Shown: positions 1-64,000 of the stretch, piece by piece
How the letters are laid out: each line of letters starts with the position of its first letter
Position numbering within the stretch: the first letter of the stretch is position 1
Virus record (IMG/VR): IMGVR_UViG_3300042923_000281
Coordinates: 62,001-126,000 of that record
DNA length: 64,000 nt
Direction: 5' to 3' (one strand)
Program-made: the position numbers and the translations under genes
The notes under the pieces: generated by a model
What the model saw: the letters and a program-made list of their open reading frames with translations, nothing else
The model's database searches: none
Told to the model about the DNA's origin: nothing

Positions 1-27
1 TCTCGGTTAGAAAGCCTTCAGACTGAT

Positions 28-147
28 TCAACTCGGGGTGTTAGGTGCTTGGGTTTCGAAGCACTTCTTGGCGATCGCATGGAGTGCCAGGTTGGCGGCT
101 ACACGAACGGTGACGATAACAGCAACAGCAACGATGAAATTACGCAT
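28..147 (-). CDS. 39-aa hydrophobic micropeptide (MRNFIVAVAVIVTVRVAANL...)
   Basis: Translated by hand (below the ORF-track cutoff). AGGAG RBS in AGGAGTTTCACC-ATG; resembles the 206..313 peptide. Confidence 0.6.
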   Translation of the reverse strand: MRNFIVAVAVIVTVRVAANLALHAIAKKCFETQAPNTPS

Positions 148-205
148 GGTGAAACTCCTGGTTTCGAATGGGGGGTAAAGCTAGGGGTGTTGCCACCCCC
201 AGTTG

Positions 206-313
206 TTACGAGTTGCGGGTCATCAGTCGTTGCCGAAACTTCGACGTCGAGTAGATATCCATGGCGACACGGATAACGATGACTGTTGCAACGGTGGTCA
301 GGATACGAGCCAT
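206..313 (-). CDS. 35-aa hydrophobic micropeptide (MARILTTVATVIVIRVAM...)
   Basis: Internal ATG of track ORF 206..436 with AAGGAGG RBS, just downstream of the stop of 324..881. Confidence 0.6.
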   Translation of the reverse strand: MARILTTVATVIVIRVAMDIYSTSKFRQRLMTRNS

Positions 314-323
314 GATGGCCTCC

Positions 324-881
324 TTACTTTTGCATTGCGCTGATGAAGTCTTTGAACTGCTCAACAGTGAGGCTGCCGTTTGGCAGTTGGTCACGGTATT
401 GAGTAGCCGAGTTGTGCACCACCACGAATGGGCCATGGCCCAGAGTGAAGCGTTCGAAGAACACAGCAGTTCCGAACTCAGTGCCGATCAGGATCAAACG
501 ACGGCCACAGTCGCCAGTCGCTTTAGCCATGTTGCCATTGGCCAGGCCGACAGTCTGAGCACCGTTGAAGTAACCGGTGCCATTCTTCCAGCGAGGATCG
601 AAGTCCAGCAGGGTGTCGATGTTGGCGTAGACGTGATCGAAGGTAGCTTCGAGTGGGCTACGGTCACCAGGGCCACGACCGGACTTGGCTTTCAGGTTGT
701 TGATCAGTTCGTTGTTCGCATTGATGCGAGACAATTCAACAGCCGTTTTGGCAGTCGCTACGAGTTCAGGAGTGACGGCCTTCTTGGCGACCATCTTCGA
801 GATCGTGCGTTTTGCCAACCAGCCCAGACCTGCAACAGCAGCGGTACCGGCAACAGCAACAGCGATTTGTTTAGCTTCCAT
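324..881 (-). CDS. Hypothetical protein with N-terminal membrane anchor, probably early
   Basis: 185 aa, AGGAG RBS, hydrophobic N-terminus followed by KR; lies downstream of the promoter motif at 942-968. Confidence 0.8.
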   Translation of the reverse strand: MEAKQIAVAVAGTAAVAGLGWLAKRTISKMVAKKAVTPELVATAKTAVELSRINANNELINNLKAKSGRGPGDRSPLEATFDHVYANIDTLLDFDPRWKNGTGYFNGAQTVGLANGNMAKATGDCGRRLILIGTEFGTAVFFERFTLGHGPFVVVHNSATQYRDQLPNGSLTVEQFKDFISAMQK

Positions 882-941
882 GGTGTTTCTCCTACAAGGT
901 TAGTATTGGCAAGTAGATTATTCTCCTTGCTCACTGTAACT

Positions 942-968
942 ATGTATTGTCCAAATAAATTCGAATCG
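942..968 (-). promoter_or_regulatory. Bipartite phage promoter motif, copy 1 (CGATTCGAA-N10-CAATACAT)
   Basis: Same two boxes and spacing recur at six intergenic sites, all oriented toward minus-strand genes. Confidence 0.7.
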
Positions 969-975
969 CATTTAA

Positions 976-1019
976 ACAAAGAAAAAAGAAGCCTAGGGAA
1001 TTACCCCTAGGCCTTTATG
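976..1019. terminator. Hairpin terminator GCCTAGGG/CCCTAGGC with T-rich tails on both strands
   Basis: Inverted repeat 991-998/1005-1012; minus tail TTCTTTTTTCTTTG. Confidence 0.7.
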
Positions 1020-1739
1020 TCACATCATGAACGATGGGAACGTTTGTACAATGTGTTTCTCGCCCTTGTGCAGATCGAACGTTGAACCCCCTGCACCGTG
1101 TGCACGGATGCGCAGATGACGATCACCCACCAGCCCTGTCATGGCTTTGCAGAAGCCAGGCACGTCAGCCAGTGCCAGACCCAACGGATACATGGCCACC
1201 AGAGCCACCTGCCCATCTTCGCAGAGCAACTTCACAGTGCCGAGACCGTGCTTGATCATGAGTGGGATTACCTGCTCATGAAGTTCAGCCAAGTCTTTGT
1301 GCTCTGGGGTGTCTTCGTAGTCCGTGGACGCTCCCCATGTGGCGGCGTTGCCGGGCTGGGTGAAGACATTGATGTCGCGGTCCTGAATACCCAGCTCTTC
1401 ACAAAGTTGTTTGATGGTGAGCTGTTTATCACCGTACCACGTCTTCATCAACGGAGCATCTTGCGGGAAGTCTTCGAGGTACTTCCCATCTTTGTCATTG
1501 ACCAGCAGCCGTGACAGAGACAGCGTACCCAATGGGTCAAGTTTGCTGTATTCGATATACGGAGTCCCCGGTGACAAGTAGCCGATGAAGCGGACGCAGT
1601 GCTCTTGCCATTCGAACTGGATGTGCACTGTGTACAGGACTTGATCGTAGTTGATGTCAGGAAACGACGGAGGTTGTTTCTTGAATGGCGGTTGAGCTGC
1701 CATGTCGACACGGGTAGTGATTGCTTTGGGTTTCGGCAT
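1020..1739 (-). CDS. Hypothetical protein, paralog of 1766..2446
   Basis: 239 aa, GGAGG RBS; shares GYLSPG and a similar C-terminus with its neighbour. Confidence 0.8.
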   Translation of the reverse strand: MPKPKAITTRVDMAAQPPFKKQPPSFPDINYDQVLYTVHIQFEWQEHCVRFIGYLSPGTPYIEYSKLDPLGTLSLSRLLVNDKDGKYLEDFPQDAPLMKTWYGDKQLTIKQLCEELGIQDRDINVFTQPGNAATWGASTDYEDTPEHKDLAELHEQVIPLMIKHGLGTVKLLCEDGQVALVAMYPLGLALADVPGFCKAMTGLVGDRHLRIRAHGAGGSTFDLHKGEKHIVQTFPSFMM

Positions 1740-1765
1740 GATGTCCTCCTGGTGATTGTGCGGTG

Positions 1766-2446
1766 TTACAGTAAGAATGTCGGCCAGCGGTAAGTGCCGC
1801 TACGACCGTTGTTGACGTAGACCAATGTCTCACCACCCACGCTGGTCTGGATGTTCAGTCGGACGTCGGGCAGGACTTCTAGCTTATCGAGCATGGCAGC
1901 GATGCCCATGTATGACATCGTCCCTACTGTGCCGACGGAGATAGCATCCCATGAACCGCCCTGCATACGGAACTCACCACTCAAGAGGTTGTTCACGATG
2001 AGATCGCCAATCAAGTCACGGGTCACCTTCAACGCAAAGACCGCTACAGGATCGTTTGGTTTGAAGTCATCGTCCTTGTAGTTGCCCAGACGGTTGTTGA
2101 AGTAGAACGGTCTATCGTCGTTCCCTACACGCTCTACCAGCTGGCCCAGTGTTTCAAGATACAGCGGGGCATTGTTATTCGGTGTGGTCAGGGCAACGGT
2201 CTTACCTTTACGAATCCATTTGCGAGTGATGCACACGTTGGCTGGATACGCCGCCTCCATGTTCTCGAGGTCAAGCTTCTGACCGGGAGACAGGTAACCT
2301 GACACGTACACCTGATCACCGTTGTCACCTGGGTAGGTGGCGTACACCGCGAACATCTCGGTGTCAACGCTAGCCGGGATCTGCCATTCGGGTTGTTTGG
2401 CAGTGTACGGAGTCAGTTGCTTAATTGACAAATTTGAGTGGCGCAT
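1766..2446 (-). CDS. Hypothetical protein, paralog of 1020..1739
   Basis: Start chosen at MRHSNL (AGGAG RBS); GYLSPG motif. Confidence 0.8.
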   Translation of the reverse strand: MRHSNLSIKQLTPYTAKQPEWQIPASVDTEMFAVYATYPGDNGDQVYVSGYLSPGQKLDLENMEAAYPANVCITRKWIRKGKTVALTTPNNNAPLYLETLGQLVERVGNDDRPFYFNNRLGNYKDDDFKPNDPVAVFALKVTRDLIGDLIVNNLLSGEFRMQGGSWDAISVGTVGTMSYMGIAAMLDKLEVLPDVRLNIQTSVGGETLVYVNNGRSGTYRWPTFLL

Positions 2447-3119
2447 GTTGCTCTCCTGAATGGTGAAGTACATGGGTCAGGTAGATCGACCCAATGGCGT
2501 GGTTGTAACTGTCAGTCCAACGATCGACAGTCGTACGGTTAGAGGACTTGACTGGACACACTTCAATGATCACGTCACCGTTGTGTGTCAGGTCAATGGT
2601 TTTGAACTCGCTGTTGATCACGGTGAGTCCGATGTGGTTGGCCTCAAGGAAGCCATAGACGTCCCGTGGAGAGACGCCACGATGATCGACCACCGTTGAC
2701 CCCAGTACCGCTTCCATCAAGCCATAGGCATCGCTGAGAGCGTTGTGTGGGACTCTGGAGATGTGCTTGACGCCAACGAGGGGGCGAACAAACAACATGT
2801 CGATCAGGCACGGTGCTTTGGCATCTTCGAACAGCTTAGCGAAGTGATTGGCATCCGAGTTGTTATCAATGACCAAGGTCACTCGGTCAAACTGACAGAG
2901 GAACTTCTTCAATGACTCAATGACAGCCTCACGAGGGAGCTGAGGCTTACCCAATAGCGGGATCACGTGTTTACGAGGCCAGTACTCCAGCTCAGTGCCT
3001 TCTGGAAGTTCTACAGCTTCATACCACCGATGTCCTTGGTTACTGACCATTGCAGCAGACAGAAGCTTACCGCCTCCGCTGTTGGATTCAGTGTCGGTGT
3101 ACAGATACGCGTGCTTCAT
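2421..3119 (-). CDS. DEDDh 3'-5' exoribonuclease-like protein (Rv2179c-like)
   Basis: YTDTES (ExoI), LLSAAMV, WYE...W...V.PLL, and HNALSDA (ExoIII, DEDDh). Confidence 0.7.
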   Translation of the reverse strand: MKHAYLYTDTESNSGGGKLLSAAMVSNQGHRWYEAVELPEGTELEYWPRKHVIPLLGKPQLPREAVIESLKKFLCQFDRVTLVIDNNSDANHFAKLFEDAKAPCLIDMLFVRPLVGVKHISRVPHNALSDAYGLMEAVLGSTVVDHRGVSPRDVYGFLEANHIGLTVINSEFKTIDLTHNGDVIIEVCPVKSSNRTTVDRWTDSYNHAIGSIYLTHVLHHSGEQHAPLKFVN

Positions 3120-3137
3120 TGCTACTCCTGGTTAAAT

Positions 3138-3188
3138 GACATAAACACCCCTACACCCCATCACCCTCGTTTAGGGGATGGGGTGTAG
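3138..3188 (-). terminator. Hairpin terminator
   Basis: 12-bp stem 3151-3162/3177-3188, then GGGTGTTTATGTC on the minus strand. Confidence 0.7.
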
Positions 3189-3265
3189 ACCGGCAACATG
3201 GCCGGTGACGAAAGGGTGTCGTCGATTGAGACAGCGGTATCGCTCTCTAGTGGGGCAAAGCTTTG

Positions 3266-3460
3266 TTACAGGGTGGGACGTACCGGTACATCAAGGCTTG
3301 GACGGACGGGCATTGGAAAGACCACGGAGTCCCGCAGGTAGCGCCTTACAAGGGAGAGCGCTGCTGGGTTCTTGACTTCTAAGTCTTTCAAATGATCGTC
3401 GTAAGCCGAGTCAATAATTCGATCACTACTACGACGTTGAGGTGCTACGGATTGTCCCAT
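3266..3460 (-). CDS. Possible 64-aa hypothetical protein inside a structured intergenic region
   Basis: Track ORF with weak RBS (GGGAAAA); region could instead be ncRNA. Confidence 0.4.
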   Translation of the reverse strand: MGQSVAPQRRSSDRIIDSAYDDHLKDLEVKNPAALSLVRRYLRDSVVFPMPVRPSLDVPVRPTL

Positions 3461-3504
3461 GATGGTTTTCCCATAGTGTCTATAGAGTAACGATTTCTGT
3501 GCGG

Positions 3505-3562
3505 CGGCATAGCAGATAGTCAGGGGCGGTGGCTATTGCCGATCCGCGCGCCTGAGACTATC
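3505..3562 (-). terminator. Hairpin with TGCTATGCCG tail (terminator or attenuator)
   Basis: GATAGTCAGG 3515-3524 pairs with CCTGAGACTATC 3551-3562; tail matches other terminators. Confidence 0.55.
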
Positions 3563-3583
3563 TCCGGAGACTGGTACCTTCTC

Positions 3584-3615
3584 CTACATCATGTCCTAGG
3601 TTTGTATTTTTTTAC
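3584..3615 (-). promoter_or_regulatory. Middle/late-type promoter candidate (GTAAAAAAATAC-N13-GATGTAG)
   Basis: Matches 52470-52503; resembles phiKZ middle (AAanntTAC) and late (TATG) consensus as recalled. Confidence 0.45.
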
Positions 3616-3682
3616 CATTCAGCTATTTTCAACAAGTCTAACGCCGTAAACAAACATCGCAACGATCGTTGACACTAGAGTG

Positions 3683-3709
3683 ATGTATTGCCACAGTAAG
3701 TTTGAATCG
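3683..3709 (-). promoter_or_regulatory. Bipartite phage promoter motif, copy 2 (CGATTCAAA-N10-CAATACAT)
   Basis: Same boxes and spacing as 942-968. Confidence 0.7.
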
Positions 3710-3720
3710 AATTGAGAAAC

Positions 3721-3751
3721 AGCATAAAAACGGGAGCCCTAAGGCTCACCG
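3721..3751 (-). terminator. Hairpin terminator with TTTTTATGCT tail
   Basis: GAGCC/GGCTC stem at the end of 3739..4029. Confidence 0.6.
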
Positions 3752-4029
3752 TCTACGATGGGTTCTGCACCACAGATACGACGTAATGCTGCACGACGTT
3801 CAGGCATGTCCTTGAAGATCTCTACCCGTTGACGACGAGAGACAAGACCGACCTTCTTGATCTCCAACCGCTCACGCAGGAGGTGGGAGTCTGCGCAGTA
3901 TTCCAGATGAGGTGTGTGCAACGTGCGACGCTTCTCCTCAGCCGCTTGACGCATGGCCAACAAGATCTTGTCGATGTAGACGATCTCGGCATCAATGTGT
4001 GCCAACTCGTCTTTCACTGAACGACTCAT
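3739..4029 (-). CDS. Hypothetical coiled-coil protein
   Basis: Start MSRSVKDEL with GGAGG RBS, overlapping the upstream stop. Confidence 0.7.
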   Translation of the reverse strand: MSRSVKDELAHIDAEIVYIDKILLAMRQAAEEKRRTLHTPHLEYCADSHLLRERLEIKKVGLVSRRQRVEIFKDMPERRAALRRICGAEPIVDGEP

Positions 4030-4259
4030 CACCATCCCTCCATGTGCTTTAAGGTTTGAAGCAAGGCAAACACGATTGCCCCACAGAAGACCAGGTTGAT
4101 GACACTGGAGACACCCAGCAGTTTGTAGTAACCCCGACGCCACGGTGTACGCTCTTCACTGATCCGCAGCAGGATGAACCGCATGGCAAACAGCATCAGG
4201 ATCATGTACAGCACCACGGCCACCGCAGTGCCCATGAACCACACTCCAGACATGGTCAT
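4029..4259 (-). CDS. Small membrane protein (2 TM)
   Basis: 76 aa, two hydrophobic segments, GGAG RBS, coupled to neighbours. Confidence 0.7.
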   Translation of the reverse strand: MTMSGVWFMGTAVAVVLYMILMLFAMRFILLRISEERTPWRRGYYKLLGVSSVINLVFCGAIVFALLQTLKHMEGW

Positions 4260-4480
4260 CGCGTGCTCCCCAGTTGATAGAGGTCGTAGGCGTACCGATC
4301 AGCCAACACTAGAAAGGTGATCAGGACAAAGATGCCCAGCACGATACGACAACCCTGTAGAGCCCCTACTTCATTCCACAGGTACGTGCTCTTGGCCAGC
4401 TTACCTTCCAACCGTCTGAGGTGGAAGTACAGCATCAAGGACATCACCAAGATAAACAACACCAGCCATGAATTCATCAT
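4256..4480 (-). CDS. Small membrane protein (2 TM)
   Basis: Two hydrophobic segments; start/stop overlaps with neighbours. Confidence 0.7.
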   Translation of the reverse strand: MMNSWLVLFILVMSLMLYFHLRRLEGKLAKSTYLWNEVGALQGCRIVLGIFVLITFLVLADRYAYDLYQLGSTR

Positions 4481-4689
4481 CACCACCCCACGTTAACAAG
4501 TCGTACGTGCCGCATGAACAGCCACGGGACAATAAACATCAACACCATGAACTGAGTAAACCCAGACCACCAGATGATCCGCATGTGATCCCGGTAGCTG
4601 GTGTATTGAATCTTGCTGTGCAGGTCTACGGTCACGACCATACTGAAGGTCACCAGTATCCCCATGATGACCAAGATAATGGACTTCAT
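4480..4689 (-). CDS. Small membrane protein (2 TM)
   Basis: Start MKSIILV; ATGA overlap with upstream gene. Confidence 0.7.
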   Translation of the reverse strand: MKSIILVIMGILVTFSMVVTVDLHSKIQYTSYRDHMRIIWWSGFTQFMVLMFIVPWLFMRHVRLVNVGW

Positions 4690-4898
4690 TGCGCTCCCCC
4701 ATGTAACAGTGCTACACCGATCTTTACCACCATCATGATGCACAGTCCCATTTGGAGAATAGACGCACAACTAGCAGCACCCTTGATGGCTTCAATGTTC
4801 TTCTGCTTGACGTACCCATCTACCCACGAACTACATCCCAGACTGATGACCAGTGCGATGAGTAATAGAAAGTCAGCTACGATCTTGATGTCAATCAT
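4686..4898 (-). CDS. Small membrane protein (2 TM)
   Basis: Start MIDIKIV with G-rich RBS; hydrophobic segments. Confidence 0.65.
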   Translation of the reverse strand: MIDIKIVADFLLLIALVISLGCSSWVDGYVKQKNIEAIKGAASCASILQMGLCIMMVVKIGVALLHGGAQ

Positions 4899-5045
4899 CC
4901 CTGTCCCCAGTTCACTATAAAGCATAAGAGAGGTCGTCGCTCCGCTCCTCCGCTTGCGCATTGTCTTCGTTACACTTCGACAATGCTTTTTATAGCATTT
5001 CGAAATTACTCAGAGGATGAGACGACAACGGAATAAATTACAAAC

Positions 5046-5075
5046 AGCATAACGAGGGACCCGAAGGCCCCTCGC
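5046..5075 (-). terminator. Hairpin terminator after the portal gene
   Basis: CGAGGG/CCCTCG stem with TTCG loop on minus strand; TTATGCTG tail. Confidence 0.7.
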
Positions 5076-5083
5076 TAATACCG

Positions 5084-8000
5084 TTACACCTTCGGTGGTG
5101 GATTGTCAGGCAGGTTGTCCAAGATAGAGCCCTTGTTAGGGAGCTTCAACGCTTTGACAGCCGCATCAGCCTTTCTCTGGTTCTTGTCCTTCTCCCTGTC
5201 CTTCTCTTTCTCCTCCTCAGACTTCTCCTCTTCCTCTTCAACAACAGGAGGCTCAGGATCAGCATCAGGCTCGACTGGATCAGTAGGCTCTTCTACCACA
5301 GGGGCATCAGGGTCCACAGGTTCATCTTCCACCACAGGAGGTTCATCGCCTACTGGAGCTTCAGGGTCTTCCGGATCTACAGGCTCAACCGGTTCTGCGT
5401 CAGGATCAACGGGATCGGTTGGTTCTTCGATCGGATCAGTCGGAGCACCTTCCTCTTCGATAGGTGCCTCAGGATCAACCGGCTCTACTGGGTCCGCATC
5501 AAGATCGATAGGGTCAGTAGGTTCTTCTTCCAGCGGTGCATCTGGCGCCTCTGGATCTACCGGGTCGACAGGGTCGGTCGGTTCTTCCACAGGCTCGACT
5601 GGAGCAGCAGGTTCATCAGGAGCCAGCTCAGGGTTCTCTGCATCCACCTCAGCAGCCGCTACATCAGCATCTGCCAAGTCACCCACTTCCAGACCATTGT
5701 TACCCAACTCCGTGTCAGGTACCGGATCGACGTCGTTGTCTTGAGGAATCAAATCGCTATCCGCGTTCTCATCCACGACAGGGTCAGCCGGCTCTTCAGT
5801 TACAGGTGCATCCGCATCAGGAATCGGTGCGTCTACATCAGGGGCTGGAGCGTCCGGATCTACTGGCGCCTCAGGGTCGACTGGCTCATCGCCCGCTGGG
5901 AGTTCCAGATCAGGATCAGCCGGTGCTTCTGGATCAACCGGATCAGTAGGCGCTACGTCCAAGTCAGGATCAACTGGGTCCGTAGGTTCCGCATCAGGGT
6001 CTGCCAATGCATCTAGCTCGCCTTCTGGAGCAGGTTCACCGTCTGCCGGAGCATCGAGTGCTGCCATTGGGTCTGCATCAGCCGGTGCAGCATCAGCACC
6101 TTCAGCAGGCGCTTCAGCAATGGCCGAGTCATCGCCCAGTTCAGCCGCAGGGTCAGCATTTGGATCAGCATCAAGGTCCGCTGCCGCAGGATCTGCGTCT
6201 GGGTCCAAGCTTGGGTCTGCTGGGTCCGCTGCTGGATCAGCGTTAGGGTCGGCATCGAAGTCCAACTCATCACCACCACTCAAGGATGGATCAGCATCGG
6301 GATCGGCCAATGGATCAGCGTTCGGATCAGTGGCGTCCATACCACCGTCTAAGCCATCACCGCCCTCAGGACCTGCGGTTGCAGCGTTCTTCGCGTCTTC
6401 CAGTTCCGTCTTGCCAGCCGTGAGTTTCTCCAACACCTTCGCACGACGTTTAGCGGCCTTGACCACTTTCTTGACGTACTCGGAGATGGAGTTGTTCAGG
6501 CCATCAAGATGCTCTGCACTGGCCTCGAGCAGATCGAAGACTGGAGAGCCCTCTTCTTCCGAGACAGTGTTGAACACATCGAGTTCTGGCATGACGTTGT
6601 TGTGACGCAGCCAGCGACGTTGGAACTCGGCCTTGACAACAGCCTTGACGTTTGGAATCAGCTCTTCCATGCCGATAGACGAATCTGCTGCGAACATCTC
6701 TTCGTTCATGTAGGCGTCGATGACCTTGTCCAGCGCTTCGCTGTACGAGTCGAACGATTCCATGGACTTCTTGATGTCGCCCACTTCTGGTGCAGGCAGG
6801 CCCACGCAGAGTGCTTCGATGAACTCGTACAGGAATGCATCGACTTGCAGCATGTCGTCCTGTAGGTTCGGATCGCCCTTGATGTGGTCTGGCAGGTATT
6901 GCTTGTTGTCGCTGATCAGCTGACGCATCTCGGTCAGGAAGATCCCCGAGTTCAATACGTAACGGCGCACGAAGTCCGTCAGGAATGGCTCGAACTTCTC
7001 CTGGCTCTGAATCACACGCTTGAGGAGCATCAGGTTGTTCTGTACGACCGTGGTCGCAAAGTCCGACTGGTTGATACCCTCCATGACCTCCGGCGAGAGA
7101 CCGAACATCTGGATGTGACGACGGCGCATGGTTTCTTCAAACTCAGCATCGACTGGCTTGTTCTGCCCTTCACGCTGGTTGACGTTGAAGGTGGTTTCAG
7201 GGTACCGGCTGTTACCGGAGACCACCACGTTCACACCATGGTTCTGAATCTGATCCGCCAAACCCAATGGGTGAGTCGAACCAATGATCTTGCTGAAGCC
7301 TTGACTGTTGACCTTCGCGTGTTCGGAGAGCATGAACTCCACCGTCGACACTGGATCTTCGTCTTCAGGGTCCAGACCGATCTCAACCGTCTTACCGCCG
7401 ACTGCGTTGTTCAGGGTGGCCAAGGTGTTAGCCAACATGATCGAAGCACGGATCGACCCGAGGATCTTGCCGTCTTCCAGCACGGACTTACCTACGCCGA
7501 ATTCGTTGTAGTCAAAGGCGATGTACGTCATCATCTCTGGCGGAACGAACAACATGACGGTCTTCTGACCTTTCATGTGGCGAGAGAACATAATGCGGTT
7601 GATGTTCTCAGTCTTGCCCAGCTCGTAGTTACCCGAGAGAGCACCGCTGCGCAGACGTGCCAACAGATCACGTTCTACGGTGTCGGAGTAGACCTTGCCC
7701 AACTCATCCACGATCTCATTCTGAAGACCGCCCGAACCCTCGAACCCACGACGCGCTTGCTGAATGATCTGCGAGGCGTAGCTGTCGACATTGTTCATCT
7801 GCGAACGGATGTCATCGTAGTACGACGATTGATCCGCAACGTTGATCGGGTTGCCGTCGATGTCGAGCATCACGTAGTAACCCACGTGCTCCGACGGGTT
7901 GCCTGGTACGTGAATCGGGATCACCGACTCAGAAGGCAAGTGCATGACCAGCGGGTGACCGTAGGTCTCAGTGCCGGTCTGTGCATGGGTCAGCAATGGC

Positions 8001-9040
8001 TGTACAGGGACGTGCTGGTAGCGACGCTTCTGGTACATGCTGCGCTCAACGGCTGCCAAGTTACGGGCTGCGTCTTTATCACCGGCCTGAGCACGGCTTT
8101 CCAACGACGCACGCTGGTGCAACTTGCCGCCATAGATGCGACGCACTGCCAGCTTACGCTTGGCGTCCACGACCATCGGGCGCTTGAGGATGGTGAGGTT
8201 GTCAGACACAGTGATCGTCGAACCTTTACCTTCGACCAACTTAACAGCCTTGGCACTGGCCTCAGTCAGTTTGGTACGGGCTTCTTTGTTCTCGTCCACG
8301 TCAACCAGCAACTGCTCAAGGCTGACCTTCATGCCGCTGAACTGAATGTCCCCGTTGTAAGCCCCAGCACGTTGGTCATTGCCGAACGACAGGCTTTCAA
8401 ACGACACGCCAGTGTAGCTGTCCACCTTTTCCTTGGCAGCGCTGGAGTTACCCAGAATGCCCCAAGGGACATAATTGCCGTTGCCGTCAGTCTCTTCTTT
8501 CAGGTGACCGTCCAGCGTCTGCAACGCAGACTCCATCGACACTCCGCCGTAGTTATCGGAGTTGATGATACGGTCAATCGAGGATTCCGGCATAATCAGG
8601 ATTGGGTAGCTGCCGGTCTCGAACATTACATCGTTCAACATCGGATGCAGCAGCGGTCTAATCCTATAGGAATTATCGAAGAACTCCTGAACCTTCCTGA
8701 GAAGCGGCCCTGACAGGTTGCTATCCATGGATGTATCTTTGATGCTGTACAGCACCTTGGTGTCCGTCAAGTCACCAGGCGAGATCGTTGCCGAAATCAG
8801 AATCTGCCGCGCATAGTCCATGTCCGGCAAGACTTGGAACAGGTTGCGCGCATCTCGGATGTTACCGATGGTCGTATTGGCAACATGAGCCAGTACACGA
8901 CCATCGGGCAGCCGCATGTTTTTGCGTTGGTTGCCAGTTCCGTGGGGGTCGGCCTGTAGTTTGGAGATGGCTGCTTTGACCTCGTTCGGAATAGAACGGT
9001 TCGCAGCAAATCTCGTAAACCGCCGTACTTCGTCAGTCAT
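5084..9040 (-). CDS. Putative portal protein (phiKZ gp129-like) with ~430-aa acidic Pro/Asp/Glu C-terminal extension
   Basis: 1318 aa; N-terminal NIRDARNLFQVLPDMDYARQILISATISPGDL resembles the recalled phiKZ-family portal; divergent from the gp128-like gene; several S-x-E sites. Confidence 0.7.
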   Translation of the reverse strand: MTDEVRRFTRFAANRSIPNEVKAAISKLQADPHGTGNQRKNMRLPDGRVLAHVANTTIGNIRDARNLFQVLPDMDYARQILISATISPGDLTDTKVLYSIKDTSMDSNLSGPLLRKVQEFFDNSYRIRPLLHPMLNDVMFETGSYPILIMPESSIDRIINSDNYGGVSMESALQTLDGHLKEETDGNGNYVPWGILGNSSAAKEKVDSYTGVSFESLSFGNDQRAGAYNGDIQFSGMKVSLEQLLVDVDENKEARTKLTEASAKAVKLVEGKGSTITVSDNLTILKRPMVVDAKRKLAVRRIYGGKLHQRASLESRAQAGDKDAARNLAAVERSMYQKRRYQHVPVQPLLTHAQTGTETYGHPLVMHLPSESVIPIHVPGNPSEHVGYYVMLDIDGNPINVADQSSYYDDIRSQMNNVDSYASQIIQQARRGFEGSGGLQNEIVDELGKVYSDTVERDLLARLRSGALSGNYELGKTENINRIMFSRHMKGQKTVMLFVPPEMMTYIAFDYNEFGVGKSVLEDGKILGSIRASIMLANTLATLNNAVGGKTVEIGLDPEDEDPVSTVEFMLSEHAKVNSQGFSKIIGSTHPLGLADQIQNHGVNVVVSGNSRYPETTFNVNQREGQNKPVDAEFEETMRRRHIQMFGLSPEVMEGINQSDFATTVVQNNLMLLKRVIQSQEKFEPFLTDFVRRYVLNSGIFLTEMRQLISDNKQYLPDHIKGDPNLQDDMLQVDAFLYEFIEALCVGLPAPEVGDIKKSMESFDSYSEALDKVIDAYMNEEMFAADSSIGMEELIPNVKAVVKAEFQRRWLRHNNVMPELDVFNTVSEEEGSPVFDLLEASAEHLDGLNNSISEYVKKVVKAAKRRAKVLEKLTAGKTELEDAKNAATAGPEGGDGLDGGMDATDPNADPLADPDADPSLSGGDELDFDADPNADPAADPADPSLDPDADPAAADLDADPNADPAAELGDDSAIAEAPAEGADAAPADADPMAALDAPADGEPAPEGELDALADPDAEPTDPVDPDLDVAPTDPVDPEAPADPDLELPAGDEPVDPEAPVDPDAPAPDVDAPIPDADAPVTEEPADPVVDENADSDLIPQDNDVDPVPDTELGNNGLEVGDLADADVAAAEVDAENPELAPDEPAAPVEPVEEPTDPVDPVDPEAPDAPLEEEPTDPIDLDADPVEPVDPEAPIEEEGAPTDPIEEPTDPVDPDAEPVEPVDPEDPEAPVGDEPPVVEDEPVDPDAPVVEEPTDPVEPDADPEPPVVEEEEEKSEEEKEKDREKDKNQRKADAAVKALKLPNKGSILDNLPDNPPPKV
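5150..6400 (-). repeat. Degenerate coding repeats (PTDPVDP, PVEPVDP, DPNADP, DPEAP)
   Basis: Visible in the translation and as GGATC/GGGTC-rich DNA. Confidence 0.85.
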
Positions 9041-9074
9041 GTTTACCTCTATATATCCGTCTGGAAATCGAACG

Positions 9075-11264
9075 ATGAGTAATCTTTATCAGATCTATCA
9101 CGAGTCGGTGACCAAACTGGCCGCCACCCTTGTGGTGAAAGATGAGGCTACTTGTCAGGTCCTCAATAGTCGCTTGTCTGCCCTCAAACAAGAGGTGAAA
9201 GACGATGCGCCTGAGACCTGGAAGTATTACCTCAACCTGAACGGCCGGTATCACCCGACCGACACGCTGATGAAAGTCACCTCTATGGACACCCATGAGG
9301 AAATCGACTTCACACGTGAGAATATGGACATCCACCGCGCTACTTGGCGTGAGTACCAATACGGGTCTCGGTATTACACCGAACTCATCACCAAATACCC
9401 GAAGCAGGACATGTTGATCCACGGGATTTTGAACCCGGTGGATATGGCCACGGCAATTGCCGCGCCGGATCATAGTATTCTCTATTTTGACTCTTCGTTG
9501 GTTGAAGGTCGGGAGACGAACCTGATTCCGAAGCTGCAAGAGTGGATCACGGCGCAGTTTACGCGTTGGGCACAGGACGATTACCGCATCAACAACAGTC
9601 TTTTCACGGCTGCACGGTTGGCAATCCTGTTCATGGCGATGCCGGGGGCTATTAAAAGCATCCGCAGTGAGAACTGCCACACTCCACAAGTGCACAGTTA
9701 CCACATTCGTCGTTACTTGGCCTCGTTCGGTCCTCTGGATCAGTACTACAGCCAGATGAACGAGTTCCAGCGCCTGTACTTCTACCGTAACATCCGTTAC
9801 ATCATGCGCAACAACGGTAAAGACGAGATCTTCCGTGAGTTGATCGACAATGTGATGACGGAACGCAACTTCCCGGTGGCTGAATACACCCTTCAGCAGA
9901 ATGATGCCGACGTGGTAGCAACGTTTGACCCGGCTATTCAGTACATGCGGTCCTCGATCAACGGGATTCCGTCTGCACTGGGTCTGGACATGAAGAACAC
10001 CCGCCAGATGTTGGACTTGCAGCGCACTTTGGCGCGTTCCAACCCTGGGGAAGAGGAATACGCTCAGGAGTACATCCCTGCATCGGCCGTTCGTAGCCTG
10101 AATGCTGAGGTGGACACCAAGGTCCTTGAATCCAACGTGCTCGACATGAAGGAATCGGAGCCTTACACCCTCGCTGATGTGCTGTTGAACCAGTGGATCT
10201 ACTTCGCTGACCTCGGCATCTATCAAACGGTGTTGACGTTGCAGCTTCCGAACGGTGGGGAGAGCTTTAAGCTGTCCATGAAGGAAGCGTTCATCGTTTA
10301 CCAGTACCTGTACATGCTGCGTCTGGGTGTGGACATGGTCGAGATCCCACAGATCAAGGCCAAACGTGTCCGTCGGATGCCCTTGCCGAAGTTTGAAGAG
10401 CTGCGTGGCATGACCACCAAGGCTCACACCTCCGACAAGTTCATTCACGCTGCATTAAAGGACAACGTCGACATCACCAGCTACGTCTCGGTCGATGCCT
10501 TCCTGGCCGTCTGTGAGAAGATCCAGCAGCGCATGCTGTTGCACCGTGACCTGTATGTGTTCCGGGAAGATCTCTGGACGTACGCTGAGATGCAGTTGAT
10601 GTGTAACCGCTTCTATGCTGACATCCCAGTGGACATGGATCACGGGCAGAACTATTCAGCGTGGCTTCGGACACGTGGCCTCAGTTTTGAGAGCTACACT
10701 CCGGCTGAGCTGGATGAGATCATGCTCAACATCATCAACCAGGCGACTGGTCTGAAGTTGCGCACTGCCATGACCCTGCAACAGATCCAACGGGCCATGC
10801 TCAACATCATGTCGCAGCTGTCCTCGTACAGCGTGCAGTACATTCAACAGATCAACGAAGACGCCGTGGTCATGTTTGACTGGGGTCACGTCCGTTGGCA
10901 CAACCAAGGTGGTACTGCCGCCCACGACATTCGATTGCCTGCCACGTTGGCCGTGCCCATGGAGTTCCACGGGGCTGCTAAGTTGCACCAGTTGATTGAC
11001 GTCAGTGGTGTCACCATCCAGACCATGGATCAGCACTCTGCCCATGACATGGAAGTGGACATTGGCTTGGAGTTTGAACTGTCAGGACTGAACCAGTTCT
11101 TGGCACACGGTGTGGCACTGGGTACCCTCTTCGGAGTCGTGACTCAACCACAAGTGGACTTGGCGACCCTCACCGGTAAGAAAGTCGTGATCCCGTCATT
11201 GACCACCAAACCGATTGCTGATCTTTTCAACAGGACGCAGACCGATGACTTCACAAATCCTTAA
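9075..11264 (+). CDS. Virion structural protein, putative baseplate component (phiKZ gp128-like)
   Basis: ~730 aa from MSNLYQIY; WKYYLNLNGRYH motif; divergent from the portal gene as in phiKZ relatives (recall). Confidence 0.7.
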   Translation: MSNLYQIYHESVTKLAATLVVKDEATCQVLNSRLSALKQEVKDDAPETWKYYLNLNGRYHPTDTLMKVTSMDTHEEIDFTRENMDIHRATWREYQYGSRYYTELITKYPKQDMLIHGILNPVDMATAIAAPDHSILYFDSSLVEGRETNLIPKLQEWITAQFTRWAQDDYRINNSLFTAARLAILFMAMPGAIKSIRSENCHTPQVHSYHIRRYLASFGPLDQYYSQMNEFQRLYFYRNIRYIMRNNGKDEIFRELIDNVMTERNFPVAEYTLQQNDADVVATFDPAIQYMRSSINGIPSALGLDMKNTRQMLDLQRTLARSNPGEEEYAQEYIPASAVRSLNAEVDTKVLESNVLDMKESEPYTLADVLLNQWIYFADLGIYQTVLTLQLPNGGESFKLSMKEAFIVYQYLYMLRLGVDMVEIPQIKAKRVRRMPLPKFEELRGMTTKAHTSDKFIHAALKDNVDITSYVSVDAFLAVCEKIQQRMLLHRDLYVFREDLWTYAEMQLMCNRFYADIPVDMDHGQNYSAWLRTRGLSFESYTPAELDEIMLNIINQATGLKLRTAMTLQQIQRAMLNIMSQLSSYSVQYIQQINEDAVVMFDWGHVRWHNQGGTAAHDIRLPATLAVPMEFHGAAKLHQLIDVSGVTIQTMDQHSAHDMEVDIGLEFELSGLNQFLAHGVALGTLFGVVTQPQVDLATLTGKKVVIPSLTTKPIADLFNRTQTDDFTNP

Positions 11265-12225
11265 CGGGACGCAGCTGGCTCTGACGGCCCTCCAGGTGTC
11301 TGACGAGGAGGCCTTCAAACAGCTTCTGAGCACGCTACTCAAGAACAGCGCAGACTCGGCTGGCTTTGAGTACAGCGACGTCACAGCAGACCCTACAGAC
11401 CCTAAGTACGCCACTGCTTTGGTCAAGGTCAATCGGGATAAAGCCCACGTGTCTCTCTGGCCGTATCAGGGGGCACAGCCCATCCGTTACAAGCGCATCC
11501 CAGTGACTGCCTTGGTGACGCGTTACGGTAAGGTCATTCGTGCTGACCTACCTACCACCACCCGTGAACTGATGCGGATCTACCTGACCTCCAATGGCTT
11601 GGCAGATCGCTCGGAGCAGGTGGTGGACCAACCTGTCTCCGCCGTGGGCGATCAGGTGATTACCGTTAACCCCGGGCAGTTCCTGCTCTGGGGTGGTGCA
11701 CCGTTCACGATCAAGCCCAAGCAACGTCAGTTGGTAGACGTCATCAAAGAGACCACCTTGGTGGGCTTCCGGGAAGTGGGTTACTTCAGCAACGATCCGA
11801 AAGAACGACTGCTGAACCAGATGCAGGCAGACAACACGTTGCCGTATCCACTGGAACCTGCCCTGACCTCGTTTGGTGAGCCCCTCAAGATCTCCGGATA
11901 CCGGTACGACAACACTCAGATCCGAGCCACTGCCACAGGCGATGGTTTCTACTTGGGTGATGTGGACTTGGTGTACACCCGGTACGACTTTGGTTGGAGC
12001 ACCAACGGGTCACAGTTCTTGGTGAACGGTCCGTCAGTGCCGACCATCCAGTACATGGTGCAGCAGGTAGCGTTGCAGACCGGGTTCCCCATCACGGCAG
12101 CAGATGTGAATGCACAGGCTTACCCGTCGATTCCATCGGGGACGCTGGAGACGCTGACGATCACCTTCAAAGAGGACAACCTGCGCTACACGGGCGAGTT
12201 GACCATCGACTATAAGGCTAACTGA
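11245..12225 (+). CDS. Putative virion structural protein (phiKZ gp127-like)
   Basis: ~326 aa; YxG and YxR repeats typical of phiKZ-family tail/baseplate proteins; operon context. Confidence 0.6.
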   Translation: MTSQILNGTQLALTALQVSDEEAFKQLLSTLLKNSADSAGFEYSDVTADPTDPKYATALVKVNRDKAHVSLWPYQGAQPIRYKRIPVTALVTRYGKVIRADLPTTTRELMRIYLTSNGLADRSEQVVDQPVSAVGDQVITVNPGQFLLWGGAPFTIKPKQRQLVDVIKETTLVGFREVGYFSNDPKERLLNQMQADNTLPYPLEPALTSFGEPLKISGYRYDNTQIRATATGDGFYLGDVDLVYTRYDFGWSTNGSQFLVNGPSVPTIQYMVQQVALQTGFPITAADVNAQAYPSIPSGTLETLTITFKEDNLRYTGELTIDYKAN

Positions 12226-12227
12226 TC

Positions 12228-12671
12228 ATGTCCAACTTCTCCCTTGATCAACTGCTCACTTACACCCCGTTCCAAGCGATGCTGATCGCCTTCAATGAAA
12301 CCCACGGCACCCAACTCAACCCGCGCTTCGTGGGACTGGATCAGGTGCTGAGCAGCGAAGGCCCAGACATCACTGTACGGCTCAAGGCCATTCCCCAGCG
12401 CAGCAACTCTGAGGCAAACCGCTTCAGTGGCAAAGGGGACATCACAGTGACTCGCTTGAACTTGACTGATTTGTTTCCTCAGCCATTCGTCATGGACTAC
12501 TTCGGTGAGGTGGTCAGTCACGACGTGGCCCGAACCATCACGCAACGCACCGGTATCGTCTTTGATGAATCGGACTTTGAATCCGTGGTCCTCACGCCTG
12601 AGAACGCCATCCTGAAAGCGGGTCCTAACTCGCTGCGGTGGTACGGGCAGATGACCATCCTGAAAGCTTAG
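12228..12671 (+). CDS. Putative virion structural protein
   Basis: 147 aa; RLNL...SLRWYG motif family; coupled in operon. Confidence 0.6.
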   Translation: MSNFSLDQLLTYTPFQAMLIAFNETHGTQLNPRFVGLDQVLSSEGPDITVRLKAIPQRSNSEANRFSGKGDITVTRLNLTDLFPQPFVMDYFGEVVSHDVARTITQRTGIVFDESDFESVVLTPENAILKAGPNSLRWYGQMTILKA

Positions 12672-12679
12672 AGGTGACC

Positions 12680-13690
12680 ATGTACGTCCGCCCGTTGCGG
12701 TATAACAAGCCCGCTAACCAACTGCTACTGGACATCATGAACATGACCAACCAAACGGCCATCGAGCCTTGGCAGGTCAAGTTCGGTCTCCCGTACCCGG
12801 TCTCGGAGCCTGCTCCACAGATCAACGTTCAACACCTGAACGATTACAACAACCACCGTCCTACGGGCAACACCCTCACCGGCATTGAAGTCATTCCGAC
12901 CCCTGAGTCAGGGTGGCGCAAGTCAGCGCAGTTGGTGTACCGTCGCCGTGTGATTCAGGACCTCTTCATCTCTGTACCGTTCGTGATCTACTGCGTGGAC
13001 AACTCGGATGAGGTAATTCTGAAAGCTTTAAGCGAACAGTATGGTCTCTACCTTGATAAAGAACTCGTCACACTGGAGTTCGTCGAGGTGAGTCTGAATG
13101 AAGTACTGTTCCGTACGCACATGGGTTCCATCTTGGAGACCGACGCGTGTTCTGACTTCGTACAACCGATTGCTTACAACCTCATCATCAAGATGAAGCC
13201 CGAGCATCCGATTTACGTTGGCGAGATCCACGTCTACATCCGGGAAGCTGTCCAATTCCTCAACCGCGACATCAAGACCACCTTGGAAGTCCTGAAGTAC
13301 TTGGGACCTGAGGAGCATCACAAGATGCCGGCCGAGATGATCCTGCCAAACAACCGCTTCGTGGACCATGACTACGTCATGAAGAACCTGAAGCCGGGCG
13401 ACTTGGTAGAGAAGTGGATTGTGGACACAGCCAAGGCCATCACTGGCGACGACTGGGTATTCACGCAGAACCAGAACCCCTTCAACCTCTACGGTACGAA
13501 GGTGGTTTACAACGGTTTGAACACGGGTGAGGTTTACATTAACGATCCAAAGGTGTCCAACATCTTGATCGTTCAATTCTCCGATGAACACTGCACGAAT
13601 ATCCGTGGGCAATGGGTTATCGGGTACTACAACCGTGACTCGTGGCTGCGTCGTGAAAGGATCGATAATCTCCCGATCCAAGACCAGTAA
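12680..13690 (+). CDS. Putative virion structural protein
   Basis: Start MYVRPL with GAGG RBS; operon context. Confidence 0.6.
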   Translation: MYVRPLRYNKPANQLLLDIMNMTNQTAIEPWQVKFGLPYPVSEPAPQINVQHLNDYNNHRPTGNTLTGIEVIPTPESGWRKSAQLVYRRRVIQDLFISVPFVIYCVDNSDEVILKALSEQYGLYLDKELVTLEFVEVSLNEVLFRTHMGSILETDACSDFVQPIAYNLIIKMKPEHPIYVGEIHVYIREAVQFLNRDIKTTLEVLKYLGPEEHHKMPAEMILPNNRFVDHDYVMKNLKPGDLVEKWIVDTAKAITGDDWVFTQNQNPFNLYGTKVVYNGLNTGEVYINDPKVSNILIVQFSDEHCTNIRGQWVIGYYNRDSWLRRERIDNLPIQDQ

Positions 13691-13742
13691 TCCCCGCGCT
13701 ATCGTATGAACTGTATTTCTTTCTGACCATAAAGGCCGCCCC

Positions 13743-14621
13743 ATGCAAAAGATCGTCCCGACGCAGTTGTCGAACTATCTCCAAGTGTCCAACTTTCTGG
13801 GCACTCCGTTCGAGAAGTTCGACAACACCACGTTGAACCAGAAGTTCGACATCCAAGCGAATGCCGTGCTTCAACCGAACATGCGCCCTACGCTTCAGTT
13901 CTACACCATCGGTATCGGTGGTCACACCTACACCATGGGGCCGAACGAGATCCCGCTGTCCGACATCCTGGACCACAGCTCGGGTGACGCAGGGTTGTTC
14001 AAACACCTGCCGTTCGTGATCCGACCGATCAACGACGACCTCACGCCAGGCGAGCGCACCAAGTACTGCCTGCGCAAGACCATCACGGTTGACAACGTCA
14101 GCTACTACGCCTACTACGGTAAGCGCCTGAGCATGGACGGCGTAGTGCCGAAGATGACCAAGCGTACCATGGTCGACGGTCAGCCAGACATCGAGGAATA
14201 CGTCTACACCGAGAAGAACCTGTCGCCCACTCCGGCGTCGATTCCGAACGATGAAGCGGTCACCACCAGCAACGAGTACCTGGCCACTTCGGCCATCGTG
14301 CCCATGCCGTTCACCGAGCAAGACGTCGCTGAAATGTACAACGTGGCAGAGATCCTCTTCGGCGACCGCCGGATGGCGATCATCTCCGAGTTTGGTTTCT
14401 GCACCGCGGTCATGGCGGACGTCTCCATCAACACCTCGGCTGGCTCTGTCCAGTTCAAGGAAGCCATCGGTGCGCAGATCACTGCGATCATCAGTGGCCA
14501 CTACGAGCTGATCTTCAACAGCAAAGGCTTTGACTTCAACCTTGAAGTAGGTGCTGTCCAACCTCTGCTGGCTACCGGTCAGATCCCAACCATTACCATG
14601 TCGCTACTCGGCGGGGTTTAA
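13743..14621 (+). CDS. Conserved phiKZ-family virion protein
   Basis: 292 aa; NTTLNQKFDI, FKHLPFVIR and YYAYYGKRL motifs recalled from phiKZ-like phages. Confidence 0.65.
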   Translation: MQKIVPTQLSNYLQVSNFLGTPFEKFDNTTLNQKFDIQANAVLQPNMRPTLQFYTIGIGGHTYTMGPNEIPLSDILDHSSGDAGLFKHLPFVIRPINDDLTPGERTKYCLRKTITVDNVSYYAYYGKRLSMDGVVPKMTKRTMVDGQPDIEEYVYTEKNLSPTPASIPNDEAVTTSNEYLATSAIVPMPFTEQDVAEMYNVAEILFGDRRMAIISEFGFCTAVMADVSINTSAGSVQFKEAIGAQITAIISGHYELIFNSKGFDFNLEVGAVQPLLATGQIPTITMSLLGGV

Positions 14622-14643
14622 CGTAACTGCCTAAGGTGAGAAC

Positions 14644-15240
14644 ATGAAATACCAAGACGATTCATACATCTACCGGATCATGGCGATCGATAACGGTTCG
14701 TCCATGTTGGGGATGGTGATTGTTCTTCTCGACCTTAGGCTGGGTCACTACCACGTCGTTACGAAAGAGACGTTCGTGGCAGAAAAGCTCATCTCGCGTC
14801 ACGAAGGGACCGTAGTGTCTCATGGCGCCAGATGGGCGAGACAGAACACCCTAAAGGATTGTGTCCGTCGAGAACTGCACTACCACAACCCACATGCGGT
14901 TGCAGTTGAGACTCCGTTCTTCATGCCTCGGCGTGTACAGAGTTTCGAGACCTTGACAGAGATGATGATCTTCATCCGCCAAGCGGTAGAGGATCATTCG
15001 GGAAGGGACATCTACCGAGTAACTCCAGGCGAAGCTAAGCGTGCTGTCCAACCAGCTAAGTCAGGGAAGTTCACCATGAAGAAGGTCGTAATCAAAGATT
15101 GCGTCCTTGCCATGACCAACATTAGCTACAACGAGGACATTGATAAACACACCCTGACGGAACACGAGTACGATGCCATCGCCGTAGCAGTTGCTCACGG
15201 TGAAGCGATTCGAAAAGCGACCGGGTTCCTCAGGAAGTAG
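14644..15240 (+). CDS. RuvC-like Holliday junction resolvase
   Basis: IMAIDNG (D), VAVETP (E), TPGEAKRAV and HEYDAIAVA RNase H-fold catalytic motifs. Confidence 0.75.
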   Translation: MKYQDDSYIYRIMAIDNGSSMLGMVIVLLDLRLGHYHVVTKETFVAEKLISRHEGTVVSHGARWARQNTLKDCVRRELHYHNPHAVAVETPFFMPRRVQSFETLTEMMIFIRQAVEDHSGRDIYRVTPGEAKRAVQPAKSGKFTMKKVVIKDCVLAMTNISYNEDIDKHTLTEHEYDAIAVAVAHGEAIRKATGFLRK

Positions 15241-15257
15241 CCTGTGAGGAATACGTC

Positions 15258-15722
15258 ATGCTCTTGTCTGACGTTATAAAGGTCTTGGGGAACACTCCCT
15301 TAAAAGCGTTCCCCTGGGGTTGCGTCGTAAAAGACACGGTAAACTTGTTCGTGGATGAGTCGAACAAGATCACGGAAGATTCCACTGGCATGGATGTCAC
15401 TACCGCCTTGGATTCTCTCTCTGCTGAGACACGCGATCTGGTTCTTCGAGCAAACCTCGACCCAGCTCGTCAGTGTGTAGCCACTCCCGCTGGGGGCGGG
15501 ATGGTTATCGAGCATGAAGGGGAGTCAGCGACTCTCGATGACACTGCTGCCTTACGCAGTGCCATGCTCAATCCGCTCTTCATGACATGTCTTGCCATGG
15601 TGTTTGTTCCACTGACCATGGCGTCGTACATGATCTCCAACCTGTCCGTTCACAAAGGCTTCCATTGGGGAGAGCTGTTCTCGGCTCTCTTCAAAGTCTT
15701 TGGCTTTTCACTTGGAGACTAA
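15258..15722 (+). CDS. Hypothetical membrane protein
   Basis: 154 aa, GAGGA RBS, C-terminal hydrophobic segments. Confidence 0.7.
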   Translation: MLLSDVIKVLGNTPLKAFPWGCVVKDTVNLFVDESNKITEDSTGMDVTTALDSLSAETRDLVLRANLDPARQCVATPAGGGMVIEHEGESATLDDTAALRSAMLNPLFMTCLAMVFVPLTMASYMISNLSVHKGFHWGELFSALFKVFGFSLGD

Positions 15723-15724
15723 TC

Positions 15725-15937
15725 ATGAGCGAAGAAAGCAATTCCGTAGCAAGGGCCACAAAGAAGCCCGGCTTCACCTCCTACATCGCCATTGCCATTG
15801 TCGTTCTGGTATTGGGTTCCTTTGCGATCGAAGCTGTCGCCGCGCTCAAGGAAGGCCGGAGCATCAATTTCGAGCTGGTTAACAAACTGCTCGATACGTT
15901 GATGTCGCTGATGAATACTCCGTCACCGACTGAGTAA
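15725..15937 (+). CDS. Small single-TM protein
   Basis: Start MSEESN with GGAG RBS; one TM helix. Confidence 0.7.
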   Translation: MSEESNSVARATKKPGFTSYIAIAIVVLVLGSFAIEAVAALKEGRSINFELVNKLLDTLMSLMNTPSPTE

Positions 15938-15940
15938 CAA

Positions 15941-15987
15941 CATAGAGAGCCACCCGCCTGTTTAAGGGCGGGTGGCTCTCTATGCCG
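15941..15987. terminator. Bidirectional terminator between convergent operons
   Basis: Perfect 18-bp inverted repeat 15941-15958/15967-15984; TATGCCG tail. Confidence 0.8.
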
Positions 15988-16644
15988 TCATTTGCGTTTA
16001 TGCTGCGGGTTCGGGATTTCGTAGTGATTGGCGAACAAGTCACGTACGTACTCCGAGTCCTCTGCCGATTTCTTGCCCGGCTTGATGACGCGAGTGATCT
16101 CGATCTTGAAGGGGATCTTGATCTCACTGACCGAGACGCCCTCAGGGACCTCCAGATCGATCTTCACGACGTTGCACTGCTTACCGTCGGCATCATTGAA
16201 GACATCGACCTGTAGCTCGTGCTCAGTGCCTTCCAGCGGGAAGAAGTAGCGGGTCTTCACCAAGCCATTGGGTACGAGGCCAGCGAAGATGTTGAAAGTG
16301 GCTTCGCCAATCTCGATCTCGTTCTCATCGCTACCATCAGGCTGCTTCTGCTTGATGGTCTGCTCGTACTTCACAGCAGCACCTTCGCCTTCACCCTCAC
16401 GGGTCATCCGGACACGGATACTGCCAAAGATGCCAGCGTCCTTACCGAAGTCGCACGGCATGCCCCATTGTTCCTGGTACTCTTTACCACGAGCACCTGC
16501 TTGCATCGCTGCAAGGTCGTCTACGCGTCCGTAGATCTCGTATTCACGTTCCTTGACAGTCTGCCCATCCGCAGGGGCCAGCGCCTCCAGAGAGGTGGTC
16601 ACAGGCGGGTTGAGGAGGGTTGCTAATACTGCTTTTGCATTCAT
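15988..16644 (-). CDS. CYTH/triphosphate-tunnel metalloenzyme-like protein
   Basis: EREYE, SIRVR, YEQTIK, ENEIEI, KTRY, QVDVF and KIDLEV follow the CYTH pattern. Confidence 0.65.
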   Translation of the reverse strand: MNAKAVLATLLNPPVTTSLEALAPADGQTVKEREYEIYGRVDDLAAMQAGARGKEYQEQWGMPCDFGKDAGIFGSIRVRMTREGEGEGAAVKYEQTIKQKQPDGSDENEIEIGEATFNIFAGLVPNGLVKTRYFFPLEGTEHELQVDVFNDADGKQCNVVKIDLEVPEGVSVSEIKIPFKIEITRVIKPGKKSAEDSEYVRDLFANHYEIPNPQHKRK

Positions 16645-16664
16645 GATCGGTATCCTTGCTTCAA

Positions 16665-16714
16665 ACAAAGAAAAAATGAAGAGAGTCATAATAAATGGGA
16701 GCCCGAAGGCTCCC
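16665..16714 (-). terminator. Hairpin terminator with TTTATTATGAC and TTTTTTCTTTG tails
   Basis: GGGAGCC-CGAA-GGCTCCC at 16697-16714. Confidence 0.7.
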
Positions 16715-16730
16715 ATCCATCAAACACCCA

Positions 16731-18653
16731 TCAAGCGGCACGAATACCGATGATGTCACGAGCGCCACTGATCGGCACCAGCTCGAAGATGAGGTTGTCC
16801 GCAGACACCACATACACACGCCCTGCACCGGCAGTCTTACGCCCAATGGCGTAGAGTCCGTTCAGAGTGTCGACCATGGTTGGATCAGCGCCGTTACCGG
16901 TACGAACCGGCACACGCACTTCGTGGTCTACGTAACCCAGCTGTTCAGCCATCAGCTTGATGTGAACCATTGCCACTGGTTTGAACAGCACCACCATGTT
17001 CTTGCGGAACTCGGTGTACGCTTCCGGATCGCCTTCACCCGGTTGCAGCAGGTCCGTGCACTCCAGGAACTCTTCGCGCAGGTCTTCCTCGGTGAGGTAC
17101 TGCATGGAGGCCAGGAGGATACGGGTACGGCTGAGGAACTGGCTGGCGTAAGCCTGCCCTTGTTTCTTGAACGTGTTGCAGTTCAGCAGGTCTTCGAAGT
17201 CTTCGATGAAGCTTTCGATACGCGGCTTGGCCAGACCGAACTGGTCACCCAGTGCAGCATTCACTTCGGCAGTGAAGTGCTTGTCCAGGTAGTTCATCAC
17301 GTTTTCGGCCAGAGTGCCACGCAGGGACTTGAAGCGCTTCTGCAATTGCAGCAGGTCGCCTTCGTTCGAGCTGATGGACTTGATCGATTCCAGGGCTTTG
17401 ATGCTGGTGGCATCGCCGGCCAACTGGACAGACATGATGTTGTTGGTAGCAGTGACGTCACCTTCGTTCTTGGTCGCGTCACCCGCCACACGGACGGCTG
17501 CTTCTTCGAGGGTTGCCACGGAGATGGCTTGCTCGGAGATGTACGGGCTGGTGATGTCCAGCTCTTGCAGCAATTCCTTGGCAGCGTAATGGCGGGTCGC
17601 GTTGAGCGCGTCCAGATCCACTACGTCCAAGTCTTGGCCCTGGAACACCGCATCACCTTCCAGACGTTCAGTGCTGGTACGTGGACGGTTAGGGCGCTGG
17701 TGTGCACGGATGGCATGAGCTTCTTCGACCAGATCGTCGGTCATTTGGATGAACTCCTCTCGGATTTGACCGTCGACACCCTTGACGAGGAAGCGAACCT
17801 CATTGTCCGGGTCGTACGCACGGCGGGATTGTTGTTTAGGCGACCAGCTCCATACGAACTTGGAGCGGTGTGCAATCTGCCAGTTCTCACCCTTCATCCA
17901 GAAGTCGTCGTACGGACGTTCCTGGCTCATGTCAGGGCCTTCCTGGGCATGTACGCGATCTTCGCGTGCTGGCTCAGTACGAGCAGGCTCTTCACGGCGG
18001 GTTGGTGCTGGATCGGCAGGACGCTCACGGGTCTGAGCAAACGCCGAACGGTGTGGAGTCTGGGTACGCTCACGTTCGTCTTGATGACGATCGAAAACGG
18101 GACTCGTACCGCGCACATCACGACCAGCGAACACGCTATTGCTAGCACGCTCTTCACGTGGTTGATCCCGGTCAAACGCAGTGCCACGGCGAGCGCCGTA
18201 CTGCTGGCCACGATCGAACACGCTACGGCTCTCACCACCACCGCCCCACGAACGGGACTGAGTCTGACGACCACCACCGCGCGTGTTGCCAGACAGGCGG
18301 TTGAGGATGTCGTTCCACTTGGCATCTGCACGCTTCATGTCGGTGTAGACGTCATCGGGTGCAGCGTTGGCAATCGTGCGGTCGGACAGACCGAAAGAGC
18401 CGCAGTTGGCATCAACGATAGTCATGATGACATCTTTGATGCAAGCGTCTTCTTCACGCTGAGAACGGCAGCTGCGCAGCTCATCTTCAGCAACCACGGC
18501 AATCACTTCGACGACGTTAGCCATCTCGTTATTGTTCCAGTTGCCTTTCGACATGTAGTCGGCGTAAGCGCTGCGAAGCTCGTTGTCGCGTGCGCGGTTT
18601 TCGATATAATCGACCGTACGCTCGTAGACAAAGTTGACGAAATCGTTACTCAT
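16731..18653 (-). CDS. Conserved phiKZ-family hypothetical protein with central disordered R/E-rich linker
   Basis: 640 aa, strong codon bias; downstream of the RNAP beta gene as in phiKZ relatives. Confidence 0.8.
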   Translation of the reverse strand: MSNDFVNFVYERTVDYIENRARDNELRSAYADYMSKGNWNNNEMANVVEVIAVVAEDELRSCRSQREEDACIKDVIMTIVDANCGSFGLSDRTIANAAPDDVYTDMKRADAKWNDILNRLSGNTRGGGRQTQSRSWGGGGESRSVFDRGQQYGARRGTAFDRDQPREERASNSVFAGRDVRGTSPVFDRHQDERERTQTPHRSAFAQTRERPADPAPTRREEPARTEPAREDRVHAQEGPDMSQERPYDDFWMKGENWQIAHRSKFVWSWSPKQQSRRAYDPDNEVRFLVKGVDGQIREEFIQMTDDLVEEAHAIRAHQRPNRPRTSTERLEGDAVFQGQDLDVVDLDALNATRHYAAKELLQELDITSPYISEQAISVATLEEAAVRVAGDATKNEGDVTATNNIMSVQLAGDATSIKALESIKSISSNEGDLLQLQKRFKSLRGTLAENVMNYLDKHFTAEVNAALGDQFGLAKPRIESFIEDFEDLLNCNTFKKQGQAYASQFLSRTRILLASMQYLTEEDLREEFLECTDLLQPGEGDPEAYTEFRKNMVVLFKPVAMVHIKLMAEQLGYVDHEVRVPVRTGNGADPTMVDTLNGLYAIGRKTAGAGRVYVVSADNLIFELVPISGARDIIGIRAA

Positions 18654-18671
18654 GATGACTCCAGCTGGATA

Positions 18672-20324
18672 TTAAACACGTTGAATAAGACGTTGTACAC
18701 CGTCTAGGACTGGTTGGTGCTCGGGACTTGGCACAGTAGTGCGAGTCTCCGGATCTAGCTTCACACATGGGTTGAACCGGTTGTTACCAATCGGCGTCGA
18801 CTTGGGCAACACACCAAAGCCGGTGACTTCGGCAAAGGAAGAGTCCAAGTACATGGTGGGGCCAATGGGCTTGGCATCCTGGGACTTCCCACGACCGTGT
18901 GTATCGGTCTGCTGGACGATCACCGAGGTGACCTTGAAGAACATGTTGTCGCTCGGGTTGGATACCGAACTGACTTCGGGATGCTCAGCTGCTGAGCTGA
19001 TGCCGTGAATCAGCCAAGGGTTGAAATACTTGCGCAGGATGTCCTCGTACTCTTTCGGTTGGAGAACCTTCTTGCTGTTGCCGGTGATCTTGAACAAGAA
19101 CTCGAACATGCTGTTATTGATGTTACGAAGCAGATAACGCAGAACTTCCAGACGCTTGTTGTACAAGCTGGCTTCTTTGCCCCGGTTGTTCTCAAGCATC
19201 GCACGCATTTCGCGCATGATGTACGCCATCAGATCGTACAGATCCTTACAGTTCACCTGGACCTCTTGCAAGGTCTTGACTGTCTCTTGGTCGACGTAAC
19301 TGTCGAGAGACTTGAGGTGAGTTTCGACATCCTCTACCAGACGACCGTAGTTGTTACCTTCACCCCACTGGATGAACGCCATGAAGACGCACCACCACCA
19401 GGTCTCTTCCAACTCGGAAGGTTCGGTCACGAACTCTGGGAAGTGGTCGATAACATAGAAGAACCCCGCAGCAAAAGACTTGGTCATGTCAGTCCACGCA
19501 CCACGGTCCACCAGCATGATCAGCTGAGTGGCGATGTTGTGGTAGCCTGCTTTCCGCCGAGGGTTGATGCCATCGGGTTCTTTGCCGTGAGACGAGACCA
19601 GGACCCAATGGTCCGACGGGTACTTGGCTTCGTCGTAGTCTTCTTTCTTCATGATGATTGGACGGGTGCCGCAATACTTCTCGAACGCCCCGTACATCCC
19701 GTACTTGCAGAACAAGTAATGGGCCAGCGAAGATTGCACGTGCCCCAAGCGAATCAGCTCGGAACGGTTGCGCGACTTCTTACCGCCCTTGTTGTGCAGT
19801 TGCGAGTACACCACGTCAGCCTTCTCACGGATGCCGTCAATGACGATCGTGTGGCTTTCGCGGTTGAACGAGATCGGTGCCCGAGGAATCCGGATGAACA
19901 CACTGTTCTCATCGATCTCAAATGCTCTATCCCCCATCACTGGTGCCACAGCGAACTGCTTGCCAGAGATGTAGAGCATACCGGCCTGGTGAACAAACGG
20001 CAGGTACATGTACATCGGGTGAAGCTCTTTACCATGCAGCGAGAACCGATACTTAACCAGAAAGACTGAACTGCGCGCAATGTCGTAGATCCGGTTGTTG
20101 CCAGCCCGAGCACGGGTAATGACGTTGTACTCCTCCAGTGGATTACAGCGCTCACTCGTAATGAACACAAATCCCTCGGGATACTGCTTTTCGCCGCAGC
20201 GGATGATGCTCTCTACATAACGCTGAGCACCTGGAACATCCTTGCAAGCAATCCCTTTCACCACATCCTGATTGAAGACAGGAGCGCGCTTGCGGTGTGA
20301 GAACTCGTGTAGTTTGTCGTCCAT
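18672..20324 (-). CDS. Non-virion RNA polymerase beta subunit, N-terminal fragment (phiKZ gp123-like)
   Basis: 550 aa; YLPFV...G.LYISG and conserved position two genes from the major capsid gene (recall). Confidence 0.7.
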   Translation of the reverse strand: MDDKLHEFSHRKRAPVFNQDVVKGIACKDVPGAQRYVESIIRCGEKQYPEGFVFITSERCNPLEEYNVITRARAGNNRIYDIARSSVFLVKYRFSLHGKELHPMYMYLPFVHQAGMLYISGKQFAVAPVMGDRAFEIDENSVFIRIPRAPISFNRESHTIVIDGIREKADVVYSQLHNKGGKKSRNRSELIRLGHVQSSLAHYLFCKYGMYGAFEKYCGTRPIIMKKEDYDEAKYPSDHWVLVSSHGKEPDGINPRRKAGYHNIATQLIMLVDRGAWTDMTKSFAAGFFYVIDHFPEFVTEPSELEETWWWCVFMAFIQWGEGNNYGRLVEDVETHLKSLDSYVDQETVKTLQEVQVNCKDLYDLMAYIMREMRAMLENNRGKEASLYNKRLEVLRYLLRNINNSMFEFLFKITGNSKKVLQPKEYEDILRKYFNPWLIHGISSAAEHPEVSSVSNPSDNMFFKVTSVIVQQTDTHGRGKSQDAKPIGPTMYLDSSFAEVTGFGVLPKSTPIGNNRFNPCVKLDPETRTTVPSPEHQPVLDGVQRLIQRV

Positions 20325-20334
20325 TGGAACGCCT

Positions 20335-21465
20335 TCACTTGGATGATCGTAACTTTGACAATATCCCGTAAATGGTTATTGCCGCCCCTATGAGAGCGAC
20401 GCCTGTCTTAGCCCACTCGACATAGTTGCGCCGCATTGCGGCCTCCTTATCTTGCTGAGCTTTCGTCAACGCCCCCTCATTACGCAGGCGCTGGAGTTCG
20501 GCATCAGCCCCAAGCTGTTCACTGCGCAACTTTACTTCTTCGACTTTCTTAACGGTCGTTTCTCGCTCAATGATTGACTTCACCATGTCATTCAAGGGGC
20601 CTCCCGTGTGGGCGTCCTCGATGGTACGGTGAAGATTGAGTTTTGCATCTGCCTCCTCGAAGGTGAATGACCGATGAATCACATCGGACACAGCTTCCCC
20701 ATTCTTGATCGGTGTACGACTGACGATGTGAATGCCAGTCTGATACTTCAGGTCCCGTTCTATCGGCACCATAAAGACATCACCACCTAGGTTAATGTAG
20801 CGGGTCGCCCGCTGGACGTTGTGTGCATTGTCCACCGCCTTGATCATGAAGACAAAGGTGGCTTCCCCTACACCTGGTGCGATGGATTGCAGCGTGGCCT
20901 CATCGCGCTTGATCTTGTCAAACGGATGAACAGCCCCGTGATCTGCCAACCACTCCACCAGAAGATCGACATCCGGCATATAGCAACGCCCACCGGCGTC
21001 CTGAATATCCCGGAAGTAGATGATGTATTCGACGCTCGCAGCAACAACGTGATGAGACTTGTTGTTGTACAGCGCTGCCTCGTAGGCTCGAATCCAATAC
21101 TGACATTCTCTCTCATCAGGATTGGCACGATTCTTTAAAATGTCCAGCGCCCGTTCCATTGACTCCTTGGGCATGGTGTGGGTCACGCAAACAATGAACT
21201 CATCGGCCGAGTAGTTCCCGACAGGAGGCACCACAACACTGGAGCCATCCCGACTGGTCACTATAATGTCGCGCTCCATGTAATTGAAGTACGACACCGT
21301 AACCATCGGTGAACCTTTGATACCATTCTCATGTTGACGACTTGCCAACCGAATACGACTGGCTGCCTTATGTTGAAACGGCAGCGCCGTCTTAGCTTGG
21401 TGATGTCTCTGGGTGTCTATACGCTTCGGCTGATGTGCATTGTCGATACGTGAGAACTCGTCCAT
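20335..21465 (-). CDS. Conserved hypothetical protein with C-terminal coiled coil and TM anchor
   Basis: 376 aa; hydrophobic C-terminus; follows promoter copy 3. Confidence 0.8.
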   Translation of the reverse strand: MDEFSRIDNAHQPKRIDTQRHHQAKTALPFQHKAASRIRLASRQHENGIKGSPMVTVSYFNYMERDIIVTSRDGSSVVVPPVGNYSADEFIVCVTHTMPKESMERALDILKNRANPDERECQYWIRAYEAALYNNKSHHVVAASVEYIIYFRDIQDAGGRCYMPDVDLLVEWLADHGAVHPFDKIKRDEATLQSIAPGVGEATFVFMIKAVDNAHNVQRATRYINLGGDVFMVPIERDLKYQTGIHIVSRTPIKNGEAVSDVIHRSFTFEEADAKLNLHRTIEDAHTGGPLNDMVKSIIERETTVKKVEEVKLRSEQLGADAELQRLRNEGALTKAQQDKEAAMRRNYVEWAKTGVALIGAAITIYGILSKLRSSK

Positions 21466-21530
21466 ATAGGTTGGCTCTTTATTAAAAATTTACACGTGTA
21501 TTTTATTACCCATGTTTGCTCACGTAAATA

Positions 21531-21557
21531 ATGTATTGCCAAAAACGTCTTGAACGT
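21531..21557 (-). promoter_or_regulatory. Bipartite phage promoter motif, copy 3 (ACGTTCAAG-N10-CAATACAT)
   Basis: CAATACAT exact; upstream box partly conserved (TTCAA) at the same spacing. Confidence 0.55.
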
Positions 21558-21580
21558 GATAGCCTCGAGCCAGCATTCGG

Positions 21581-21620
21581 ACATACGGCAAAAGAGCGGA
21601 GCCGAAGCCCCGCTCTTTTG
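21581..21620 (-). terminator. Terminator after the major capsid gene
   Basis: CAAAAGAGCGG/CCGCTCTTTTG stem; GCCGTATG tail. Confidence 0.75.
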
Positions 21621-21672
21621 TTTAACGCCTAGCGACTAGCGCTGACGCCACTTTACCTTTGGCCCTTACGGG

Positions 21673-23934
21673 TTAAGGCTGGGTGGTGCCATTGCCGGTA
21701 TCACCTGGGGCAACAGGCTGCTGAGTGCCACCTTCACCACCGGTGGTGTCGTCGTCGGTGGCTCCTGGAAATGTGGCAACAGGAATGTGCCAGCCCTCCG
21801 ACAGAACCTCGTCCAGACCGATCACGTTGATCTTGCCGAAGATCGGCAGGTGGTTGACGTGACGGTTACGCGGTTGCACCATGGCTTCGCGGATCTGGGT
21901 CTCGTCACGCGATACGTTCACGTGGGAGATCAGCTCTGGAATCCAGAAGTGAGTACCGCAGTTCAGAGGGTCCAGGCCTTCGGTTTGACGCTTGAAGGTC
22001 CAGAAGATCTGCTTGCGGATACGCTGGTCAACTGCCGACACCTTCTCGAAGGTGATGTCGTCGCCCAGGGTACGGCTGTCGCCGGTCTGGATGATGTACG
22101 AAGCAGTCTTCGGATCGGAACCGATCAGAACGTGGACCTTCTCACCGGTGTAGCCGGTGTACGCATCGAGCGCGGTCTTGTAGTTCGATTCCAGGATTGC
22201 GTCCTGGATGTCGCTACGCAGAACGTTGGCCAGAGCAGCCTGAACGTCTTGAACGCGGTCGAAGGAGCGCAGGGACACAACCAGCTTGCGCAGGTCGAGA
22301 TCACGCTCACGGTACCATGGCTTGACCAGGAAGCGAGCGATACCTTCAACTTCTGGGAGCAGGTCGTCAGAGTTGATGGAGTCAGTCAGGAACTTCCAGC
22401 GGCTCAGGCCGTCGGTGAAGCGCAGCAGGGTGGTGATCGCCATGTTGTCGTTACGCAGACGCGCAGCGGTAACCAGCAGGTCGATGTCGGCCATGCCACG
22501 AGCTTCTTGCAGCGGGCTCGGGATCGAGAACGGGCTGCCCAGCATTACTGGGTAACGCTCGGTGTACTCGGAGCTGTTCAGTTGCAGACCGCGCAGACGA
22601 CGGTTGGCGTTGGACAGGCGAGCGTTCGGTTCCCAACCGATGATGACCAGGTCTTGCAGGGCATCAGCGATGTCCTTACCAGGACCGGCTTTATCCAGGG
22701 CCAGCACTTCGCCAGCGGCGTTCACGATCTTGTCGACAGTGATCGGCGCAGCGTTTACGGTGGCGTTGGCCTTCTCGGTATCAACGTTACCAGTGACGGT
22801 AACAGCCAGGGTCACACGGTAGTCACCGTCGACGATCTGCTTCAGAACCGGGTTGGTCAGCGCAACGCCCTTGTAGTTGACGCTGTTCGCGTTCAGCTGA
22901 AGGGAGCTGGTACGGAAGTTCAGCTCGAGTTCACGAGCCAGACCTTGGTTGCCCTTGATGAAGGCAGCACGTGGCAGGGTTTCAACGTCGAAAGCCAGCA
23001 CGTCGGAGTCGCCCTTACGGACGTAGATGGTCTTCAGACCAACGGCGCGGTCCAGAGCATCGGTTTGGTTCGCTTGACCAGCGATCTTCACCAGGCTGTT
23101 CTGAGCCAGGCCAACCAGGTTCACGCGCTTGCCGATGGCCAGAGCGGAAGTGGTGACGGTGCGGTTGCCCAGTTCAACGGAACGCGGCTCAACGATGCTT
23201 TCAGCAACGAAGAGGTCTTTGTTACCGTCGTGGATTTCAGGGACCAGAGTGGTCGACTGGTCAGCCAGGATCTTGTAGTTGATCGCAGCTTCGAGCAGAC
23301 GGCGCTGTTTGAAATCGGCGTGGTCGCCACGGGTGTTGTGCAGGAAGTGGTTCAGAACCAGGTGGCTACGGATGGTGACGTCAGCGCCGCCTTGTTCCGG
23401 AGTCAGGATCACAGTGCGGTAGAACGCTTCAGCGAACTCGCCCTGTTTGGCCGCTTTCTGGTTGTAAACCATCGACAGACCGATGAAATCGGTCAGGTTC
23501 GAGTTGTCGAACGCTTCCATGGACGGGTTGGCTTTGTCCTGGAAGTCGAAGTCGCCCATGGATTCAACCGAAACCACGGTACCGACTTTAGGAGCCGACA
23601 CGTCGCTGGCACCCAGAGCACGACGAGCGTAGTCGCCCGGCTCGAGAGCGGCCATTGCGATCACGCCCATGGCGTCGCGTTGTGCACGGGTCAGGTCAGC
23701 GCTGTTAACGCCGAAGTCGCCCAGCGCTTCCATCGAAACGGTTTCGCCGATGGACATCACGGCCGATTCCATGGAGGCAAACAGGTTTTCGTGATCCAGG
23801 GTGGTCAAGGATTCCATGGAAGCGATCGCGCTGTTGCCGACGATGCCGCCCTGCTTGAATTTCTCTTGAATGGCGTTCGCTTGGGCATTCAGCGTTTGCT
23901 GACTGGTGCGAGCCGATTTACCTACTACGCTCAT
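21673..23934 (-). CDS. Major capsid protein precursor (phiKZ gp120-like)
   Basis: 753 aa; propeptide with repeated S-M-E sites (ASMES, VSMEA, PSMEAF); EFAEAFYRT motif; strongest codon bias in the window. Confidence 0.85.
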   Translation of the reverse strand: MSVVGKSARTSQQTLNAQANAIQEKFKQGGIVGNSAIASMESLTTLDHENLFASMESAVMSIGETVSMEALGDFGVNSADLTRAQRDAMGVIAMAALEPGDYARRALGASDVSAPKVGTVVSVESMGDFDFQDKANPSMEAFDNSNLTDFIGLSMVYNQKAAKQGEFAEAFYRTVILTPEQGGADVTIRSHLVLNHFLHNTRGDHADFKQRRLLEAAINYKILADQSTTLVPEIHDGNKDLFVAESIVEPRSVELGNRTVTTSALAIGKRVNLVGLAQNSLVKIAGQANQTDALDRAVGLKTIYVRKGDSDVLAFDVETLPRAAFIKGNQGLARELELNFRTSSLQLNANSVNYKGVALTNPVLKQIVDGDYRVTLAVTVTGNVDTEKANATVNAAPITVDKIVNAAGEVLALDKAGPGKDIADALQDLVIIGWEPNARLSNANRRLRGLQLNSSEYTERYPVMLGSPFSIPSPLQEARGMADIDLLVTAARLRNDNMAITTLLRFTDGLSRWKFLTDSINSDDLLPEVEGIARFLVKPWYRERDLDLRKLVVSLRSFDRVQDVQAALANVLRSDIQDAILESNYKTALDAYTGYTGEKVHVLIGSDPKTASYIIQTGDSRTLGDDITFEKVSAVDQRIRKQIFWTFKRQTEGLDPLNCGTHFWIPELISHVNVSRDETQIREAMVQPRNRHVNHLPIFGKINVIGLDEVLSEGWHIPVATFPGATDDDTTGGEGGTQQPVAPGDTGNGTTQP

Positions 23935-24059
23935 TGTGTTTCTCCGCGGAAGATGCAGCGCGCGCTGCTATTTACTGCGAGGCATACTGAGGTCTCTTTA
24001 TCATCGCTCAGCGCATTCGCAAGTTTTGCATACCATTGCAGTTTTTTACTACATGGCTC

Positions 24060-24605
24060 TCAATACAATACCGGGTTAAAAGGAATTTCCTTTACATACT
24101 GTTTGAACGCCCCGGTCTCTGCCAGCGCTCGAAGGCCGACACGGTGGAACAGAATGTTGGTGATTTTCTCAGAGAGAGACTGACCATCATTCTTGAGTTC
24201 TTCCGGTGCACGGCTGAAAGGAATCAGTCGGACACACAATACCTCACTGTCCGACAGGTAGACGTCGGCGTAAAGTTGCTGTTCCTTGTCACGAGTGCAA
24301 GTTGCACCGTAAATAAGAACATCGATCGACTGGTTAGCGCAGAAGGCACGCTCTTCCAAAGTCGGCACTGGAGTGGCTACCGCAAACATATCAATGACCT
24401 TACTGGCCACCTGATCGTTGCAGCCTGGGAGCTTCGCGAGCACCTCGCCAGCGTTCCAATTGAGCATCTTGTAAATCAAAAGATCTCTAGGCGATAGTAT
24501 GCCTGAAAGTTTCTCCCAATCAGCAAGATCATCGTTCGTGATGCCCAGCTCCCTCATGATGAGGTCGAGCCATGCGGGCACAATGACCAGTTTGATGTTG
24601 TACAT
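24060..24605 (-). CDS. Conserved hypothetical protein (phiKZ gp119-like position)
   Basis: 181 aa between capsid and helicase genes. Confidence 0.7.
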   Translation of the reverse strand: MYNIKLVIVPAWLDLIMRELGITNDDLADWEKLSGILSPRDLLIYKMLNWNAGEVLAKLPGCNDQVASKVIDMFAVATPVPTLEERAFCANQSIDVLIYGATCTRDKEQQLYADVYLSDSEVLCVRLIPFSRAPEELKNDGQSLSEKITNILFHRVGLRALAETGAFKQYVKEIPFNPVLY

Positions 24606-24631
24606 CAGTATTCACCCTCTTGGGACAAAGA

Positions 24632-26206
24632 ATGGACATCAAGTTATTCCTAGTCAAGTCTGTTACCTTGTTGTACCTCGAGAGTCAAATCGAAGGGTAC
24701 AGTTCGAGTAACGCATCAGTGATCCGTTCAATGTTGAGCGAGATCAAGCTACCCGAAAACATCGGCGACATCGGAGACGGGAGGAACATCCTGTCGAATT
24801 TGCGCTCCACTGTTCTGGAGATGTTGAACAGCGGTGGTTCACAGAGATATGAGCCGGATATGCTGATGCAGCGTATTCGGATGAACCTGCAATCCGATGA
24901 CATCACTTATAAAGCCTTGGAAAAGGTCATCCGCAAGTACCCGGATGAATCGGTGATTCGCAAACACATCAACGACATTTCACGGGAGATGCGCCGCTAC
25001 AAGAACCGTGAGAAACTGCACGAGATCGTTAAGAAAGCTTCCTACACCCTGTCGTTCAACGAAGCCGAGGTTGAAGACTGGGACACCTTTGTACTACAGA
25101 CTGCACAGGACCTCCTGTCGGTCGATATGGAGACAGACGAGCGGGTAGACCCTGCGTTCATCACCAGCATCAACTTCAACGACCCAGCTTCTGTTACAGC
25201 CGCGTTCGCGGACATGAACAAGTCCTTGTCCACCGAAGGTATCATCAAGTTCCCCTTCAAAGCGTTGAACCGCATGATGGGTGTACAAGGTGGTGGCCGT
25301 CGGGGTGAGTTTGGTTTGGTTAACGCCTTACCTCACAACAACAAGTCAGGCACCTTGCTTGACCTGTTCATTGGTACTTGCCTGTTCAACGACCCGTTCC
25401 TGTTTGACCCGGACAAGAAACCGCTCTGCTTGTTCTACAGTACGGAAGATGACATCCCAATCATCATCCAGAAGATCTACGTGATCCTCAAGCAGATGGA
25501 ACTGGGCATGGCAGTCTCTGTTAAGGGTCTTGACCCCGCAGAAGCTTCCGCCTACGTCATTGAGAAGTTGCAAGCCCGTGGTTGGCACGTGGAACTGCAC
25601 CGGATCAAAGGTTCGTCGTTTACGTACGCCAAGTACATCAAGCATTTGGAGCAGTACAAGGCCAAGGGCTTCGAAGTCTGTGCCTCGTACATCGACTACT
25701 TGGCCATGTTCAGCAAGGACGGTTGCATCCAAGGTTCCACTGGCGACGACCTGCAAGATCTGTACAAGCGGACACGTGAATACACGTCAGCCGAAAAGAT
25801 CCTGCAAGTCACAGCGCATCAGCTCTCGACCCAAGCCAAGGAAGAGAAGCGGATGAACCCGACGAAGTTCATTCGGGACATGCCGGGCGGAGGTTACTAC
25901 CAAGGCTGTAAGAAACTGGACACCGAAGTCGACTGGGAGTTCTACGTCAACAAGCAAGTGGTCAATGACGGCGCGTACATCGAGTACCTGTGGGGTAAAC
26001 ACCGTGGCGTGGTGGAGCCAACTCCAGAGGCGCACAAGTACTTCGTCCTCAAGTTCAACGATCACCCAATGTACGGCGTAGCGTATGACTTCCATCTGGA
26101 AGTGGATCTGAGCTACAAGATCGTTGGTGGCAGACCAAGTTCCCAAGGTGGTGGGATGGCTTGGAATGACATCGATGAGATGAACGATTCCCGCATGGCG
26201 GCATAG
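24632..26206 (+). CDS. dnaB: DnaB-like replicative helicase (phiKZ gp118-like)
   Basis: GGRRGEF..VNALPHNNKSG Walker A variant, YIDYL Walker B, TAHQLS motif. Confidence 0.8.
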   Translation: MDIKLFLVKSVTLLYLESQIEGYSSSNASVIRSMLSEIKLPENIGDIGDGRNILSNLRSTVLEMLNSGGSQRYEPDMLMQRIRMNLQSDDITYKALEKVIRKYPDESVIRKHINDISREMRRYKNREKLHEIVKKASYTLSFNEAEVEDWDTFVLQTAQDLLSVDMETDERVDPAFITSINFNDPASVTAAFADMNKSLSTEGIIKFPFKALNRMMGVQGGGRRGEFGLVNALPHNNKSGTLLDLFIGTCLFNDPFLFDPDKKPLCLFYSTEDDIPIIIQKIYVILKQMELGMAVSVKGLDPAEASAYVIEKLQARGWHVELHRIKGSSFTYAKYIKHLEQYKAKGFEVCASYIDYLAMFSKDGCIQGSTGDDLQDLYKRTREYTSAEKILQVTAHQLSTQAKEEKRMNPTKFIRDMPGGGYYQGCKKLDTEVDWEFYVNKQVVNDGAYIEYLWGKHRGVVEPTPEAHKYFVLKFNDHPMYGVAYDFHLEVDLSYKIVGGRPSSQGGGMAWNDIDEMNDSRMAA

Positions 26207-26208
26207 CA

Positions 26209-26245
26209 GCATAGAGAGCGGACCATTGGTCCGCTCTCTATGCCG
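26209..26245. terminator. Bidirectional terminator
   Basis: Perfect 16-bp inverted repeat 26209-26224/26228-26243; TATGCCG tail. Confidence 0.8.
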
Positions 26246-26249
26246 TGTG

Positions 26250-26870
26250 TCAGGGTGTCGGTGTGCCAGCCAGTGCTTCAATGAGCGTGGCTTGTTCTGC
26301 AATGGTAGCGTCACGGGCTGCAAGCTCATCGCTCAGACGGATGATGGTCGCAGTCGATGTCTCGTTGTTGGTCTTGGCCGCTTCACGAGCAGCGGTGATC
26401 TGGATGTGCTGTTCTTCAGTGATGCTGTTGGTGACGGAGCCTCGAGCCAAGGTGACTTCCACATCCACACCCAGGTTGCCTTTGCAGGCTTCCTTCAGGG
26501 AGGCCATGACGTCATCGAGGTCACGGTAGTTGGCCCACATGCCCAAGTCCACGACACCGATCAGACGACTGTACGGTACGCTGCCCAGCCCCGGGTAGCT
26601 TTCCACGTAGGTGTCAGGCACATACAGCACGTTACCTGCACTGTCACGCAGGGCAATGACAATGGCTCCTTCAATCTGGTCTTCGACGTACGCAGTGGCA
26701 GTCAGACCGACGGGGTTGTAGACCAGCTTCAGGACGTCCTGACTGCGGGCAATCAGTTCACTGAAACTACGGTGAGCGGTGACGGTGTAACTCTTGGTAG
26801 GATCTGCTACGAACGGGGCTCGCAGCAAGAACGGACCCGAGATGTTCATCGGCGGAGTATTACGAGCCAT
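26250..26870 (-). CDS. Conserved phiKZ-family hypothetical (putative virion) protein
   Basis: Start MARNTPP with GAGGA RBS; C-terminal coiled coil. Confidence 0.75.
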   Translation of the reverse strand: MARNTPPMNISGPFLLRAPFVADPTKSYTVTAHRSFSELIARSQDVLKLVYNPVGLTATAYVEDQIEGAIVIALRDSAGNVLYVPDTYVESYPGLGSVPYSRLIGVVDLGMWANYRDLDDVMASLKEACKGNLGVDVEVTLARGSVTNSITEEQHIQITAAREAAKTNNETSTATIIRLSDELAARDATIAEQATLIEALAGTPTP

Positions 26871-26882
26871 AGCGTCCTCGGA

Positions 26883-26935
26883 CAAAGAAAAAAGAAAAGG
26901 GTGGCTAGGAGGGCCGAAGCCCTCCTGCCTAGAGC
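26883..26935 (-). terminator. Hairpin terminator with TTTTTTCTTTG tail
   Basis: AGGAGGGC-CGAA-GCCCTCCT stem-loop. Confidence 0.7.
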
Positions 26936-26937
26936 TG

Positions 26938-27474
26938 TCACATGATACCGGGGATCTGCCAGGGCATGGCATCCTTCAGTTTCACACGACGTTTCTTCAC
27001 GTACCGCTTGACTGCCCGATGTCGATGATTGGTGACCAACTCCATTGCAGCTTCGAAGTAGTGACCATGTGTGTTCTCGTTACCGGCATAAGCGATGCAC
27101 CCAGGCTCCTCAGCGATCGGTGTAGCGATGATCGCGTAGTAGTCTAGGTTACCCCTGTGCTGACGTCGTACGCAGACACCTACCGTCCCTGTGAGCCATT
27201 GCTTGTCGCGACGCTCATTGAGGATACGGCGCATGCCTTGCTGGAAGAACTCCCCGTGTTCGTACAGATACTTGATAGCTGCCTTGTAGGCTTCATCGGC
27301 ATCGCCGTACACGTTGTCGTGGAAGTAAGCCCGCTCAGTCAGGTTGTTGTCATTGTTAGGCGACACCACCCAACGTTCACGCCCTTCCGATTGATCTCGG
27401 TAAATGCCTTTGATGCGTGGCACCAATCCAAGACCATCAACGATGTAGCCAGAATCCAGAACTAATACAGACAT
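26938..27474 (-). CDS. Putative AP2-like DNA-binding protein
   Basis: GIYR...W.V...F...YG...A...AI and TG.VGV segments resemble AP2 domains. Confidence 0.45.
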   Translation of the reverse strand: MSVLVLDSGYIVDGLGLVPRIKGIYRDQSEGRERWVVSPNNDNNLTERAYFHDNVYGDADEAYKAAIKYLYEHGEFFQQGMRRILNERRDKQWLTGTVGVCVRRQHRGNLDYYAIIATPIAEEPGCIAYAGNENTHGHYFEAAMELVTNHRHRAVKRYVKKRRVKLKDAMPWQIPGIM

Positions 27475-27542
27475 GTTAAACCCCATAGTGGTCTAGAGGG
27501 ACACAGGGCATCCCTCTTCAGTTGATTATTCTTGATGCTGCC

Positions 27543-28391
27543 TTACGCAGCGATGTCTTTCAAGAAGAGCACGTACGCCTCAATGATGTCGTCTTCTTCC
27601 TGAGTGTACTCATAACGCCCGGAGCGGGAGCTGCCGTCGTTGATGTTGCTCTTGACCCATTCGGCAGAAGTACCGTGGTTGATGCTGAAGCCCGGAACAA
27701 CGCGGTTGTCGAACAGGTTCTTGACAAGGATGTCTTCACCCTTGTCGCCCACGTAGTTCCGATTGATCACCTGTACCGCTGCTTGAATGCGCACTCCGCA
27801 ATAAAGATTGAAGCAGTACTCTTCCAGCTCTTTACGCCCAGCTTTCGCCTGATCGCCTTTGAGGAAGTTGATCACGCCGGTGGACGCTTGCAGTGCACAG
27901 GTATCCAAGCGAGCACGTTCCACCGCATTGATCTCTTCACGCATCTGACGAGAACCACGGGTAGCCTGACGACGAGCACCATTGCCTTCATCGGCGCTGG
28001 CAGATTCATCGGGGACGTGACTGCGATCGAACTTGACCTCTACATCTTCACCGGACGAGAGACGGAAGTTCAGGTCGGACGGCGGGTTGTCAACGAAGTC
28101 TTCCGATGGAGGGAAGGCAGTTACCACCAGACGGAACTGACAGCCACGGTTGTGGATATGCTCCAGCGTCATGTCAGCTTTGAAATCACCCAGTGGGAAT
28201 TCGGCGAATTGATTCGGAGCGATCTCAGCACGGACCATGGTCACAGCGTTGATCTCTTGCAGCTTCTTGTTGAACAAGTAGCCAAAGTAGAAGTACGGGA
28301 AGGCCGCATCCACCAATTCAGGATTGACTGCCCATTTGTTAGCACGGACGATTTCAGGAGCTGCACGGCTAACAGTTTCTTTACGGATCAT
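27543..28391 (-). CDS. Hypothetical protein
   Basis: 282 aa, GAGGA RBS, phage codon bias. Confidence 0.8.
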   Translation of the reverse strand: MIRKETVSRAAPEIVRANKWAVNPELVDAAFPYFYFGYLFNKKLQEINAVTMVRAEIAPNQFAEFPLGDFKADMTLEHIHNRGCQFRLVVTAFPPSEDFVDNPPSDLNFRLSSGEDVEVKFDRSHVPDESASADEGNGARRQATRGSRQMREEINAVERARLDTCALQASTGVINFLKGDQAKAGRKELEEYCFNLYCGVRIQAAVQVINRNYVGDKGEDILVKNLFDNRVVPGFSINHGTSAEWVKSNINDGSSRSGRYEYTQEEDDIIEAYVLFLKDIAA

Positions 28392-28458
28392 GGTGTTTCC
28401 TCGGAAAGGATTGCAATGGTGAAGAGGCTGGGATGTCCCAGCCTCTATTACGGGTGTG

Positions 28459-28860
28459 TTAACCGCCCAGCTTCTCGAACAGACGGAAGCACTTGGCAGT
28501 TTCTTCTTCGGTCAGGTCGATACGCTCGATCTGCGTCAGTTGTTGATCTGGACGGTACACCTTCCAGAAGCCCGGGCCAGGCAGGTCTTTGTCCTTACCG
28601 GACTTACGGACCACCAAGACCGTCAGATGAGGCAGGCCAGCTTCTTTGCAGAAGTTGAACACGTCGTACAGCACAGGCGAGATCGCTTGCGCCAGGGCAT
28701 TGCCAGAGGACGGCAGACCCAACATGATGGCCATGGTTTCGTAGTTGACAGTCTGGCGTTGGATCGCCATCAACTGCAACATGTTCAGGCAGTACAGCGC
28801 CTTGATCTGGCGGGTGTTCATGCCTTCGGTTACAGCGCGGTACGGGGATACAGCTTCCAT
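28459..28860 (-). CDS. Winged-HTH-like small protein
   Basis: QTVNYE.MA..LG...L..VF..C...GLP.LT.LVV.K...PG.GF pattern. Confidence 0.55.
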   Translation of the reverse strand: MEAVSPYRAVTEGMNTRQIKALYCLNMLQLMAIQRQTVNYETMAIMLGLPSSGNALAQAISPVLYDVFNFCKEAGLPHLTVLVVRKSGKDKDLPGPGFWKVYRPDQQLTQIERIDLTEEETAKCFRLFEKLGG

Positions 28861-28873
28861 GGGAAGTCTCCAG

Positions 28874-29455
28874 CTACATTGGTAGCGATGAGTGAGGGGT
28901 TTGGGTTGGGAGCGTGGTTAAAGCGACTCCCATCAGACGTTGGATCTCGATCCGGTGGAAAGGGTAGAACAGATCGTCCACCGCTTCCAGATCGAGTTGT
29001 TCGACGATGGCCTCATTGAGGTCATTGCCATGGGCCCAGCACTGTCGGACATAAACCGACAGCATCTCCATCACGACCATAACGATGATCCGAAGGTACT
29101 TGACGTCACCTTTCAGAGCAAACTCACGAATCGCTTTGGAGAGCCCGTGACCCGCGATGAGAAGAGCATTCGCATCGTTAGGGTCAGCTATGCCGTCGCA
29201 CATAAAGGCTTGGCTAGCATTCTTGCCACAGAGGTTCAAGATCCGGATGGCAGCAATGGCACCCTTGACCGCATCGGCGGTATCAATCAATTGCTGTTTA
29301 CCGTCATTCCAGATCTTGCGATTGATGCTCAGCAAGTCTTGGTCTAACGCGGACAGCCTGTGAACTTTGCTTTGATCAGCGTACCCTTTCTGGTAGTACT
29401 GGTCGTGAAGCTCAACACGATACTGAAGCAGGTGAGACGACTTGCTAAACATCAT
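28874..29455 (-). CDS. Hypothetical protein
   Basis: 193 aa, GGAGG RBS. Confidence 0.75.
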   Translation of the reverse strand: MMFSKSSHLLQYRVELHDQYYQKGYADQSKVHRLSALDQDLLSINRKIWNDGKQQLIDTADAVKGAIAAIRILNLCGKNASQAFMCDGIADPNDANALLIAGHGLSKAIREFALKGDVKYLRIIVMVVMEMLSVYVRQCWAHGNDLNEAIVEQLDLEAVDDLFYPFHRIEIQRLMGVALTTLPTQTPHSSLPM

Positions 29456-29482
29456 TGCCTCCGATTCAGAGGACGCGGGTCC

Positions 29483-29692
29483 TCAGGGCTTATAAGTGAA
29501 ATAGAACATGTACGCGATGTACAATGCTCCGTAGATCAACAGAGCACCCAACGGGAAGTAGACCAGCACCAACATGAAAGGCCCGGGAGCCTTCTTCTGC
29601 GGGATGATCCACAACCACAAGGGTGTCATGACAAGGTGCACCACAGCAGACAAGAAGCCTGCTGCGATGATGAGTAACGAATTATCGGTCAC
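29483..29692 (-). CDS. Small membrane protein (2 TM)
   Basis: 69 aa, GTG start, two hydrophobic segments. Confidence 0.6.
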   Translation of the reverse strand: MTDNSLLIIAAGFLSAVVHLVMTPLWLWIIPQKKAPGPFMLVLVYFPLGALLIYGALYIAYMFYFTYKP

Positions 29693-29701
29693 GTCGAATC
29701 C

Positions 29702-30676
29702 TTACGGTGTGACACCTCGGAAGAGACCCCATGCAGCGGAGAGACGTTCGAGGATGGTGGGTGGTTTGCCGAGGATACGTGGCAGGTTCATACTGCCAGT
29801 AGCCGGATGGGCGATGGAGAACGCTGAAGCTTCAGCATGACCACCACCACCGAACATCTCGGAAATGGTAGACGTGTCGAAGCCACCCTTACGAGCCCGA
29901 AGGCTGTAGACGGTGCGTTCTTTACGGCGGGTGTACAGAACCACAAAATCGTACTTGCCGCTCAGACGATCACCGATCTCATTACGCAGATGGTGAGGCG
30001 CATTGACCATGACGTAGCGTAGACCAGCATCGGTCTCGAAGACTTCAAGGTATTCCTTGATGACACTGCGGATGATCTTGTCGTCGTACTTGAGCAGGGC
30101 ATTACCCACCGCCAAGTATTCCGCTGGGATGTCATCGCCGTGTGCCATCAGGTCAGCGACACGCTCGATAGTCAAGCCGCCGTTGATCAACCACGCGTTG
30201 AGCGCCTTGGTCTCAGGGAACTTGTGTTGCCACAGGTCGTAGTCTTGAATCAAGCGCAACGGCAGAGGCAGCTCAGCGTGCTCGATGTCTTCGATGTCGT
30301 TGAAGAACGCCCATGTCAAGACAGCACCAGAGTAGTCGTTGTCGAACAAGATGAATTTCATCTCACCCCGACGAAGGTACTTCAAGTACTCTTTGTAGGT
30401 CTTCACCCGGCGCATGACGTTTTCCAGCACCGCGGCAGTCTTGTGATGGTCGATGATCAGGATCGACTCGACTTCAGCTTCGATTGCACTCAGCATCTTT
30501 TTAGGGATGCTCAAGTCAACCATGATCACGTGAGAACCAAACACTTCAACCGGCAGTTCCTCACCGTACTGGTAAGGGATGTACTTGGCATCAGCGCCGT
30601 AGTGAGCTGACGCAGCCCAGGCAGCAACAATGCCGTCATTGCAACCACGGTGGTACAGCACGATAGTTGGTTTCAT
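29702..30676 (-). CDS. DHH/DHHA1 family phosphoesterase (nanoRNase-like)
   Basis: YH..C.DG, MVD, IIDHH, YDLW and GGGH.EAS motifs. Confidence 0.85.
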   Translation of the reverse strand: MKPTIVLYHRGCNDGIVAAWAASAHYGADAKYIPYQYGEELPVEVFGSHVIMVDLSIPKKMLSAIEAEVESILIIDHHKTAAVLENVMRRVKTYKEYLKYLRRGEMKFILFDNDYSGAVLTWAFFNDIEDIEHAELPLPLRLIQDYDLWQHKFPETKALNAWLINGGLTIERVADLMAHGDDIPAEYLAVGNALLKYDDKIIRSVIKEYLEVFETDAGLRYVMVNAPHHLRNEIGDRLSGKYDFVVLYTRRKERTVYSLRARKGGFDTSTISEMFGGGGHAEASAFSIAHPATGSMNLPRILGKPPTILERLSAAWGLFRGVTP

Positions 30677-30683
30677 GATGTTC

Positions 30684-31064
30684 TCAGAATTTGACGAGGT
30701 CGTAAGTGATGACGTCGGCCACGGAGGCCTTGGTCACAATGCGAGCACCGAACGCCAAGCGCTCATGTTGCCCGCGGTCGAGGATCTGCTTGACGGTCTT
30801 GGCATGAGGACCAAACGCTTCGATGGTCCCGTAGACATTTCCGTTTTCGTCAAGGCGCAGCTTGGTGATGCGTGCACAGACGCGGTCATCCAGCACTGCA
30901 CGGTAACGATCAGCCTTTTCGTTGATGCTGGCACCGGGCATCAGCCGAGGAGCACCGAACTCACTGTAGAGTCCGCCTGCTTCAGCCTTGGCTTTGAGTT
31001 TCTCAAAGGTGCCTTGTGTGATGGTCTGTTGACCAATGCCCAGCTTTACTTCAGCTTCGCTCAT
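30684..31064 (-). CDS. Truncated, probably inactive prohead-protease-like protein
   Basis: LYSEFGAP / VCARI / FGPH / LAFGAR / VITYDLV align by eye with GE.GHP / V.HHI / .GP.G / FSIR / IVTWD.V of gp175/gp21-type proteases. Confidence 0.5.
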   Translation of the reverse strand: MSEAEVKLGIGQQTITQGTFEKLKAKAEAGGLYSEFGAPRLMPGASINEKADRYRAVLDDRVCARITKLRLDENGNVYGTIEAFGPHAKTVKQILDRGQHERLAFGARIVTKASVADVITYDLVKF

Positions 31065-31071
31065 GTCCGCC

Positions 31072-31422
31072 TCAATGCGTAGTGGTGATGTTGGCAGAGC
31101 AGTCTTGGACTGTCCCTGCGGTCAGGTCGATCGCAATGAACGCAGCCACATCGGTTGCTTGGCCCTCTTGATCCACCTTCATTAGGTGGAAGAAGACCCG
31201 CTCATGGTCATCCATGCCTTGCTCACTGGCGTCAAAGATGAAGTCAGTCTTCCCGGTCAACATGGAGCCCAGGTAGGTGATGTTGTAACCACTGTCACGC
31301 AGGACTTCGATGGAGGTGAAGATCATCTCCGTCAACGGTTGTGCGCAGGCAGGGTTTTGTTCTTTGACGTAAGCGATAGCACGCTCGATGTCATTCGCGA
31401 TCAGCAGATCTGGCTTATTCAT
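31072..31422 (-). CDS. Hypothetical protein
   Basis: 116 aa in co-directional operon. Confidence 0.7.
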   Translation of the reverse strand: MNKPDLLIANDIERAIAYVKEQNPACAQPLTEMIFTSIEVLRDSGYNITYLGSMLTGKTDFIFDASEQGMDDHERVFFHLMKVDQEGQATDVAAFIAIDLTAGTVQDCSANITTTH

Positions 31423-31437
31423 GGTGTCTGTGCTCTG

Positions 31438-32271
31438 TTAGACGCGTGCCAGTGTCAGGCCGCGTTGTCCTTGGTATTTGCCCATCTTGTCTTTGTACGA
31501 ACGCAGGCATGTTTCATCGCCTTGGAAGAAGACGAACTGAGCGATACCTTCTTCGAGGTAGCAGCGGACCGGACTGTTGGTCACGTTAGCCACTTCGATG
31601 ACCACCTCACCTTCAAACTCAGGCTCGATGGGTGTCACGTTGCAGATCAAGGCAGAGCGTGCATAAGTACTCTTGCCCAGCACGATCACGAGCACGTCAC
31701 GCGGGATGCGGAAGAACTCCATGGTCGGTGCCTGAATGTAACTGTGGGCAGGGATCAGAACGTAGCGTGCCCCGTCCTCATCAACGCGAATGAAGGGCGT
31801 AGCAAAGTTCTTCTCCGACATGCGCTTCGGGTCGATCTCCGGCATGAACACATTGGTGAAGACCTTGATCTGGTCGGGGTCACCTTTAATGCGTACGTCG
31901 TAGCCGTAGGAGGACGCACCGAACGAGATAACCTTACGGGCATGCGATGGTGGCTCTTCACCGTACGGCACGTCCACAGGCTCACCAGAGACCCGATCCA
32001 CGTAACGCACTGGTTTATCAAAAGCCCCTTCAATCATGGGCTTCCAATTGTCCAGCAGCTTACGACCTTCCACCGAGTTATCGATAGGAATGGCGATGTG
32101 CTTTCGAGGAGGACGTTTAACCCCTATCTCAGGGTAGTCGTTGATCGCTTGCTGTTCGTACTGCGAGTACGGCGGACCCACCATCATGTCTCGGGCACCG
32201 TGACGACCGTAGAAATGATGGGTGGGCTTAGTGTTCTGCCGGATTATCCAGCGATCAGATTTTAAGCTCAT
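31438..32271 (-). CDS. dcd: dCTP deaminase with N-terminal insertion
   Basis: SDRWI, SSYGYDVR, KSTYAR, NVTPIEPEFEG, IAQFVF and KYQGQRG motifs. Confidence 0.9.
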   Translation of the reverse strand: MSLKSDRWIIRQNTKPTHHFYGRHGARDMMVGPPYSQYEQQAINDYPEIGVKRPPRKHIAIPIDNSVEGRKLLDNWKPMIEGAFDKPVRYVDRVSGEPVDVPYGEEPPSHARKVISFGASSYGYDVRIKGDPDQIKVFTNVFMPEIDPKRMSEKNFATPFIRVDEDGARYVLIPAHSYIQAPTMEFFRIPRDVLVIVLGKSTYARSALICNVTPIEPEFEGEVVIEVANVTNSPVRCYLEEGIAQFVFFQGDETCLRSYKDKMGKYQGQRGLTLARV

Positions 32272-32600
32272 TTGGCTGAGACCTGTTCCTGCTCTTGAGT
32301 CGAGAACATCATGTTCCGGATCTCATCATCGAGCTTCTTGATGTAGGACACCTGTTTACGCATTTCTTCGCCGTAGAACATGGTGTCGATGAGAGTGGGC
32401 TTGCAGCAGATGTCCGCGAAGCGACTCACCTGCTCGATCATCTCGCGGTAGAGTGCCCTGATTTCCTCAGAGTGCCCGCTGTAGCCGACGAAGATGTCAG
32501 TGACGACCAGTCTGCGAATGGCCTTGTGGCTGATCTTGATGCTTTCGTACAGTCTGCGGCGCTCTTCATGGCGAGCACGCAGTCGTTTAATCCAGCCCAT
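32268..32600 (-). CDS. Hypothetical protein
   Basis: 110 aa; overlaps the dcd start. Confidence 0.7.
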   Translation of the reverse strand: MGWIKRLRARHEERRRLYESIKISHKAIRRLVVTDIFVGYSGHSEEIRALYREMIEQVSRFADICCKPTLIDTMFYGEEMRKQVSYIKKLDDEIRNMMFSTQEQEQVSAK

Positions 32601-32610
32601 TGCATTTCCC

Positions 32611-32928
32611 CTAAGCTATTTCTGGCAGGCGAGCGTTGTGACGCTCTCTTAATGTCAAGGCCAGGTTCATACGCCCTGTCGAGACACCGTACCCGTTCTT
32701 TACAGCGTAGTTCCTGACCAGCTTGGTGACTTGGTTACGAACCTTGTCAAACTCCCCTTCTTTCAACTGCGTGGCGAAGTAGTCCCCAACGAAGTACACG
32801 GTCACACTACCGGACTTCCTACATTCCTCATCCTTTACCGTGACCGTTCCGAGTTTGCGAAACCCCGGTAACTCGATCAAGCTAACGACGAGCTTTTCAT
32901 TAAGCTTGTGTATTGTTAGCGCTTCCAT
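32611..32928 (-). CDS. Hypothetical protein
   Basis: 105 aa; first gene of the leftward operon. Confidence 0.7.
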   Translation of the reverse strand: MEALTIHKLNEKLVVSLIELPGFRKLGTVTVKDEECRKSGSVTVYFVGDYFATQLKEGEFDKVRNQVTKLVRNYAVKNGYGVSTGRMNLALTLRERHNARLPEIA

Positions 32929-32944
32929 AAATCCCCCTGATGTA

Positions 32945-33050
32945 CATATAACTGACCCCTTCGTTTTTATTTTACAGTGGTCTCGAAACGATAATGTGTG
33001 GTTACAATACGGTTCAATTTACAAAATAAATAGACCCCCGATACATTATG
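32945..33050. promoter_or_regulatory. Divergent middle/late-type promoter pair (AAA(T/A)A(C/G)-N13/14-TATG on each strand)
   Basis: Minus: GTAAAATAAAAAC-N14-TATG (32975-32945). Plus: AAAATAAATAG-N13-TATG (33023-33050). Confidence 0.45.
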
Positions 33051-33112
33051 CATAGAGGACCAAACATTCTTCAAATCTGGTCTCAGAATCACTAGCTAAG
33101 GCACAGCACACC

Positions 33113-35611
33113 ATGATCAAAGAGTTCATCAAACGCGACGGACGCATCGAGCCGTTCAATGCGCCCAAGGCCCTCGGCTGGGGTAAGTGGGGAGCCAAAG
33201 GCTTCGCCAAGTACATCGATTGGCAGTCCATTGTGGTGGCTACTGTGGCTCAGATGCCTGAGCGCTGCACGGCCAAGGAATTCAACAACGGTCTGATCCG
33301 TAACGCACTGAACACCGATACGTGGGCAGGCCAACTGATGGCCGGTCGTATCTACGCCACGGAGATCCACAAAGAAGTATTCGGGGGCAAGAAGAAGCTC
33401 CCTCTGAAAGAAGTCCACACCGTCATGCAAGCCGCGGGCGTCATGGTCTACCTGAACTACTCGGATGAGGAATACGCTCAGATCGAGAAGTGGGTCGATC
33501 ACGAACGTGACTTCCACTGCGCTCACTACCAGCTCAAGCAAGGCCGTGACAAGTACGCGCTGCGCAACCGTATCACTGGCCGGATCTACGAGACCCGTCA
33601 GCACGCGTTGGCCCGTGTAGCCATGGTCGTGGCAGAGCACCATGATCCAATCACCCGTATGGCCCGTCTGGAGTCCCTCTACAGTGACTTGGTGAACGAG
33701 CGCCTGTCTGCTCCGACCCCGAACCACAACAACATGGGCACTGGCCACAACGGCTTCTTCTCATGCTGCCTGTTCACCTGTGACGACACCAAGGAATCTA
33801 TCGCGGCTTCCAGTCACATCGCTGAAGTCATGACCTACATGTCGGCAGGCTTGGGCGAGAACATGCAGGTGCGTTCGCTGGGCGACCCGATCCGCGGTGG
33901 TTCCATTGTTCACTCGGGCAAGATCCCGTACATGAACAAACAGACCGGCATCGTGAAATCGAACAAGCAAGGCCCACGTGGTGGCAGCTTGAACGAGTTC
34001 TTCAGCGGCTACGATCCAGAAGTCGTGGACATCATGGTCCTGAAGAACCCACGGACCCCGATCAACAAGCGCAACCGTTCCATCGACTACACGATGATGC
34101 TGAACCGTTGGCTGTTGCACAAGTCCTCGCTGAACGAGAACATCTTCCTGTTCAACGTCTACACTGCACCGGACCTGTACCGTGCACTGTACGGCAAAGA
34201 CCTGAACGAGTTCATCGCGCTGTACGAACAGTACGAGCAAGACGAGAACTTCAAGAAGATCTGGATCTCCGCTCGCCAACTGGTCGTCAATGCCCGTTCC
34301 GAAGGTTTCGAGACTGGGCGCTTCTACCTGGCCATGATCGACGAGATCAACTATCACACGCCACACCGTGATGCGATCCATTCGTCGAACCTGTGCGTTG
34401 AGATCACTCAGCCGACTTGGTACTACGACATGCTCCTCGAGTTGTACAGCGAGAAGTTCATCGGGTTCATCAAGTTCGACACCATGTCCACTAAGGGCGT
34501 CTTCCTGGACAGCAACGTCCCGGTTGAAATCCAAGGCGTCGTGGGTGAAGTGGCTGCACTGGAACTCAAAGCCGGCACCATGTTCCGCCGTGCTGCGAAG
34601 GACCGTAAAGAAGGGGATGACCAATGGCACACCGTGGCCAAGGTCTTGGAATCGCGTAAAGAGCCTGAAGTCTCCCTCTGTGCTCTGGCTGCGTTGATCC
34701 CAACGAACATCCACACCGAAGAGCAGTACGCCGAGACTGCCTACAACGCCCTGTACATGATCGACTACTGCATCGATCACAACCACTACGCCCTGCCACA
34801 CATGAAGCTCACGGCACAAGCTCGCCGTAACGCCGGTGTGGGCCTGATGGACGTGGCGCACTACATGGCTCAGCGTAAGCTCTCCTACACGTCCCAAGAG
34901 GGCATGCTGGAGCTGCACCGCATTGCTGAACGTCATGCGTACCACCTGATCAACGCCTCGATTCGTCTGGGTCAAGAGCGTGGCAACGCTGAGTGGATTC
35001 ACAAGACTGACTGGCCACGTGGTTGGACTCCGCAGTCGACCTACAACCGTAACGTCGACACGCTGGCTCCGTTCGTTAACCAGTACGATTGGGATGACGT
35101 CTCTCGTCGTCTGATCGCTCAAGGCGGTGGCCGCTTCAGTTCCCTGATTGCGCACATGCCGGGTGAGTCGTCGTCCAAGTACAGCGCGTGCACCAACAGC
35201 TTGATGGACCTGCGCGAACTGTCGATCATCAAGACCGATGCCGACAACTCGATGTACTGGGTAGCTCCAGAAGCCGACACCCTGAAAGAATGGTACTCCA
35301 TCGCATGGAACCGTACTCGCCGTCAACACAGCGAGACGTACGCCATCTTCCAGAAGTGGGCTGACCAATCCATCAGCGCTGACTGGTACGCCACCTTCAA
35401 GGGTGACGAGAAGATCAGTTCCAGTGACCTGATCGAAGAGACCAACTACATGTCCTGGCTGGGACAGAAGACGGTCTACTACACCAACACTGACTCCTCA
35501 GACAAAGACGCTTTGGCTGGGGTGATGCAACGTGTACGTCGCGAAGTCGCAGAAGACGACGGCCTTGACGTTAGCGGTCCTGCATGTACCTCCGGCGGTT
35601 GCTCCGTTTAA
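33113..35611 (+). CDS. nrdA: Ribonucleotide reductase class Ia alpha subunit
   Basis: IKRDG ATP-cone-like start, SCCL, SNLCVE, SLCAL, HMPGESSS, VYY and C-terminal CxxxxC. Confidence 0.92.
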   Translation: MIKEFIKRDGRIEPFNAPKALGWGKWGAKGFAKYIDWQSIVVATVAQMPERCTAKEFNNGLIRNALNTDTWAGQLMAGRIYATEIHKEVFGGKKKLPLKEVHTVMQAAGVMVYLNYSDEEYAQIEKWVDHERDFHCAHYQLKQGRDKYALRNRITGRIYETRQHALARVAMVVAEHHDPITRMARLESLYSDLVNERLSAPTPNHNNMGTGHNGFFSCCLFTCDDTKESIAASSHIAEVMTYMSAGLGENMQVRSLGDPIRGGSIVHSGKIPYMNKQTGIVKSNKQGPRGGSLNEFFSGYDPEVVDIMVLKNPRTPINKRNRSIDYTMMLNRWLLHKSSLNENIFLFNVYTAPDLYRALYGKDLNEFIALYEQYEQDENFKKIWISARQLVVNARSEGFETGRFYLAMIDEINYHTPHRDAIHSSNLCVEITQPTWYYDMLLELYSEKFIGFIKFDTMSTKGVFLDSNVPVEIQGVVGEVAALELKAGTMFRRAAKDRKEGDDQWHTVAKVLESRKEPEVSLCALAALIPTNIHTEEQYAETAYNALYMIDYCIDHNHYALPHMKLTAQARRNAGVGLMDVAHYMAQRKLSYTSQEGMLELHRIAERHAYHLINASIRLGQERGNAEWIHKTDWPRGWTPQSTYNRNVDTLAPFVNQYDWDDVSRRLIAQGGGRFSSLIAHMPGESSSKYSACTNSLMDLRELSIIKTDADNSMYWVAPEADTLKEWYSIAWNRTRRQHSETYAIFQKWADQSISADWYATFKGDEKISSSDLIEETNYMSWLGQKTVYYTNTDSSDKDALAGVMQRVRREVAEDDGLDVSGPACTSGGCSV

Positions 35612-35676
35612 TCTGCTCGGCATGATGCCGGTGCTTCCGCCGGCATTACCTCCAACACTTAATAGACGGCAACGAC

Positions 35677-36876
35677 ATGTCTAATCTGAAAGAAGCTTCA
35701 CCGATCGCTGCACTGCAATCCATCGTCCAACCCGCCATGTTTGACGTGAACATCTTCAACGCCGAAAAGCAGAACTACGGTGACAGCCGTTTGTTCCTCG
35801 GCGAACCGGCAGGCTTGCTGGACACCGTGAACGATCCGCATCCGAAGCTGTGGGACTTCTGGCGCTCGCTCCGTGGTCTGGACTGGGACACCAACGAGTT
35901 CGACTTCAGTCCGTGCTTGCTGGAATTCAAGACCGGCGATAAGTTCGTCGCTCAAGCCATGATCCAGAACTTGGGCTGGCAGTGGGAAGGTGACACCCTC
36001 GCAGCCAACAGCATCATGGCCGTGGGTAACCACTTCGTGACCAGTTCTGCACTGAAGGTAGTGTGGGACCAGATCGTGGCTAACGAGAACCTGCACGCTA
36101 CGACCTACTCTGAGATCGTGCGTTACAGCTTCGACACGCCGAACGAAGTACTGGCCAACGTACTGGGCATCAAAGAAGCCATGTCCCGCATGGAAGTCAT
36201 TGGCCGTACCATGGGCGAATGCTACCGAGTGGGTCTGAAGGTCTCCCTGGGCCTCATTGACCGTAACTCCGACGAAGCCTACCGTGCTGCGTTCATGTTC
36301 ACGGTTGCACTGTTCCTGCTCGAGCGTGTGAACTTCATGGGTTCGTTCGCAGTGACTGGCGGTATCGCACAGACTGGCGCCTACATGCCAATCTGCAAAG
36401 CGGTACAGCGCATTGCTCAGGACGAAGCTGAGATCCACGTCAACGTCGGCAAGTACGTGCTCCAGTACGAGATGTCCACTGAACGTGGCCGTGCCTGCTG
36501 GAAAGCCAACCGTCACCTGATCGACGACATGACCCTCGAAGTGCGTGCATCTGAAATGCGTTGGAGAAACTTCCAGCGTGATTCGGGTTCCATCGTACCG
36601 GGCGTGGGCTGGGATGAGATTGGTTCGTTCATCAACTTCAACGTGGCTGATGCCTGTGACGTCCTGGAACGTCCTGTGGACTTCAAAGCCCCGCTGGAGA
36701 TGCCATTGCCGTACATGGCGAAATGGTTGGACGTGGCGGCCACTCAGGCCTCCCCACAAGAACAGGACAACGGTCAATACCGCGTGAACGTCGTGCGTCA
36801 TGACGACCACGATAAGGTGTTCCCGTTCCAACTGCACCGTCCACAGAACCCCTCGCGGATTCTGTTGCCAGCATAA
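35677..36876 (+). CDS. nrdB: Ribonucleotide reductase beta subunit
   Basis: Di-iron ligands (D; ENLH...Y radical tyrosine; LE...F; DE..IH) and C-terminal PQE...Y. Confidence 0.9.
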   Translation: MSNLKEASPIAALQSIVQPAMFDVNIFNAEKQNYGDSRLFLGEPAGLLDTVNDPHPKLWDFWRSLRGLDWDTNEFDFSPCLLEFKTGDKFVAQAMIQNLGWQWEGDTLAANSIMAVGNHFVTSSALKVVWDQIVANENLHATTYSEIVRYSFDTPNEVLANVLGIKEAMSRMEVIGRTMGECYRVGLKVSLGLIDRNSDEAYRAAFMFTVALFLLERVNFMGSFAVTGGIAQTGAYMPICKAVQRIAQDEAEIHVNVGKYVLQYEMSTERGRACWKANRHLIDDMTLEVRASEMRWRNFQRDSGSIVPGVGWDEIGSFINFNVADACDVLERPVDFKAPLEMPLPYMAKWLDVAATQASPQEQDNGQYRVNVVRHDDHDKVFPFQLHRPQNPSRILLPA

Positions 36877-36883
36877 GCACCTG

Positions 36884-36923
36884 CCCCCTACAGCGCGCAA
36901 AACGCTGTAGGGGGTTTATGCCG
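36884..36923 (+). terminator. Terminator after nrdB
   Basis: 12-bp stem 36884-36895/36903-36914 followed by TTTATGCCG. Confidence 0.8.
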
Positions 36924-36977
36924 ACATCCTATGTACAGCAATTCCTTCGCTGTATTTGCTCACATGAGGATCTTCAT

Positions 36978-37502
36978 ATGAACGCTGCTCACGCTGGTCG
37001 GGCTCTGCTGCTCGCCGCACTGAACGTCGCTGCCGCTGCTCAGGGCAAAACCCTGCTGGCTTCCGATTTCACTTTCGGTGAAGTCGCTGCTTCGACCAAC
37101 CCAAACCGTGAAGTTCAGGTTGAACTGACCGCGGCTCCTGAATCGCTGTTCTCCGGCGAACAGACCGTGTTCTTCGACCGCCTGGACCTGCAAGGCATCT
37201 TCACCGCTGCCGGCATCAACGACGTGACTGTCATCCGCGGTGCTGCTACCGTTGGTGAACTGGTCACTGGCCTGAACGACCGTTTCGGTCTGGGCTTCAA
37301 CGCTGAAGACTTCGATCTGACCGCCGCCATCGGCGAAGAAGACACCGAAGTTGTCCTGTCGGCCCTGCCGACTTCGTTCGCTTTCAAAGGCGAGCTGCTG
37401 GTCACTCTGGCGGTAGCCAAAACCCCTTTGGCTGATGCCGTCGTTAACCCAGAGCTCGGCGGCCTGGAAGTGACCCCTGTTGACTCCGAAGCCCAAGGCT
37501 AA
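36978..37502 (+). CDS. Putative virion (tail-associated) protein
   Basis: YxG/FxRLDL-type repeats, SFAFKG; strong codon bias. Confidence 0.6.
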   Translation: MNAAHAGRALLLAALNVAAAAQGKTLLASDFTFGEVAASTNPNREVQVELTAAPESLFSGEQTVFFDRLDLQGIFTAAGINDVTVIRGAATVGELVTGLNDRFGLGFNAEDFDLTAAIGEEDTEVVLSALPTSFAFKGELLVTLAVAKTPLADAVVNPELGGLEVTPVDSEAQG

Positions 37503-37532
37503 GGGTTGACCCGATAGGGTGAGGGAATAATC

Positions 37533-37955
37533 ATGGCAGAGCCAGAAGTGCCCCAAGGCTGGACCAGCACTATTGGACAGTTGACGCCCATTGATCCCTC
37601 GCTGCTGTCTGGCGAAGAGAGCGTAGAACTCACCGTCACCACTCGTGAAGACGGCGGGGCGAGCATGGTAAAGAAAACTTACCGTGCTCGCATCTACGAC
37701 CTCCTCTCTATCTACGCCGCAAGGCGAGATAACCCTAACCAAGTCACTGCTGAGCAAACTGGTGCCTTCACCAAAGAGAAGACTCAAGAGCTTCTCGATG
37801 GGAAGTTGGGTGCGGATGAAGTGGCGGTGGATGCTCTGAAGCTGGGCGGTAAGCTGGCTGAAGACTACCTGCTGGTTGCAGAGTTTCAACAGACGTTGCA
37901 AAACGTCACAAGTGACATTGACGACATCACCGATACGTTAATCGCGTCTCCGTGA
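37533..37955 (+). CDS. Putative tail-fibre-associated protein
   Basis: NPNQVTAEQTGAFTKE motif typical of phage fibre repeats. Confidence 0.55.
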   Translation: MAEPEVPQGWTSTIGQLTPIDPSLLSGEESVELTVTTREDGGASMVKKTYRARIYDLLSIYAARRDNPNQVTAEQTGAFTKEKTQELLDGKLGADEVAVDALKLGGKLAEDYLLVAEFQQTLQNVTSDIDDITDTLIASP

Positions 37956-38072
37956 TGAGGTCACTGGCGTACGGTCCTAATGCATTTGGGGTCGTGCGTC
38001 AGATTCGTCTATTTTATGTGGCAAGCCAATACAGGCTTCCTCACTAACCCTTCCCAAGAGAGGAATGTTTTC

Positions 38073-38870
38073 ATGGCCATGTCCAACGCCGTACTTGAAG
38101 CCGCCCTTAAAGCGGCAGTCGCTCGCCTTGTAGCCGCATTGCGCGACAAAGACGCCCTCAACAGCTTGAAGCTGGAAGGCAAAACTCTGGCCGAGATCAC
38201 CACCCTGATCCTGGCTGGCAAAGCTGCAACCGCTGGTGTGGCTGATAACGCACTGGCAATCGGCGGGAAGGACCTCGCAACACTGCAATCTGATTACGCT
38301 GCTGCTATCGATGCAGCCGTCGCCGCTGCCAAACTCGAACTCGAGGCTGCCATCGGAGCCATCGACAAAGAGTCCATTGGCCTGGGCAACGTCGAAAACT
38401 TCGGCGTGGCTACCGAAGCTGAAGCACTGGCTGGCGCTGCTGACAAATACGTCACTGCGTTCCTGGCTGAAAAGATTGCACAGAAGAAGATCGACGACCT
38501 CGTCGGTGGCGCTCCAGAAACCCTGGACACCATCAAAGAGATCGCTGACGCTCTGAACAACGATCCGGACATCATCAACACCCTGATGAGCCAGATCGGC
38601 ACCAAAGAAACCCCTGAAGGCGCGCAAGCCAAGGCCGACGCCGCGCAGACTGCTGCAATTGCAGCCGCTGCTACCGACGCCACCACCAAGTCCGGTCAAG
38701 CACTGACCGATGCGAAAGCCTACACCGACCAGAGTGTTGCGGGTTTCCAAGAGCAACTTGACGAACAAGCAGGACAAGTCGACGCGTTGGCGCAAGCCCT
38801 CATCGATTCGTTCAACGAAGCGTCCGACGCGCTCGAAGGCGTAGAACCTGAGCCAGCCCCAGGCGTCTAA
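38073..38870 (+). CDS. Tail-fibre-like/virion structural protein
   Basis: IGLGNVENF..AT..EA and LVGGAPETLDTIKEIADALNND motifs common in fibre proteins. Confidence 0.65.
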   Translation: MAMSNAVLEAALKAAVARLVAALRDKDALNSLKLEGKTLAEITTLILAGKAATAGVADNALAIGGKDLATLQSDYAAAIDAAVAAAKLELEAAIGAIDKESIGLGNVENFGVATEAEALAGAADKYVTAFLAEKIAQKKIDDLVGGAPETLDTIKEIADALNNDPDIINTLMSQIGTKETPEGAQAKADAAQTAAIAAAATDATTKSGQALTDAKAYTDQSVAGFQEQLDEQAGQVDALAQALIDSFNEASDALEGVEPEPAPGV

Positions 38871-38879
38871 GCAAAGCGA

Positions 38880-38917
38880 CATAGAGCGAGGGCCAATGGC
38901 CCTCGCTCTTTATGCCG
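38880..38917. terminator. Bidirectional terminator
   Basis: AGAGCGAGGGCC/GGCCCTCGCTCT stem; TTATGCCG tail. Confidence 0.8.
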
Positions 38918-39481
38918 TTAGTCGAGAGAACCGTTCTCAACGAACCGGATCTGTCCTTCGTCGGTAATGCGCAGTCGCCCTTCGTCAGTGATCCGACGGA
39001 TACCGCCAGACCAGAACAAATGGATCTTCTTGTCCCCGATGTAGATGAGGGACTTCTCTTTGGCGAAGATGTCCACGTCCATGAACTGGAACAGGGAGTT
39101 GAAGGGATCGTTGATGTCCACATCGAACTCACCGTCCACCAGGTTGAACTTGCCATCAAGGTAGGCAATCAAGGCCGCCTTGTCTGCAATGTCCTTCACC
39201 TCTTCCAGATCCACTTGGAAGACAGGGTAGTGGGTCTCGATGTCAGCCCGAGCGTAGTACAGATCCTCTTGGCCTTTGAAGGGACCGCCGGGTTTGGCCT
39301 TGACCAAGATCACGGTGTTGTCACCATCGTCGTCCTCGCCTTCTTCCAGAGCACGAGGGAGTTCTACTTCCACCATGTTGGGGTTCAGCTTAACGCGGTT
39401 GGTCCGATAGATCAGGGCGAAGAGGTTCTCCAGCGCTGTCTTGTCGGGGTCGAACTTGAAGTTGTCAGTCTTGCACGCCAT
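38918..39481 (-). CDS. Putative virion structural protein
   Basis: 187 aa; LI...N start, LYYARAD and SL.YIG motifs like other phiKZ-family tail proteins. Confidence 0.6.
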   Translation of the reverse strand: MACKTDNFKFDPDKTALENLFALIYRTNRVKLNPNMVEVELPRALEEGEDDDGDNTVILVKAKPGGPFKGQEDLYYARADIETHYPVFQVDLEEVKDIADKAALIAYLDGKFNLVDGEFDVDINDPFNSLFQFMDVDIFAKEKSLIYIGDKKIHLFWSGGIRRITDEGRLRITDEGQIRFVENGSLD

Positions 39482-39505
39482 GAGATAGCCTCAGTAAAGC
39501 CCTAG

Positions 39506-39871
39506 TCATAGTATTTCCCCACGCACCACCAAACGGTAGCCATTGTCCTCTGCCACATCCTGAATGAACTCAACAAAGATGTGTCGGTGACAGAACTTAC
39601 CCGCCTTGCAGTAACAGGCCACACAGATGGAACCCTCTTGTTCGAGGAACTCTTGAAAGGCTTCAGGATAGAGCCTGAACTGCTCTCTGAGGCGTTCTAG
39701 GTACAAGACCGTGTACTGCTCGTCTGTGACCTCATTACGCTTGTAAGCCCACAGTACGGACGGCTCAGGTGCAAAGACAGCGAGACCTGACTTGACAGTG
39801 ATGTCGATCAGGGTGACTTGCCTCTCCTTAGCCTTGCGCCATTGGGAGAGAGCGATGGTGTAGAGTTCCAT
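39506..39871 (-). CDS. DUF488-like protein
   Basis: FAP...L..YK, Y...Y...L and C.C...FCHR pattern. Confidence 0.6.
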   Translation of the reverse strand: MELYTIALSQWRKAKERQVTLIDITVKSGLAVFAPEPSVLWAYKRNEVTDEQYTVLYLERLREQFRLYPEAFQEFLEQEGSICVACYCKAGKFCHRHIFVEFIQDVAEDNGYRLVVRGEIL

Positions 39872-39902
39872 AATTCCCTCCTTCGTCTATACAGTGACAC
39901 GG

Positions 39903-40335
39903 CAAAATAAAAATAAAAGCCATCCGCAGTGCATCCCCCAGTGCTCTATCCGAAGACAGAATACTGGAGGCTGCACTAAAGATGGCATCACTCCATGAGG
40001 AGTGGCACTTCGTGACGCCTGATGTCCCCTTTCAGCCGGATCGGGAGACACCATTGGCAGCGACGTGGAGCACACGCTCAGACGCGTCATCGTTTACCGT
40101 AACACACCACGGGTAGCGTTGGCGTGGGGCTACGGAACCGCAACAACCCTAACTATCACGACGAGTTCATTAGGGGCAACGAAATAGTAGCTGAGGGCGC
40201 GATGCCCTCAGCTGTGTGGCCCATCCAATGGGGGAGTGGACGGGTACCACGAGTGCGAGAGCAAATGCTCTCCTCTTTTCTACGCAATCAAGCGCATGGA
40301 TGCTGGATTATCTGTTAAAGAACAGGTCCTACATA
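39903..40335 (-). ncRNA. Candidate ~430-nt structured non-coding RNA
   Basis: TATGTAG start motif, many hairpins, terminal hairpin plus U tract, no credible ORF. Confidence 0.45.
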
Positions 40336-40356
40336 CTATACAGGCTTTTTGCCAGT

Positions 40357-41805
40357 TTAGATGTCCATGAGTGCTTGAAGAGCGCGGGTGTTGGTGTCCC
40401 CGTCACGAATGCAGGCTGCAACCCAGGTGTCGTAATGGCGAACCAGCACGTCACCGGCACGGTCAACGACCATGTTGGTGTTCAGGCAGAACTCGTGATT
40501 GATTTCACCTTCGAGTGCAGCTTTACCTTCAGCGGTCAGCAGACCGTTGGAGTCCAGCCACGACATCAGTTGACGCTGAATGCCAACAACGGCATCGACG
40601 TCCTGAACACGAGTGGTGATGTTTTCGATGACGATTGGATCAGCAACCGATTCAGTCGAGACCTTCTTCTTCGGGTTGCCTTCGGCGTCCAGTTCTTCTT
40701 CAGCTTCCGGATCGATTGGATCGGTCGGTTCAGCATCAGGATCTACTGGATCGGCATCGGCGTTGGCCGCAGCGATTTCAGCTTCTGGGTCGATCGGGTC
40801 AGTTGGCTCTTCGATTGGATCGACAGGGTCAACTGGATCTACTGGATCAGCGCCCGGGTCAACGGGGTCGACCGGATCTACTGGGTCCACAGGTGCATCG
40901 GGATCGACAGGGTCGACCGGCGCATCAGGGTCCAGTGGGTCAGTGCTGCCAGCGGCATCCGGATCAACCGGTGCGTCTGGATCAACAACGTCGCCTTCAC
41001 CGTTGTTCTGAGTCGACGGGGTGTCTTTCTCGATGGTGCTGGCATTGACGCCGTCATCAAGTTTCGGCCCCGATGGATTCTCACCGCGGTGCTGTTCGAT
41101 CAGGTCGCCCATGCGGTCTTCACCGTCAGTGCCAATGGCAGCAGCTTCGGAGCGAGCAGCTTCTGCGCTCTCTTCAGCACTTTCCTTGGCCGTGGCAACC
41201 AGCGCTTCGATACGGTCAACCGCGTCGGACATGTCGCCCAGGACTTGGGTTTGTTCCAGGTCTTCCATGGAGACACCCAGAGCAACCAGACCGTCGCCCA
41301 TGCGGCGAGCCACGTTCAGCACCAGAGGACGGGCTGCTTCGATGGTCATGCCTTCCATGGAGATCACTGCTTTCACAGTGTCGATGTTTTCCTTGAACAG
41401 GCCCAGGGCTTCTGCCTTGAAGTTCAGGGATTCCAGCGAGGCCGTGGTTTCGGTGTCGCGGGTGGTGAACGGCACAGGCTCTTCGTTATCAGCCTTGGCT
41501 TGCAGAGCTTGCTCGATGGTCTCGACTTCAGTCAGACGAGGAGTAAGCACGTCTTGCATGATCAGCTCGACTTGAGCTTGTGGCTCGCTCACGCCATCGA
41601 CGACCTGCAAGTCGGCCTGATGATCAGCTTGTTCAAGCACGTTTTCAGCCAGCACCATGAAGGACGAAGCGGAATCGCTTTCCAACGATGGGGTCAGCAG
41701 AAGTGCCTGACCAACCGACATCAGAGCTTCGAGACTGGTGCGGTAGGCTTGAGTCTCGTGAAGCATTTGAGCCGCGTTTGGTCGTGCGGTGGTATTGTGC
41801 GTCAT
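40357..41805 (-). CDS. Putative inner-head/virion protein with propeptide and DP repeats
   Basis: 482 aa; many S/A-x-E sites (TSLE, PSLE, ASLE, SMEG, STES); DPVDP repeats. Confidence 0.7.
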   Translation of the reverse strand: MTHNTTARPNAAQMLHETQAYRTSLEALMSVGQALLLTPSLESDSASSFMVLAENVLEQADHQADLQVVDGVSEPQAQVELIMQDVLTPRLTEVETIEQALQAKADNEEPVPFTTRDTETTASLESLNFKAEALGLFKENIDTVKAVISMEGMTIEAARPLVLNVARRMGDGLVALGVSMEDLEQTQVLGDMSDAVDRIEALVATAKESAEESAEAARSEAAAIGTDGEDRMGDLIEQHRGENPSGPKLDDGVNASTIEKDTPSTQNNGEGDVVDPDAPVDPDAAGSTDPLDPDAPVDPVDPDAPVDPVDPVDPVDPGADPVDPVDPVDPIEEPTDPIDPEAEIAAANADADPVDPDAEPTDPIDPEAEEELDAEGNPKKKVSTESVADPIVIENITTRVQDVDAVVGIQRQLMSWLDSNGLLTAEGKAALEGEINHEFCLNTNMVVDRAGDVLVRHYDTWVAACIRDGDTNTRALQALMDI

Positions 41806-41851
41806 GTTATGACCCTCTTCTCAGATATACTCCCCTTTGAGGAATATAGGA

Positions 41852-43933
41852 ATGTACGCCAGCTTTTCGCGCATGTTGGGGATAATCTCTGTCAAAGAGA
41901 CTGACTCTCACATTATAGTGAACGGAATACCCGGTCTGCGCTTTCAAAAGGACATCTACAACTTTTGGAAAACCAGCAAGATCGCCAACAACATCTTTAC
42001 TTCGGTGTCACGGTCCTCCGTTAAGTTTCCGAAGTTCTTCGCCATCGAAGTCCTGTACATCCTGGAGCAACTACAGGATTCTCGCCGTACCTTCAGCGGT
42101 CGTCGGACATTGTCCAAGGTCGCAGAAGAGCTCGTCAAATCCACATGGCTGCACAACATCGGCGTGACAGGGTTCGCATCTCGCTTGAATTACAAGGCGC
42201 TTGATGACCTCAATGTCACATTATTTCAGCACCAACTTAATTTTTTACGGGAGTACGACCGAACCACGTTTGAATATGACCTCAATGGCATGCTCATGGA
42301 CGTGGCAGCAGGTGGCGGTAAAACCATTACCAACTTTGCACTCGGTCATGTGCTTGGCGCTGATACCAAAGTGTTCATCGTACCGAAGAACTCCGTGTTC
42401 GACGTATGGGTCAAGACGATCAAGATGCTTTTCAAGAAAGGCATCCCGAACTATTGGCATAGTCTAAGTGGAGATGAGCCCAAGATTGGGCAAGAGTACT
42501 ACATCGTTCACTACGACTACATGGACAAGTTCCTGACGTTCGTGAAGCAGAACCGTGGCTCGTTCGGCAAGGTCTTTGTGGCCATTGACGAATCCCACAA
42601 CTTCAACGAGCAGTCGGCACGGACGCAATTCTTGGTGGACATCTGTCATGGACTTAAAGCACGCGATGTGGTGCACGCATCTGGTACGCCGTTCAAGGCC
42701 ATGGGCTCTGAAGCGATCACGTTGCTCAAAACAGTGTGTTCTGACTTCACCCCTGAAGTAGAGGCAGCCTTCCGCAAACTCTTCGGTAAGGAAGCCAAGA
42801 AGGCCCTGGAGATCCTTGCTAACCGAATCGGTATCGTGTCCTTTAAGGTGCCGAAGCAGGACATCGAAACCCCAGGCGTGGAGTACCATGAAGTCAAGAT
42901 CGGTCTGAAAAACGGTCTGGACTACACGTTGACTTCCGTGCGGGACAAGATGAGCAAGTTCATCGAAGAGCGCCTGAAGTACTACCGGGATGGGATGAAG
43001 GAGTACGAAGGTCTGTACGAACGCTGCCTCATCATGCATGAGAAGTCGCTGGCTCGGGCTGCTCCTGCACAGATGCGTGAGTTCGAACTGTACCAGAGCT
43101 ACGTCAAGACCATCCGCAAAGGCTACGACCCAGTCACCATGAAAGACATGGTGATGTTCTGCAACCGGTACGAGCTGAAGAAGATTGTCCCTTCGTTGCC
43201 TGATGCGTACCGCAAACCGTTCCTGAACGTGCGAGCGATCATCAAGTACGTCGAACTCAAGGTCATGGGTGAAGCACTGTCCCAAGTCCTAGGTCGTCTG
43301 CGTATCCAGTGCCACATTGACATGCTGCCCAACATGCCGTTGGATGACATCATTGACAACGCTACGTCAAAGACGGTGGTCTTCACCAGCTACGTCGATG
43401 TCGTCAAGGAACTGGAAGTGTTGCTCAAGGCGGCTGGGTACAAGCCACTGCTGGTGTATGGGGAAACCAACAAGGACCTCACCAACATCGTTAAGCAGTT
43501 CGAGAACGACCCGGATGCGAACCCGCTCATTGCGACGTTCAAGTCCTTGTCCACCGCAGTGCCTCTGACCATGGCCAATACGGAGATCTTCACCAACTCT
43601 CCGTACCGTGATTACGAACGTACTCAGGCAGTTGCTCGGGTTGACCGTATCGGTCAGAAGCATCGGTGCCATGTGCACGAGACCTTCCTTGACACAGGTC
43701 AAGAGCCGAACATCTCCACGCGGTCTAAGGACATCATGCAGTGGTCGAAGAACCAGGTCGAGGCAATCTTAGGGGTACAGTCCCCGGACGATCTGGAAGC
43801 CTCTCTGGAGTCTCTGGTTGAGAACCCAGAAGCATCGATCGACGACGGTGAGGCATTCATGGAGAAGCTGCGAGGCATGCTTCCTGTGGACACCATTCCG
43901 CAAGACGAAGTCGAAGAAGCTCTCGCACCATAA
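41852..43933 (+). CDS. SF2 (SNF2/DEAD-like) helicase
   Basis: AAGGGKT Walker A, IDESH, ASGTP and QAVARVDRIGQ motif VI. Confidence 0.85.
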   Translation: MYASFSRMLGIISVKETDSHIIVNGIPGLRFQKDIYNFWKTSKIANNIFTSVSRSSVKFPKFFAIEVLYILEQLQDSRRTFSGRRTLSKVAEELVKSTWLHNIGVTGFASRLNYKALDDLNVTLFQHQLNFLREYDRTTFEYDLNGMLMDVAAGGGKTITNFALGHVLGADTKVFIVPKNSVFDVWVKTIKMLFKKGIPNYWHSLSGDEPKIGQEYYIVHYDYMDKFLTFVKQNRGSFGKVFVAIDESHNFNEQSARTQFLVDICHGLKARDVVHASGTPFKAMGSEAITLLKTVCSDFTPEVEAAFRKLFGKEAKKALEILANRIGIVSFKVPKQDIETPGVEYHEVKIGLKNGLDYTLTSVRDKMSKFIEERLKYYRDGMKEYEGLYERCLIMHEKSLARAAPAQMREFELYQSYVKTIRKGYDPVTMKDMVMFCNRYELKKIVPSLPDAYRKPFLNVRAIIKYVELKVMGEALSQVLGRLRIQCHIDMLPNMPLDDIIDNATSKTVVFTSYVDVVKELEVLLKAAGYKPLLVYGETNKDLTNIVKQFENDPDANPLIATFKSLSTAVPLTMANTEIFTNSPYRDYERTQAVARVDRIGQKHRCHVHETFLDTGQEPNISTRSKDIMQWSKNQVEAILGVQSPDDLEASLESLVENPEASIDDGEAFMEKLRGMLPVDTIPQDEVEEALAP

Positions 43934-43975
43934 TACTCGGGAGACTTTGGTCTCCCTTTCTTTTAAGGATCGAAC

Positions 43976-45097
43976 ATGAAACAAGGTATTTTGAGCCAGT
44001 ACATGATGTCTGACGCACGTCAGGCTGGTCGTGGTCTACTGGCGTCGCTGGAGTCCATTGAAGAGATGGAACTCGGGGAAGAGAAGAAAGCAGATGCAAT
44101 CGAAGAGGCAAGTTCGTTGGCATTGCGCATCGGTCGGGACTTTCCTGAAGACAGTGACATGCATCAGAGCATGTTCAAGGTTCTTGAGAACATGGGCGCT
44201 ACCGAAGGTGCCAATGTTTCCAATGAAAGTCTATTGGGGTTGGCCACAAAGCTGTCTGGGTTCTGGCGAAAGCCTAAACCAGACTCTAAACAAATCTCTG
44301 ATGAAGAGAAGACGGATTGGAGCAAACGCCAACAAGCTATCCTCCAGTTCATCAAGGACATGGAGAAGACGTACCTGAACACGGTTTGGTTGGGTAAGCA
44401 GAAGTACGTTCAAGGTACTGTCCCTGCCAAGGACTTCTCAGGAGCGTTCCAGCTTGACGGGAAGCCGGTCACAGACCCACTGGCAAACATCGAGCAGCAC
44501 AAGAAGAACACTGGTGCGTTCATCAAAGCATGGCACGGCGTCTTGGCCAACCTGAACACCCAAGTGCAGGCCATCCATCAGCGTACAGTCAAAGCCACTG
44601 CCGGTGCGGCACTTGATGACGAAGCAGCGATCGACATCGTCCGCAAAGCGGTTGATGAACTCAATACATTACCCGACCCCACTGCCAAGTTCCCTTCGTT
44701 CTCCGGCACTGCATTGTCCAACATGGTCCCCGTCATCAATACCCGCTTCAGTGTGCCCGTGGTGAATGTCGAAGCAAAGATGCCGATGTCCCCAAGTGAC
44801 ACGCTGCCTGCGCTGGATAAAGATGGGGTGCTCAAAGTAGCCAAGTTGGTTGTCGAGATGATGAAGAACCCTGACTTCTGGCCACACATGGAATGGATCA
44901 GGTGGCTGGACTTCAAGGACGGCAGTAAGTTCAGTGACTGGATCTACGACGCAGACAACAGTGTCTACATGGATTACTACCATCGCTTCTATTGGCAGGG
45001 TGCCAACGATGCATGGTCGGACGACATCTTCGCATTGAACAGTCACTACCGCGTTATCATAGGCTTGATCAAGTGGATGGATCGCTCGATCAAGTAA
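43976..45097 (+). CDS. Putative head protein precursor (phiKZ internal-head paralog type)
   Basis: 373 aa; acidic N-terminal propeptide with ASLE and VSNE sites. Confidence 0.6.
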   Translation: MKQGILSQYMMSDARQAGRGLLASLESIEEMELGEEKKADAIEEASSLALRIGRDFPEDSDMHQSMFKVLENMGATEGANVSNESLLGLATKLSGFWRKPKPDSKQISDEEKTDWSKRQQAILQFIKDMEKTYLNTVWLGKQKYVQGTVPAKDFSGAFQLDGKPVTDPLANIEQHKKNTGAFIKAWHGVLANLNTQVQAIHQRTVKATAGAALDDEAAIDIVRKAVDELNTLPDPTAKFPSFSGTALSNMVPVINTRFSVPVVNVEAKMPMSPSDTLPALDKDGVLKVAKLVVEMMKNPDFWPHMEWIRWLDFKDGSKFSDWIYDADNSVYMDYYHRFYWQGANDAWSDDIFALNSHYRVIIGLIKWMDRSIK

Positions 45098-45152
45098 ACA
45101 AAGAAAAAAGAAAGCACTGGAGAGCAGCCCTAGGGCTGCTCTCCTTATGCCG
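45098..45152. terminator. Bidirectional terminator
   Basis: GGAGAGCAGCCC/GGGCTGCTCTCC stem; TTATGCCG on plus, TTTTTTCTTTG on minus. Confidence 0.8.
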
Positions 45153-45458
45153 TCAGTGCAGTATTTCCAGACCTTCGATTTGTAGGTTGTCTAACGTACG
45201 ACGGACCCAGCCTTCATCAGGCGGACGCTTCTGATTGCGGAGCGCTACCTCTTCACGCTTGTCAGGCGTGACGAACAGCAGCGAGAGGGGATAGTAGCCA
45301 CACTGTCCGGTGAAAGGGTTACCGTGGCGGACCAAGAGGCCCTTAACGGTGTCAGCCCATTTCAATTCCTCGAGGGGCACAGAGATGTAACTGATCCCTG
45401 TGTCTGCTTCGAGCTTCCGGAAGATCAGGCCTTGCTCTTCGTGATAGACATGTGTCAT
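45153..45458 (-). CDS. Hypothetical protein
   Basis: Start MTHVY; overlaps upstream stop. Confidence 0.65.
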   Translation of the reverse strand: MTHVYHEEQGLIFRKLEADTGISYISVPLEELKWADTVKGLLVRHGNPFTGQCGYYPLSLLFVTPDKREEVALRNQKRPPDEGWVRRTLDNLQIEGLEILH

Positions 45459-46108
45459 TTGGGATCTCCCAGGCTGTTGATGACTTCTTGGTTCTTCTCG
45501 ATCCATTCTTCTTTGCTGATGGCGTCATTGAAGCTGGTCGCTACATCGACATCATTGAACAGGCGAGACATTGGTTGGTACACGTAACGTCCGTTGATGA
45601 CAAACCGGACCATGTACATTTCAGGGATGAAGACACCGGTACCACGCTTTACGAAACGCTCGTTCAGCAGGGCCAGCGTGGCTTCATTTACAGCAGCGTA
45701 CGTGTCGCCGCCACGGGTAAACACGGTACCAGTGGTCTCGTGTTTCAGGGCGCGGCCACCCAGTACAGCTTCGTTGTGGTACACACCGCAAGGTGCGTTA
45801 ACCAGAACTTCGATGCGATGGATCTTGTTGCCCAGCTTGATCTTGGTCACACCGTAGTGCAGTTGCAGGATCACGCCAAAGATGCGTGGCAGGTGATCGT
45901 GCAGCTCGTACGGCAGTTGAGCGTTGACAACCATGCGGCCGTCTTCGTTCTCTTCGTACTTGACGATCAGGGTGTCGCCAGCCCGCTCATAGCCCACTTC
46001 TTCACACTCACTTGGAAGGCGAGTGATGAAGAGGTCTGCAAAGGGTTCACGGGTGTTGGCTTGTGCTTCAGCGATTTCGCGGGAATCAACGATGATGGTG
46101 TAAGTCAT
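45455..46108 (-). CDS. Hypothetical protein
   Basis: Start MTYTII with AAGGAG RBS. Confidence 0.75.
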   Translation of the reverse strand: MTYTIIVDSREIAEAQANTREPFADLFITRLPSECEEVGYERAGDTLIVKYEENEDGRMVVNAQLPYELHDHLPRIFGVILQLHYGVTKIKLGNKIHRIEVLVNAPCGVYHNEAVLGGRALKHETTGTVFTRGGDTYAAVNEATLALLNERFVKRGTGVFIPEMYMVRFVINGRYVYQPMSRLFNDVDVATSFNDAISKEEWIEKNQEVINSLGDPK

Positions 46109-46142
46109 GACATGCTCCTTAGCATGAGGGTAAAGGGTAGGG

Positions 46143-46505
46143 TTAGTGCAAGTGGTGCGAAGACTCGGGTGTATCTGCCCAGTCAACCGACAGGATGATC
46201 TTGGCAGACTCAATGAGGACCTTGGTGCGGTACTCAGGTTGTAATTCGTGACGCAGTGAGAAGATCGGTATCCCTCTCAACGTTTCAGCCATGTTGACCA
46301 AACCGTCGAAAGGGTAATTCACTTGCTCGGTGTAAAGTACAACTTGATTCAGGCCCACGACATGGATCGTGGTCAAAAAGCCCTGAATGATTTCGATAGC
46401 GACAGCGTACTGTTGTCCTGAGATGTAGCCCTTTAACAGATCACCATGACCTGTCCAGATCCGAAGAGCTGGGGCAAATATCTCGACAACGGCGTCGGTG
46501 TACAT
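46143..46505 (-). CDS. Hypothetical protein
   Basis: Start MYTDAV with AAGGAG RBS. Confidence 0.7.
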   Translation of the reverse strand: MYTDAVVEIFAPALRIWTGHGDLLKGYISGQQYAVAIEIIQGFLTTIHVVGLNQVVLYTEQVNYPFDGLVNMAETLRGIPIFSLRHELQPEYRTKVLIESAKIILSVDWADTPESSHHLH

Positions 46506-46515
46506 GGGACTCTCC

Positions 46516-46680
46516 TTAACGAGAGGGTTTGTTGTAGCCCGGGACATCCTTGATGAGGTTAGAGACGGTAGCACGTACCTGTGCCATCTTCTTTTCTTCT
46601 TTACGCTTGAGGTAGTACGACATCCCAAGGTAACCAACAACGAAGCCACCGATAGCGCAAGCGCCGTAAGTTTTAGACAT
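46516..46680 (-). CDS. 54-aa single-TM protein, probably early
   Basis: MSKTYG start, AAGGA RBS, directly after promoter copy 4. Confidence 0.7.
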   Translation of the reverse strand: MSKTYGACAIGGFVVGYLGMSYYLKRKEEKKMAQVRATVSNLIKDVPGYNKPSR

Positions 46681-46720
46681 GATACGTTCCTTCACTAGGT
46701 TAGGGTCATTCACCGTTATC

Positions 46721-46747
46721 ATGTATTGTTGAAAAGAATTCGAATCG
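46721..46747 (-). promoter_or_regulatory. Bipartite phage promoter motif, copy 4
   Basis: CGATTCGAA-N10-CAATACAT; within a 36-bp exact repeat shared with 51181-51216. Confidence 0.75.
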
Positions 46748-46750
46748 AAT

Positions 46751-46790
46751 CGGCATAAAGGCCAGGAGCACTCGCTCCTGGCCTATGCTT
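46751..46790 (-). terminator. Terminator abutting promoter copy 4
   Basis: AGGCCAGGAGC/GCTCCTGGCCT stem; TTTATGCCG tail. Confidence 0.75.
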
Positions 46791-47037
46791 ACTTGGGGGC
46801 TGCTTTATTAGCGGCATTGATCAACCGGATGTCAGCGTTGCAGTTGGTAAGGGACTGGGTCTGACGGATGTAGGCCGAGGTCATCTGCACTAACTTCTCA
46901 TCAGGAGTCGCCGTGGTGTATCGTTCGCCTTTAGGAGGAGAAGCGGATTCACATTCAGGCACCGCTTGGTACTGACGGTTGCCACACCCTGCCAGCATCA
47001 GGACGACAAACAGCAGGATCACTTGAAGGGAGCGCAT
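46789..47037 (-). CDS. o-spanin-like outer-membrane lipoprotein
   Basis: Signal peptide with LAGC lipobox; overlaps the 3' end of the upstream TM/coiled-coil gene; two further Cys. Confidence 0.7.
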   Translation of the reverse strand: MRSLQVILLFVVLMLAGCGNRQYQAVPECESASPPKGERYTTATPDEKLVQMTSAYIRQTQSLTNCNADIRLINAANKAAPK

Positions 47038-47522
47038 GTCTCGTCCTCATTCTTGATGGAGATGCAGTACGCCTTCCATGCGTTGTTCAAAGACTGCAAC
47101 GCAATCTCTTCATTCACGGGCCGCAGTTCAGACACCTTGGGGTCAAAGACCTCAGACTTGGTGATGTCAGTAGTCGGGCAATTGGAGACACGGTCTCGGT
47201 ACTTGACCACCTCAACGATCTGAGGCGTTGCAGGAGATGGAGGGGCAACCGGAGTATTGTTCCGTGCAGCGCACATCAAATCGATCTGGGCTTCCTCCAA
47301 TTCATCGAACCACATCTTGTTCTGCTTCTTGGTCGAGGTGTAGGTCTCGATCTCAGTGCGCAGTCCGGCAATGGTCTCATCACGTTCGCCAATAGTGGTG
47401 CTCTGGTTGGCTACTTGGGTGTTCATGTCCAATGACCAATTGACCCAGTAGGCCAAAGCACCAAGGACAATTGCGATTGCCAGCAGCCATTTAAGGTTGA
47501 CCAGCGAGAGTAGCTTGCTCAT
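47019..47522 (-). CDS. i-spanin-like inner-membrane protein
   Basis: N-terminal TM, periplasmic coiled coil, Pro-rich linker, Cys residues; paired with a lipoprotein gene. Confidence 0.65.
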   Translation of the reverse strand: MSKLLSLVNLKWLLAIAIVLGALAYWVNWSLDMNTQVANQSTTIGERDETIAGLRTEIETYTSTKKQNKMWFDELEEAQIDLMCAARNNTPVAPPSPATPQIVEVVKYRDRVSNCPTTDITKSEVFDPKVSELRPVNEEIALQSLNNAWKAYCISIKNEDETCAPFK

Positions 47523-47569
47523 GAGAACTCCTCATAAAGGGGAGAGCCGAAGCCCTCCCCTAGATTCAC

Positions 47570-47959
47570 TTACTCGGCGCAGGTGTCGAGGAAGTTGATA
47601 ACCAGAGCGGCTACCAGTGCAGCGGGGGTGACGCCCATGCGGGCCGCTTCTTTGATCAGGACTTCTTTCTGCGCTTTGGTGATCTTGCCACCGAGCGATT
47701 CAGAACGAGTCAGGCCGCCTTTGGCGAAGCCTTCGAAGATCTTGGCCAGACGTGCTGGGATCTTGTAGGGCTTTTTCGCTGGGGCTTTCTTGGCAGCAGG
47801 CTTGGCCTGTGCAGCAGGAGGAACGCTGATCGAGGCGACCTTGGTCTTTTTGATACCGTCAGCAGGGGCTACCTTGGCTTTCGGTTTGGCAGCCAGTTTA
47901 GCTGCGGGCTTACCGGCTGGTTTCTTTGCGACTGGTTTGGTTTCGTCATGGACGGCCAT
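47570..47959 (-). CDS. Histone H1/AlgP-like K/A/P-rich protein with C-terminal ribbon-helix-helix-like domain
   Basis: KPAG/KPAA/KKAPAKKP repeats, then SLGGKIT-KAQKEVLIKEAARM-G-TPAALVAALVINFL. Confidence 0.6.
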   Translation of the reverse strand: MAVHDETKPVAKKPAGKPAAKLAAKPKAKVAPADGIKKTKVASISVPPAAQAKPAAKKAPAKKPYKIPARLAKIFEGFAKGGLTRSESLGGKITKAQKEVLIKEAARMGVTPAALVAALVINFLDTCAE

Positions 47960-47995
47960 GGTGTGTTCCTTAGGATAGTTGGCAGAGGACTTTAA

Positions 47996-48559
47996 TTAGT
48001 CCTTCATACTATCCTCTTCATGGTCTTCCTTGAGCGAGAACATACTGACCGTACGCCGACCATCGGCATGGATCACAGGCTCTTGAGTCGAGTCGCCCAA
48101 ACGGGCAATCACATCGAACATGATGTTGCTCATTTCCATCTGGACCGCAGGACGATCAGATAGCTTATTGAACATGTGATCGCCAAACTGGAAGTACAGG
48201 TGCCGGGCTTTGATGCCTTGCTCATGGATGAAGACAAACTTCTCCCGTTGAGGAGTCGGCATGTACGTGCCCAAGATCATGATCCGTTCACCCCACTCGC
48301 ACAAGTCGCGTGCAATGTCAGTGTAGAAACAGATCTCAAGACCCTTTTCAATGTACATCCCTTTGACCATGTCGTACATGGAGTCACGCAACATGGCTCT
48401 AGCGTACTCCACACCCAGTCCTGTGTTCAGACTGTAGAAGATGTAGTACGTGTGCTTGTCCAACAGCGTCAATCGAATGCTGTTGGCCAGCACCTTACGA
48501 AGCTTCTTCTTTCTCCGCGGCAATAAGCAGAGGTCCAAGAGCATCCGCAGGCGTTTCAT
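47996..48559 (-). CDS. Hypothetical protein
   Basis: ~187 aa; start uncertain because of overlap with the upstream ORF. Confidence 0.65.
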   Translation of the reverse strand: MKRLRMLLDLCLLPRRKKKLRKVLANSIRLTLLDKHTYYIFYSLNTGLGVEYARAMLRDSMYDMVKGMYIEKGLEICFYTDIARDLCEWGERIMILGTYMPTPQREKFVFIHEQGIKARHLYFQFGDHMFNKLSDRPAVQMEMSNIMFDVIARLGDSTQEPVIHADGRRTVSMFSLKEDHEEDSMKD

Positions 48560-48995
48560 AATGGTACTTCCCATCCTTAAAGCTCTCCAAGCGATGTTTG
48601 AGATCCATGTCCATCACTTCTGACATTGCCTTCGTCAGACGGTAAATAGAGACCATGGCATTGTTCTTGTGTACCACTGCACGGCAATTGACCAACTTGC
48701 CAGTTCGCCATTCAGGCTTGAAGAATTCCATGGAGGCGATGTACGCAGCCTCAGTGAAGGCGTACCCAGTCGACCCCTCACAGACGATGTGCCAGAAGTC
48801 ATACTTGTCATCGTCCTTAAAGGTCACATCCCATGTAGAAGCATGCAGACTCAGTGACCCGCTGTAGACCCCGAACGCATCACGTGCATCAAGGTCAAAG
48901 AAATCTCCACGAACGGCCTCGCTATCGTATAGGTAGTCATCCAACTCCCGGGAGTCAGGATGCAGGCCTTCACGGAATACCAACAACTTTTTCAT
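48495..48995 (-). CDS. Hypothetical protein
   Basis: 166 aa in co-directional run. Confidence 0.7.
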   Translation of the reverse strand: MKKLLVFREGLHPDSRELDDYLYDSEAVRGDFFDLDARDAFGVYSGSLSLHASTWDVTFKDDDKYDFWHIVCEGSTGYAFTEAAYIASMEFFKPEWRTGKLVNCRAVVHKNNAMVSIYRLTKAMSEVMDMDLKHRLESFKDGKYHYETPADALGPLLIAAEKEEAS

Positions 48996-49058
48996 GGTGT
49001 AAGGCCTTAGCTAGTTCTACACCATCTCAGCACTTTTTCTTTATTAACGGTGAACGTC

Positions 49059-49526
49059 ATGTCCCATCTGTACCACGGTTCTGGCTACAAACAACCGGAG
49101 CTTAAACCCGGCATCATGCACTCGGGTGAATTGCAGCGCTGGGACAAGACCGAATCCAACGAGTTCCTCTACGCCACCACGTTGATGGAAGAAGCCATTG
49201 CCCAAGGCTTAGCGTCGGTCATTGAGAAGCACTGGAACCTATCTCGTTACCAGTCCTCAGGCGACACCATTACGATCATCGTTGATGGGCCTCTCCCGTC
49301 GCTCAAGGAGCTTCAAGCCCTGACGGTGTATCTGTACAAGATCCACTGGGAGAAGTCCGTGTGGGTCCTCGTAGACAACCTGCACAATGGAATGTCCAAC
49401 GAGTACAAGACCAAGCAGGTCATCGGCGGGAAGATGATCGAAAGCTGTGAGCCTGTGGACCTGAGCAATTGGCTCAAGCACAAGAAGGTCGAGATCAAAG
49501 GCAAGACCGCAGCGATGCGTTGGTGA
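49059..49526 (+). CDS. Putative ADP-ribosyltransferase-fold (Arr-like) protein
   Basis: LYHGS...LKPG, LYATTLMEEA, YLYKI and EYKT resemble Arr YHGT/L.PG, IYFS.LME.A, YIY.V and SYRT. Confidence 0.45.
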   Translation: MSHLYHGSGYKQPELKPGIMHSGELQRWDKTESNEFLYATTLMEEAIAQGLASVIEKHWNLSRYQSSGDTITIIVDGPLPSLKELQALTVYLYKIHWEKSVWVLVDNLHNGMSNEYKTKQVIGGKMIESCEPVDLSNWLKHKKVEIKGKTAAMRW

Positions 49527-49580
49527 CAAAGAAAAAAAAAGAGGCTAGAGACAGGGGACCTTCGGGTCCCCTGTCTATTC
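49525..49580. terminator. Bidirectional terminator
   Basis: AGACAGGGGACC-TTCG-GGTCCCCTGTCT; long T tract ending CTTTG on minus. Confidence 0.8.
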
Positions 49581-49582
49581 CG

Positions 49583-49951
49583 TTACGACATCAGCCAGAT
49601 CGGCTTGATGTCACTGAGTGGATAGGTCTCACCGTCAACAACGATCTTGACGGGGTCCGTTGAATCGCCCGAGTAAGTGACACCTTGGATAGACCCCATC
49701 CCAGCGGGAGTCTTAACCAACATGCCAACCGACGGGTTCCACATGACGCCCTCGCCATCGAACTCCACGGTGCCGCTTTCAGGGTCTGGCGTGGCCATAC
49801 TCTTCTTGAGGCGCGCGATGATCTCGCTGTTCATGGAACGATGGTTCTCTTTCGCCACCTCCTGAATCTGTTCACGCATGCCATCAGGCAGACGTACAAC
49901 GAACTTATCAGCAGTACGGGAAGAGTAGATTGCTTGTTTCAAAGGACGCAT
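49583..49951 (-). CDS. amrZ: AmrZ/Arc-family ribbon-helix-helix regulator with non-AmrZ C-terminal domain
   Basis: [27 protein letters not shown]...[12 protein letters not shown] matches recalled Pseudomonas AmrZ N-terminus almost exactly. Confidence 0.85.
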
Positions 49952-50021
49952 GGTAAAGCCTCTTGCAAGTGGGACCCTAGAGTCCCGGGTTATGGTGGTG
50001 AAGTGCCATTATGGCGATGTA

Positions 50022-50792
50022 TCAACGGCCGGTCAAGAAGTTCTTCGCTTGTTCCTGAGTAAGGTTCACCAAACCCTTACCGTGGAAACGGCTAGCCGAA
50101 GTACTGATCCCGGTGAACTCGTCCCCGCCCAAGTGCAGCACGGCAGAGACATTCGACTTGGTCACGTGAAGCACACCAGCAACGCCATCAACGGAGCATT
50201 TGTGGTAGCCACGTGCCAACTCGGTATTGCGGGTCTCGAAGTCAACCGAAGACAACTCGATGACGTCAGGACGACGCAATTTGGCCACGAACGAACTCCA
50301 GAAGACTGGAGATTGATCGGGTTGTACTGGGTTCAACACCGCCCGAGGACGGGAGATGCTGACCACCTTGTCACCATTTCTATCCTTGACTTGTTCAAGG
50401 ATAGCTTCCGAGCTGGAAGCCATCATTTCTTCGCCAAACTGACGGATGCTCGGAATGGTCCCAGGCGCCTGTTCAAAGTCAAGACTGACGTTGCTCGTAG
50501 CAGTGCTGGGCGAACGGTAGGTCATGAAGTCGAATGGGCCGTCAGTGTCCTTTTTATCAGCCATGTCGGCTCCTTCAGCTTTTTCAATGACGGTTTCGGT
50601 GATGGCCACTTCCACTTTCTGGGTAGTGGTTTGTTGTACCCGAGCACGCAGGATGGCTTTACGCTCTTCCATTTGCTCAGGGGTGAGTTTGTCATCGCCT
50701 TTACGAGCCTTGACAGTCTTCCAGCCGAGACCGCCAACGATAGCAGCAGCAACAGCACCCACACCAACGATTACGGCAACTTGCTTTTCCAT
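50022..50792 (-). CDS. Hypothetical protein with N-terminal membrane anchor
   Basis: 256 aa; N-terminus resembles 324..881; AGGAGTTTCACC-ATG leader identical to 28..147. Confidence 0.8.
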   Translation of the reverse strand: MEKQVAVIVGVGAVAAAIVGGLGWKTVKARKGDDKLTPEQMEERKAILRARVQQTTTQKVEVAITETVIEKAEGADMADKKDTDGPFDFMTYRSPSTATSNVSLDFEQAPGTIPSIRQFGEEMMASSSEAILEQVKDRNGDKVVSISRPRAVLNPVQPDQSPVFWSSFVAKLRRPDVIELSSVDFETRNTELARGYHKCSVDGVAGVLHVTKSNVSAVLHLGGDEFTGISTSASRFHGKGLVNLTQEQAKNFLTGR

Positions 50793-50822
50793 GGTGAAAC
50801 TCCTTTCAGTTCCGAGGTAAGT

Positions 50823-51140
50823 TTATTGTACTTGACGCAGGCTAGTGGCTTCGATCATCTTGGCAGTCGCCTCGTCCATGATCTTCTCAATTGCCATGCG
50901 GTCTTTCATGCCAACGCTCTGAAGGATCAGATCGTCAGCTTCTTGCTCCAGCTCCAAGGCACGGGAGAGGTTGCTGGCACGCAGGGCAGCTTTCTCGATA
51001 CGCTTGGCGTTCTTCAAGGCTTCGTATTTACGCTTGCCTTGCCAGCTCCGATAGACTCGCTTGATGGCAGTCCAGATGGACACCTTCTCTTGAGTGGTCG
51101 AAACACGGGATTCTTCCAGTTGACGGATGAGTGCGAACAT
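50823..51140 (-). CDS. Hypothetical helical protein, probably early
   Basis: Start MFALIR, GGAG RBS, after promoter copy 5. Confidence 0.7.
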   Translation of the reverse strand: MFALIRQLEESRVSTTQEKVSIWTAIKRVYRSWQGKRKYEALKNAKRIEKAALRASNLSRALELEQEADDLILQSVGMKDRMAIEKIMDEATAKMIEATSLRQVQ

Positions 51141-51183
51141 GTTGATCTCCATTGATCAGGGTTAGGGTTATGTCAGCGTAATC

Positions 51184-51210
51184 ATGTATTGTTGAAAAGA
51201 ATTCGAATCG
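51184..51210 (-). promoter_or_regulatory. Bipartite phage promoter motif, copy 5
   Basis: Identical to copy 4 over 36 bp. Confidence 0.75.
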
Positions 51211-51213
51211 AAT

Positions 51214-51250
51214 CGGTATAAGGAGCCAGGGCAATTGCCCTGGCTCCATG
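51214..51250 (-). terminator. Terminator abutting promoter copy 5
   Basis: GGAGCCAGGGCA/TGCCCTGGCTCC stem; TTATACCG tail. Confidence 0.75.
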
Positions 51251-51553
51251 TCAGCATTTGGTGCAGGCCATCTTGTAGAATTCGTTGTTGATCTCGATGA
51301 GTTGATCAACCGATGTAGCGGTGTGCAATGCATCAATGAAACACCCTGCCGCCCCTTGGATGGTCTTCATCAGGTGCTTGGCTGCTTCGAACTCATCACC
51401 TGACAACTTGTCGAAGGAGGTCCGCTTGAGCAACTGCAACATGATGTTCATGTGACTGGCAGTAATGCGGGCAGCCATCCAGCGTTCAGGGATGTCTTTG
51501 TGACCCGGTGAAGTGCTATTGGCAAAGGAAGTAGAAACGTGGACGAGTGACAT
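51251..51553 (-). CDS. Hypothetical protein
   Basis: Start MSLVHV with GAGG RBS. Confidence 0.65.
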   Translation of the reverse strand: MSLVHVSTSFANSTSPGHKDIPERWMAARITASHMNIMLQLLKRTSFDKLSGDEFEAAKHLMKTIQGAAGCFIDALHTATSVDQLIEINNEFYKMACTKC

Positions 51554-51595
51554 GAGACACCTCAAATTCAAGACTATAGGATTGGTATCTCGGCA

Positions 51596-52476
51596 AAACA
51601 AAAAAAGAAAGAAGTCTTGGGACACTGTTCGTCATCATTCGCCTCAGGGAGATCAGCCCCTTACTACGTTTCCGAGTCGACAGTGTCCCGTAACCTTGTG
51701 TAGCGCTTGTCTTCCTCATCCCCCGAGCCCTTTCACCAAGTGCGTCATCGCGTAGTGCGAGGCCTTGCGTTAATCAGTCGTAGGTTTGGATCGGACTGGA
51801 GGCCATTGCCATCCAATTCAACCGAACTCAATCGGAATCAATAGTCATCAAATGTGTTCACTGACACGGACTATTGATTAGCTCTCGTGCACCTTAGGCA
51901 CGCGCTGGATAGTCCGCTCAGACACCGCCGTGCGATAGCCCTCTGCTGGTTTCACGACGCACACTTGCGAAGCTCGTGCCATGAAGAGTACACCTTCTAA
52001 GCGAGCCATTGCTGGCATCGCCCTTGGGAGAAGACCTTTCCCCAAGTCCTGATGGTGCATCTTATCCGACGACGCAATTGCGCTCTTCTCTTGCTTAGCG
52101 ACTGCACGATTGTGCTCTTCCGCTTGGGCAGACAAGGTGACAGCTAGGGCCAACGCCACGAGAGTGGAGAAGCCGCGGGTTCTGATCAGTAGCTCCTTAG
52201 AGGCTTAATTGAACGCTCATGAGTTATCAATGGTCTCCAGTGCTACGGTGCACCTACCGTTCCACGCGCCTTATGCGTGAGGTAGGGCACCGAAGTCACT
52301 GAAACGGATGTAACGGTCCCGGTAATGCGCGGCGGGTCATCGGTCTCATTCGGCGGCGTCACGAGTGACACGGCCTTTAGAAGACGTTGTACTGATGTCC
52401 AGATGCGGCGCACGGAACCAAAGAACGATCCGAACAATGGCACGATCCTTAATCGATGTCACAGTGCTACTACATA
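51596..52476 (-). ncRNA. Candidate ~870-nt structured transcript (ncRNA, or structured mRNA for an ATC-start exported peptide)
   Basis: Promoter motif at 52470-52503, many long helices, terminal 10-bp stem plus T tract. Confidence 0.45.
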
Positions 52477-52503
52477 CAACTCGACCGAAACGTATTTATT
52501 TAC
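52470..52503 (-). promoter_or_regulatory. Middle/late-type promoter candidate (GTAAATAAATAC-N15-TATGTAG)
   Basis: Similar to 3584-3615 and 32945-32975. Confidence 0.5.
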
Positions 52504-52525
52504 CTGTGACCCGTATGTCCTTGAT

Positions 52526-53119
52526 TTAACGGGGTAATCTTGGCCGTATGTTGTTACGACGACGGTGGCCAGAGGGCACGTTATCTTCCGCTGGTTGTTC
52601 TGGCTCTGGGTAGTCTTTATTGAGGCGCGCTACAATGTCCTCAACCGACATCCAGACGATGGGGTAATTGGCCCCAACTGCCATCCCGTTAGTATCCTGC
52701 TGGAATTTCTCTTCGTCCTTCCAAGCAGCCAGCGCACCCAACAACGAATCGCGTGTACTGATCTCAGAACACATGACGTAGGTCGATTGGCCCGATGGCA
52801 GACCGTGGAAGTCTAACGTCCAGCGCTTTTCATCAGGGCTGGTGTTGTTCTTGAAGATGTCAACCTGCGCGATAGCCCCTTGTTTGGAGATCATGTAAGC
52901 CGACATGTTCATCGAGACACGAGGGTGACTGGCCATCTTCAAGCGACCACTCACCACGTCAGCGATGTTCGGCCCAGTGCCGCTCAGTGGGTAGATGAAA
53001 CCTTCATTGCTGAAGTACGTGCCGATGTCGGCTTCTAGGGCTTTGAAGTGTACGCCTTCGTTGGCCTCATGGACCTCAGGGAACCCGACCATGCCACGGC
53101 GGTAGATTAGGAAGTTCAC
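52526..53119 (-). CDS. Hypothetical protein
   Basis: 197 aa, GTG start overlapping upstream stop. Confidence 0.7.
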   Translation of the reverse strand: MNFLIYRRGMVGFPEVHEANEGVHFKALEADIGTYFSNEGFIYPLSGTGPNIADVVSGRLKMASHPRVSMNMSAYMISKQGAIAQVDIFKNNTSPDEKRWTLDFHGLPSGQSTYVMCSEISTRDSLLGALAAWKDEEKFQQDTNGMAVGANYPIVWMSVEDIVARLNKDYPEPEQPAEDNVPSGHRRRNNIRPRLPR

Positions 53120-53637
53120 AGAGTAGTCCCCTTGATAACAAATGGCTTCAATCGGCTAGCGTAAATCACATCGACCTTCGAGCCGGTCAACAGATCCAAA
53201 CGCTCAACGACTGGCATCGCCGCTTTAATAGTCATGCCGCACTTCAACATAGCAGCGAGTAGGTTACCACCCGTCCCACAGCCGTGTGTATGGCCCGCTA
53301 AGCGACGAAAGCGAGAACCGTAGGACATGATACCGAATTGCTGGTCACGGGTCATGAGGGTGCCGTGAGTGAAGCAATCGATCTTGTCTTCCAAGATGTC
53401 TTCCAGAGGGACGACGTCTCGTTTGTCAATGACTAGGCGTTCAAGAACAACGCGGAGTTTGTGTTCCAGTTCATCACGAATGGATTCATCGATGGCGGAG
53501 CCAGTGGCACCGTAAGCAAATTGCTTATCGCGGCTGATGAAGACTTTGGGACCGTCTTCGAATGCTGTAGGGATTACCAAGGCCACCTGTTTACGGTCGC
53601 CGATCAGTTTCCCATCATGGTACACAATAGCAGTCAT
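53116..53637 (-). CDS. Proteasome-beta/HslV-like Ntn peptidase
   Basis: M-T-A-I N-terminal Thr nucleophile, GD, K, GATG, GTG and D..TG..V motifs. Confidence 0.65.
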   Translation of the reverse strand: MTAIVYHDGKLIGDRKQVALVIPTAFEDGPKVFISRDKQFAYGATGSAIDESIRDELEHKLRVVLERLVIDKRDVVPLEDILEDKIDCFTHGTLMTRDQQFGIMSYGSRFRRLAGHTHGCGTGGNLLAAMLKCGMTIKAAMPVVERLDLLTGSKVDVIYASRLKPFVIKGTTL

Positions 53638-53650
53638 ACGAACTCCAAAA

Positions 53651-53683
53651 ATAAAGAGAGGACCCGAAGGTCCTCTCTATGCT
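53651..53683 (-). terminator. Hairpin terminator
   Basis: AGAGAGGACC-CGAA-GGTCCTCTCT; TTATTTTT tail on minus. Confidence 0.7.
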
Positions 53684-53686
53684 GGC

Positions 53687-54010
53687 TTAGTAGCCGCCGC
53701 GCGATTCACGCAGTTCAGACAGCGAACCGCAAGACTTGCGAGGGCTGGACTTTGGCAGTTCGCCCTGTGGGGCTACGCCGGTTTCGGAGACCAGGGTCAC
53801 GACGCCAGTTTCGACGTCGATGGCGATGGTGGAGCCTGCCTTGATGGTCTTGTCGTAGTCTTCGACTTCCACGGACATCTGGATAGTCTTGTCCACTTGG
53901 AACACCAGCTCTTTCTTGTCAGCCTTGGCTACGTAGGCTTCGAAGGGTTTCTTGTCCTTGGCCAGGAATGCCAGGATCGCTTGGTGCTTCTCGATTTCTT
54001 TGATTTTCAT
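53687..54010 (-). CDS. Hypothetical protein
   Basis: 107 aa, GAGGAG RBS. Confidence 0.75.
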   Translation of the reverse strand: MKIKEIEKHQAILAFLAKDKKPFEAYVAKADKKELVFQVDKTIQMSVEVEDYDKTIKAGSTIAIDVETGVVTLVSETGVAPQGELPKSSPRKSCGSLSELRESRGGY

Positions 54011-54049
54011 GCAGACTCCTCAGTCTTGGGTTGGTGTAGCAGGGATGGA

Positions 54050-55315
54050 TTAGTTAGCCTGGCCAGCAGCCGGATGGTGCTTGCTGGACAGCATGGCTTC
54101 GCGGTTGGCGAATTCAGTGGCGTTTTCACCACCCGCAACGGGACCCTCGCTCAGGTAGCGACCGATCCCAGCAGACTTCTTTTCGCCGTAGGTCTCCGTC
54201 GGGGCGAGGTTGATGGTTGGGGTGTTGTACTCGAACCCGTAACTCAACGTGATGTTGAACTTGCGATGACCTTGGTAGCTTACGACACGAGTGCCTTCGG
54301 ATTCTTCCAGGGCTTCGATGTGCAACTGAGCTTCTTTCAACATCGGGTCCGGGTTGGAGTCGATTGACAGGAAGCTGGTGTTGCCAGACTTGCGGGTCTC
54401 GGTGATGCGGACGGTCAGGTCGCTGCGGCTGTGGCGGTGCGAGTAGACCTGATAGCCGAAGCCTTCAAACTCTTCAGGAGTGTCCACCACTTCCACACGA
54501 GAGACGAACCACTGCATGCGCGGGAAATCCGGTACGTTGAGGATCTCGCACATGTCGGCCACTTCGATGGCATCTTTGCAGCCCGCCGACTCACGGATAA
54601 CGCAGAGCAGGGAGTCGAAGTTCAGCTTGCCGCTTTCACGCTTCACGTACGCTTCGAACGCCTTGTGCAGATGTTCAGAGACCTGCATCTTGGCCATGAT
54701 GTCATGGAGGGTTTCCAGGTCAATCATGGTGCCGAAGCCGATGTTGTAACGGAAACGCTGAGGACGGTTGACCAGGTAGTCGGAGAACTCTTCCGCCTCG
54801 TTGCCAGTGATGACGAACATTACGCCCAGGAACGACGTGTCGCTGAACAGTGGCAGCAGACGCTCACGTTCGACCTTCTCGCTGTAGGTCTTACCGAACT
54901 CGTCGAAGTACACCATGCAAGGGCCGATGGCCTTGATGATGATGCTCAACTCTTCAGCACCCATGGCCTCAGTGACCATGATGACCGGCAGGTCTTGCGC
55001 GATCATCCAGTTACCCAGTTCTTCTGCCAGCAGGCTCTTACCCGAACCCTTCATGCCGTGCAGCAGGACGCCGTTGCTCTTACCGAAGCGGTCATAGCTG
55101 GCGGTGATCTGCTTAACGCGGGCATTGTGTTTACCAAAGCGCAGCTGAGGCAGTACGAAGGTCGGGCGGTCCTTGGTCATGATGATGCCGATACGACCGA
55201 TGGACGCCTTGTACACCATGGCCGGCACGTGGTCGATGAGGTTGGACTCATCGTTCATGCGAATGACCATGTGGTTGTCGAAGTTGTTGATGCTGATAGA
55301 AGCTTTGCGATCCAT
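54050..55315 (-). CDS. AAA+ ATPase
   Basis: GMKGSGKS Walker A, VYFDEFGK Walker B, ITGN sensor 1, NRPQRFRY arginine-finger region. Confidence 0.85.
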   Translation of the reverse strand: MDRKASISINNFDNHMVIRMNDESNLIDHVPAMVYKASIGRIGIIMTKDRPTFVLPQLRFGKHNARVKQITASYDRFGKSNGVLLHGMKGSGKSLLAEELGNWMIAQDLPVIMVTEAMGAEELSIIIKAIGPCMVYFDEFGKTYSEKVERERLLPLFSDTSFLGVMFVITGNEAEEFSDYLVNRPQRFRYNIGFGTMIDLETLHDIMAKMQVSEHLHKAFEAYVKRESGKLNFDSLLCVIRESAGCKDAIEVADMCEILNVPDFPRMQWFVSRVEVVDTPEEFEGFGYQVYSHRHSRSDLTVRITETRKSGNTSFLSIDSNPDPMLKEAQLHIEALEESEGTRVVSYQGHRKFNITLSYGFEYNTPTINLAPTETYGEKKSAGIGRYLSEGPVAGGENATEFANREAMLSSKHHPAAGQAN

Positions 55316-55367
55316 GAGGTAAATCCTTGGTGAATTTCGAAATGAATGTACGAAGGTAAAGCGCCGA

Positions 55368-56150
55368 TTACTCGGCGTTTACGCGGGCGGTCTCTGCGAT
55401 GGATTCGGCAATCAAGAACGCGAGGTACACGCCCTTGAGTTGCAGCCAGCCGTGGTAGACAGAACCGCCGTGTTCAGTGAAGCCTGCTGCGTCAACGATG
55501 TAACCGATGAACAGCATGGCATTGCCCAGCAGGCCATTGTCGTACGTGGTCGAGTCCAGGGCTGCTTTACGGGCCTCTTCAGTGACGATGATCGGGTGGT
55601 TGCGCTGAGTGTCGAGGAAACGACCCAGTGCCACAACAGCACCAGCGTTATCGCCACAACCACACGCACCACCACCGTCCTTCGGCATAACGAGGTTCAG
55701 GATCACGGAGTCAATGTCACCGTGCCAGCATTCGTCGTCCACTGGAGTCCAGTTCTTGCCATCGGCGTCATCCAGCGTTCCGCCATCAATGCCCACGGTC
55801 GACCAGTCCAACATCAGACCGCAGAAGTGCGCCACAGTCGGGTTGACGTAGAAGCGGTTGCACTTGTCGCGAGTGACGACTTCCAGTTCAGAGTCGATGT
55901 AGCCGAAGGCGTCTTGCGCTTTCTTGGTGTACAGGACTTCGAACTCGGTGAACGCTGCATCAGCCGCATCGAACTTCTCTTTGTTCAGGTACGCCAGCTT
56001 CCAGTCGCCGGGCATATCGAGGAACGTGAAGTTGTCAGTGAGCTGAGGGATGGTCTCGTCGGTCTTGTGCATCACGACGAACGCAGTCAACAGTTTGCCT
56101 GGAGTGGCAGTTACGTCAGAAGAAGCAGACATGATAGCTTTGTTATCCAT
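55368..56150 (-). CDS. Hypothetical protein
   Basis: 260 aa, AGGA RBS; C-terminal EHGGSV..GWL..KG motif. Confidence 0.75.
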   Translation of the reverse strand: MDNKAIMSASSDVTATPGKLLTAFVVMHKTDETIPQLTDNFTFLDMPGDWKLAYLNKEKFDAADAAFTEFEVLYTKKAQDAFGYIDSELEVVTRDKCNRFYVNPTVAHFCGLMLDWSTVGIDGGTLDDADGKNWTPVDDECWHGDIDSVILNLVMPKDGGGACGCGDNAGAVVALGRFLDTQRNHPIIVTEEARKAALDSTTYDNGLLGNAMLFIGYIVDAAGFTEHGGSVYHGWLQLKGVYLAFLIAESIAETARVNAE

Positions 56151-56177
56151 GGTGAGGTTCCTGGGTGTATGTGCGGG

Positions 56178-56603
56178 TTAAAGGGTAGAGTTGTGCAAGT
56201 CAACCAAGATGTCGGTCAACTTCTCGAACGCATCGGCCAGAATGCTCATCGGGACTTCGTCGTGTCCAAAGATGGTCAAGCTGCCCTTTTCAGGTTCGGC
56301 GTAGATTGGCACTACCAAGATGAACCGGTTAAGGCCATCCGGGCAAGCGTCGTAGTTCTGAATCACAGCCAGTACCACATGACCGAGTTTCACGTACATC
56401 GTGCCAGACGCGCCCATCATCTCCGTTTCGTAACGGATTACAGGCTTGTGTACCGAGATGTTCCATTGACGGAACAGCTCAATAAAAGAGTGGCTGGTCA
56501 GGACACTGTGGTCCGTTTCCTTGCCAGTGGTGATGGTGAGTTGACCACGGAGTTCGCGTTCAATCAACTGGGTGAATTGCTTTGCCAGCTTCTGGAGTTT
56601 CAT
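56178..56603 (-). CDS. Hypothetical protein, probably early
   Basis: Start MKLQKL, AGGGG RBS, after promoter copy 6. Confidence 0.7.
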   Translation of the reverse strand: MKLQKLAKQFTQLIERELRGQLTITTGKETDHSVLTSHSFIELFRQWNISVHKPVIRYETEMMGASGTMYVKLGHVVLAVIQNYDACPDGLNRFILVVPIYAEPEKGSLTIFGHDEVPMSILADAFEKLTDILVDLHNSTL

Positions 56604-56636
56604 AGTGTCCCCTATGTAGGTGTATACACGTGAATG

Positions 56637-56663
56637 ATGTAGGGTCACAAACTTTTTGAATCG
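56637..56663 (-). promoter_or_regulatory. Bipartite phage promoter motif, copy 6 (CGATTCAAA-N10-CCCTACAT)
   Basis: Upstream box and spacing conserved; core variant. Confidence 0.6.
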
Positions 56664-56703
56664 GCATAAAGCGGTGAGGGGTTGGCCCCCTCACCACCTA
56701 TGT
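56662..56703 (-). terminator. Terminator abutting promoter copy 6
   Basis: GGTGAGGGG/CCCCTCACC stem; TTTATGCCG tail. Confidence 0.7.
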
Positions 56704-56707
56704 TGCT

Positions 56708-56959
56708 TTACTCGGCCGCTGCTTCAGCAACCGGCTCGAACGACCAGCTTTCAGCCAATTGCTTGGCCAGATCGCGGGTCACGCTGTTCGGCGCACCGTC
56801 AACGGTTTCGATGGCAGTGTCGACGATGGTCAACGTGCCTTGGATCGCGAAGTTGATGGCTTCAGCCTTGTCTTCGATGGCAATCGCATCGCGGCGAATG
56901 TCGTTCAGGCAGGTCACAGCGTCTTTGCGAGCTTGTTCAGCAGATACAGTCGTGGACAT
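56708..56959 (-). CDS. Hypothetical helical protein
   Basis: 83 aa, AGGAG RBS. Confidence 0.75.
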   Translation of the reverse strand: MSTTVSAEQARKDAVTCLNDIRRDAIAIEDKAEAINFAIQGTLTIVDTAIETVDGAPNSVTRDLAKQLAESWSFEPVAEAAAE

Positions 56960-56985
56960 CAGTGTTACTCCTAATGGTGCAGCGG

Positions 56986-58110
56986 TTATTGTGCGAACGC
57001 ATCGCCGGCATTGGCAGCCAGCTCAGCCAGTTGCGAAGCGAGGTCGCCCTGTGGCTGATTCATTTGCGGTTGTTCGGTGAAACACTTGTCACGCAGGACA
57101 GCTTCCAGACCTTCCATGTGTTCGGTCAGGTAACGGGTCCATGGCTCGCAACGGCTGGCCATTTCGATGACTTCAGCGCTGGTCTTCCAACCAACGGTGG
57201 TGTACTTCTCTTCCAGCACCTTGAAGTCCATGTCTTCTTTGACACGGAACACGGCGATCACGCCCAGGTGGGTGTTGCCGACGAAGCCAGGCTTCTTCAT
57301 GTCACGGTCGGACACGAAGCCGCACGGTACGACGTTGCTGTTCAGTTCAGCTGGGGTTTCAGGACGGATCGGTGGCTTGCCGGTGATCAGTTGGAAGACC
57401 TGAGACACGGTGGTGCCTTCCAGTACGTAGAACGCGCCAGCAGCCGGGTTGATGGCATCACGACGCAGAACGAATTCAGCCGCCGGGATCATGGCGTCTT
57501 TCTTCAGCTCTTCGGTCAGTTCTTCAACGACCACAACCGACAGGCCTTCAGGCAGACCCAGACCCTGACACAGTACGGCCAGTTGCTCTTCGTCAGTCAG
57601 TGGACGCTCTTTGTCAGCAGCAGTGGAGAACGCCACTTCTTCGGACAGTTCACGAACGCCGGAGGTCAGGGTGGTGTAGAAGCTCGATGGCACTTCTTCA
57701 GCCGCGATGACCGTGCCTTCCTGAGGACCGGCGATGTAGTGAGGAGTCAGGTCACGGAATTCCAGGTGACCGCCGAAGCCGATGGAAAAGCCATCTTTCA
57801 GTTGAGCTTCAGCACCTGCCGCACGCTGGTACATGGCCCAGTAAGCGGTGTCGCCGACGATCTTGCCAGCCAGGGTGTAGAGGATCAGTTGACGCACGTT
57901 TTCCAGCTTGTCGATCAGGGAACGACGCATGCCGACGAAACCTTCGTCCATCTGCATCATCAGTTCGGAGATCTCGTTAGGCTCGTACAGGCGTGCATCA
58001 CCTGCCATGTTGCCGACCAGGTTGTTCGGTACGAACTCAGGCAAGATGCCGAAGGTCATTTCGTCACGTTTGGTGCGCTCGTACAGTTTCGGCAGTTGTG
58101 GCTGGGACAT
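56986..58110 (-). CDS. Nudix-family hydrolase (COG4112-like phosphoesterase)
   Basis: RQLILY, YQR, SIGFGGH, RELSEEV and HLGV motifs. Confidence 0.7.
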   Translation of the reverse strand: MSQPQLPKLYERTKRDEMTFGILPEFVPNNLVGNMAGDARLYEPNEISELMMQMDEGFVGMRRSLIDKLENVRQLILYTLAGKIVGDTAYWAMYQRAAGAEAQLKDGFSIGFGGHLEFRDLTPHYIAGPQEGTVIAAEEVPSSFYTTLTSGVRELSEEVAFSTAADKERPLTDEEQLAVLCQGLGLPEGLSVVVVEELTEELKKDAMIPAAEFVLRRDAINPAAGAFYVLEGTTVSQVFQLITGKPPIRPETPAELNSNVVPCGFVSDRDMKKPGFVGNTHLGVIAVFRVKEDMDFKVLEEKYTTVGWKTSAEVIEMASRCEPWTRYLTEHMEGLEAVLRDKCFTEQPQMNQPQGDLASQLAELAANAGDAFAQ

Positions 58111-58170
58111 GGTGTAACTCCTAATGGACAACGAAAGGGTGAAAGGGGTGAGTTGCCCCACCCCTAAGGT

Positions 58171-60054
58171 TTAGATCGACAGTTGAGCCGTCGCGGCCGA
58201 AGGCGCTACAGGAGCCACTTCAGGTTCAGCAACAGCGTTGCGCTCACGGATCACTGGCTTGCCAGCGACTTGAGGTTTGATGCGGTAGCCCGTACCGTCC
58301 ACAACGAAGCGGACGTCTTTGGCACCGAACAGCACTTGACCCGCCGCGTTCAGACGAGCATGCAGCACGATCTTCACTTCGCCCGTTTGGTTCGGGTGAC
58401 GAGGACCGAAGGTCAGGCCGATAGCCTGTTGACCTTCACAGCGCGGCAGTTGCGTTTCACGCGAGTAGTCTTCGATCGCACGACGGTGTTCGTACAGTTC
58501 GTTCTTGATACCGTCAGCCATCAGCGCCGGGTGAGGGGCGTACGGCATGGCGATACCATGGAACCAGAACATGATCGCTTCGTTATCGGTGTCATCGTTG
58601 TGGTAACCCACGACAGACGACGTCGACAGCGACAGGACCGGCAGGATGATCCGACCGTTCTGGGATACCGACTTGTCCGAGAGCAGTTCATGAGCCCGGA
58701 AGTTCTGGTTGTAGGTCCATGGGATGAACGGAGCACGACGCTCAGCCACGTCCCACTTGAAGATCGGCTTGGCGTCCATGTTCGCCATGACGTTCAGAAG
58801 CGAAGGCTTCCAGCTCATGTCGGTCATGTCCACGCCCAGGGCATCGACGTGTTTCAGCACTTCGTTGAAGAAGTACGCGATGTCCATGGTGATCGGTGCT
58901 TTGATCTGTTCCACTTCCACGCCCTTACGAGAGGCGAATTCGGTGAAGTCAGTCTGCGCCGACATCGGCTTGCCTTCGATCCAAGTCCAACGGTCCTTGG
59001 CTACCCACAGCGCTGGGATTTCCTTCTCAGAAGCTTCACGCTGCTGGAGGGAAGGCAGCCAGTCGTTGTCTTTCAGGAAGTTGGCCGTGCGTTCCAGTTG
59101 ACCCGACGATGCCGGGGCTTTGGTACGACGGTAGTTCACAGACGAGGTCTGCGACTTCCAGAAGGACACCAGACCCATTTCGTGAGCTTTGGTGCGGTGT
59201 TGCAGTTTCATCAGCTTCGCCGCTTCGAGCAGCAGCTTGCCCAGCATGGAGTTACGCAGTGCCGCCAACGCGCGGTGTTTCACGGCGAAGACCCAGATCT
59301 GGTTGACCAGGATGGTTTCTTTCTGGTAATCGTTGGCCGAGGTGTACGACACCAGCGACTGAGCGACTTGCAGATTGGCCAGCAGGTCAGCAAACGACTT
59401 GATCGTGGCTTCGCTGTTTTCCAGATGATCCAGGGTACGGGCTTGGAACATCTGCTCGACCCACATCACGGTTGGAAGGTCGACTTCCTTGGTGATCTTG
59501 ATCAGCGAGTTGACACGGTCAGCTGTCTTGTGGAACTCGTCGAACGAGATCTCACGGTCCAGGCCAGCGTAGCGGTGACGCAGGTAGTTCGGCTGGATGA
59601 AGTAGTGCTGCCAGGTCTGCTCACCGTCTTCCGACTTGGTGATGTTCTGGTAGTTCTTGTACGGGCCTTCCGGGTTGAACAGCGTAGTGACACGCCCTTC
59701 TTCCACGAAACGCTTCATCAGCGTGACCACTTCCTTGAAGAAAGGATCGGTGACGACCTTCGGGTTCCAGAACACCGATTCCAGACCTTGTTCGCCTTCG
59801 ACCACCAAGTGGCCAACGCGCGACATGAAGCGTGCACACTGCGAGCAGTTGTAATGCTGCACGATTTCACGGATGTGGTCTGGGTAGGCTGCCTTGGCAA
59901 CCTTCTCGATGGACTTGATGTAGAAGTTCATCAGCTTCTTGCGCTGCTGGGTAGCGAAGATCGCACCGGCGCCTGGGGCCAGTTTCGATTGCGCAGCGAT
60001 TTGAAGTTGGTCGAGCGATTCGTGGTACTTGAAAGCTTCAGCAACTTGAGGCAT
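58171..60054 (-). CDS. Large conserved phage hypothetical protein with HYNCxxC motif
   Basis: 627 aa, strong codon bias. Confidence 0.8.
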   Translation of the reverse strand: MPQVAEAFKYHESLDQLQIAAQSKLAPGAGAIFATQQRKKLMNFYIKSIEKVAKAAYPDHIREIVQHYNCSQCARFMSRVGHLVVEGEQGLESVFWNPKVVTDPFFKEVVTLMKRFVEEGRVTTLFNPEGPYKNYQNITKSEDGEQTWQHYFIQPNYLRHRYAGLDREISFDEFHKTADRVNSLIKITKEVDLPTVMWVEQMFQARTLDHLENSEATIKSFADLLANLQVAQSLVSYTSANDYQKETILVNQIWVFAVKHRALAALRNSMLGKLLLEAAKLMKLQHRTKAHEMGLVSFWKSQTSSVNYRRTKAPASSGQLERTANFLKDNDWLPSLQQREASEKEIPALWVAKDRWTWIEGKPMSAQTDFTEFASRKGVEVEQIKAPITMDIAYFFNEVLKHVDALGVDMTDMSWKPSLLNVMANMDAKPIFKWDVAERRAPFIPWTYNQNFRAHELLSDKSVSQNGRIILPVLSLSTSSVVGYHNDDTDNEAIMFWFHGIAMPYAPHPALMADGIKNELYEHRRAIEDYSRETQLPRCEGQQAIGLTFGPRHPNQTGEVKIVLHARLNAAGQVLFGAKDVRFVVDGTGYRIKPQVAGKPVIRERNAVAEPEVAPVAPSAATAQLSI

Positions 60055-60085
60055 GGAATCTTCCTTTGGTTACGAAATAGATGGG

Positions 60086-60445
60086 TTACTGGACTGTTTC
60101 GAGGGTAGAGGTTCTGTCTACCAACGTCTGCGCGTTGAAGTCAAGAACCCAGAACACCTGTACTACAGCGTGGATGGCGATGTCGGAGGCCGCTTCCTTG
60201 TCACCCATGTCGAGGATGTTGAGGAGCCACACGCCCTCGGGGAGGGCTTCGGCGTCACTGCTCAGCAGCGAAGCATCGTTGGACAGGCGAGTCACCAGCC
60301 CACGACGACGGCCGCGCTTAGCAACCAGTTCGCTGAGAGCGTTGTCCAGTTTCTCACGGAACTCTGGATAGATCGCAGGACACTGTTTGCGCACCATTTC
60401 AAAGATGGCGTAGATGTCGTACTGCGTAGTGGGAGTCGTTTCCAC
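60086..60445 (-). CDS. Hypothetical protein
   Basis: GTG start with AGGAG RBS. Confidence 0.7.
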   Translation of the reverse strand: METTPTTQYDIYAIFEMVRKQCPAIYPEFREKLDNALSELVAKRGRRRGLVTRLSNDASLLSSDAEALPEGVWLLNILDMGDKEAASDIAIHAVVQVFWVLDFNAQTLVDRTSTLETVQ

Positions 60446-60455
60446 GGTGTTACTC

Positions 60456-60728
60456 CTATTTGCCGTTTCCGGCACGATCGTAGTAGCGTTGGAGTTTGGC
60501 GTACAGTGCGGCTTTACTGCGAGTCAAGCCTTTACTGATCCCTTTCGGGGATTTGTTCTGCGGGTTCCAGAACACATCACGCAGGTTGGTGTGGGTGAGC
60601 AGGATCTGCACCATGTAGGTGTCGAACAACCGGCGCTTTGGATTCCAGTGAGACTTGTCGGCCTTCAACTGCTCAATCCCTTCCGTCCCAACGTACTGGA
60701 AGTGTTTCTTACCGAGTCGTCTGCACAT
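60456..60728 (-). CDS. Hypothetical basic protein
   Basis: 90 aa, coupled to the Nudix gene stop. Confidence 0.65.
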   Translation of the reverse strand: MCRRLGKKHFQYVGTEGIEQLKADKSHWNPKRRLFDTYMVQILLTHTNLRDVFWNPQNKSPKGISKGLTRSKAALYAKLQRYYDRAGNGK

Positions 60729-61204
60729 CAGTCAGGCCTCAACCGGGTCATGCCTTCGTTTGCCTTGAGGCTCACGTAGACTTTCTCCATGTAGTTCTTG
60801 AACGGCAGGAACAGAGGCTCAGGCAGTTCGGCCAGATCGTACCAGTCCCAGCCTTCGCACTTTTCAGGCTCAAGGTTCTGGGCTTCACCTTCGTTGAAAC
60901 GAGACGCCACGAAGAGGGTAGCGTAATGCTTGCCTTCCTCTTCGAAGTGATCGTTGGTGTACCCGGCTTGGAAGATCGGATCATGGACAACGATCCCGGT
61001 CTCTTCCAAGACTTCACGCTTGGCACACGTGCCGACCGTTTCACCGAACTCCAGACCGCCACCTGGAACAGAATAGGTGCCAGCACCATGACTGCCTTTG
61101 CGTTTACCCATCAAGATCTTGGTACCGCGCATGAGGATCACCCCCACGCCTACACGAACATTCTGCTGAACGTCCGCTACACCCACATCCGACTTCTCAA
61201 CCAT
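60728..61204 (-). CDS. MutT/NUDT15-like Nudix hydrolase
   Basis: VGVGV..., PGG.LE.GE....CA.REV.EETG Nudix box, EPEKC..W.W. Confidence 0.9.
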   Translation of the reverse strand: MVEKSDVGVADVQQNVRVGVGVILMRGTKILMGKRKGSHGAGTYSVPGGGLEFGETVGTCAKREVLEETGIVVHDPIFQAGYTNDHFEEEGKHYATLFVASRFNEGEAQNLEPEKCEGWDWYDLAELPEPLFLPFKNYMEKVYVSLKANEGMTRLRPD

Positions 61205-61206
61205 TG

Positions 61207-61494
61207 TTACGTCCTTTTGATGACCGACGCGTCAAACACGCCTTTACAGACCAGACCGTGTACCTTGATACCGCGCGAGTTCTTCGCGACAAACGCGGTG
61301 CGATAAAGGTTGTTGCCACAGCCAGTGTACTGCCGTCCAGTGATATGGATGTCAGTGTAGCCTTCGTCTTCGAGGTGCCGAGTTGCACCGACGGGATCGG
61401 CATAGCCGACATCCACTGCGAACGCCACTGCTGCCAACACAGCCGCCACCATCAACTGTTGTGCCAAGAGGGCGTTGCTTTTCTTTCTAGCCAT
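61207..61494 (-). CDS. Small exported/membrane-anchored phage protein
   Basis: Hydrophobic N-terminus; L...GY..I.ITG..GC...F.A..G..V.G.VC pattern. Confidence 0.7.
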   Translation of the reverse strand: MARKKSNALLAQQLMVAAVLAAVAFAVDVGYADPVGATRHLEDEGYTDIHITGRQYTGCGNNLYRTAFVAKNSRGIKVHGLVCKGVFDASVIKRT

Positions 61495-61500
61495 GCTTGC

Positions 61501-62592
61501 TTACTCGTCTACGTTGCGAACTTGTTTCTTGGGAACCTTGACCGACGGCTGGAACTTCCAGCCAACGTTGTTGACGTGATCATTCTTCAACCCCATGCGG
61601 ATCTTTTCGTTGATCAGGCACAGGGAACCGTCACTGTTTTTGCTGATGAGGCCGCTGACTTCAATCGCCTGCTTCTTGAAGAAGGTACGCCATGCGGCTG
61701 GCAACTCGTGGCGGTTGATACGCAGATCGAAGGTGTCGCCGTCTTTGACCTTGTCCCAGAACGACTCGAAAGCTTTCTGGATCAGTAGTTCGGACTCACC
61801 AGTGGTGTGCAGAATCAGTTCCATCCCGTAATAGAAGTCAGCCACATTGGACGGACGACGGGCTTTACCAAAGATGCGTTCATCATCGGTCATTGGATCA
61901 GTGTACGCTGCAATGGTCAGGTGGTACGCCAGATCGGCACGACCGGCTTTGGTCAGGTGACCTTGCTGCTCGTTGAACCACTGAGGCAAGACACGTTTGA
62001 TCCACGGATGCAGCGCAATCTGCTGACGGATCTCTTCAGCGCGGTGATTGCCGAAGGTGTCCGTGAACAGCAACAGACGACGAGAGGCGTCTTCCATCTC
62101 CTCGGTCATGTTGTACGAGTCAGGCACGATGACGTGAGTCTTGCCGACCTTATCGAGATCACGCAACGAAGGAGGTAGGGAGTCGATCAGACAGAGGATC
62201 GTCGGATCGTCGTTAGCAGCGTATCGCAGCTTGTCCAACCATTCTTCGGCGGTAGGGAAGGGCGGGTTGTTCTCGATCAGCTTCTCCGCCATATCCACCG
62301 CAGCTTCGACTTCGATGCCGCCGGTGGTGTCCAACAGGTGCTCGTCCAGTGGATAGAGCATCATGCCGACCAGTACCTTGTTGTAGCGGACCAGTTGCTT
62401 GGAGCCATTCCCGTCAGCGTGCATAAGGACTTCGACGTGGCGACGCTCTGGCAGCGTGCTCAGGTTCTCGCCTTTTTGGATGGTCTCCAACAGCGCCTGC
62501 ATGGTGTTGGTTTCAAGTTTGATCGGGTCGCCAAAAGAGGCTTTGGTGTCACCCACCGAAACGGCAGGATAGAACAGGTTCTGTAACGACAT
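61501..62592 (-). CDS. Hypothetical protein
   Basis: 363 aa, phage codon bias. Confidence 0.8.
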   Translation of the reverse strand: MSLQNLFYPAVSVGDTKASFGDPIKLETNTMQALLETIQKGENLSTLPERRHVEVLMHADGNGSKQLVRYNKVLVGMMLYPLDEHLLDTTGGIEVEAAVDMAEKLIENNPPFPTAEEWLDKLRYAANDDPTILCLIDSLPPSLRDLDKVGKTHVIVPDSYNMTEEMEDASRRLLLFTDTFGNHRAEEIRQQIALHPWIKRVLPQWFNEQQGHLTKAGRADLAYHLTIAAYTDPMTDDERIFGKARRPSNVADFYYGMELILHTTGESELLIQKAFESFWDKVKDGDTFDLRINRHELPAAWRTFFKKQAIEVSGLISKNSDGSLCLINEKIRMGLKNDHVNNVGWKFQPSVKVPKKQVRNVDE

Positions 62593-62680
62593 GGTGAGAT
62601 CTCACTGGTAGACATAGATGTTGAAGGGTTCGTTTCTTTTGACATGCGGCATAAACGCCGCCCCGAAGGACGGCGTCGAA

Positions 62681-63160
62681 TCAGCGATAGGTATCGTAAC
62701 TCGGGTGCGTAAACGGCACGCTCTTCCTCGAGAGATCACCCAGCAATTCAGTGCGCTCCTTGCGTTCCAGCAAGTTGATTGCGAAACGAGCAAGTTTCAG
62801 CGGGGTGAGATCACCCTGCCGTTCAAAGATGTACCAGTTGTTGAGCTCGACCGCACGGAAGGCTCCTGGCAACGTGTTGTTGATGTACCCTTGCACGAGG
62901 GTGGCTTCTCGTTGGGTGACACCTTCAAGTGTGGCATCAAGGATCTGAAGTTCCTTCACGCGGGTAGGACGGTTGCGTGGAGCACCAGTCTTTTCCCACA
63001 GACGTTCCAATGCCTTCTCGTCTTTAACGCAGAGCCCCCGCTCTACATCAAACCTGACGAGCGCCATCCCTTGCTTAGCCGGAACTTCTCCCTTGACTAG
63101 AAACAGCTCATTACCCGGTTGCCCCAAGATCACCGGTACTACATATTTGCCTTTCGACAT
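62681..63160 (-). CDS. Hypothetical protein
   Basis: 159 aa, flanked by terminator hairpins. Confidence 0.75.
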   Translation of the reverse strand: MSKGKYVVPVILGQPGNELFLVKGEVPAKQGMALVRFDVERGLCVKDEKALERLWEKTGAPRNRPTRVKELQILDATLEGVTQREATLVQGYINNTLPGAFRAVELNNWYIFERQGDLTPLKLARFAINLLERKERTELLGDLSRKSVPFTHPSYDTYR

Positions 63161-63319
63161 GGAGAGTTATCCCTTAAAACTCAGCTCGACTCTTATTCTT
63201 CACGGTTATGTGTTGGCTTTATTGTCATGCTCGTGGATAATGTAGGGTCATTTAATGATGGAGTGGAATACCCCAATCATACAATGATGCGAAATAAAGG
63301 GAGGGCCGAAGCCCTCACC

Positions 63320-64000
63320 TTATAGAACGCCTGGACCACCGAGCACAAGCAGCGAGCCTTCAAAGTCCAAGTAGTAGGACCAGTAGGGTGCAACCGTGTT
63401 CTTGTAGAGACGCCCTGGGGTCATCACATCAGGGTTGGTGAACTTCCCTGCATTGACCCACGAGCTTGTGGTAGCGTTCCAACGCCACACCGTTTTATCA
63501 CGGCTGTCGATGATGTCACGCTTGGCCACCGGCACTTGCAGGTTCTTCCACGTAGCTGCTGGTTGAGACACAGCAATGTAACCAATCTGGCACGGAGACT
63601 GGAACATGACCGGGATGTCAACCGTGGCGAAGATAGGGTTCGGCCATGGAGTACCGTCTGCCTGTGTGGCAGTGATTTCCAATTGGTTAGTCTTCTTGCG
63701 AACGACCTTGACCTTGATGCCCGCTTGCAGAGGCCCAGCCGCTGCCCACGTTTGACGAGGAATACCCAACTCCTGAGACCACAACGGAACAGCGCCGTTA
63801 GCAGCGCCTTGGTTATAGTTCACACCGCACCAAATGACTGGTGTTTTGGTTTCGTCGTAGTTGCCCGCTGGGAGCATACCGCCGCCGCTGACCAAGACTG
63901 TCAAGGTGTACTCTCGACCATTGGCTCGCTTGAATGCCGCGCACATGCCGATGGTGTCGTCATCACCACCCGTTGACTTCATGATGGTTTCGAAGGTGTA
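63320..64000 (-). CDS. C-terminal part of a tail-fibre/tail-tip protein (partial, runs off window)
   Basis: Open frame to window edge; DDD.IG lectin-like beta domain and W.WN....W...GRLYKN C-terminus typical of phiKZ-family fibres. Confidence 0.6.
   Translation of the reverse strand, partial: YTFETIMKSTGGDDDTIGMCAAFKRANGREYTLTVLVSGGGMLPAGNYDETKTPVIWCGVNYNQGAANGAVPLWSQELGIPRQTWAAAGPLQAGIKVKVVRKKTNQLEITATQADGTPWPNPIFATVDIPVMFQSPCQIGYIAVSQPAATWKNLQVPVAKRDIIDSRDKTVWRWNATTSSWVNAGKFTNPDVMTPGRLYKNTVAPYWSYYLDFEGSLLVLGGPGVL

What the first reader, a model, noticed from the sequence alone, without database searches (positions are those of the whole stretch)
3584..52503. Three dispersed non-coding units share an ATGTAG start motif: possible ncRNA regulon
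Seen: the three longest gene-free structured regions (about 3140-3590, 39900-40335, 51600-52476) all begin on the minus strand with (T/G)ATGTAG. Two also carry GTAAA(A/T)AAATAC 13-15 nt upstream, as does the divergent promoter at 32945-33050. Known (recall): phiKZ non-virion RNAP late promoters carry TATG at the start site and middle promoters an A-rich TAC element upstream. Inference: a co-expressed set of middle/late structured RNAs, possibly acting in nucleus export, packaging or host control. This is my best candidate for an undescribed system in the window.
Basis: inference. Interest (0 to 1): 0.6.

Follow-up and report, generated by a model that had tools for sequence, protein, structure and literature searches.

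The report
Jumbo-phage promoters; one new structured RNA
The shared ATGTAG motif most likely marks promoters for the phage's own RNA polymerase, placed in front of three unrelated units: one is a new, strongly structured ~435-base non-coding RNA kept in about 15 related giant phages, and the other two are small-protein genes with long conserved untranslated regions.

Summary
The window comes from a 277-kb phiKZ-like jumbo phage related to Pseudomonas phage pPa_SNUABM_DT01. The motifs are real. GTAAAWAAATAC occurs only twice in the whole genome, both times 12-15 nt upstream of KATGTAG. In all three regions the motif and the first ~20 transcribed bases are the best-conserved stretch across relatives.

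The geometry matches published phiKZ promoters: an A-rich ...TAC box near -24, and TATG with G as +1. The same box+TATG also precedes an ordinary gene and the phage's tRNA cluster, so it is a promoter class and not an ncRNA signature.

The three units are not homologous to each other.
- **R2 (39900-40332, minus strand)** is a genuine non-coding RNA. It has no conserved ORF. Forty of 85 predicted pairs show compensatory changes across 13 sequences, the folding z-score is -7.5, and there is no Rfam match.
- **R1** is a two-hairpin leader with an internal terminator-type element, followed by a conserved 55-65-aa ORF.
- **R3** carries one or two small ORFs and a 3' untranslated region that is better conserved than the ORFs.

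All three end at a clade-specific terminator motif (hairpin + U-rich + AUGCCG). The "ncRNA regulon" reading is only partly supported. No transcript data could be obtained.

The parts
3603..3615 (-). R1 upstream A-rich box GGTAAAAAAATAC (middle-promoter-like)
   Evidence: Conserved as GGTAAAWAAWWAC in 8 genomes (A7).
3584..3590 (-). R1 start motif GATGTAG. The presumed transcription start is the G at 3587.
   Evidence: It reads TATAGGAG in G004, G006 and G007. The start position is inferred from phiKZ, not shown.
3495..3583 (-). R1 leader. It has a 5' hairpin (3566-3584, loop AGGUACCA), then a long terminator-type hairpin (~3515-3563), then UAUGCCG (3505-3511). Possible attenuator or source of a short RNA.
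   Evidence: A9: 22 predicted pairs, 7 with compensatory changes. The TATGCCG terminator motif is characterised.
3266..3460 (-). R1 small ORF, 64 aa, with conserved motif LxLVRRxLRD
   Evidence: An ORF at the same position in 8 genomes. Annotated in DT01 as PA10_00042. No family match.
3138..3186 (-). R1 terminal hairpin followed by UUUAUGUC (terminator-like)
   Evidence: Read directly from the sequence. It resembles the terminator motif.
40329..40341 (-). R2 promoter-like core GTATAGTATGTAG, with no A-rich box upstream
   Evidence: Together with the next ~20 nt it is invariant in 13 phage sequences (A6 and A10). Variants occur in L052 and L053.
39900..40332 (-). R2, a ~433-nt structured non-coding RNA
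   Evidence: No conserved ORF. Of 85 consensus pairs, 95% are canonical and 40 show compensatory change; the maximum in 500 shuffles was 33, and 6-11 when partners were slid. MFE z-score -7.5. Many G-U pairs fit the minus strand. No Rfam hit at E<=10.
39997..40009 (-). Conserved R2 segment GGUGCCACUCCUC (anti-Shine-Dalgarno-like; GUGCCACUCCUC is invariant in the 13 aligned sequences). It is predicted to pair with the invariant 5' end GUAGGA.
   Evidence: The two partner bases after CUCCUC vary as AU, AC or GC, and each combination still pairs with the 5' GU. This gives only one-sided support.
39900..39977 (-). R2 terminator: a long covarying hairpin (39928-39977), a U-rich tract, then UGCCG
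   Evidence: The end reads UUAUGCCG in G002 and UCUAUGCCG in L053, which is the canonical motif.
39506..39871 (-). Downstream DUF488 gene with its own TATAG promoter-like motif (39887-39891)
   Evidence: PF22751 at 3.4e-07 and phrog_2450. The TATAG is replaced by TATGTAGGAG in M047.
52492..52504 (-). R3 upstream A-rich box GGTAAATAAATAC
   Evidence: Conserved in 5 genomes; it reads GGTAGTTWGTTTTTAC in G005-G007.
52470..52476 (-). R3 start motif TATGTAG, followed by the near-invariant TAGCACTGTGACAT
   Evidence: The 60-nt bin starting at 52500 is 82% identical against 38-63% in the upstream gene.
52243..52443 (-). R3 ORF-a, 66 aa. It is open in all 8 genomes but its coding status is uncertain.
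   Evidence: In the pairwise alignment with DT01 the indels inside the ORF are 9, 6, 3 and 3 nt; the 8-genome alignment also contains gaps that are not multiples of 3. There is an AAGGA + ATG/GTG start. There is no third-position bias in substitutions. Annotated in DT01 as PA10_00292.
51878..52186 (-). R3 ORF-b, a small protein of ~93-102 aa with a signal-peptide-like N-terminus
   Evidence: Substitutions are biased to third positions (37/26/46 and 36/27/48). A conserved AAGGAG lies 6-8 nt before a conserved ATC.
51591..51877 (-). R3 conserved 3' untranslated region. It ends in a long covarying hairpin (~51612-51697), a U-tract and UGCCG (51591-51611).
   Evidence: Identity island of 78-90% against 43-68% in neighbouring genes. 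In A8, 18 of 34 pairs show compensatory change, mostly in the terminal hairpin. Overall folding z-score is only -1.7.
32942..32974 (-). Same promoter class in front of an ordinary gene: GTAAAATAAAAAC, N14, TATGTAC, 20 nt before the 105-aa gene at 32611-32928
   Evidence: The box and TATG are conserved in G001, DT01 and G004; the bases after TATG are not (A11).

Best explanation
The shared motif is the core of promoters read by the phage's own phiKZ-type multisubunit RNA polymerase. By analogy with phiKZ, transcription starts at the G of TATG, so the RNAs begin GUAG.... At R1 and R3 an A-rich box ending in AC sits about 20-28 nt upstream, which is the geometry of phiKZ middle promoters. R2 has TATAG directly upstream instead.

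These promoters launch three unrelated transcription units. Each is closed by a clade-specific terminator: a GC-rich hairpin, a U-rich tract and (A)UGCCG.
- R2 is a stand-alone ~433-nt non-coding RNA. It has a multi-helix fold and a likely closing helix between its invariant 5' end and a conserved CCACUCCUC segment. I think it most likely acts in trans as a stable protein-binding or scaffold RNA during infection, and not as an antisense regulator.
- R1 is a small-protein mRNA. Its leader holds a 5' hairpin and an internal terminator-type hairpin, so it can yield a short ~85-nt RNA or read through into the ORF (attenuation).
- R3 is a small secreted-protein mRNA with a long, strongly conserved 3' untranslated region.

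Shown: the motifs, their conservation, the covariation, the ORF content and the terminator motif. Inferred: the transcription start, the polymerase, the timing and the function of R2.
For: Motif rarity and pairing.

Conservation of the motif and the first ~20 nt in up to 13-15 related phage contigs.

Geometry matches phiKZ, which has AAanTTACc at about -24 and TATG with G as +1 (PMC4666361).

Phage RNAP genes: and PMC8541153.

The same box+TATG sits just after a terminator at the head of the tRNA cluster and before an ordinary gene, where only the box and TATG are conserved.

Terminator motif: 36 of 39 intergenic TAT[GT]CCG sites lie about 40 nt after the end of a same-strand gene. Fifteen of them are at convergent junctions. 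Mean hairpin energy is -22 kcal/mol against -11 for random 49-mers.

R2 covariation, lack of a conserved ORF and fold stability.

R1 ORF and leader. R3 ORFs and conserved 3' UTR.

No sequence-level homology among the three units (nhmmer profiles).
Against: No transcript data.

R1 has GATG rather than TATG, and in distant relatives it reads TATAGG. The exact start nucleotide and core are therefore uncertain.

One R2 relative (L052) has TGTG in place of TATG but keeps TATAG. The true core may be TATAG or TGTAG.

No terminator separates R2 from the upstream 482-aa gene, so R2 could also be made as that gene's 3' UTR.

The pairing between the 5' end and CCACUCCUC involves invariant bases and has no two-sided covariation.

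The trans-acting function of R2 is a guess. No complementary targets were found in the phage genome, and the host genome was not examined.
Confidence: 0.6

Rival explanations
1. One reading: the three units are a co-expressed regulon of structured non-coding RNAs that act together, for example in nucleus export, packaging or host control.
For: All three share KATGTAG and begin GUAG if the G is +1. R1 and R3 share the rare A-rich box. All three carry conserved structured segments.
Against: R1 and R3 encode conserved small proteins. R2 lacks the box. The three RNAs are not homologous. The same promoter class serves a normal gene and the tRNA cluster. The UAG after TATG is not conserved at other promoters of the class, and it differs in distant R1 homologues.
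Confidence: 0.1
2. R2 is not a free-standing RNA. It is a long cis-regulatory leader (riboswitch- or attenuator-like) controlling the downstream DUF488 gene. The terminator hairpin and the anti-Shine-Dalgarno-like CCACUCCUC would serve as the expression platform.
For: R2 is followed by the DUF488 gene in every genome where the downstream flank was read (L053 shows a promoter-like TATAG and Shine-Dalgarno there). A terminator lies directly before that gene. The conserved CCACUCCUC is complementary to its AGGAGG ribosome-binding site, and RNAalifold on five sequences paired them.
Against: A promoter-like TATAG (TATGTAGGAG in M047) sits between the terminator and the gene, which suggests a separate promoter. 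Gene order is conserved throughout this clade, so linkage says little. On the RNA alone, CCACUCCUC pairs instead with the 5' end. The aptamer would be unusually large, at ~430 nt. No alternative anti-terminator fold was identified.
Confidence: 0.2
3. The conserved motifs are not promoters. They are RNA-processing sites or DNA-level signals, and the units are 3' or 5' UTRs of neighbouring genes.
For: No terminator lies between the upstream genes and R2 or R3. There is no direct evidence for transcription starts.
Against: The box-spacer-TATG layout fits phiKZ promoters. At the tRNA cluster the same layout follows directly after a terminator. Conservation extends about 10 nt upstream of the presumed start, into sequence that would not be transcribed.
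Confidence: 0.08
4. The resemblance among the three starts is chance. Nothing links them beyond being intergenic.
For: KATGTAG is common in the window because of codon usage. The starts of the regions were defined by the motif itself.
Against: The composite motif has zero expectation in shuffles. Each site is the most conserved piece of its region across phages that are only 60-75% identical there.
Confidence: 0.02

Closest known systems
phiKZ middle and late promoters read by the non-virion RNA polymerase (Yakunina et al. 2015, PMC4666361)
   Same: TATG at the start site. An A-rich box ending in TAC centred near -24 (R1, R3, the 32948 promoter and the tRNA-cluster promoter). The phage encodes phiKZ-like multisubunit RNAP subunits.
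   Different: The box sequence is GTAAAWAAWWAC rather than AAanTTACc. The genome is 54% GC. R1 has GATG or TATAG. R2 has no box. Nothing was tested biochemically in this clade.
5'UTR-derived small RNAs made by premature termination in phiKZ and 201phi2-1 (PMC11512511)
   Same: The R1 leader has a promoter, a short structured RNA and a terminator-type hairpin directly upstream of an ORF. It is conserved across related giant phages.
   Different: No sequence similarity was examined or claimed, the gene context differs, and expression is not shown here.
Large structured non-coding RNAs associated with phages (GOLLD, ROOL)
   Same: R2 is large (>400 nt), multi-helical, phage-encoded, supported by covariation and of unknown function.
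   Different: There is no Rfam match even at E<=10. R2 is smaller, is confined so far to one jumbo-phage clade, and does not lie next to the tRNA cluster.
Intrinsic terminators with conserved sequence motifs in giant phages (phiKZ and 201phi2-1 terminator motifs, PMC11512511)
   Same: GC-rich hairpins, often with a UUCG loop, followed by a U-rich tract. They recur genome-wide with a shared sequence motif.
   Different: Here the motif is CAUAG...hairpin...CUAUGCCG. It was not compared directly with the published logos, because figures are not held.

Membership tests
phiKZ-type middle promoter | A-rich element ending in TAC centred about 24 nt upstream of the start | tested here: met
   R3: the box spans -28 to -19 if the G of TATG is +1. 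R1: -26 to -17. The 32948 promoter and the tRNA-cluster promoter are similar. R2 does not have it.
phiKZ-type middle promoter | Transcription by the phage-encoded RNAP at middle times of infection | not testable with these tools
phiKZ-type late promoter | TATG with the G as the transcription start | tested here: inconclusive
   TATG is present at R2, R3 and 32948 and is conserved. R1 has GATG or TATAG. L052 has TGTG. The start site itself was not mapped.
phiKZ-like phage with its own multisubunit RNAPs | Genes for split beta and beta' subunits, and a phiKZ-type capsid | tested here: met
   phrog_2943 polymerase at 1.5e-132, phrog_3231 major head protein at 4e-164, and PF00562 above its cut-off. 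PF00623 is weak. The DT01 paper reports vRNAP and nvRNAP.
Any Rfam family (riboswitches, ribozymes, GOLLD, ROOL, RNase P, tmRNA, 6S and others) | Covariance-model score at or near the gathering threshold | tested here: not met
   Zero hits at gathering score over the window. Only noise at E<=10 in R1, R2 and R3. No tmRNA or tRNA in the window.
Conserved structured ncRNA (generic criteria) | Base pairs kept through compensatory changes, no conserved ORF, and stability beyond shuffled sequence | tested here: met
   R2: 40 of 85 pairs show compensatory change, against a maximum of 33 in shuffles and 6-11 when slid. No conserved ORF. z-score -7.5. For the R3 3' UTR only the terminal hairpin meets this.
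One RNA family comprising R1, R2 and R3 | Detectable sequence or profile similarity between the three | tested here: not met
   nhmmer profiles of each unit hit only their own locus in the genome at E<=10.
Intrinsic terminator | Stable hairpin plus U-rich tract at the 3' ends of genes, including convergent pairs | tested here: met
   36 of 39 intergenic TAT[GT]CCG sites follow a same-strand gene end, and 15 are at convergent junctions. Hairpin energy is -22 against -11 kcal/mol for random 49-mers. Termination itself was not assayed.

The most novel reading that the evidence does not exclude
R2 is the founding member of a new class of large (~430-500 nt) structured non-coding RNAs specific to a clade of phiKZ-like jumbo phages. 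It would be made from its own phage-RNAP promoter and act in trans, for example as a protein scaffold or decoy inside the infected cell. The clade would also use a conserved leader module (5' hairpin with AGGUACCA loop plus an internal terminator) as a portable attenuator in front of different small genes.
Probability: 0.45. Interest if true: 0.65.

Novelty: new variant of a known kind. Interest (0 to 1): 0.5.

Why it matters
Promoters and terminators have been mapped for only a few phiKZ-like phages, all AT-rich. This analysis gives a sequence-level picture for a GC-rich, DT01-like clade that has no published transcriptomics:
- an early-like motif,
- a box+TATG class,
- a distinctive terminator motif.

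These features can guide annotation and phage engineering.

The analysis also isolates one well-supported new structured RNA (R2). R2 has about 15 natural sequence variants, which is enough to design probes, knock-downs and structure probing. Large structured RNAs in phages are rare and mostly unexplained.

Finally, two of the three "non-coding" gaps hold conserved small ORFs that standard annotation handles poorly.

Tried and rejected
- **Rfam.** Gathering thresholds and E<=10 gave nothing. ARAGORN found no tRNA or tmRNA in the window.
- **TATGCCG as a late promoter.** I first read hairpin+TTTATGCCG as phiKZ-like late promoters. I rejected this because 15 sites sit at convergent gene ends and the TATG lies in the hairpin stem. 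It is a terminator motif.
- **5' end pairing with the DUF488 start codon.** RNAalifold on five sequences proposed that the R2 5' end pairs with the DUF488 start region. I dropped this because the gene side varies without compensation and the pairing disappears with more sequences.
- **R2 as coding.** A 67-aa ORF exists in the three closest genomes but is broken in the others.
- **R2 as a 16S rRNA mimic.** The shared 10-mer GTAAACGATG is at chance level, and there is no SSU rRNA hit in Rfam.
- **R2 as an antisense regulator of phage genes.** No complementary sites were found for its invariant segments.
- **R2 core in bacterial genomes.** There were two hits, both chance matches inside what reads as a conserved protein-coding gene (probably hemB, by my reading of the translation). 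One metagenome hit to the 19-mer (L048) is an unrelated AT-rich contig.
- **Homology among R1, R2 and R3.** None was found.
- **Not done.** I did not build a covariance model, because R2 exceeds the size the tool can calibrate. I did not pass a 500-600-character structure string to the count of structure pairs; the equivalent counts were computed in Python.


Full report
**Source and relatives.** The window is bases 62001-126000 of a single 276,978-bp contig with direct terminal repeats and about 54% GC. The only DNA relative in the GenBank phage collection is Pseudomonas phage pPa_SNUABM_DT01. IMG/VR and metagenome scans added about a dozen related 250-277-kb contigs.

Window proteins match a phiKZ-type major head protein, a virion structural protein and a "polymerase" PHROG. 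The genome has an RNAP beta-like hit to PF00562 above its cut-off. The DT01 paper reports phiKZ-like virion and non-virion RNAP subunits (PMC8541153).

**The observation.** On the minus strand I find:
- R1: GGTAAAAAAATAC, a 12-13-nt spacer, then GATGTAG (3615 to 3584).
- R2: GTATAGTATGTAG (40341 to 40329).
- R3: GGTAAATAAATAC, a 15-nt spacer, then TATGTAG (52504 to 52470).

The composite box-spacer-KATGTAG pattern occurs twice against zero in shuffles. The box occurs only twice in the whole genome. The 7-mer alone is not informative. Its 28 copies (7.8 expected) are almost all inside genes, mostly GATGTAG antisense to the gene, where it reads CTACATC. The promoter at 32942-32974 has a similar box and start, not identical ones (GTAAAATAAAAAC, N14, TATGTAC).

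**Conservation.** In alignments with relatives that are only 60-75% identical across these regions, the motif and the following ~20 nt are the best-conserved segments.
- R2: GTATAGTATGTAGGACCTGTTCTTTMACA is invariant in 13 sequences.
- R3: TATGTAGTAGCACTGTGACATC is invariant in the five closest genomes (plus an exact match in G007) and nearly so in G005 and G006.
- R1: the box and ...TAGGAGAAGGTACCA are conserved in eight genomes.

In distant relatives the R1 start reads TA(G/T)TATAGGAG and the R3 box reads GGTAGTTWGTTTTTAC. What is kept is therefore an A/T-rich ...AC box, a spacer and a TAT(G/A)-type core.

**What the motif is.** For phiKZ, late promoters are TATG with G as +1. Middle promoters carry AAanTTACc centred near -24, and some also have TATG (PMC4666361). 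Taking G of TATG as +1, the boxes here span about -28 to -17.

The same arrangement stands in two other places. One is directly after a terminator at the head of the phage's tRNA cluster, outside the window (Tyr, Asp, Gln, Asn and one long tRNA-like gene). The other is 20 nt before an ordinary 105-aa gene. There the box and TATG are conserved in G001, DT01 and G004, but the bases after TATG are not.

The motif therefore marks a promoter class. The UAG after the G belongs to the individual RNAs. TATGTA is common among such sites.

Two other recurrent signals emerged:
- An early-like motif (TTCGAATT...)AATACATTAT-N5-GTGAG at about 15-20 sites.
- A terminator motif consisting of a GC hairpin whose stem base reads CAUAG.../...CUAUG, followed by CCG. 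Thirty-six of 39 intergenic TAT[GT]CCG sites lie about 40 nt after a same-strand gene end, and 15 are at convergent junctions.

R2 and R3 end in variants of this terminator motif (UUUUGCCG; UUAUGCCG in G002; UCUAUGCCG in L053). The R1 leader contains one.

**R2 (about 39900-40332, minus strand).**
- No ORF is conserved. A 67-aa frame in the three closest genomes is broken elsewhere.
- RNAalifold on 9 sequences gives 88 pairs, 35 with compensatory change.
- On 13 sequences restricted to the RNA there are 85 pairs, 95% canonical and 40 compensatory. This compares with a maximum of 33 in 500 column shuffles and 6-11 when partners are slid.
- The single-sequence MFE is -186 kcal/mol with z = -7.5. 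The opposite strand gives z = -5.5. The many conserved G-U pairs fit the minus strand.
- The invariant 5' end GUAGGA...CUU is predicted to pair with the conserved GUGCCACUCCUC. The two bases after CUCCUC vary as AU, AC or GC, and all combinations still pair with the 5' GU. This is weak, one-sided support.
- A long covarying hairpin plus U-tract closes the RNA.
- A TATAG promoter-like motif lies between this terminator and the DUF488 gene, and it reads TATGTAGGAG in one relative. R2 therefore looks like its own unit.
- There is no Rfam match at E<=10 and no paralogue in the genome.
- No complementary targets exist in the phage genome.
- The core pattern is absent from 185,579 representative bacterial and archaeal genomes, apart from two chance matches inside what reads as a protein-coding gene (probably hemB).

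**R1.** After the start comes a 5' hairpin (GGAGA / UCUCC, loop AGGUACCA), then a long terminator-type hairpin followed by UAUGCCG. Seven of 22 pairs show compensatory change.

A small ORF of 55-65 aa follows. It has the conserved motif LxLVRRxLRD and is present in eight genomes. A further hairpin plus UUUAUGUC precedes the RNase H-like gene.

One relative (G006) carries a second copy of this promoter and leader in front of a different 149-aa ORF. This suggests a portable leader module.

**R3.** About 30 nt after the start, ORF-a (66-77 aa) is open in all eight genomes and has an AAGGA plus ATG/GTG start. In the pairwise alignment with DT01 its internal indels are 9, 6, 3 and 3 nt, although the 8-genome alignment also contains gaps that are not multiples of three. 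Its substitutions show no third-position bias (26/23/30 and 31/25/32). Its coding status is therefore open.

ORF-b has a signal-peptide-like N-terminus and a coding-type substitution pattern (37/26/46 and 36/27/48). A conserved AAGGAG sits 6-8 nt before a conserved ATC. The frame upstream of that ATC is not conserved, and the first canonical start is 9-10 codons further in.

The 3' ~280 nt are far better conserved than either ORF: 78-90% identity against 43-68% in flanking genes, G000 versus G003. They end in a long covarying hairpin plus U-tract/UGCCG. Overall folding is not exceptional (z = -1.7).

**Verdict.** The "regulon of three ncRNAs" reading is only partly supported:
- R1 and R3 share a promoter class that is also used by the tRNA cluster and by normal genes.
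- R2 has a different upstream context.
- The three transcripts are unrelated.
- Two of them encode small proteins.

The piece of lasting interest is R2. It is a new, well-supported structured RNA of unknown function, restricted so far to this jumbo-phage clade.

All statements about transcription starts, timing and function are inferences. 

Noticed in passing
Genome-wide; in the window for example 15937-15987, 26195-26245, 38867-38917, 45102-45152, 46751-46800, 56662-56710: A clade-specific terminator motif: a GC-rich hairpin, often with a UUCG loop, whose stem base reads CAUAG.../...CUAUG, followed by CCG. There are 39 intergenic TAT[GT]CCG sites. Thirty-six lie just after gene ends, and 15 are at convergent junctions.
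   Followed up: yes
For example window 33020-33040 (+), 21540-21560 (-), 46725-46745 (-), 51180-51200 (-), 900-940 (-): A strong early-promoter-like motif, (CGATTCGAATTNTTTTCAAC)AATACATTAT-N5-GTGAG. TACATTAT occurs 14 times in the genome, 13 of them intergenic and 12 of those on the minus strand.
   Followed up: partly
L042 (G000:206700-208900; outside the window): A tRNA cluster (Tyr, Asp, Gln, Asn and a 112-nt tRNA-like hit) on the minus strand. It sits behind the same A-rich box + TATG promoter. It has ~200-650-nt spacers and a tail of unknown content that may hold further structured RNAs.
   Followed up: partly
window 52186-52200 (minus strand): R3 ORF-b seems to start at AUC. AAGGAG lies 6-8 nt upstream of a conserved GATCAGA. 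The frame upstream is not conserved between relatives, and the first GTG or ATG would remove the charged start of the signal peptide.
   Followed up: partly
window 52243-52443 (minus strand): ORF-a is open in all eight genomes, and in the pairwise alignment with DT01 its indels are multiples of three. Its protein sequence is very divergent and substitutions show no codon-position bias. It may be a fast-evolving micro-protein, a translated leader, or not coding at all.
   Followed up: partly
L034:1601-2176 (G006): A second copy of the R1-type promoter and two-hairpin leader, about 550 nt upstream of the first, precedes an unrelated 149-aa ORF. The leader looks like a reusable module.
   Followed up: no
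window 51600-51900: The R3 3' untranslated region is the most conserved stretch in a 2.8-kb neighbourhood (78-90% identity). Apart from its terminal hairpin it has no strong predicted fold and no consistent ORF. The reason for its conservation is unexplained.
   Followed up: partly
window 39887-39891, 51574-51578, 9049-9053, 3480-3484 (minus strand): TATAG lies 13-33 nt before several start codons. It occurs 26 times in intergenic sequence against 7 expected. It is replaced by TATGTAGGAG in one relative, so it may be another form of the TATG promoter core giving very short 5' UTRs.
   Followed up: partly
window 4487-5083 and 48575-49049: Two further gaps of ~500-600 nt in my rough gene call hold terminator-like TATTCCG sites and ORFs of uncertain status (4468-4920 on the plus strand; 48495-48995 on the minus strand). 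I did not examine them.
   Followed up: no
window 40357-41805 (minus strand): The 482-aa acidic protein directly upstream of R2 has no Pfam or PHROG match. No terminator separates it from R2.
   Followed up: no

What the first reader, a model, noticed from the sequence alone, without database searches (positions are those of the whole stretch)
39903..40335. ~430-nt hairpin-rich intergenic unit with its own start motif and terminator
Seen: the gap between the head-protein gene and the DUF488-like gene begins on the minus strand with TATGTAG (40335-40329). It contains stems AGCTGAGGGC/GCCCTCAGCT (40189-98/40204-13), GAGAGC/GCTCTC (40257-62/40267-72), CCCTAA/TTAGGG (40147-52/40170-75), CACTCC/GGAGTG (39989-94/39999-40004) and CTGTT/AACAG (40312-16/40321-25). 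It ends in a three-segment hairpin (39920-39985) followed by a long U tract. ORFs in the gap are short, lack an RBS and lack phage codon bias. Inference: a late structured ncRNA.
Basis: partly seen in the sequence, partly recalled or inferred. Interest (0 to 1): 0.65.

Follow-up and report, generated by a model that had tools for sequence, protein, structure and literature searches.

The report
New structured RNA gene in jumbo phages
The 430-base gap is a real, previously undescribed gene for a large folded non-coding RNA, conserved with compensating base-pair changes in about a dozen lineages of phiKZ-like giant Pseudomonas-type phages; its job is unknown.

Summary
The gap between a 482-aa ORF and the DUF488 gene (window about 39904-40341, minus strand) holds a conserved, highly structured non-coding RNA. 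I found homologues in 17 further phage-sized records, giving about 13 lineages below 95% identity. All are relatives of Pseudomonas phage pPa_SNUABM_DT01, and the RNA always lies in the same gene order. Helices covary strongly. In the central three-way junction, 100% of cells pair and 12 of 20 pairs show compensatory changes; no shuffle out of 500 reached the observed covariation score. Junctions and several hairpin loops are invariant. G-U pairs place the RNA on the minus strand. No reading frame is conserved. Rfam 15 and ARAGORN match nothing.

The unit starts at an invariant GTATAGTATG. It contains the phiKZ late-promoter core TATG, which is the second most enriched 4-mer upstream of genes in this genome. 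The 9-mer TATAGTATG occurs exactly twice per genome in six genomes. The second copy, homologous in five of the six genomes, heads another conserved non-coding unit. The RNA ends in a long hairpin plus T-tract, and DUF488 then has its own TATAG or TATG motif. The best reading is an independent ncRNA gene acting in trans.

Expression, timing and function are untested.

The parts
40357..41805 (-). Upstream gene p482. It is an acidic protein with PVDP-type repeats, is specific to this clade, and has unknown function.
   Evidence: ORF list and translation. No Pfam, PHROG or PDB match. In the phage collection, tblastn finds it only in DT01. It lies upstream of the RNA in every homologue.
40343..40353 (-). 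Small hairpin (GGC-AAAAA-GCC) just before the start motif.
   Evidence: Sequence. Equivalent small hairpins with different sequences occur in about half of the relatives. A hairpin directly before TATG recurs at other gene starts in this genome. This is a weak feature.
40332..40341 (-). Start motif GTATAGTATG. TATAG is at 40340-40336 and TATG at 40335-40332. The inferred transcription start is G 40336 or G 40332.
   Evidence: The motif is kept in all homologues, with one variant each in L083 (TGTG) and L115 (TATGTTATG). TATG ranks 2 of 256 4-mers for enrichment 14-60 nt upstream of SD-plus-start sites. The phiKZ late promoter is T(-3)ATG(+1) (PMC4666361). TATAGTATG occurs exactly twice per genome in 6 genomes.
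39904..40336 (-). The ncRNA body, about 425-433 nt.
   Evidence: Fold z = -6.15. 15-sequence alignments A5 and A12. RNAalifold finds 68-86 pairs, 30-34 of them with compensatory changes.
40317..40341 (-). A 25-nt 5' block that is identical in 13 homologues. It probably combines the promoter and the initially transcribed region.
   Evidence: An exact-match scan found 7 IMG/VR contigs; alignment. The first ~20 nt resemble the start of the second non-coding unit.
40281..40296 (-). Hairpin P2 (UGCGC/GCGUA). The stem is invariant and the loop varies.
   Evidence: 5 pairs, all unchanged.
40189..40272 (-). Three variable hairpins: Hb 40257-40272, Hc 40216-40250 (C-rich loop) and Hd 40189-40213.
   Evidence: Each of 15 homologues folds this segment into exactly three hairpins, with z from -3.1 to -7.1, although the sequences cannot be aligned. 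Compensatory changes versus DT01 are seen.
40090..40182 (-). Core three-way junction. It comprises the closing helix UCGUU/AACGA, hairpin He (40147-40175, invariant 15-nt loop at 40154-40168), hairpin Hf (40097-40135), and invariant junction strands.
   Evidence: Model R1 and alignment A7. 100% of cells pair, 12 of 20 pairs are compensatory, and the covariation score is 0.532 versus 0.229 shuffled (0 of 500) and at most 0.12 when partners are slid.
40062..40088 (-). Hairpin Hg with the conserved GCUCC.
   Evidence: (pairs 300-305 with 324-329, compensatory).
40020..40053 (-). Hairpin Hh, whose loop (40030-40042) carries the invariant CCGGCU.
   Evidence: Per-sequence folds give a long hairpin around CCGGCU in the 12 of 15 homologues whose segment was extracted cleanly. 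The MAFFT alignment was too poor for RNAalifold to recover it.
39984..40019 (-). Hairpin Hi, whose apical loop (39998-40005) shows the invariant CUCCU, which resembles the anti-Shine-Dalgarno sequence.
   Evidence: 7 of 8 pairs compensatory; covariation 0.854 versus 0.304 shuffled (0 of 500), and at most 0.30 when slid.
39904..39977 (-). Terminator-like 3' hairpin Ht (39928-39977; an outer extension reaches 39919-39986 in the window) followed by a T-tract (39904-39918).
   Evidence: about 20 pairs, several compensatory. The T-tract followed by (T/A)TGCCGT is conserved. TTTTGCCG follows a hairpin and/or T-rich run at four of its six sites in this genome, this one included. This hairpin sequence is unique in the genome.
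39887..39892 (-). GTATAG between the terminator and the DUF488 ribosome-binding site. It is the likely promoter or start signal of the downstream gene.
   Evidence: TATAG (10 relatives) or TATG (3 relatives) sits at this place in 13 of 15 homologues.
39506..39871 (-). Downstream gene, DUF488-N3a family, homologue of phiKZ gp151.
   Evidence: Pfam PF22751. tblastn matches 289 phage records. The 201phi2-1 annotation reads "similar to phiKZ gp151".

Best explanation
This is a gene for a roughly 430-nt structured non-coding RNA of a family not in Rfam. The family is confined to the pPa_SNUABM_DT01-like clade of phiKZ-related jumbo phages.

How I think it is made (inferred):
- The phage's own multisubunit RNA polymerase starts at a tandem TATAG/TATG signal of phiKZ late-promoter type, at window 40336 or 40332.
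- Transcription stops at a long conserved hairpin plus U-tract, at about 39904.
- The downstream DUF488 gene has its own start signal, so the RNA is an insulated transcription unit.

What the RNA looks like (shown):
- It folds into a chain of about eleven hairpins around a central three-way junction.
- Helices covary while junction strands and several loops are invariant. The invariant loops are a 15-nt loop, a CCGGCU loop and a CUCCU loop.

How I think it works (inferred): it acts in trans through its folded shape, most likely as the RNA core of a ribonucleoprotein or as a decoy. In that role it would present fixed loops to a phage or host partner during the later part of infection.
For: Structure and conservation:
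- Fold z = -6.15.
- 17 further homologous records, all on phage-sized contigs.
- 54-99% nucleotide identity between homologues.
- RNAalifold: 30-34 pairs with compensatory changes.
- Core junction: 100% paired, 12 of 20 pairs compensatory, 0 of 500 shuffles reach the score.
- Hi hairpin: 0 of 500 shuffles reach the score.
- The 5' segment forms three hairpins in all 15 homologues.

It is RNA, on the minus strand, and not coding:
- 17 G-U cells and no A-C cells in the core.
- No conserved ORF.

It looks like its own transcription unit:
- The start motif is invariant, and TATG is the second most enriched 4-mer upstream of genes, matching the phiKZ late promoter.
- The genome encodes a phage RNAP beta-like protein, and DT01 has both RNAP sets.
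- TATAGTATG occurs exactly twice per genome in 6 genomes. The second copy follows a full terminator (own genome) and heads another conserved non-coding unit in 5 of the 6 genomes.
- After the terminator, a TATAG or TATG motif precedes the DUF488 ribosome-binding site in 13 of 15 homologues.
- In L088 a 336-aa ORF lies between the RNA and DUF488.

The gene order p482 - RNA - DUF488 is kept in every homologue.
Against: - There are no transcript data of any kind.
- The upstream gene ends with only a weak hairpin and no T-tract. Its mRNA therefore probably also reads into the element.
- No partner, target or catalytic activity is known.
- No long-range or pseudoknot pairing could be supported, because all candidate partners are invariant.
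- The invariance of the 5' block and the 3' hairpin could reflect DNA-level signals rather than RNA function.
Confidence: 0.6

Rival explanations
1. The element is a structured 3' untranslated region of the p482 mRNA, or a stable fragment processed from it. It has no promoter of its own. It would stabilise that mRNA or be released by cleavage at the conserved 5' motif.
For: Only 15 nt and a weak hairpin without a T-tract separate the p482 stop codon from the motif. p482 and the RNA always occur together, and both are specific to this clade.
Against: The same 9-mer heads a second non-coding unit that sits directly after a full hairpin-plus-T-tract terminator in the own genome, so that unit needs its own start. 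The motif contains the enriched TATG core, and in L115 it is a tandem TATG. A stabiliser would not need invariant loops and junctions along 430 nt.
Confidence: 0.2
2. The element is a giant cis-acting leader for the DUF488 / virion-protein operon, working as an attenuator or riboswitch. The 3' hairpin would be a conditional terminator controlled by the upstream fold.
For: It lies directly upstream of DUF488 in the same orientation. Invariant junctions with covarying helices resemble riboswitch aptamers. Two alternative pairings exist on paper. The AACGAUG strand can pair with the He loop instead of UUCGUU. The C-rich Hc loop is complementary to the G-run of the terminator.
Against: A separate TATAG or TATG start motif lies between the terminator and the ribosome-binding site in 13 of 15 homologues. 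An extra ORF separates the RNA from DUF488 in L088. Other chimalliviruses have DUF488 with no such leader. The alternative pairings involve invariant bases only, so nothing supports them. 430 nt is far longer than any known leader of this kind.
Confidence: 0.08
3. The element is a ribozyme or a remnant of a self-splicing or mobile RNA, such as a group I-like intron that has lost its host gene context.
For: Its size and its pattern of invariant junctions with covarying stems are typical of large ribozymes. Jumbo phages do carry group I introns (noted in PMC11512511).
Against: No Rfam hit appears for any ribozyme or intron family, even at E up to 10, in the window or in 10 homologues. The flanking ORFs are complete and separate in all genomes. 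The element is single-copy. The genome has no reverse transcriptase. No P3/P7-like pseudoknot could be found.
Confidence: 0.07
4. The element is not an RNA. It is either a DNA-level element (origin, packaging or protein-binding site made of cruciforms) or a cluster of small protein-coding genes.
For: The plus strand also folds well (z = -6.17), as expected for any set of inverted repeats. Short ORFs exist in each copy.
Against: The helices keep G-U pairs that would be A-C mismatches on the other strand or in DNA. The core has 17 such cells and no A-C cell, and G-U or U-G pairs are invariant in P2, the GCUG/CGGC helix and Ht. No frame is open at the same place in all homologues, and the candidate AUG is lost in 4 of them.
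Confidence: 0.03

Closest known systems
GOLLD and ROOL RNAs (large ornate ncRNAs often carried by phages and prophages; Rfam families)
   Same: They are large (over 400 nt), richly structured, phage-borne, stand-alone RNA genes of unknown biochemical function, recognised by covariation.
   Different: cmscan finds no sequence or structure match. The hosts differ: those RNAs occur in Firmicutes, rumen and lake phages, while this one occurs in Pseudomonas-type chimalliviruses. This RNA is not next to tRNA genes (none in the window). It looks like a chain of hairpins around one three-way junction. Whether it forms multimers as those RNAs do (bioRxiv 10.1101/2024.12.08.627333, abstract listed) is unknown.
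Small RNAs mapped in phiKZ and 201phi2-1 by ONT-cappable-seq (for example sRNA005 upstream of the gp182/gp277 tail gene; PMC11512511)
   Same: They are non-coding transcripts of nucleus-forming jumbo phages, defined by a phage promoter followed closely by a terminator, and they are conserved by position among related phages.
   Different: Those are under 250 nt and mostly come from 5' UTRs. This RNA is about 430 nt, sits at a different locus, and its core model is absent from the phiKZ, 201phi2-1, Phabio, Viktualia, SPN3US and Noxifer genomes.
Protein-sequestering decoy RNAs (CsrB/RsmY/RsmZ, 6S RNA, CrcZ); comparison from my own knowledge
   Same: They are stand-alone RNAs with many hairpins whose conserved loops, not their stems, carry the function, and they end in an intrinsic terminator.
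   Different: Decoys repeat one loop motif many times. Here each conserved loop is different, and the junction strands are also invariant, which points to a specific three-dimensional fold. No Rfam match. The purine-rich sister unit outside the window looks more like an Rsm-type sponge than this RNA does.
phiKZ late transcription units (TATG promoter read by the non-virion RNAP)
   Same: The TATG core sits at the predicted start, and TATG is enriched upstream of genes in this genome. The clade encodes phiKZ-type RNAP subunits.
   Different: The signal here is an extended, invariant tandem TATAG-TATG followed by a conserved ~15-nt downstream block, and that extended form is used only twice per genome. 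Start site and timing are untested.

Membership tests
Any Rfam 15 family (including RNase P, tmRNA, 6S, group I/II introns, GOLLD, ROOL, raiA, OLE, HEARO, riboswitches, small ribozymes) | A covariance-model match at or near the family's gathering score. | tested here: not met
   cmscan at E up to 10 on window 39000-41000 gave only a spurious miRNA hit in the neighbouring gene. In 10 homologue loci, only miRNA-precursor models hit inside the element, on its 3' hairpin, and far below their thresholds.
tRNA / tmRNA | A cloverleaf or tRNA-like domain plus a tag reading frame. | tested here: not met
   ARAGORN found 0 genes in the whole window.
Group I / group II self-splicing intron | It interrupts a host gene, with a conserved catalytic core (P3-P7 pseudoknot, or domain V) and, for group II, often a reverse transcriptase. 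| tested here: not met
   The flanking ORFs are complete, with their own stop codon and their own RBS plus start codon, in all homologues. No Rfam intron hit. No supported long-range pairing. No RT in the genome.
Structured ncRNA (generic criteria) | Helices maintained by compensatory substitutions across homologues, above shuffled and slid controls. | tested here: met
   Core: covariation 0.532 versus 0.229 (0 of 500), at most 0.12 when slid. Hi: 0.854 versus 0.304 (0 of 500). Whole RNA: 30-34 compensatory pairs.
Structured ncRNA (generic criteria) | It does not code for protein. | tested here: met
   No frame is open at a common position or strand in 15 homologues. Indels are not multiples of three. 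The AUG at 40090 is not conserved.
Structured ncRNA (generic criteria) | It is transcribed as a discrete RNA. | not testable with these tools
No transcriptome of this clade appeared in the papers found.
phiKZ-type late transcription unit | A TATG core with G as +1, read by a phage-encoded multisubunit RNAP. | tested here: inconclusive
   The motif is present and conserved, TATG is enriched upstream of genes, and RNAP genes are present. The start site, the polymerase and the timing are not measurable here.
Intrinsic (factor-independent) terminator | A GC-rich hairpin directly followed by a U-tract. | tested here: met
   A ~20-bp hairpin at 39928-39977 is followed by a T-tract at 39904-39918, and both are conserved in the homologues. 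The simple scanner missed it because its rule counts at most 20 pairs and needs the T-run within 0-2 bases of the stem, and this hairpin has internal loops.
Retron / DRT-type template ncRNA | An adjacent reverse-transcriptase gene. | tested here: not met
   No RVT_1 match anywhere in the 277-kb genome.

The most novel reading that the evidence does not exclude
This RNA, together with the purine-rich sister unit that shares its otherwise unused TATAGTATG start signal, forms a dedicated two-RNA programme of DT01-like nucleus-forming phages. Under this reading, the RNA studied here is a new class of large functional RNA. It would be either the core of a phage ribonucleoprotein or a ribozyme. Its invariant CUCCU loop, which resembles the anti-Shine-Dalgarno sequence, and its other fixed loops would engage the translation or RNA-surveillance machinery of the host.
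Probability: 0.2. Interest if true: 0.85.

Novelty: new variant of a known kind. Interest (0 to 1): 0.66.

Why it matters
From my own knowledge, bacterial and phage RNAs above about 400 nt with this degree of structural conservation are few, and those with known functions are ribozymes or ribonucleoprotein cores. Nucleus-forming jumbo phages are being studied intensively for how they separate transcription from translation and evade host defences. None of the papers I found describes a large structured RNA in these phages.

This family is small and well defined, and it comes with a testable start signal. It is also present in a cultured, sequenced phage of P. aeruginosa (pPa_SNUABM_DT01), so expression, structure and knock-out experiments are immediately possible.

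Tried and rejected
- **Rfam at permissive thresholds**, on the window and on 10 homologue loci: nothing.
- **ARAGORN:** nothing.
- **RNase P idea.** I noticed short resemblances (CCGGCU, GGUAAAC), but no model hit supports them, so I dropped it.
- **16S rRNA resemblance.** GUAAACGAUG also occurs in 16S rRNA by my recollection. My rough estimate is about 0.65 such 10-mer matches by chance, so I dropped this too.
- **Core model R1 against other phage genomes** (201phi2-1, Phabio, Viktualia, SPN3US, Noxifer, phiKZ): absent.
- **Pattern scan of 185,579 species genomes:** only two hits, and nhmmer showed both to be chance.
- **First loose pattern scan of IMG/VR:** mostly chance hits, so I filtered with nhmmer.
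- **Search for tertiary or pseudoknot pairs** by all-against-all covariation. It was swamped by correlations that come from relatedness. All conserved complementary blocks are invariant, so they cannot be tested.
- **Pairing between this RNA and the sister unit.** Duplex energies were no better than shuffled controls, and a 6-bp loop match is not conserved in DT01.
- **TATAG alone as a general promoter word:** not enriched genome-wide (4 of 69, rank 278 of 1024), although it swaps with TATG at two conserved positions.
- **The 3' hairpin as a repeated genome-wide terminator motif:** it is unique in the genome.
- **Complement of the 15-nt He loop in the own genome:** no near-perfect target; the hits at up to 4 mismatches (103) look like chance.
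- **MAFFT plus RNAalifold on the variable hairpins:** failed, so I used per-sequence folds instead.
- **p482 function:** no match by family scans, PDB sequence search or the atlas. I ran no further search on it.

Full report
**What is at the coordinates**

- On the minus strand, a 482-aa ORF ends at 40357 and a 121-aa DUF488-N3a gene starts at 39871.
- The 485-nt gap folds far better than shuffled sequence: -201.9 kcal/mol, z = -6.15, and 0 of 100 shuffles fold as well. The plus strand folds equally well, as any set of inverted repeats would.
- TATGTAG is at 40335-40329.
- A long hairpin (39928-39977, with an outer extension to 39919-39986) is followed by a T-tract at 39904-39918.

**Which genome this is**

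- The window is bases 62,001-126,000 of a 276,978-bp IMG/VR phage genome with direct terminal repeats.
- The only GenBank relative at the DNA level is Pseudomonas phage pPa_SNUABM_DT01, at 71.5% identity across the gap.
- The DT01 paper describes DT01 as related to phiKZ and Noxifer and as encoding both virion and non-virion multisubunit RNA polymerases (PMC8541153).
- The window's genome also encodes an RNAP beta-like protein.

**The family**

- An exact scan for the first 25 nt found seven IMG/VR contigs.
- Degenerate two-block patterns, checked with nhmmer, added more from IMG/VR and from JGI/ENA metagenomes.
- In all, 17 further records carry the element. They make up about 13 lineages below 95% identity, with pairwise identity of 54-99%.
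- Wherever the contig is long enough, the order is SNF2-type helicase (divergent), the p482 gene, the RNA, DUF488, then a DUF7941 virion protein.
- The element is single-copy in its genome.
- A covariance model of its core finds nothing in 201phi2-1, Phabio, Viktualia, SPN3US, Noxifer or phiKZ. In the first four of these, DUF488 is directly preceded by another gene with no gap.
- A scan of one genome for each of 185,579 prokaryote species gave only two chance hits.
- The family is therefore confined to the DT01-like clade.

**It is a structured RNA on the minus strand**

- RNAalifold on 9 and on 15 sequences predicts 86 and 68 pairs, of which 34 and 30 keep pairing through changes on both sides.
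- For the central three-way junction (window 40090-40182), aligned to model R1:
  - 100% of 280 cells form standard pairs.
  - 12 of 20 pairs show compensatory changes.
  - The covariation score is 0.532, against 0.229 in shuffles (0 of 500 reach it) and at most 0.12 when partners are slid.
- The hairpin Hi scores 0.854 against 0.304 (0 of 500).
- The segment holding Hb, Hc and Hd cannot be aligned by sequence. It still folds into exactly three hairpins in all 15 homologues, with z from -3.1 to -7.1.
- The core alone contains 17 G-U cells and no A-C cell. Several helices have invariant G-U pairs. The structure therefore belongs to the minus-strand transcript, not to DNA or the opposite strand.
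- No reading frame is open at a common place.
- The AUG at 40090, which starts the longest ORF in the window's gap, is AUA or ACG in four relatives.

**Architecture**

Reading 5' to 3':
- An invariant 25-nt start block.
- A variable hairpin region.
- P2, which has an invariant stem.
- Hb, Hc (C-rich loop) and Hd.
- A three-way junction closed by UCGUU/AACGA. It carries He, with an invariant 15-nt loop, and Hf.
- Hg.
- Hh, with CCGGCU in its loop.
- Hi, with CUCCU in its loop.
- The 3' hairpin Ht and the U-tract.

Stems vary and covary, while junction strands and most loops are invariant. That pattern fits a specific fold or specific partners. No long-range helix or pseudoknot could be supported.

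- CACTCC/GGAGTG is replaced family-wide by Hi.
- CTGTT/AACAG is seen only in the window's close kin.

**Start and end signals**

- The phiKZ late promoter is TATG with G as +1 (PMC4666361).
- In this genome I counted every k-mer 14-60 nt upstream of SD-plus-start sites, without prior assumptions. TATG ranks second of 256 4-mers, behind only TTTT, and TTATG, TATGT and TTATGT also rank high. Many of these TATG sites directly follow a hairpin.
- The element begins with GTATAGTATG. The most divergent homologue (L115) has TATGTTATG there.
- Between the terminator and the DUF488 ribosome-binding site, 10 homologues have TATAG and 3 have TATG at the same place. The two words therefore look interchangeable.
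- TATAG alone is not enriched genome-wide.
- The 9-mer TATAGTATG occurs exactly twice in the window's genome and exactly twice, on one strand, in each of five relatives. The reversed control occurs 0-1 times.
- In five of the six genomes, the second copy heads a homologous ~330-nt purine-rich non-coding unit. In the window's own genome it follows a full hairpin-plus-T-tract terminator, and the unit ends in its own terminator.
- That second unit needs its own promoter. By analogy, the studied RNA is likely to have one too.
- The 3' end carries the T-tract followed by (T/A)TGCCGT. TTTTGCCG follows a hairpin and/or T-rich run at four of its six sites in this genome.
- All of this is comparative inference. 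No RNA reads could be obtained.

**What it is not**

- Rfam 15 gives no match at E up to 10 for the window or for ten homologues.
- ARAGORN finds no tRNA or tmRNA.
- The genome has no reverse transcriptase.
- The flanking genes are complete and separate, so it is not an intron.
- The upstream protein is acidic, with PVDP-type repeats, and matches no family or solved structure. Calling it a head protein is unsupported.

**Most likely mechanism and rivals**

- *Shown:* a conserved, folded, non-coding RNA-level element on the minus strand.
- *Inferred:* it is an independent transcription unit made by the phage polymerase from a TAT(A)G start and ended by Ht.
- *Inferred further:* it acts in trans through its fold and its invariant loops, as a ribonucleoprotein core or a decoy. 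I put 0.6 on this package.
- *Rivals:*
  - A structured 3' UTR or processed fragment of the p482 mRNA (0.2).
  - A cis-acting leader for DUF488 (0.08). The downstream start motif and the ORF inserted in L088 argue against it.
  - A ribozyme or intron remnant (0.07).
  - A DNA element or small ORFs (0.03).
- The CUCCU loop is identical to part of the 16S anti-Shine-Dalgarno sequence by my own recollection. This is only a lead.

**Novelty**

- Large orphan structured RNAs in phages are a known kind (GOLLD, ROOL), and small RNAs have been mapped in phiKZ and 201phi2-1 (PMC11512511).
- This family matches none of them and sits in a different phage group.
- Searches for the DT01 phage name and for ncRNAs of jumbo or nucleus-forming phages found no paper describing it.
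- I rate it a new variant of a known kind, with interest 0.66.

Noticed in passing
Outside the window: own genome G000:C1 about 262,503-262,860, minus strand (= L114:~700-1046:-). Homologues: L104 (DT01), L106, L107, L113.: A second conserved non-coding unit of about 330-360 nt begins with the same TGTATAGTATG. It is purine-rich, with many GGA/GGAAGG/GGAGG runs, ends in a hairpin plus T-tract, and is followed by GTATAG and a gene start. It has no Rfam match, and with only 5 sequences it shows little covariation. It could be an Rsm/CsrA-type sponge, but that is speculation.
   Followed up: partly
Whole own genome (for example window 39900-39907, 51591-51598, 21586-21593).: TTTTGCCG occurs six times in this genome, and at four of the sites it follows a hairpin and/or T-rich run. 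In relatives the same place often reads TATGCCGT, which matches the genome's common hairpin-then-TATGCC pattern in front of genes. Terminator tails and promoter cores seem to be fused in this clade.
   Followed up: partly
Whole own genome.: CTAACC is the most enriched 6-mer 14-60 nt upstream of SD-plus-start sites (16 of 58 occurrences). It may mark another promoter class. For comparison, the phiKZ middle promoter motif is AAanTTACc.
   Followed up: no
Window 40357-41805 (-).: The upstream gene encodes a very acidic protein with a long run of PVDP/DPVDP repeats between conserved N- and C-terminal parts. It is specific to the RNA-bearing clade and always lies next to the RNA. No family, structure or name could be assigned.
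   Followed up: partly
L088:752-1762 (+).: In one divergent relative, a 336-aa ORF lies between the RNA's terminator and DUF488. This shows that the RNA and DUF488 can be separated.
   Followed up: no
Window 40216-41904 (+).: A 562-aa open frame lies antisense to the p482 gene. It is most likely a shadow ORF of the repeat-rich, GC-biased coding strand and not a gene.
   Followed up: no
Window 39507-39510 (-), inside the 3' end of DUF488.: A TATG lies 25 nt upstream of the DUF7941 virion-protein gene start (38918-39481). This fits a late-type internal promoter for the structural gene.
   Followed up: no
Whole own genome.: TATAG (69 copies) and GTATAG (15 copies) are rare for a 277-kb genome of 54% G+C. 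Two of the four GTATAG copies in the window flank the RNA.
   Followed up: partly

What the first reader, a model, noticed from the sequence alone, without database searches (positions are those of the whole stretch)
49583..49951. Jumbo-phage AmrZ mimic with a swapped C-terminal domain
Seen: residues 1-48 read [48 protein letters not shown], followed by an unrelated beta-rich module (W.P..GM.V.T..G.G.I..V...V) that looks SH3/KOW-like. Known: this N-terminus is the Arc-type DNA-binding domain of Pseudomonas AmrZ (AlgZ). The AIYSS/PDG variant matches my recall of fluorescens/putida/syringae-group AmrZ. AmrZ controls alginate, motility and c-di-GMP genes, and AmrZ and phage homologues have been reported to repress type I-F CRISPR-Cas. 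Host AmrZ oligomerises through its helical C-terminus, which is absent here. Inference: a captured host regulator rebuilt as a dominant-negative or retargeted repressor. A GCCA-TTA-TGGC inverted repeat at 50005-50015 upstream could be an autoregulatory site.
Basis: partly seen in the sequence, partly recalled or inferred. Interest (0 to 1): 0.75.

Follow-up and report, generated by a model that had tools for sequence, protein, structure and literature searches.

The report
Jumbo-phage AmrZ-like repressor, barrel tail
A 277-kb Pseudomonas jumbo phage carries a small gene that joins a near-copy of the DNA-binding head of the host master regulator AmrZ to a small beta-barrel in place of the host's own tail; the gene is real, but it belongs to a phage protein family that is already catalogued and partly studied.

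Summary
The ORF at 49583-49951 (-) is real and reads as described. Residues 1-53 match P. aeruginosa AmrZ (PDB 3QOQ) at E 1.9e-20 and 76 bits, against 18-30 bits for Arc and Mnt. They are 85% identical to the AmrZ of fluorescens-group pseudomonads, and the DNA-contact residues are kept. Residues about 68-120 are predicted to form a five-stranded SH3/Tudor-like barrel. That barrel is unrelated to the host AmrZ tail and was found only fused to this kind of head.

The architecture is not new. phrog_38161 covers residues 9-118. SM1 gp115 shares both domains. PhiPA1019 Gp53 (126 aa, 2026 paper) looks like the SM1 gp115 orthologue, and it is an early repressor of host ftsZ, fleQ, pslA and amrZ.

Nucleotide identity to 80 bacterial amrZ genes is 67-77%, so there is no sign of recent capture. 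The proposed operator at 50005-50015 exists but is not conserved in relatives.

A homotetramer model scores 0.79 against 0.29 for the best control and puts barrel-barrel contacts between dimers. The host tail's SadB-binding motif is absent.

Best reading: a self-oligomerising AmrZ mimic aimed at host genes that probably escapes SadB/Lon turnover. It is a new member of a known kind, of moderate interest.

The parts
49583..49951 (-). CDS of the 122-aa AmrZ-like protein, stop codon included
49922..49951 (-). AmrZ-type extended N-terminus (residues 1-10, [10 protein letters not shown])
   Evidence: Aligned to AmrZ 3QOQ from residue 1 and conserved in bacterial AmrZ. Pryor 2012 reports that this extension contacts DNA without sequence specificity.
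49787..49921 (-). Ribbon-helix-helix (Arc-type) DNA-binding domain, residues 11-55. K16, V18 and R20 correspond to AmrZ K18, V20 and R22.
   Evidence: Pfam PF03869 E 5e-22; 3QOQ E 1.9e-20; invariant columns; contact residues named
49751..49786 (-). Variable linker, residues 56-67
   Evidence: pLDDT below 60; variable in length and sequence; dN/dS up to 0.79
49592..49750 (-). Orphan five-stranded SH3/Tudor-like beta-barrel, residues 68-120 (W71, P73, G76, V79, I88, P117 conserved)
   Evidence: AF2 pLDDT 80-85; weak fold matches that are all small barrels; homologous to the SM1 gp115 tail; found only fused to Arc domains
49959..49964 (-). Ribosome-binding site AAGAGG
   Evidence: Read from the sequence; GAGG conserved in relatives
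49971..49986 (-). Short 5'-leader hairpin GGGAC-N6-GTCCC
   Evidence: Conserved in L005, L008 and L010; replaced by GCGGCC-N4-GGCCGC in L006, which is a compensatory change
50008..50036 (-). Sigma-70-like promoter match TTGACC-17-CATAAT (10 of 12)
   Evidence: It is a consensus match only, about as many as shuffles give, and it is not conserved beyond the nearest relative.
50005..50015 (.).
   Evidence: Absent in L006, L008 and L010.
49532..49576 (-). Terminator-like hairpin (12-bp stem, 4-nt loop, 49549-49576), then a run of nine T starting 8 nt after the stem
   Evidence: The stem covaries in relatives. The terminator scan did not call it.
51181..51214 (-). Conserved phage promoter-like motif GATTCGATTCGAAT..CAACAATACATGAT at the head of the three-gene unit
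50823..51152 (-). First gene of the unit, 109 aa, no family match
   Evidence: conserved synteny
50022..50792 (-). Second gene of the unit, 256 aa, hydrophobic N-terminus, no family match
   Evidence: conserved synteny

Best explanation
The gene encodes a phage transcription factor that copies the DNA-reading head of the Pseudomonas global regulator AmrZ and carries its own oligomerisation module. The head keeps the extended N-terminus, the ribbon-helix-helix fold and the three base-contacting residues, so it should read the same GGC half-sites as host AmrZ. The host's C-terminal tail tetramerises AmrZ and carries the SadB-binding motif that sends AmrZ to the Lon protease. Here it is replaced by an unrelated small beta-barrel that probably joins two head dimers into a tetramer. 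The protein would therefore occupy AmrZ-type sites on the host chromosome (motility, exopolysaccharide, c-di-GMP and amrZ itself; possibly cell-division or cas genes). It would do so independently of host AmrZ levels and outside the host's post-translational control. It is transcribed as the last gene of a conserved three-gene unit. Shown here: gene, domains, conserved residues, absence of the host tail and its motif, family membership, synteny. Inferred: DNA specificity, host targets, tetramerisation through the barrel, escape from SadB/Lon, timing of expression.
For: AmrZ 3QOQ matches at E 1.9e-20 over residues 1-53, against at most 30 bits for Arc and Mnt. Identity to the AmrZ of fluorescens-group pseudomonads is 85% over residues 1-52. 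K16, V18 and R20 (AmrZ K18, V20, R22, the base contacts of Pryor 2012) are invariant in 28 and in 46 sequences. The head has dN/dS of 0.10-0.23. The homotetramer model gives ipSAE 0.79 against 0.29 for the best of 3 controls; that mark was reached by 20 of 30 solved homo-pairs and 1 of 23 single chains, and the calibration used two copies rather than four. In that model, barrel residues 66-75, 90-98, 101 and 111-119 touch between copies that share no head contact. The host motif QQNAL fits Q91/A94/L95, which SadB binding needs; it is present in all 108-110-aa bacterial rows and absent here. phrog_38161 covers residues 9-118. The SM1 gp115 tail is homologous (46 bits; hhalign 98%). PhiPA1019 Gp53 (126 aa, 94-kb phage, key residues R15, R21, M35, N36, which is exactly the SM1 gp115 numbering) is an early gene product that binds and represses the ftsZ, fleQ, pslA and amrZ promoters. 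Phage AmrZ homologues complement a host amrZ deletion and repress Csy expression. The nearest isolate, DT01, has phiKZ-type phage RNA polymerases. That makes host promoters likelier targets than phage promoters.
Against: There is no experiment on this protein. The identity of Gp53 with the SM1 gp115 type is inferred from length, residue numbering and genome size, not from its sequence. The complex model is only a prediction: part of its score comes from the well-known head dimer, and four copies lie outside the tool's calibration. Fold matches to the barrel are weak (Foldseek E above 0.005; VIA Z 6.0-6.5, below the level the tool calls specific), so the fold says nothing about function. K49 replaces the Glu of the His39-Glu51 salt bridge between dimers in the AmrZ-DNA crystal, so dimer-dimer geometry on DNA may differ from AmrZ. 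The host is not known directly. If the phage builds a nucleus-like shell, where the protein goes is unknown.
Confidence: 0.55

Rival explanations
1. Dominant-negative poison subunit. The phage head forms mixed ribbon-helix-helix dimers with host AmrZ. Because the mixed dimers lack one host tail, they cannot build proper tetramers, which would inactivate AmrZ.
For: The head is 85% identical to host AmrZ, with a nearly identical hydrophobic core. The host tail is needed for AmrZ activation and repression (Xu 2016, cited).
Against: The base-contacting residues are under strict conservation, which a pure poison subunit would not need. Phage homologues complement an amrZ deletion rather than copy its phenotype. 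Gp53 binds DNA itself, and its effects depend on its DNA-binding residues. The model predicts a self-contained tetramer.
Confidence: 0.15
2. Regulator of the phage's own genes, like Arc and Mnt in P22. It would repress its own unit or switch between temporal classes, with the palindrome at 50005-50015 as its operator.
For: Many phage ribbon-helix-helix proteins do this. The palindrome overlaps a -10-like hexamer. GCCANNNTGGC occurs 5 times in the window against 1.19 expected, with 3 of 100 shuffles reaching 5.
Against: The palindrome and the sigma-70-like match are absent in L006, L008 and L010, which keep the gene, the leader and the synteny. In the genome, 26 GCC-N5-GGC and 14 GGC-N5-GCC sites have A/T-rich spacers, with no link to the promoter motif. 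The nearest isolate carries phiKZ-type RNA polymerases. The head is conserved to match the host regulator.
Confidence: 0.15
3. The barrel is a partner-binding module rather than an oligomerisation module. It might be a Tudor-like RNA-polymerase-binding domain, as in UvrD/PcrA, CarD or Mfd, or a handle for another phage or host protein. That would turn the AmrZ head into a recruiter or an anti-activator.
For: Structural neighbours include the UvrD/PcrA Tudor domains and NusG/Spt5 KOW domains.
Against: These matches are no better than those to PsaE, R67 DHFR, CAP-Gly and chromatin Tudor domains, so they show a generic fold only. There is no sequence relationship to any of them. The self-association model passes its controls.
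Confidence: 0.1
4. Antitoxin-like or plasmid-partition-like ribbon-helix-helix protein, as some automatic names suggest ('plasmid stability protein', 'partition protein ATPase').
For: Weak sub-threshold Pfam matches to FitA-like and ParD-like antitoxins; names given by sources.
Against: Both Pfam matches are below their cut-offs. There is no toxin or ParA-like neighbour. The AmrZ match is far stronger.
Confidence: 0.03

Closest known systems
PhiPA1019 Gp53 and SM1 gp115 type (phrog_38161), from ~93-kb P. aeruginosa siphoviruses (Samunavirus)
   Same: Same two-domain build: an AmrZ-like head plus the W-x-P-x-x-G-M-L-V barrel. Identity is 37% over residues 5-118, the tail profile match is 46 bits and hhalign gives 98%. 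Gp53 is reported as an early, DNA-binding global repressor of host genes including amrZ, fleQ, pslA and ftsZ.
   Different: Different phage type (277-kb phiKZ-related myovirus against a 94-kb siphovirus) and probably a different host group. Gp53 lacks the MRPLKQA N-terminal extension that this protein shares with host AmrZ. The paper does not discuss the barrel. I could not compare the Gp53 sequence directly.
Pseudomonas AmrZ (AlgZ), PDB 3QOQ
   Same: Same extended N-terminus, ribbon-helix-helix fold and base-contact residues: 76 bits to P. aeruginosa AmrZ and 85% identity to fluorescens-group AmrZ.
   Different: The C-terminal tetramerisation tail and its SadB-binding QQNAL motif are replaced by an unrelated beta-barrel. 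K49 stands in place of the Glu51 of the dimer-dimer salt bridge. The gene is in a phage, not in the AlgU regulon.
Mobile AmrZ homologues of Borges et al. (PaBG, phi3, JBD68)
   Same: Phage-borne AmrZ-like heads with conserved DNA-contact residues. Three of them repress type I-F Csy expression. PaBG is also a jumbo phage.
   Different: phi3 gp09 (81 aa) has a short tail with no barrel. PaBG gp184 (138 aa) shows a W-C-P..G..V motif, but homology of its tail is not established (7 bits; hhalign probability 4.5%).
Noxifer gp106 ('Arc-like transcriptional regulator')
   Same: Jumbo phage of P. fluorescens SBW25. The head has the same N-terminal extension, with 51% identity over residues 1-104 and an 86-nt stretch at 92%. 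The tail is probably related (hhalign 73%, E 3e-5).
   Different: The protein is 146 aa with long insertions in the tail. W71 and P73 are not kept. The gene neighbourhood differs.
P22 Arc and Mnt repressors
   Same: Same ribbon-helix-helix superfamily. Mnt likewise adds a separate C-terminal tetramerisation domain to the head.
   Different: Only 18-22 bits. The Mnt tail is a coiled coil, not a barrel. They control phage genes rather than mimic a host regulator.

Membership tests
AmrZ/AlgZ of Pseudomonas | Arc-type ribbon-helix-helix domain | tested here: met
   PF03869 E 5e-22, residues 11-55; 3QOQ E 1.9e-20
AmrZ/AlgZ of Pseudomonas | Extended N-terminus [15 protein letters not shown] before the beta-strand | tested here: met
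   Aligned from residue 1 to 3QOQ and to bacterial AmrZ
AmrZ/AlgZ of Pseudomonas | Base-contacting residues K18, V20, R22 (P. aeruginosa numbering) | tested here: met
   K16, V18 and R20 are invariant; residues named in Pryor 2012
AmrZ/AlgZ of Pseudomonas | C-terminal tetramerisation domain carrying the conserved SadB-binding motif (Q91, A94, L95) | tested here: not met
   No similarity after residue 53; QQNAL is present in the bacterial rows only; motif
AmrZ/AlgZ of Pseudomonas | Chromosomal gene of the bacterium | tested here: not met
   The gene lies in a 276,978-bp virus record among capsid and other phage genes
AmrZ/AlgZ of Pseudomonas | Binds GGC half-sites and controls the alginate, motility and c-di-GMP regulon | not testable with these tools
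   Needs EMSA, DAP-seq and reporter assays
Phage two-domain AmrZ-like regulators (phrog_38161; SM1 gp115 / Gp53 type) | Full-length match to the family profile, including the tail | tested here: met
   phrog_38161 E 2.1e-25, residues 9-118 on profile positions 4-122 of 137
Phage two-domain AmrZ-like regulators (phrog_38161; SM1 gp115 / Gp53 type) | Tail homologous to that of SM1 gp115 | tested here: met
   Tail-only HMM 46 bits; hhalign 98%, E 2.8e-13
Phage two-domain AmrZ-like regulators (phrog_38161; SM1 gp115 / Gp53 type) | Early expression and direct repression of host promoters | not testable with these tools
   Reported for Gp53 only
SH3 / Tudor / KOW-like small beta-barrels (fold level) | Five-stranded small barrel | tested here: inconclusive
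   The AF2 model has five strands at pLDDT 80-85. All structural neighbours are such barrels, but at weak scores: Foldseek E at least 0.005 and VIA Z 6.0-6.5, which the tool calls non-specific.
SH3 / Tudor / KOW-like small beta-barrels (sequence families) | Match to a curated SH3, KOW or Tudor sequence family | tested here: not met
   No Pfam family on residues 56-122; profile A6 finds nothing significant in the PDB

The most novel reading that the evidence does not exclude
The orphan barrel is an orthogonal tetramerisation module. It would make a phage copy of AmrZ immune to the host's SadB/Lon off-switch and insulated from host AmrZ tetramers, giving a regulator mimic that the cell cannot degrade. 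Its DNA-reading head is exchanged between phage lineages as a separate recombination cassette: the patch at nt 30-183 differs at 34 positions, while the flanking sequence is nearly identical.
Probability: 0.3. Interest if true: 0.55.

Novelty: new member of a known kind. Interest (0 to 1): 0.35.

Why it matters
Phage copies of host master regulators are a known route of host takeover and of CRISPR-Cas repression in Pseudomonas. This locus adds a well-conserved example from the DT01/Noxifer-related jumbo phages of compost pseudomonads. It also draws attention to a part of the family that the published work has not discussed, the beta-barrel tail. Suppose the tail supplies tetramerisation while removing the SadB/Lon degradation handle. 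That would explain why phages keep the AmrZ head almost unchanged but never the AmrZ tail, and it would give a simple design rule for regulator mimicry. The system can be tested in the harmless laboratory strain P. fluorescens SBW25.

Tried and rejected
- A phmmer search with the tail alone against 1.84 billion representatives returned its own cluster, one other Arc-fused protein, and about 24 WD40 or MBG repeat proteins matched in many short stretches. I treat those as spurious repeat summation, because neither the predicted fold nor the profile searches support them.
- Searches restricted to the tail region and with a tail profile found no stand-alone homologue and none in another architecture. 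The only extra hit was a 57-aa fragment on a 402-bp contig.
- The ESM Atlas feature search gave scores of only 0.65-0.67. These are leads at most.
- Foldseek against PDB, BFVD and AFDB clusters gave no match below E 0.005.
- I tested whether the tail of PaBG gp184, a homologue that has been tested experimentally, is the same domain. The result was marginal (7 bits, hhalign 4.5%), so I do not claim it.
- I looked for a recent host donor of the head among 80 bacterial amrZ loci. The best identity was 77%, so recent capture is rejected.
- I looked for AmrZ-type sites linked to phage promoters and found no pattern.
- I tried to identify chimallin among two ~630-aa ORFs of the window by PDB sequence search and found no match. 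Whether the phage builds a nucleus is left open.
- The terminator scan did not call the hairpin after the gene, because the run of T starts 8 nt after the stem.

Full report
**Observation.** An AAGAGG ribosome-binding site sits 7 nt before the ATG. A 12-bp hairpin (49549-49576) with a run of nine T lies after the stop, and its stem covaries in relatives. The window belongs to a 276,978-bp virus record with direct terminal repeats. That record encodes a major head protein, a virion structural protein, a polymerase and ribonucleotide reductase. The major head protein is 82% identical to that of Pseudomonas phage pPa_SNUABM_DT01 and about 31-35% identical to phiKZ-related jumbo phages. 'Jumbo phage' is therefore correct.

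**The head.** Pfam Arc matches residues 11-55 at E 5e-22. Against all PDB sequences the best match is P. aeruginosa AmrZ (3QOQ) at E 1.9e-20 and 76 bits over residues 1-53. pArc scores 30 bits, Mnt 22 and Arc 18-19.

The 108-aa AmrZ proteins of fluorescens-group and related pseudomonads are 85% identical over residues 1-52 and carry the same AIYSS and PDG variants. P. aeruginosa has ATPTYSS and PEG. The three residues that read the GGC half-sites in the AmrZ-DNA crystal are K18, V20 and R22 (Pryor 2012). They correspond here to K16, V18 and R20 and are invariant in every aligned homologue. One difference stands out. The Glu51 that forms a salt bridge with His39 across the dimer-dimer interface in that crystal is Lys49 here.

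**No recent capture.** Over the 120-nt core of the head, nucleotide identity to 80 bacterial amrZ genes is 67-77%. Synonymous sites are therefore well diverged, and the head is maintained by selection (dN/dS 0.10-0.23).

**The tail.** After residue 53 there is no similarity to host AmrZ. An AlphaFold2 model built on 46 homologues gives five strands between residues 78 and 119 at pLDDT 80-85. As expected for an obligate dimer folded alone, the head is modelled poorly.

Every structural neighbour is a small SH3/Tudor/KOW-type barrel: PsaE, NdhS, YorP, UvrD/PcrA Tudor, R67 DHFR, chromatin Tudor and CAP-Gly domains. All match at weak scores, with Foldseek E at or above 0.005 and VIA Z of 6.0-6.5, which the tool calls non-specific.

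By sequence the tail is an orphan:
- No Pfam family matches it.
- The tail profile finds nothing in the PDB.
- In the large protein collections it turns up only fused to Arc-type heads.
- The WD40 and MBG repeat proteins returned by the single-sequence search look like summed short matches and are not supported by anything else.

W71, P73 and P117 are invariant, and G76, V79 and I88 nearly so. dN/dS for the tail is 0.17-0.40.

**The family is already known.** phrog_38161 ('Arc-like transcriptional regulator') matches residues 9-118, so it covers both domains. Full-length homologues of 120-135 aa lie on many contigs of 250-277 kb, several from compost metagenomes. In four of these relatives the neighbourhood is the same: a 105-109-aa gene, a 223-258-aa gene, this gene, then a convergent 155-aa gene.

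Among isolates, the ~93-kb P. aeruginosa siphoviruses (SM1, PaMx31, PA_L9 and others) encode a 126-aa protein that is 37% identical over residues 5-118. Its tail is clearly homologous (46 bits; hhalign 98%).

A paper of October 2026 describes Gp53 of phage PhiPA1019. The phage genome is 94,085 bp. Gp53 is a 126-aa ribbon-helix-helix protein and the most strongly induced early gene tested. It binds and represses the ftsZ, fleQ, pslA and amrZ promoters, blocks cell division, motility and biofilm formation, and does not fully overlap AmrZ in function. Its critical residues R15, R21, M35 and N36 fall exactly on R, R, M and N of SM1 gp115. From this I infer that Gp53 is the SM1 gp115 type, although I could not compare the sequences directly. 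That paper does not discuss the tail.

Earlier, Borges et al. reported 14 mobile AmrZ homologues in Pseudomonas. Five of the six they tested complemented an amrZ deletion. Three (PaBG, phi3, JBD68) lowered Csy expression. phi3 has a short tail with no barrel. For PaBG gp184 a W-C-P..G..V motif is suggestive, but homology of the tail is not established. The tail of Noxifer gp106 is probably related (hhalign 73%).

**What the tail may do.** A homotetramer prediction scored ipSAE 0.79 (runs 0.83, 0.79, 0.79) against 0.29 for the best of three controls. The tool's mark was reached by 20 of 30 solved homo-pairs and 1 of 23 single chains, with the caveats that my own alignment was used and that four copies lie outside its calibration. 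The scored copy touches one partner through the head (residues 14-52) and the tail. It touches a second partner through tail residues only (66-75, 90-98, 101, 111-119). This is what one expects if barrels bridge two head dimers, the role played in host AmrZ by its own tail (Pryor 2012; Xu 2016 as cited).

The host tail is also where SadB binds to deliver AmrZ to Lon, and this depends on Q91, A94 and L95. The spacing fits the QQNAL motif present in all 108-110-aa bacterial AmrZ rows of alignment A1, and nothing like it exists in the phage protein. The inference is that the phage keeps what reads DNA, replaces what oligomerises, and loses what lets the cell remove the regulator.

**Expression and the proposed operator.** A strongly conserved motif, GATTCGATTCGAAT..TTTCAACAATACATGAT, lies at 51181-51214 (-), just before the 109-aa gene. 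Its core occurs 20 times in the genome against 8.4 in shuffles, almost always before genes. It sits at the same place in four relatives. The AmrZ-like gene therefore looks like the third gene of a unit that ends at the hairpin after it.

The 70-nt spacer before the gene contains a sigma-70-like match, TTGACC-17-CATAAT. Both are present only in the nearest relative and are absent in three others. What is conserved there is CCATAACCC followed by a short hairpin with a compensatory change in one relative. GCC-N5-GGC sites with A/T-rich spacers occur 26 times in the genome without any link to promoters. The published AmrZ motif (an A/T-rich stretch, GCC, then an A/T-rich stretch) carries too little information to call a site. 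The autoregulation idea is therefore not supported, though it is not excluded for this one phage. The closest isolate, DT01, has phiKZ-type virion and non-virion RNA polymerases. If this phage does too, host-type promoters matter little for phage genes, and host promoters are the more natural targets of an AmrZ mimic.

**A mosaic gene.** Against the nearest relative (L005), the 300 nt upstream differ at one position and nt 184-369 of the gene at five. Nt 30-183, which is the head, differ at 34 positions, giving dS 0.56 against 0.05. The head has been replaced by recombination with a diverged allele. The closest head seen is that of L006, at 87.5% over the core. The head and the barrel thus have separate recent histories even between nearly identical genomes. 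DT01 lacks the gene altogether, so it is an accessory gene of this phage group.

**Verdict.** The locus is a new member of a known kind of phage regulator. The open and testable point is the role of the barrel.

Noticed in passing
window 51181-51214 (-); also 947 (-), 21536 (-), 33041 (+), 46726 (-): A conserved promoter-like motif, GATTCGATTCGAAT..TTTCAACAATACAT[G/T]AT, lies before genes. Its core occurs 20 times in the 277-kb genome against 8.4 in shuffles, 18 of them on the minus strand. It is conserved at the same positions in four related phages. Which polymerase reads it is unknown.
   Followed up: partly
window 49769-49922 (nt 30-183 of the gene): There is a recombination patch. Against the nearest relative (L005), 34 differences cluster in the head-coding part, against 5 in the rest of the gene and 1 in the 300 nt upstream (dS 0.56 against 0.05). 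The donor was not found.
   Followed up: partly
window 49971-49995 (-): The conserved leader element CCATAACCC is followed by a 5-bp hairpin GGGAC-N6-GTCCC. One relative has GCGGCC-N4-GGCCGC instead, a compensatory change. Related (C/A)TAACC motifs lie 12-35 nt before several other start codons (CTAACC: 21 of 58 occurrences precede an ORF, against 7-17% for control hexamers).
   Followed up: partly
window 49805-49807 (codon 49): Lys49 replaces the Glu (Glu51 of P. aeruginosa AmrZ) that pairs with His39 across the dimer-dimer interface in the AmrZ-DNA crystal. Some relatives keep Glu (ARLEKS or ARLERS) and others have Lys (ARLKKS).
   Followed up: no
whole genome against MW735835.1: The closest isolate by major head protein (82%) is P. 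aeruginosa phage pPa_SNUABM_DT01, which has no homologue of this gene. A compost jumbo phage 'similar to DT01' that infects P. fluorescens SBW25 (JPTI55) is described in a 2025 preprint and may belong to the same group as this genome.
   Followed up: partly
window 49050-49526 (+): The convergent 158-aa gene matches phrog_13483 (unknown function, E 6e-33). It keeps its place next to the AmrZ-like gene in all four relatives examined.
   Followed up: no
window 50022-50792 (-) and 50823-51152 (-): The two genes that share the unit are a 256-aa protein with a hydrophobic N-terminus and a 109-aa protein. Neither matches any Pfam or PHROG family, and both are syntenic in relatives.
   Followed up: no
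L094:1007-1621 (Pseudomonas phage HRDY3, 314 kb): Another jumbo phage fuses an AmrZ-like head to a different, longer tail (205 aa). That tail ends in a KOW-like stretch (GDPVIVKETGKLGIVDYV) and shows no detectable similarity to the barrel studied here. This suggests that heads of this kind have been joined to different tails more than once.
   Followed up: no
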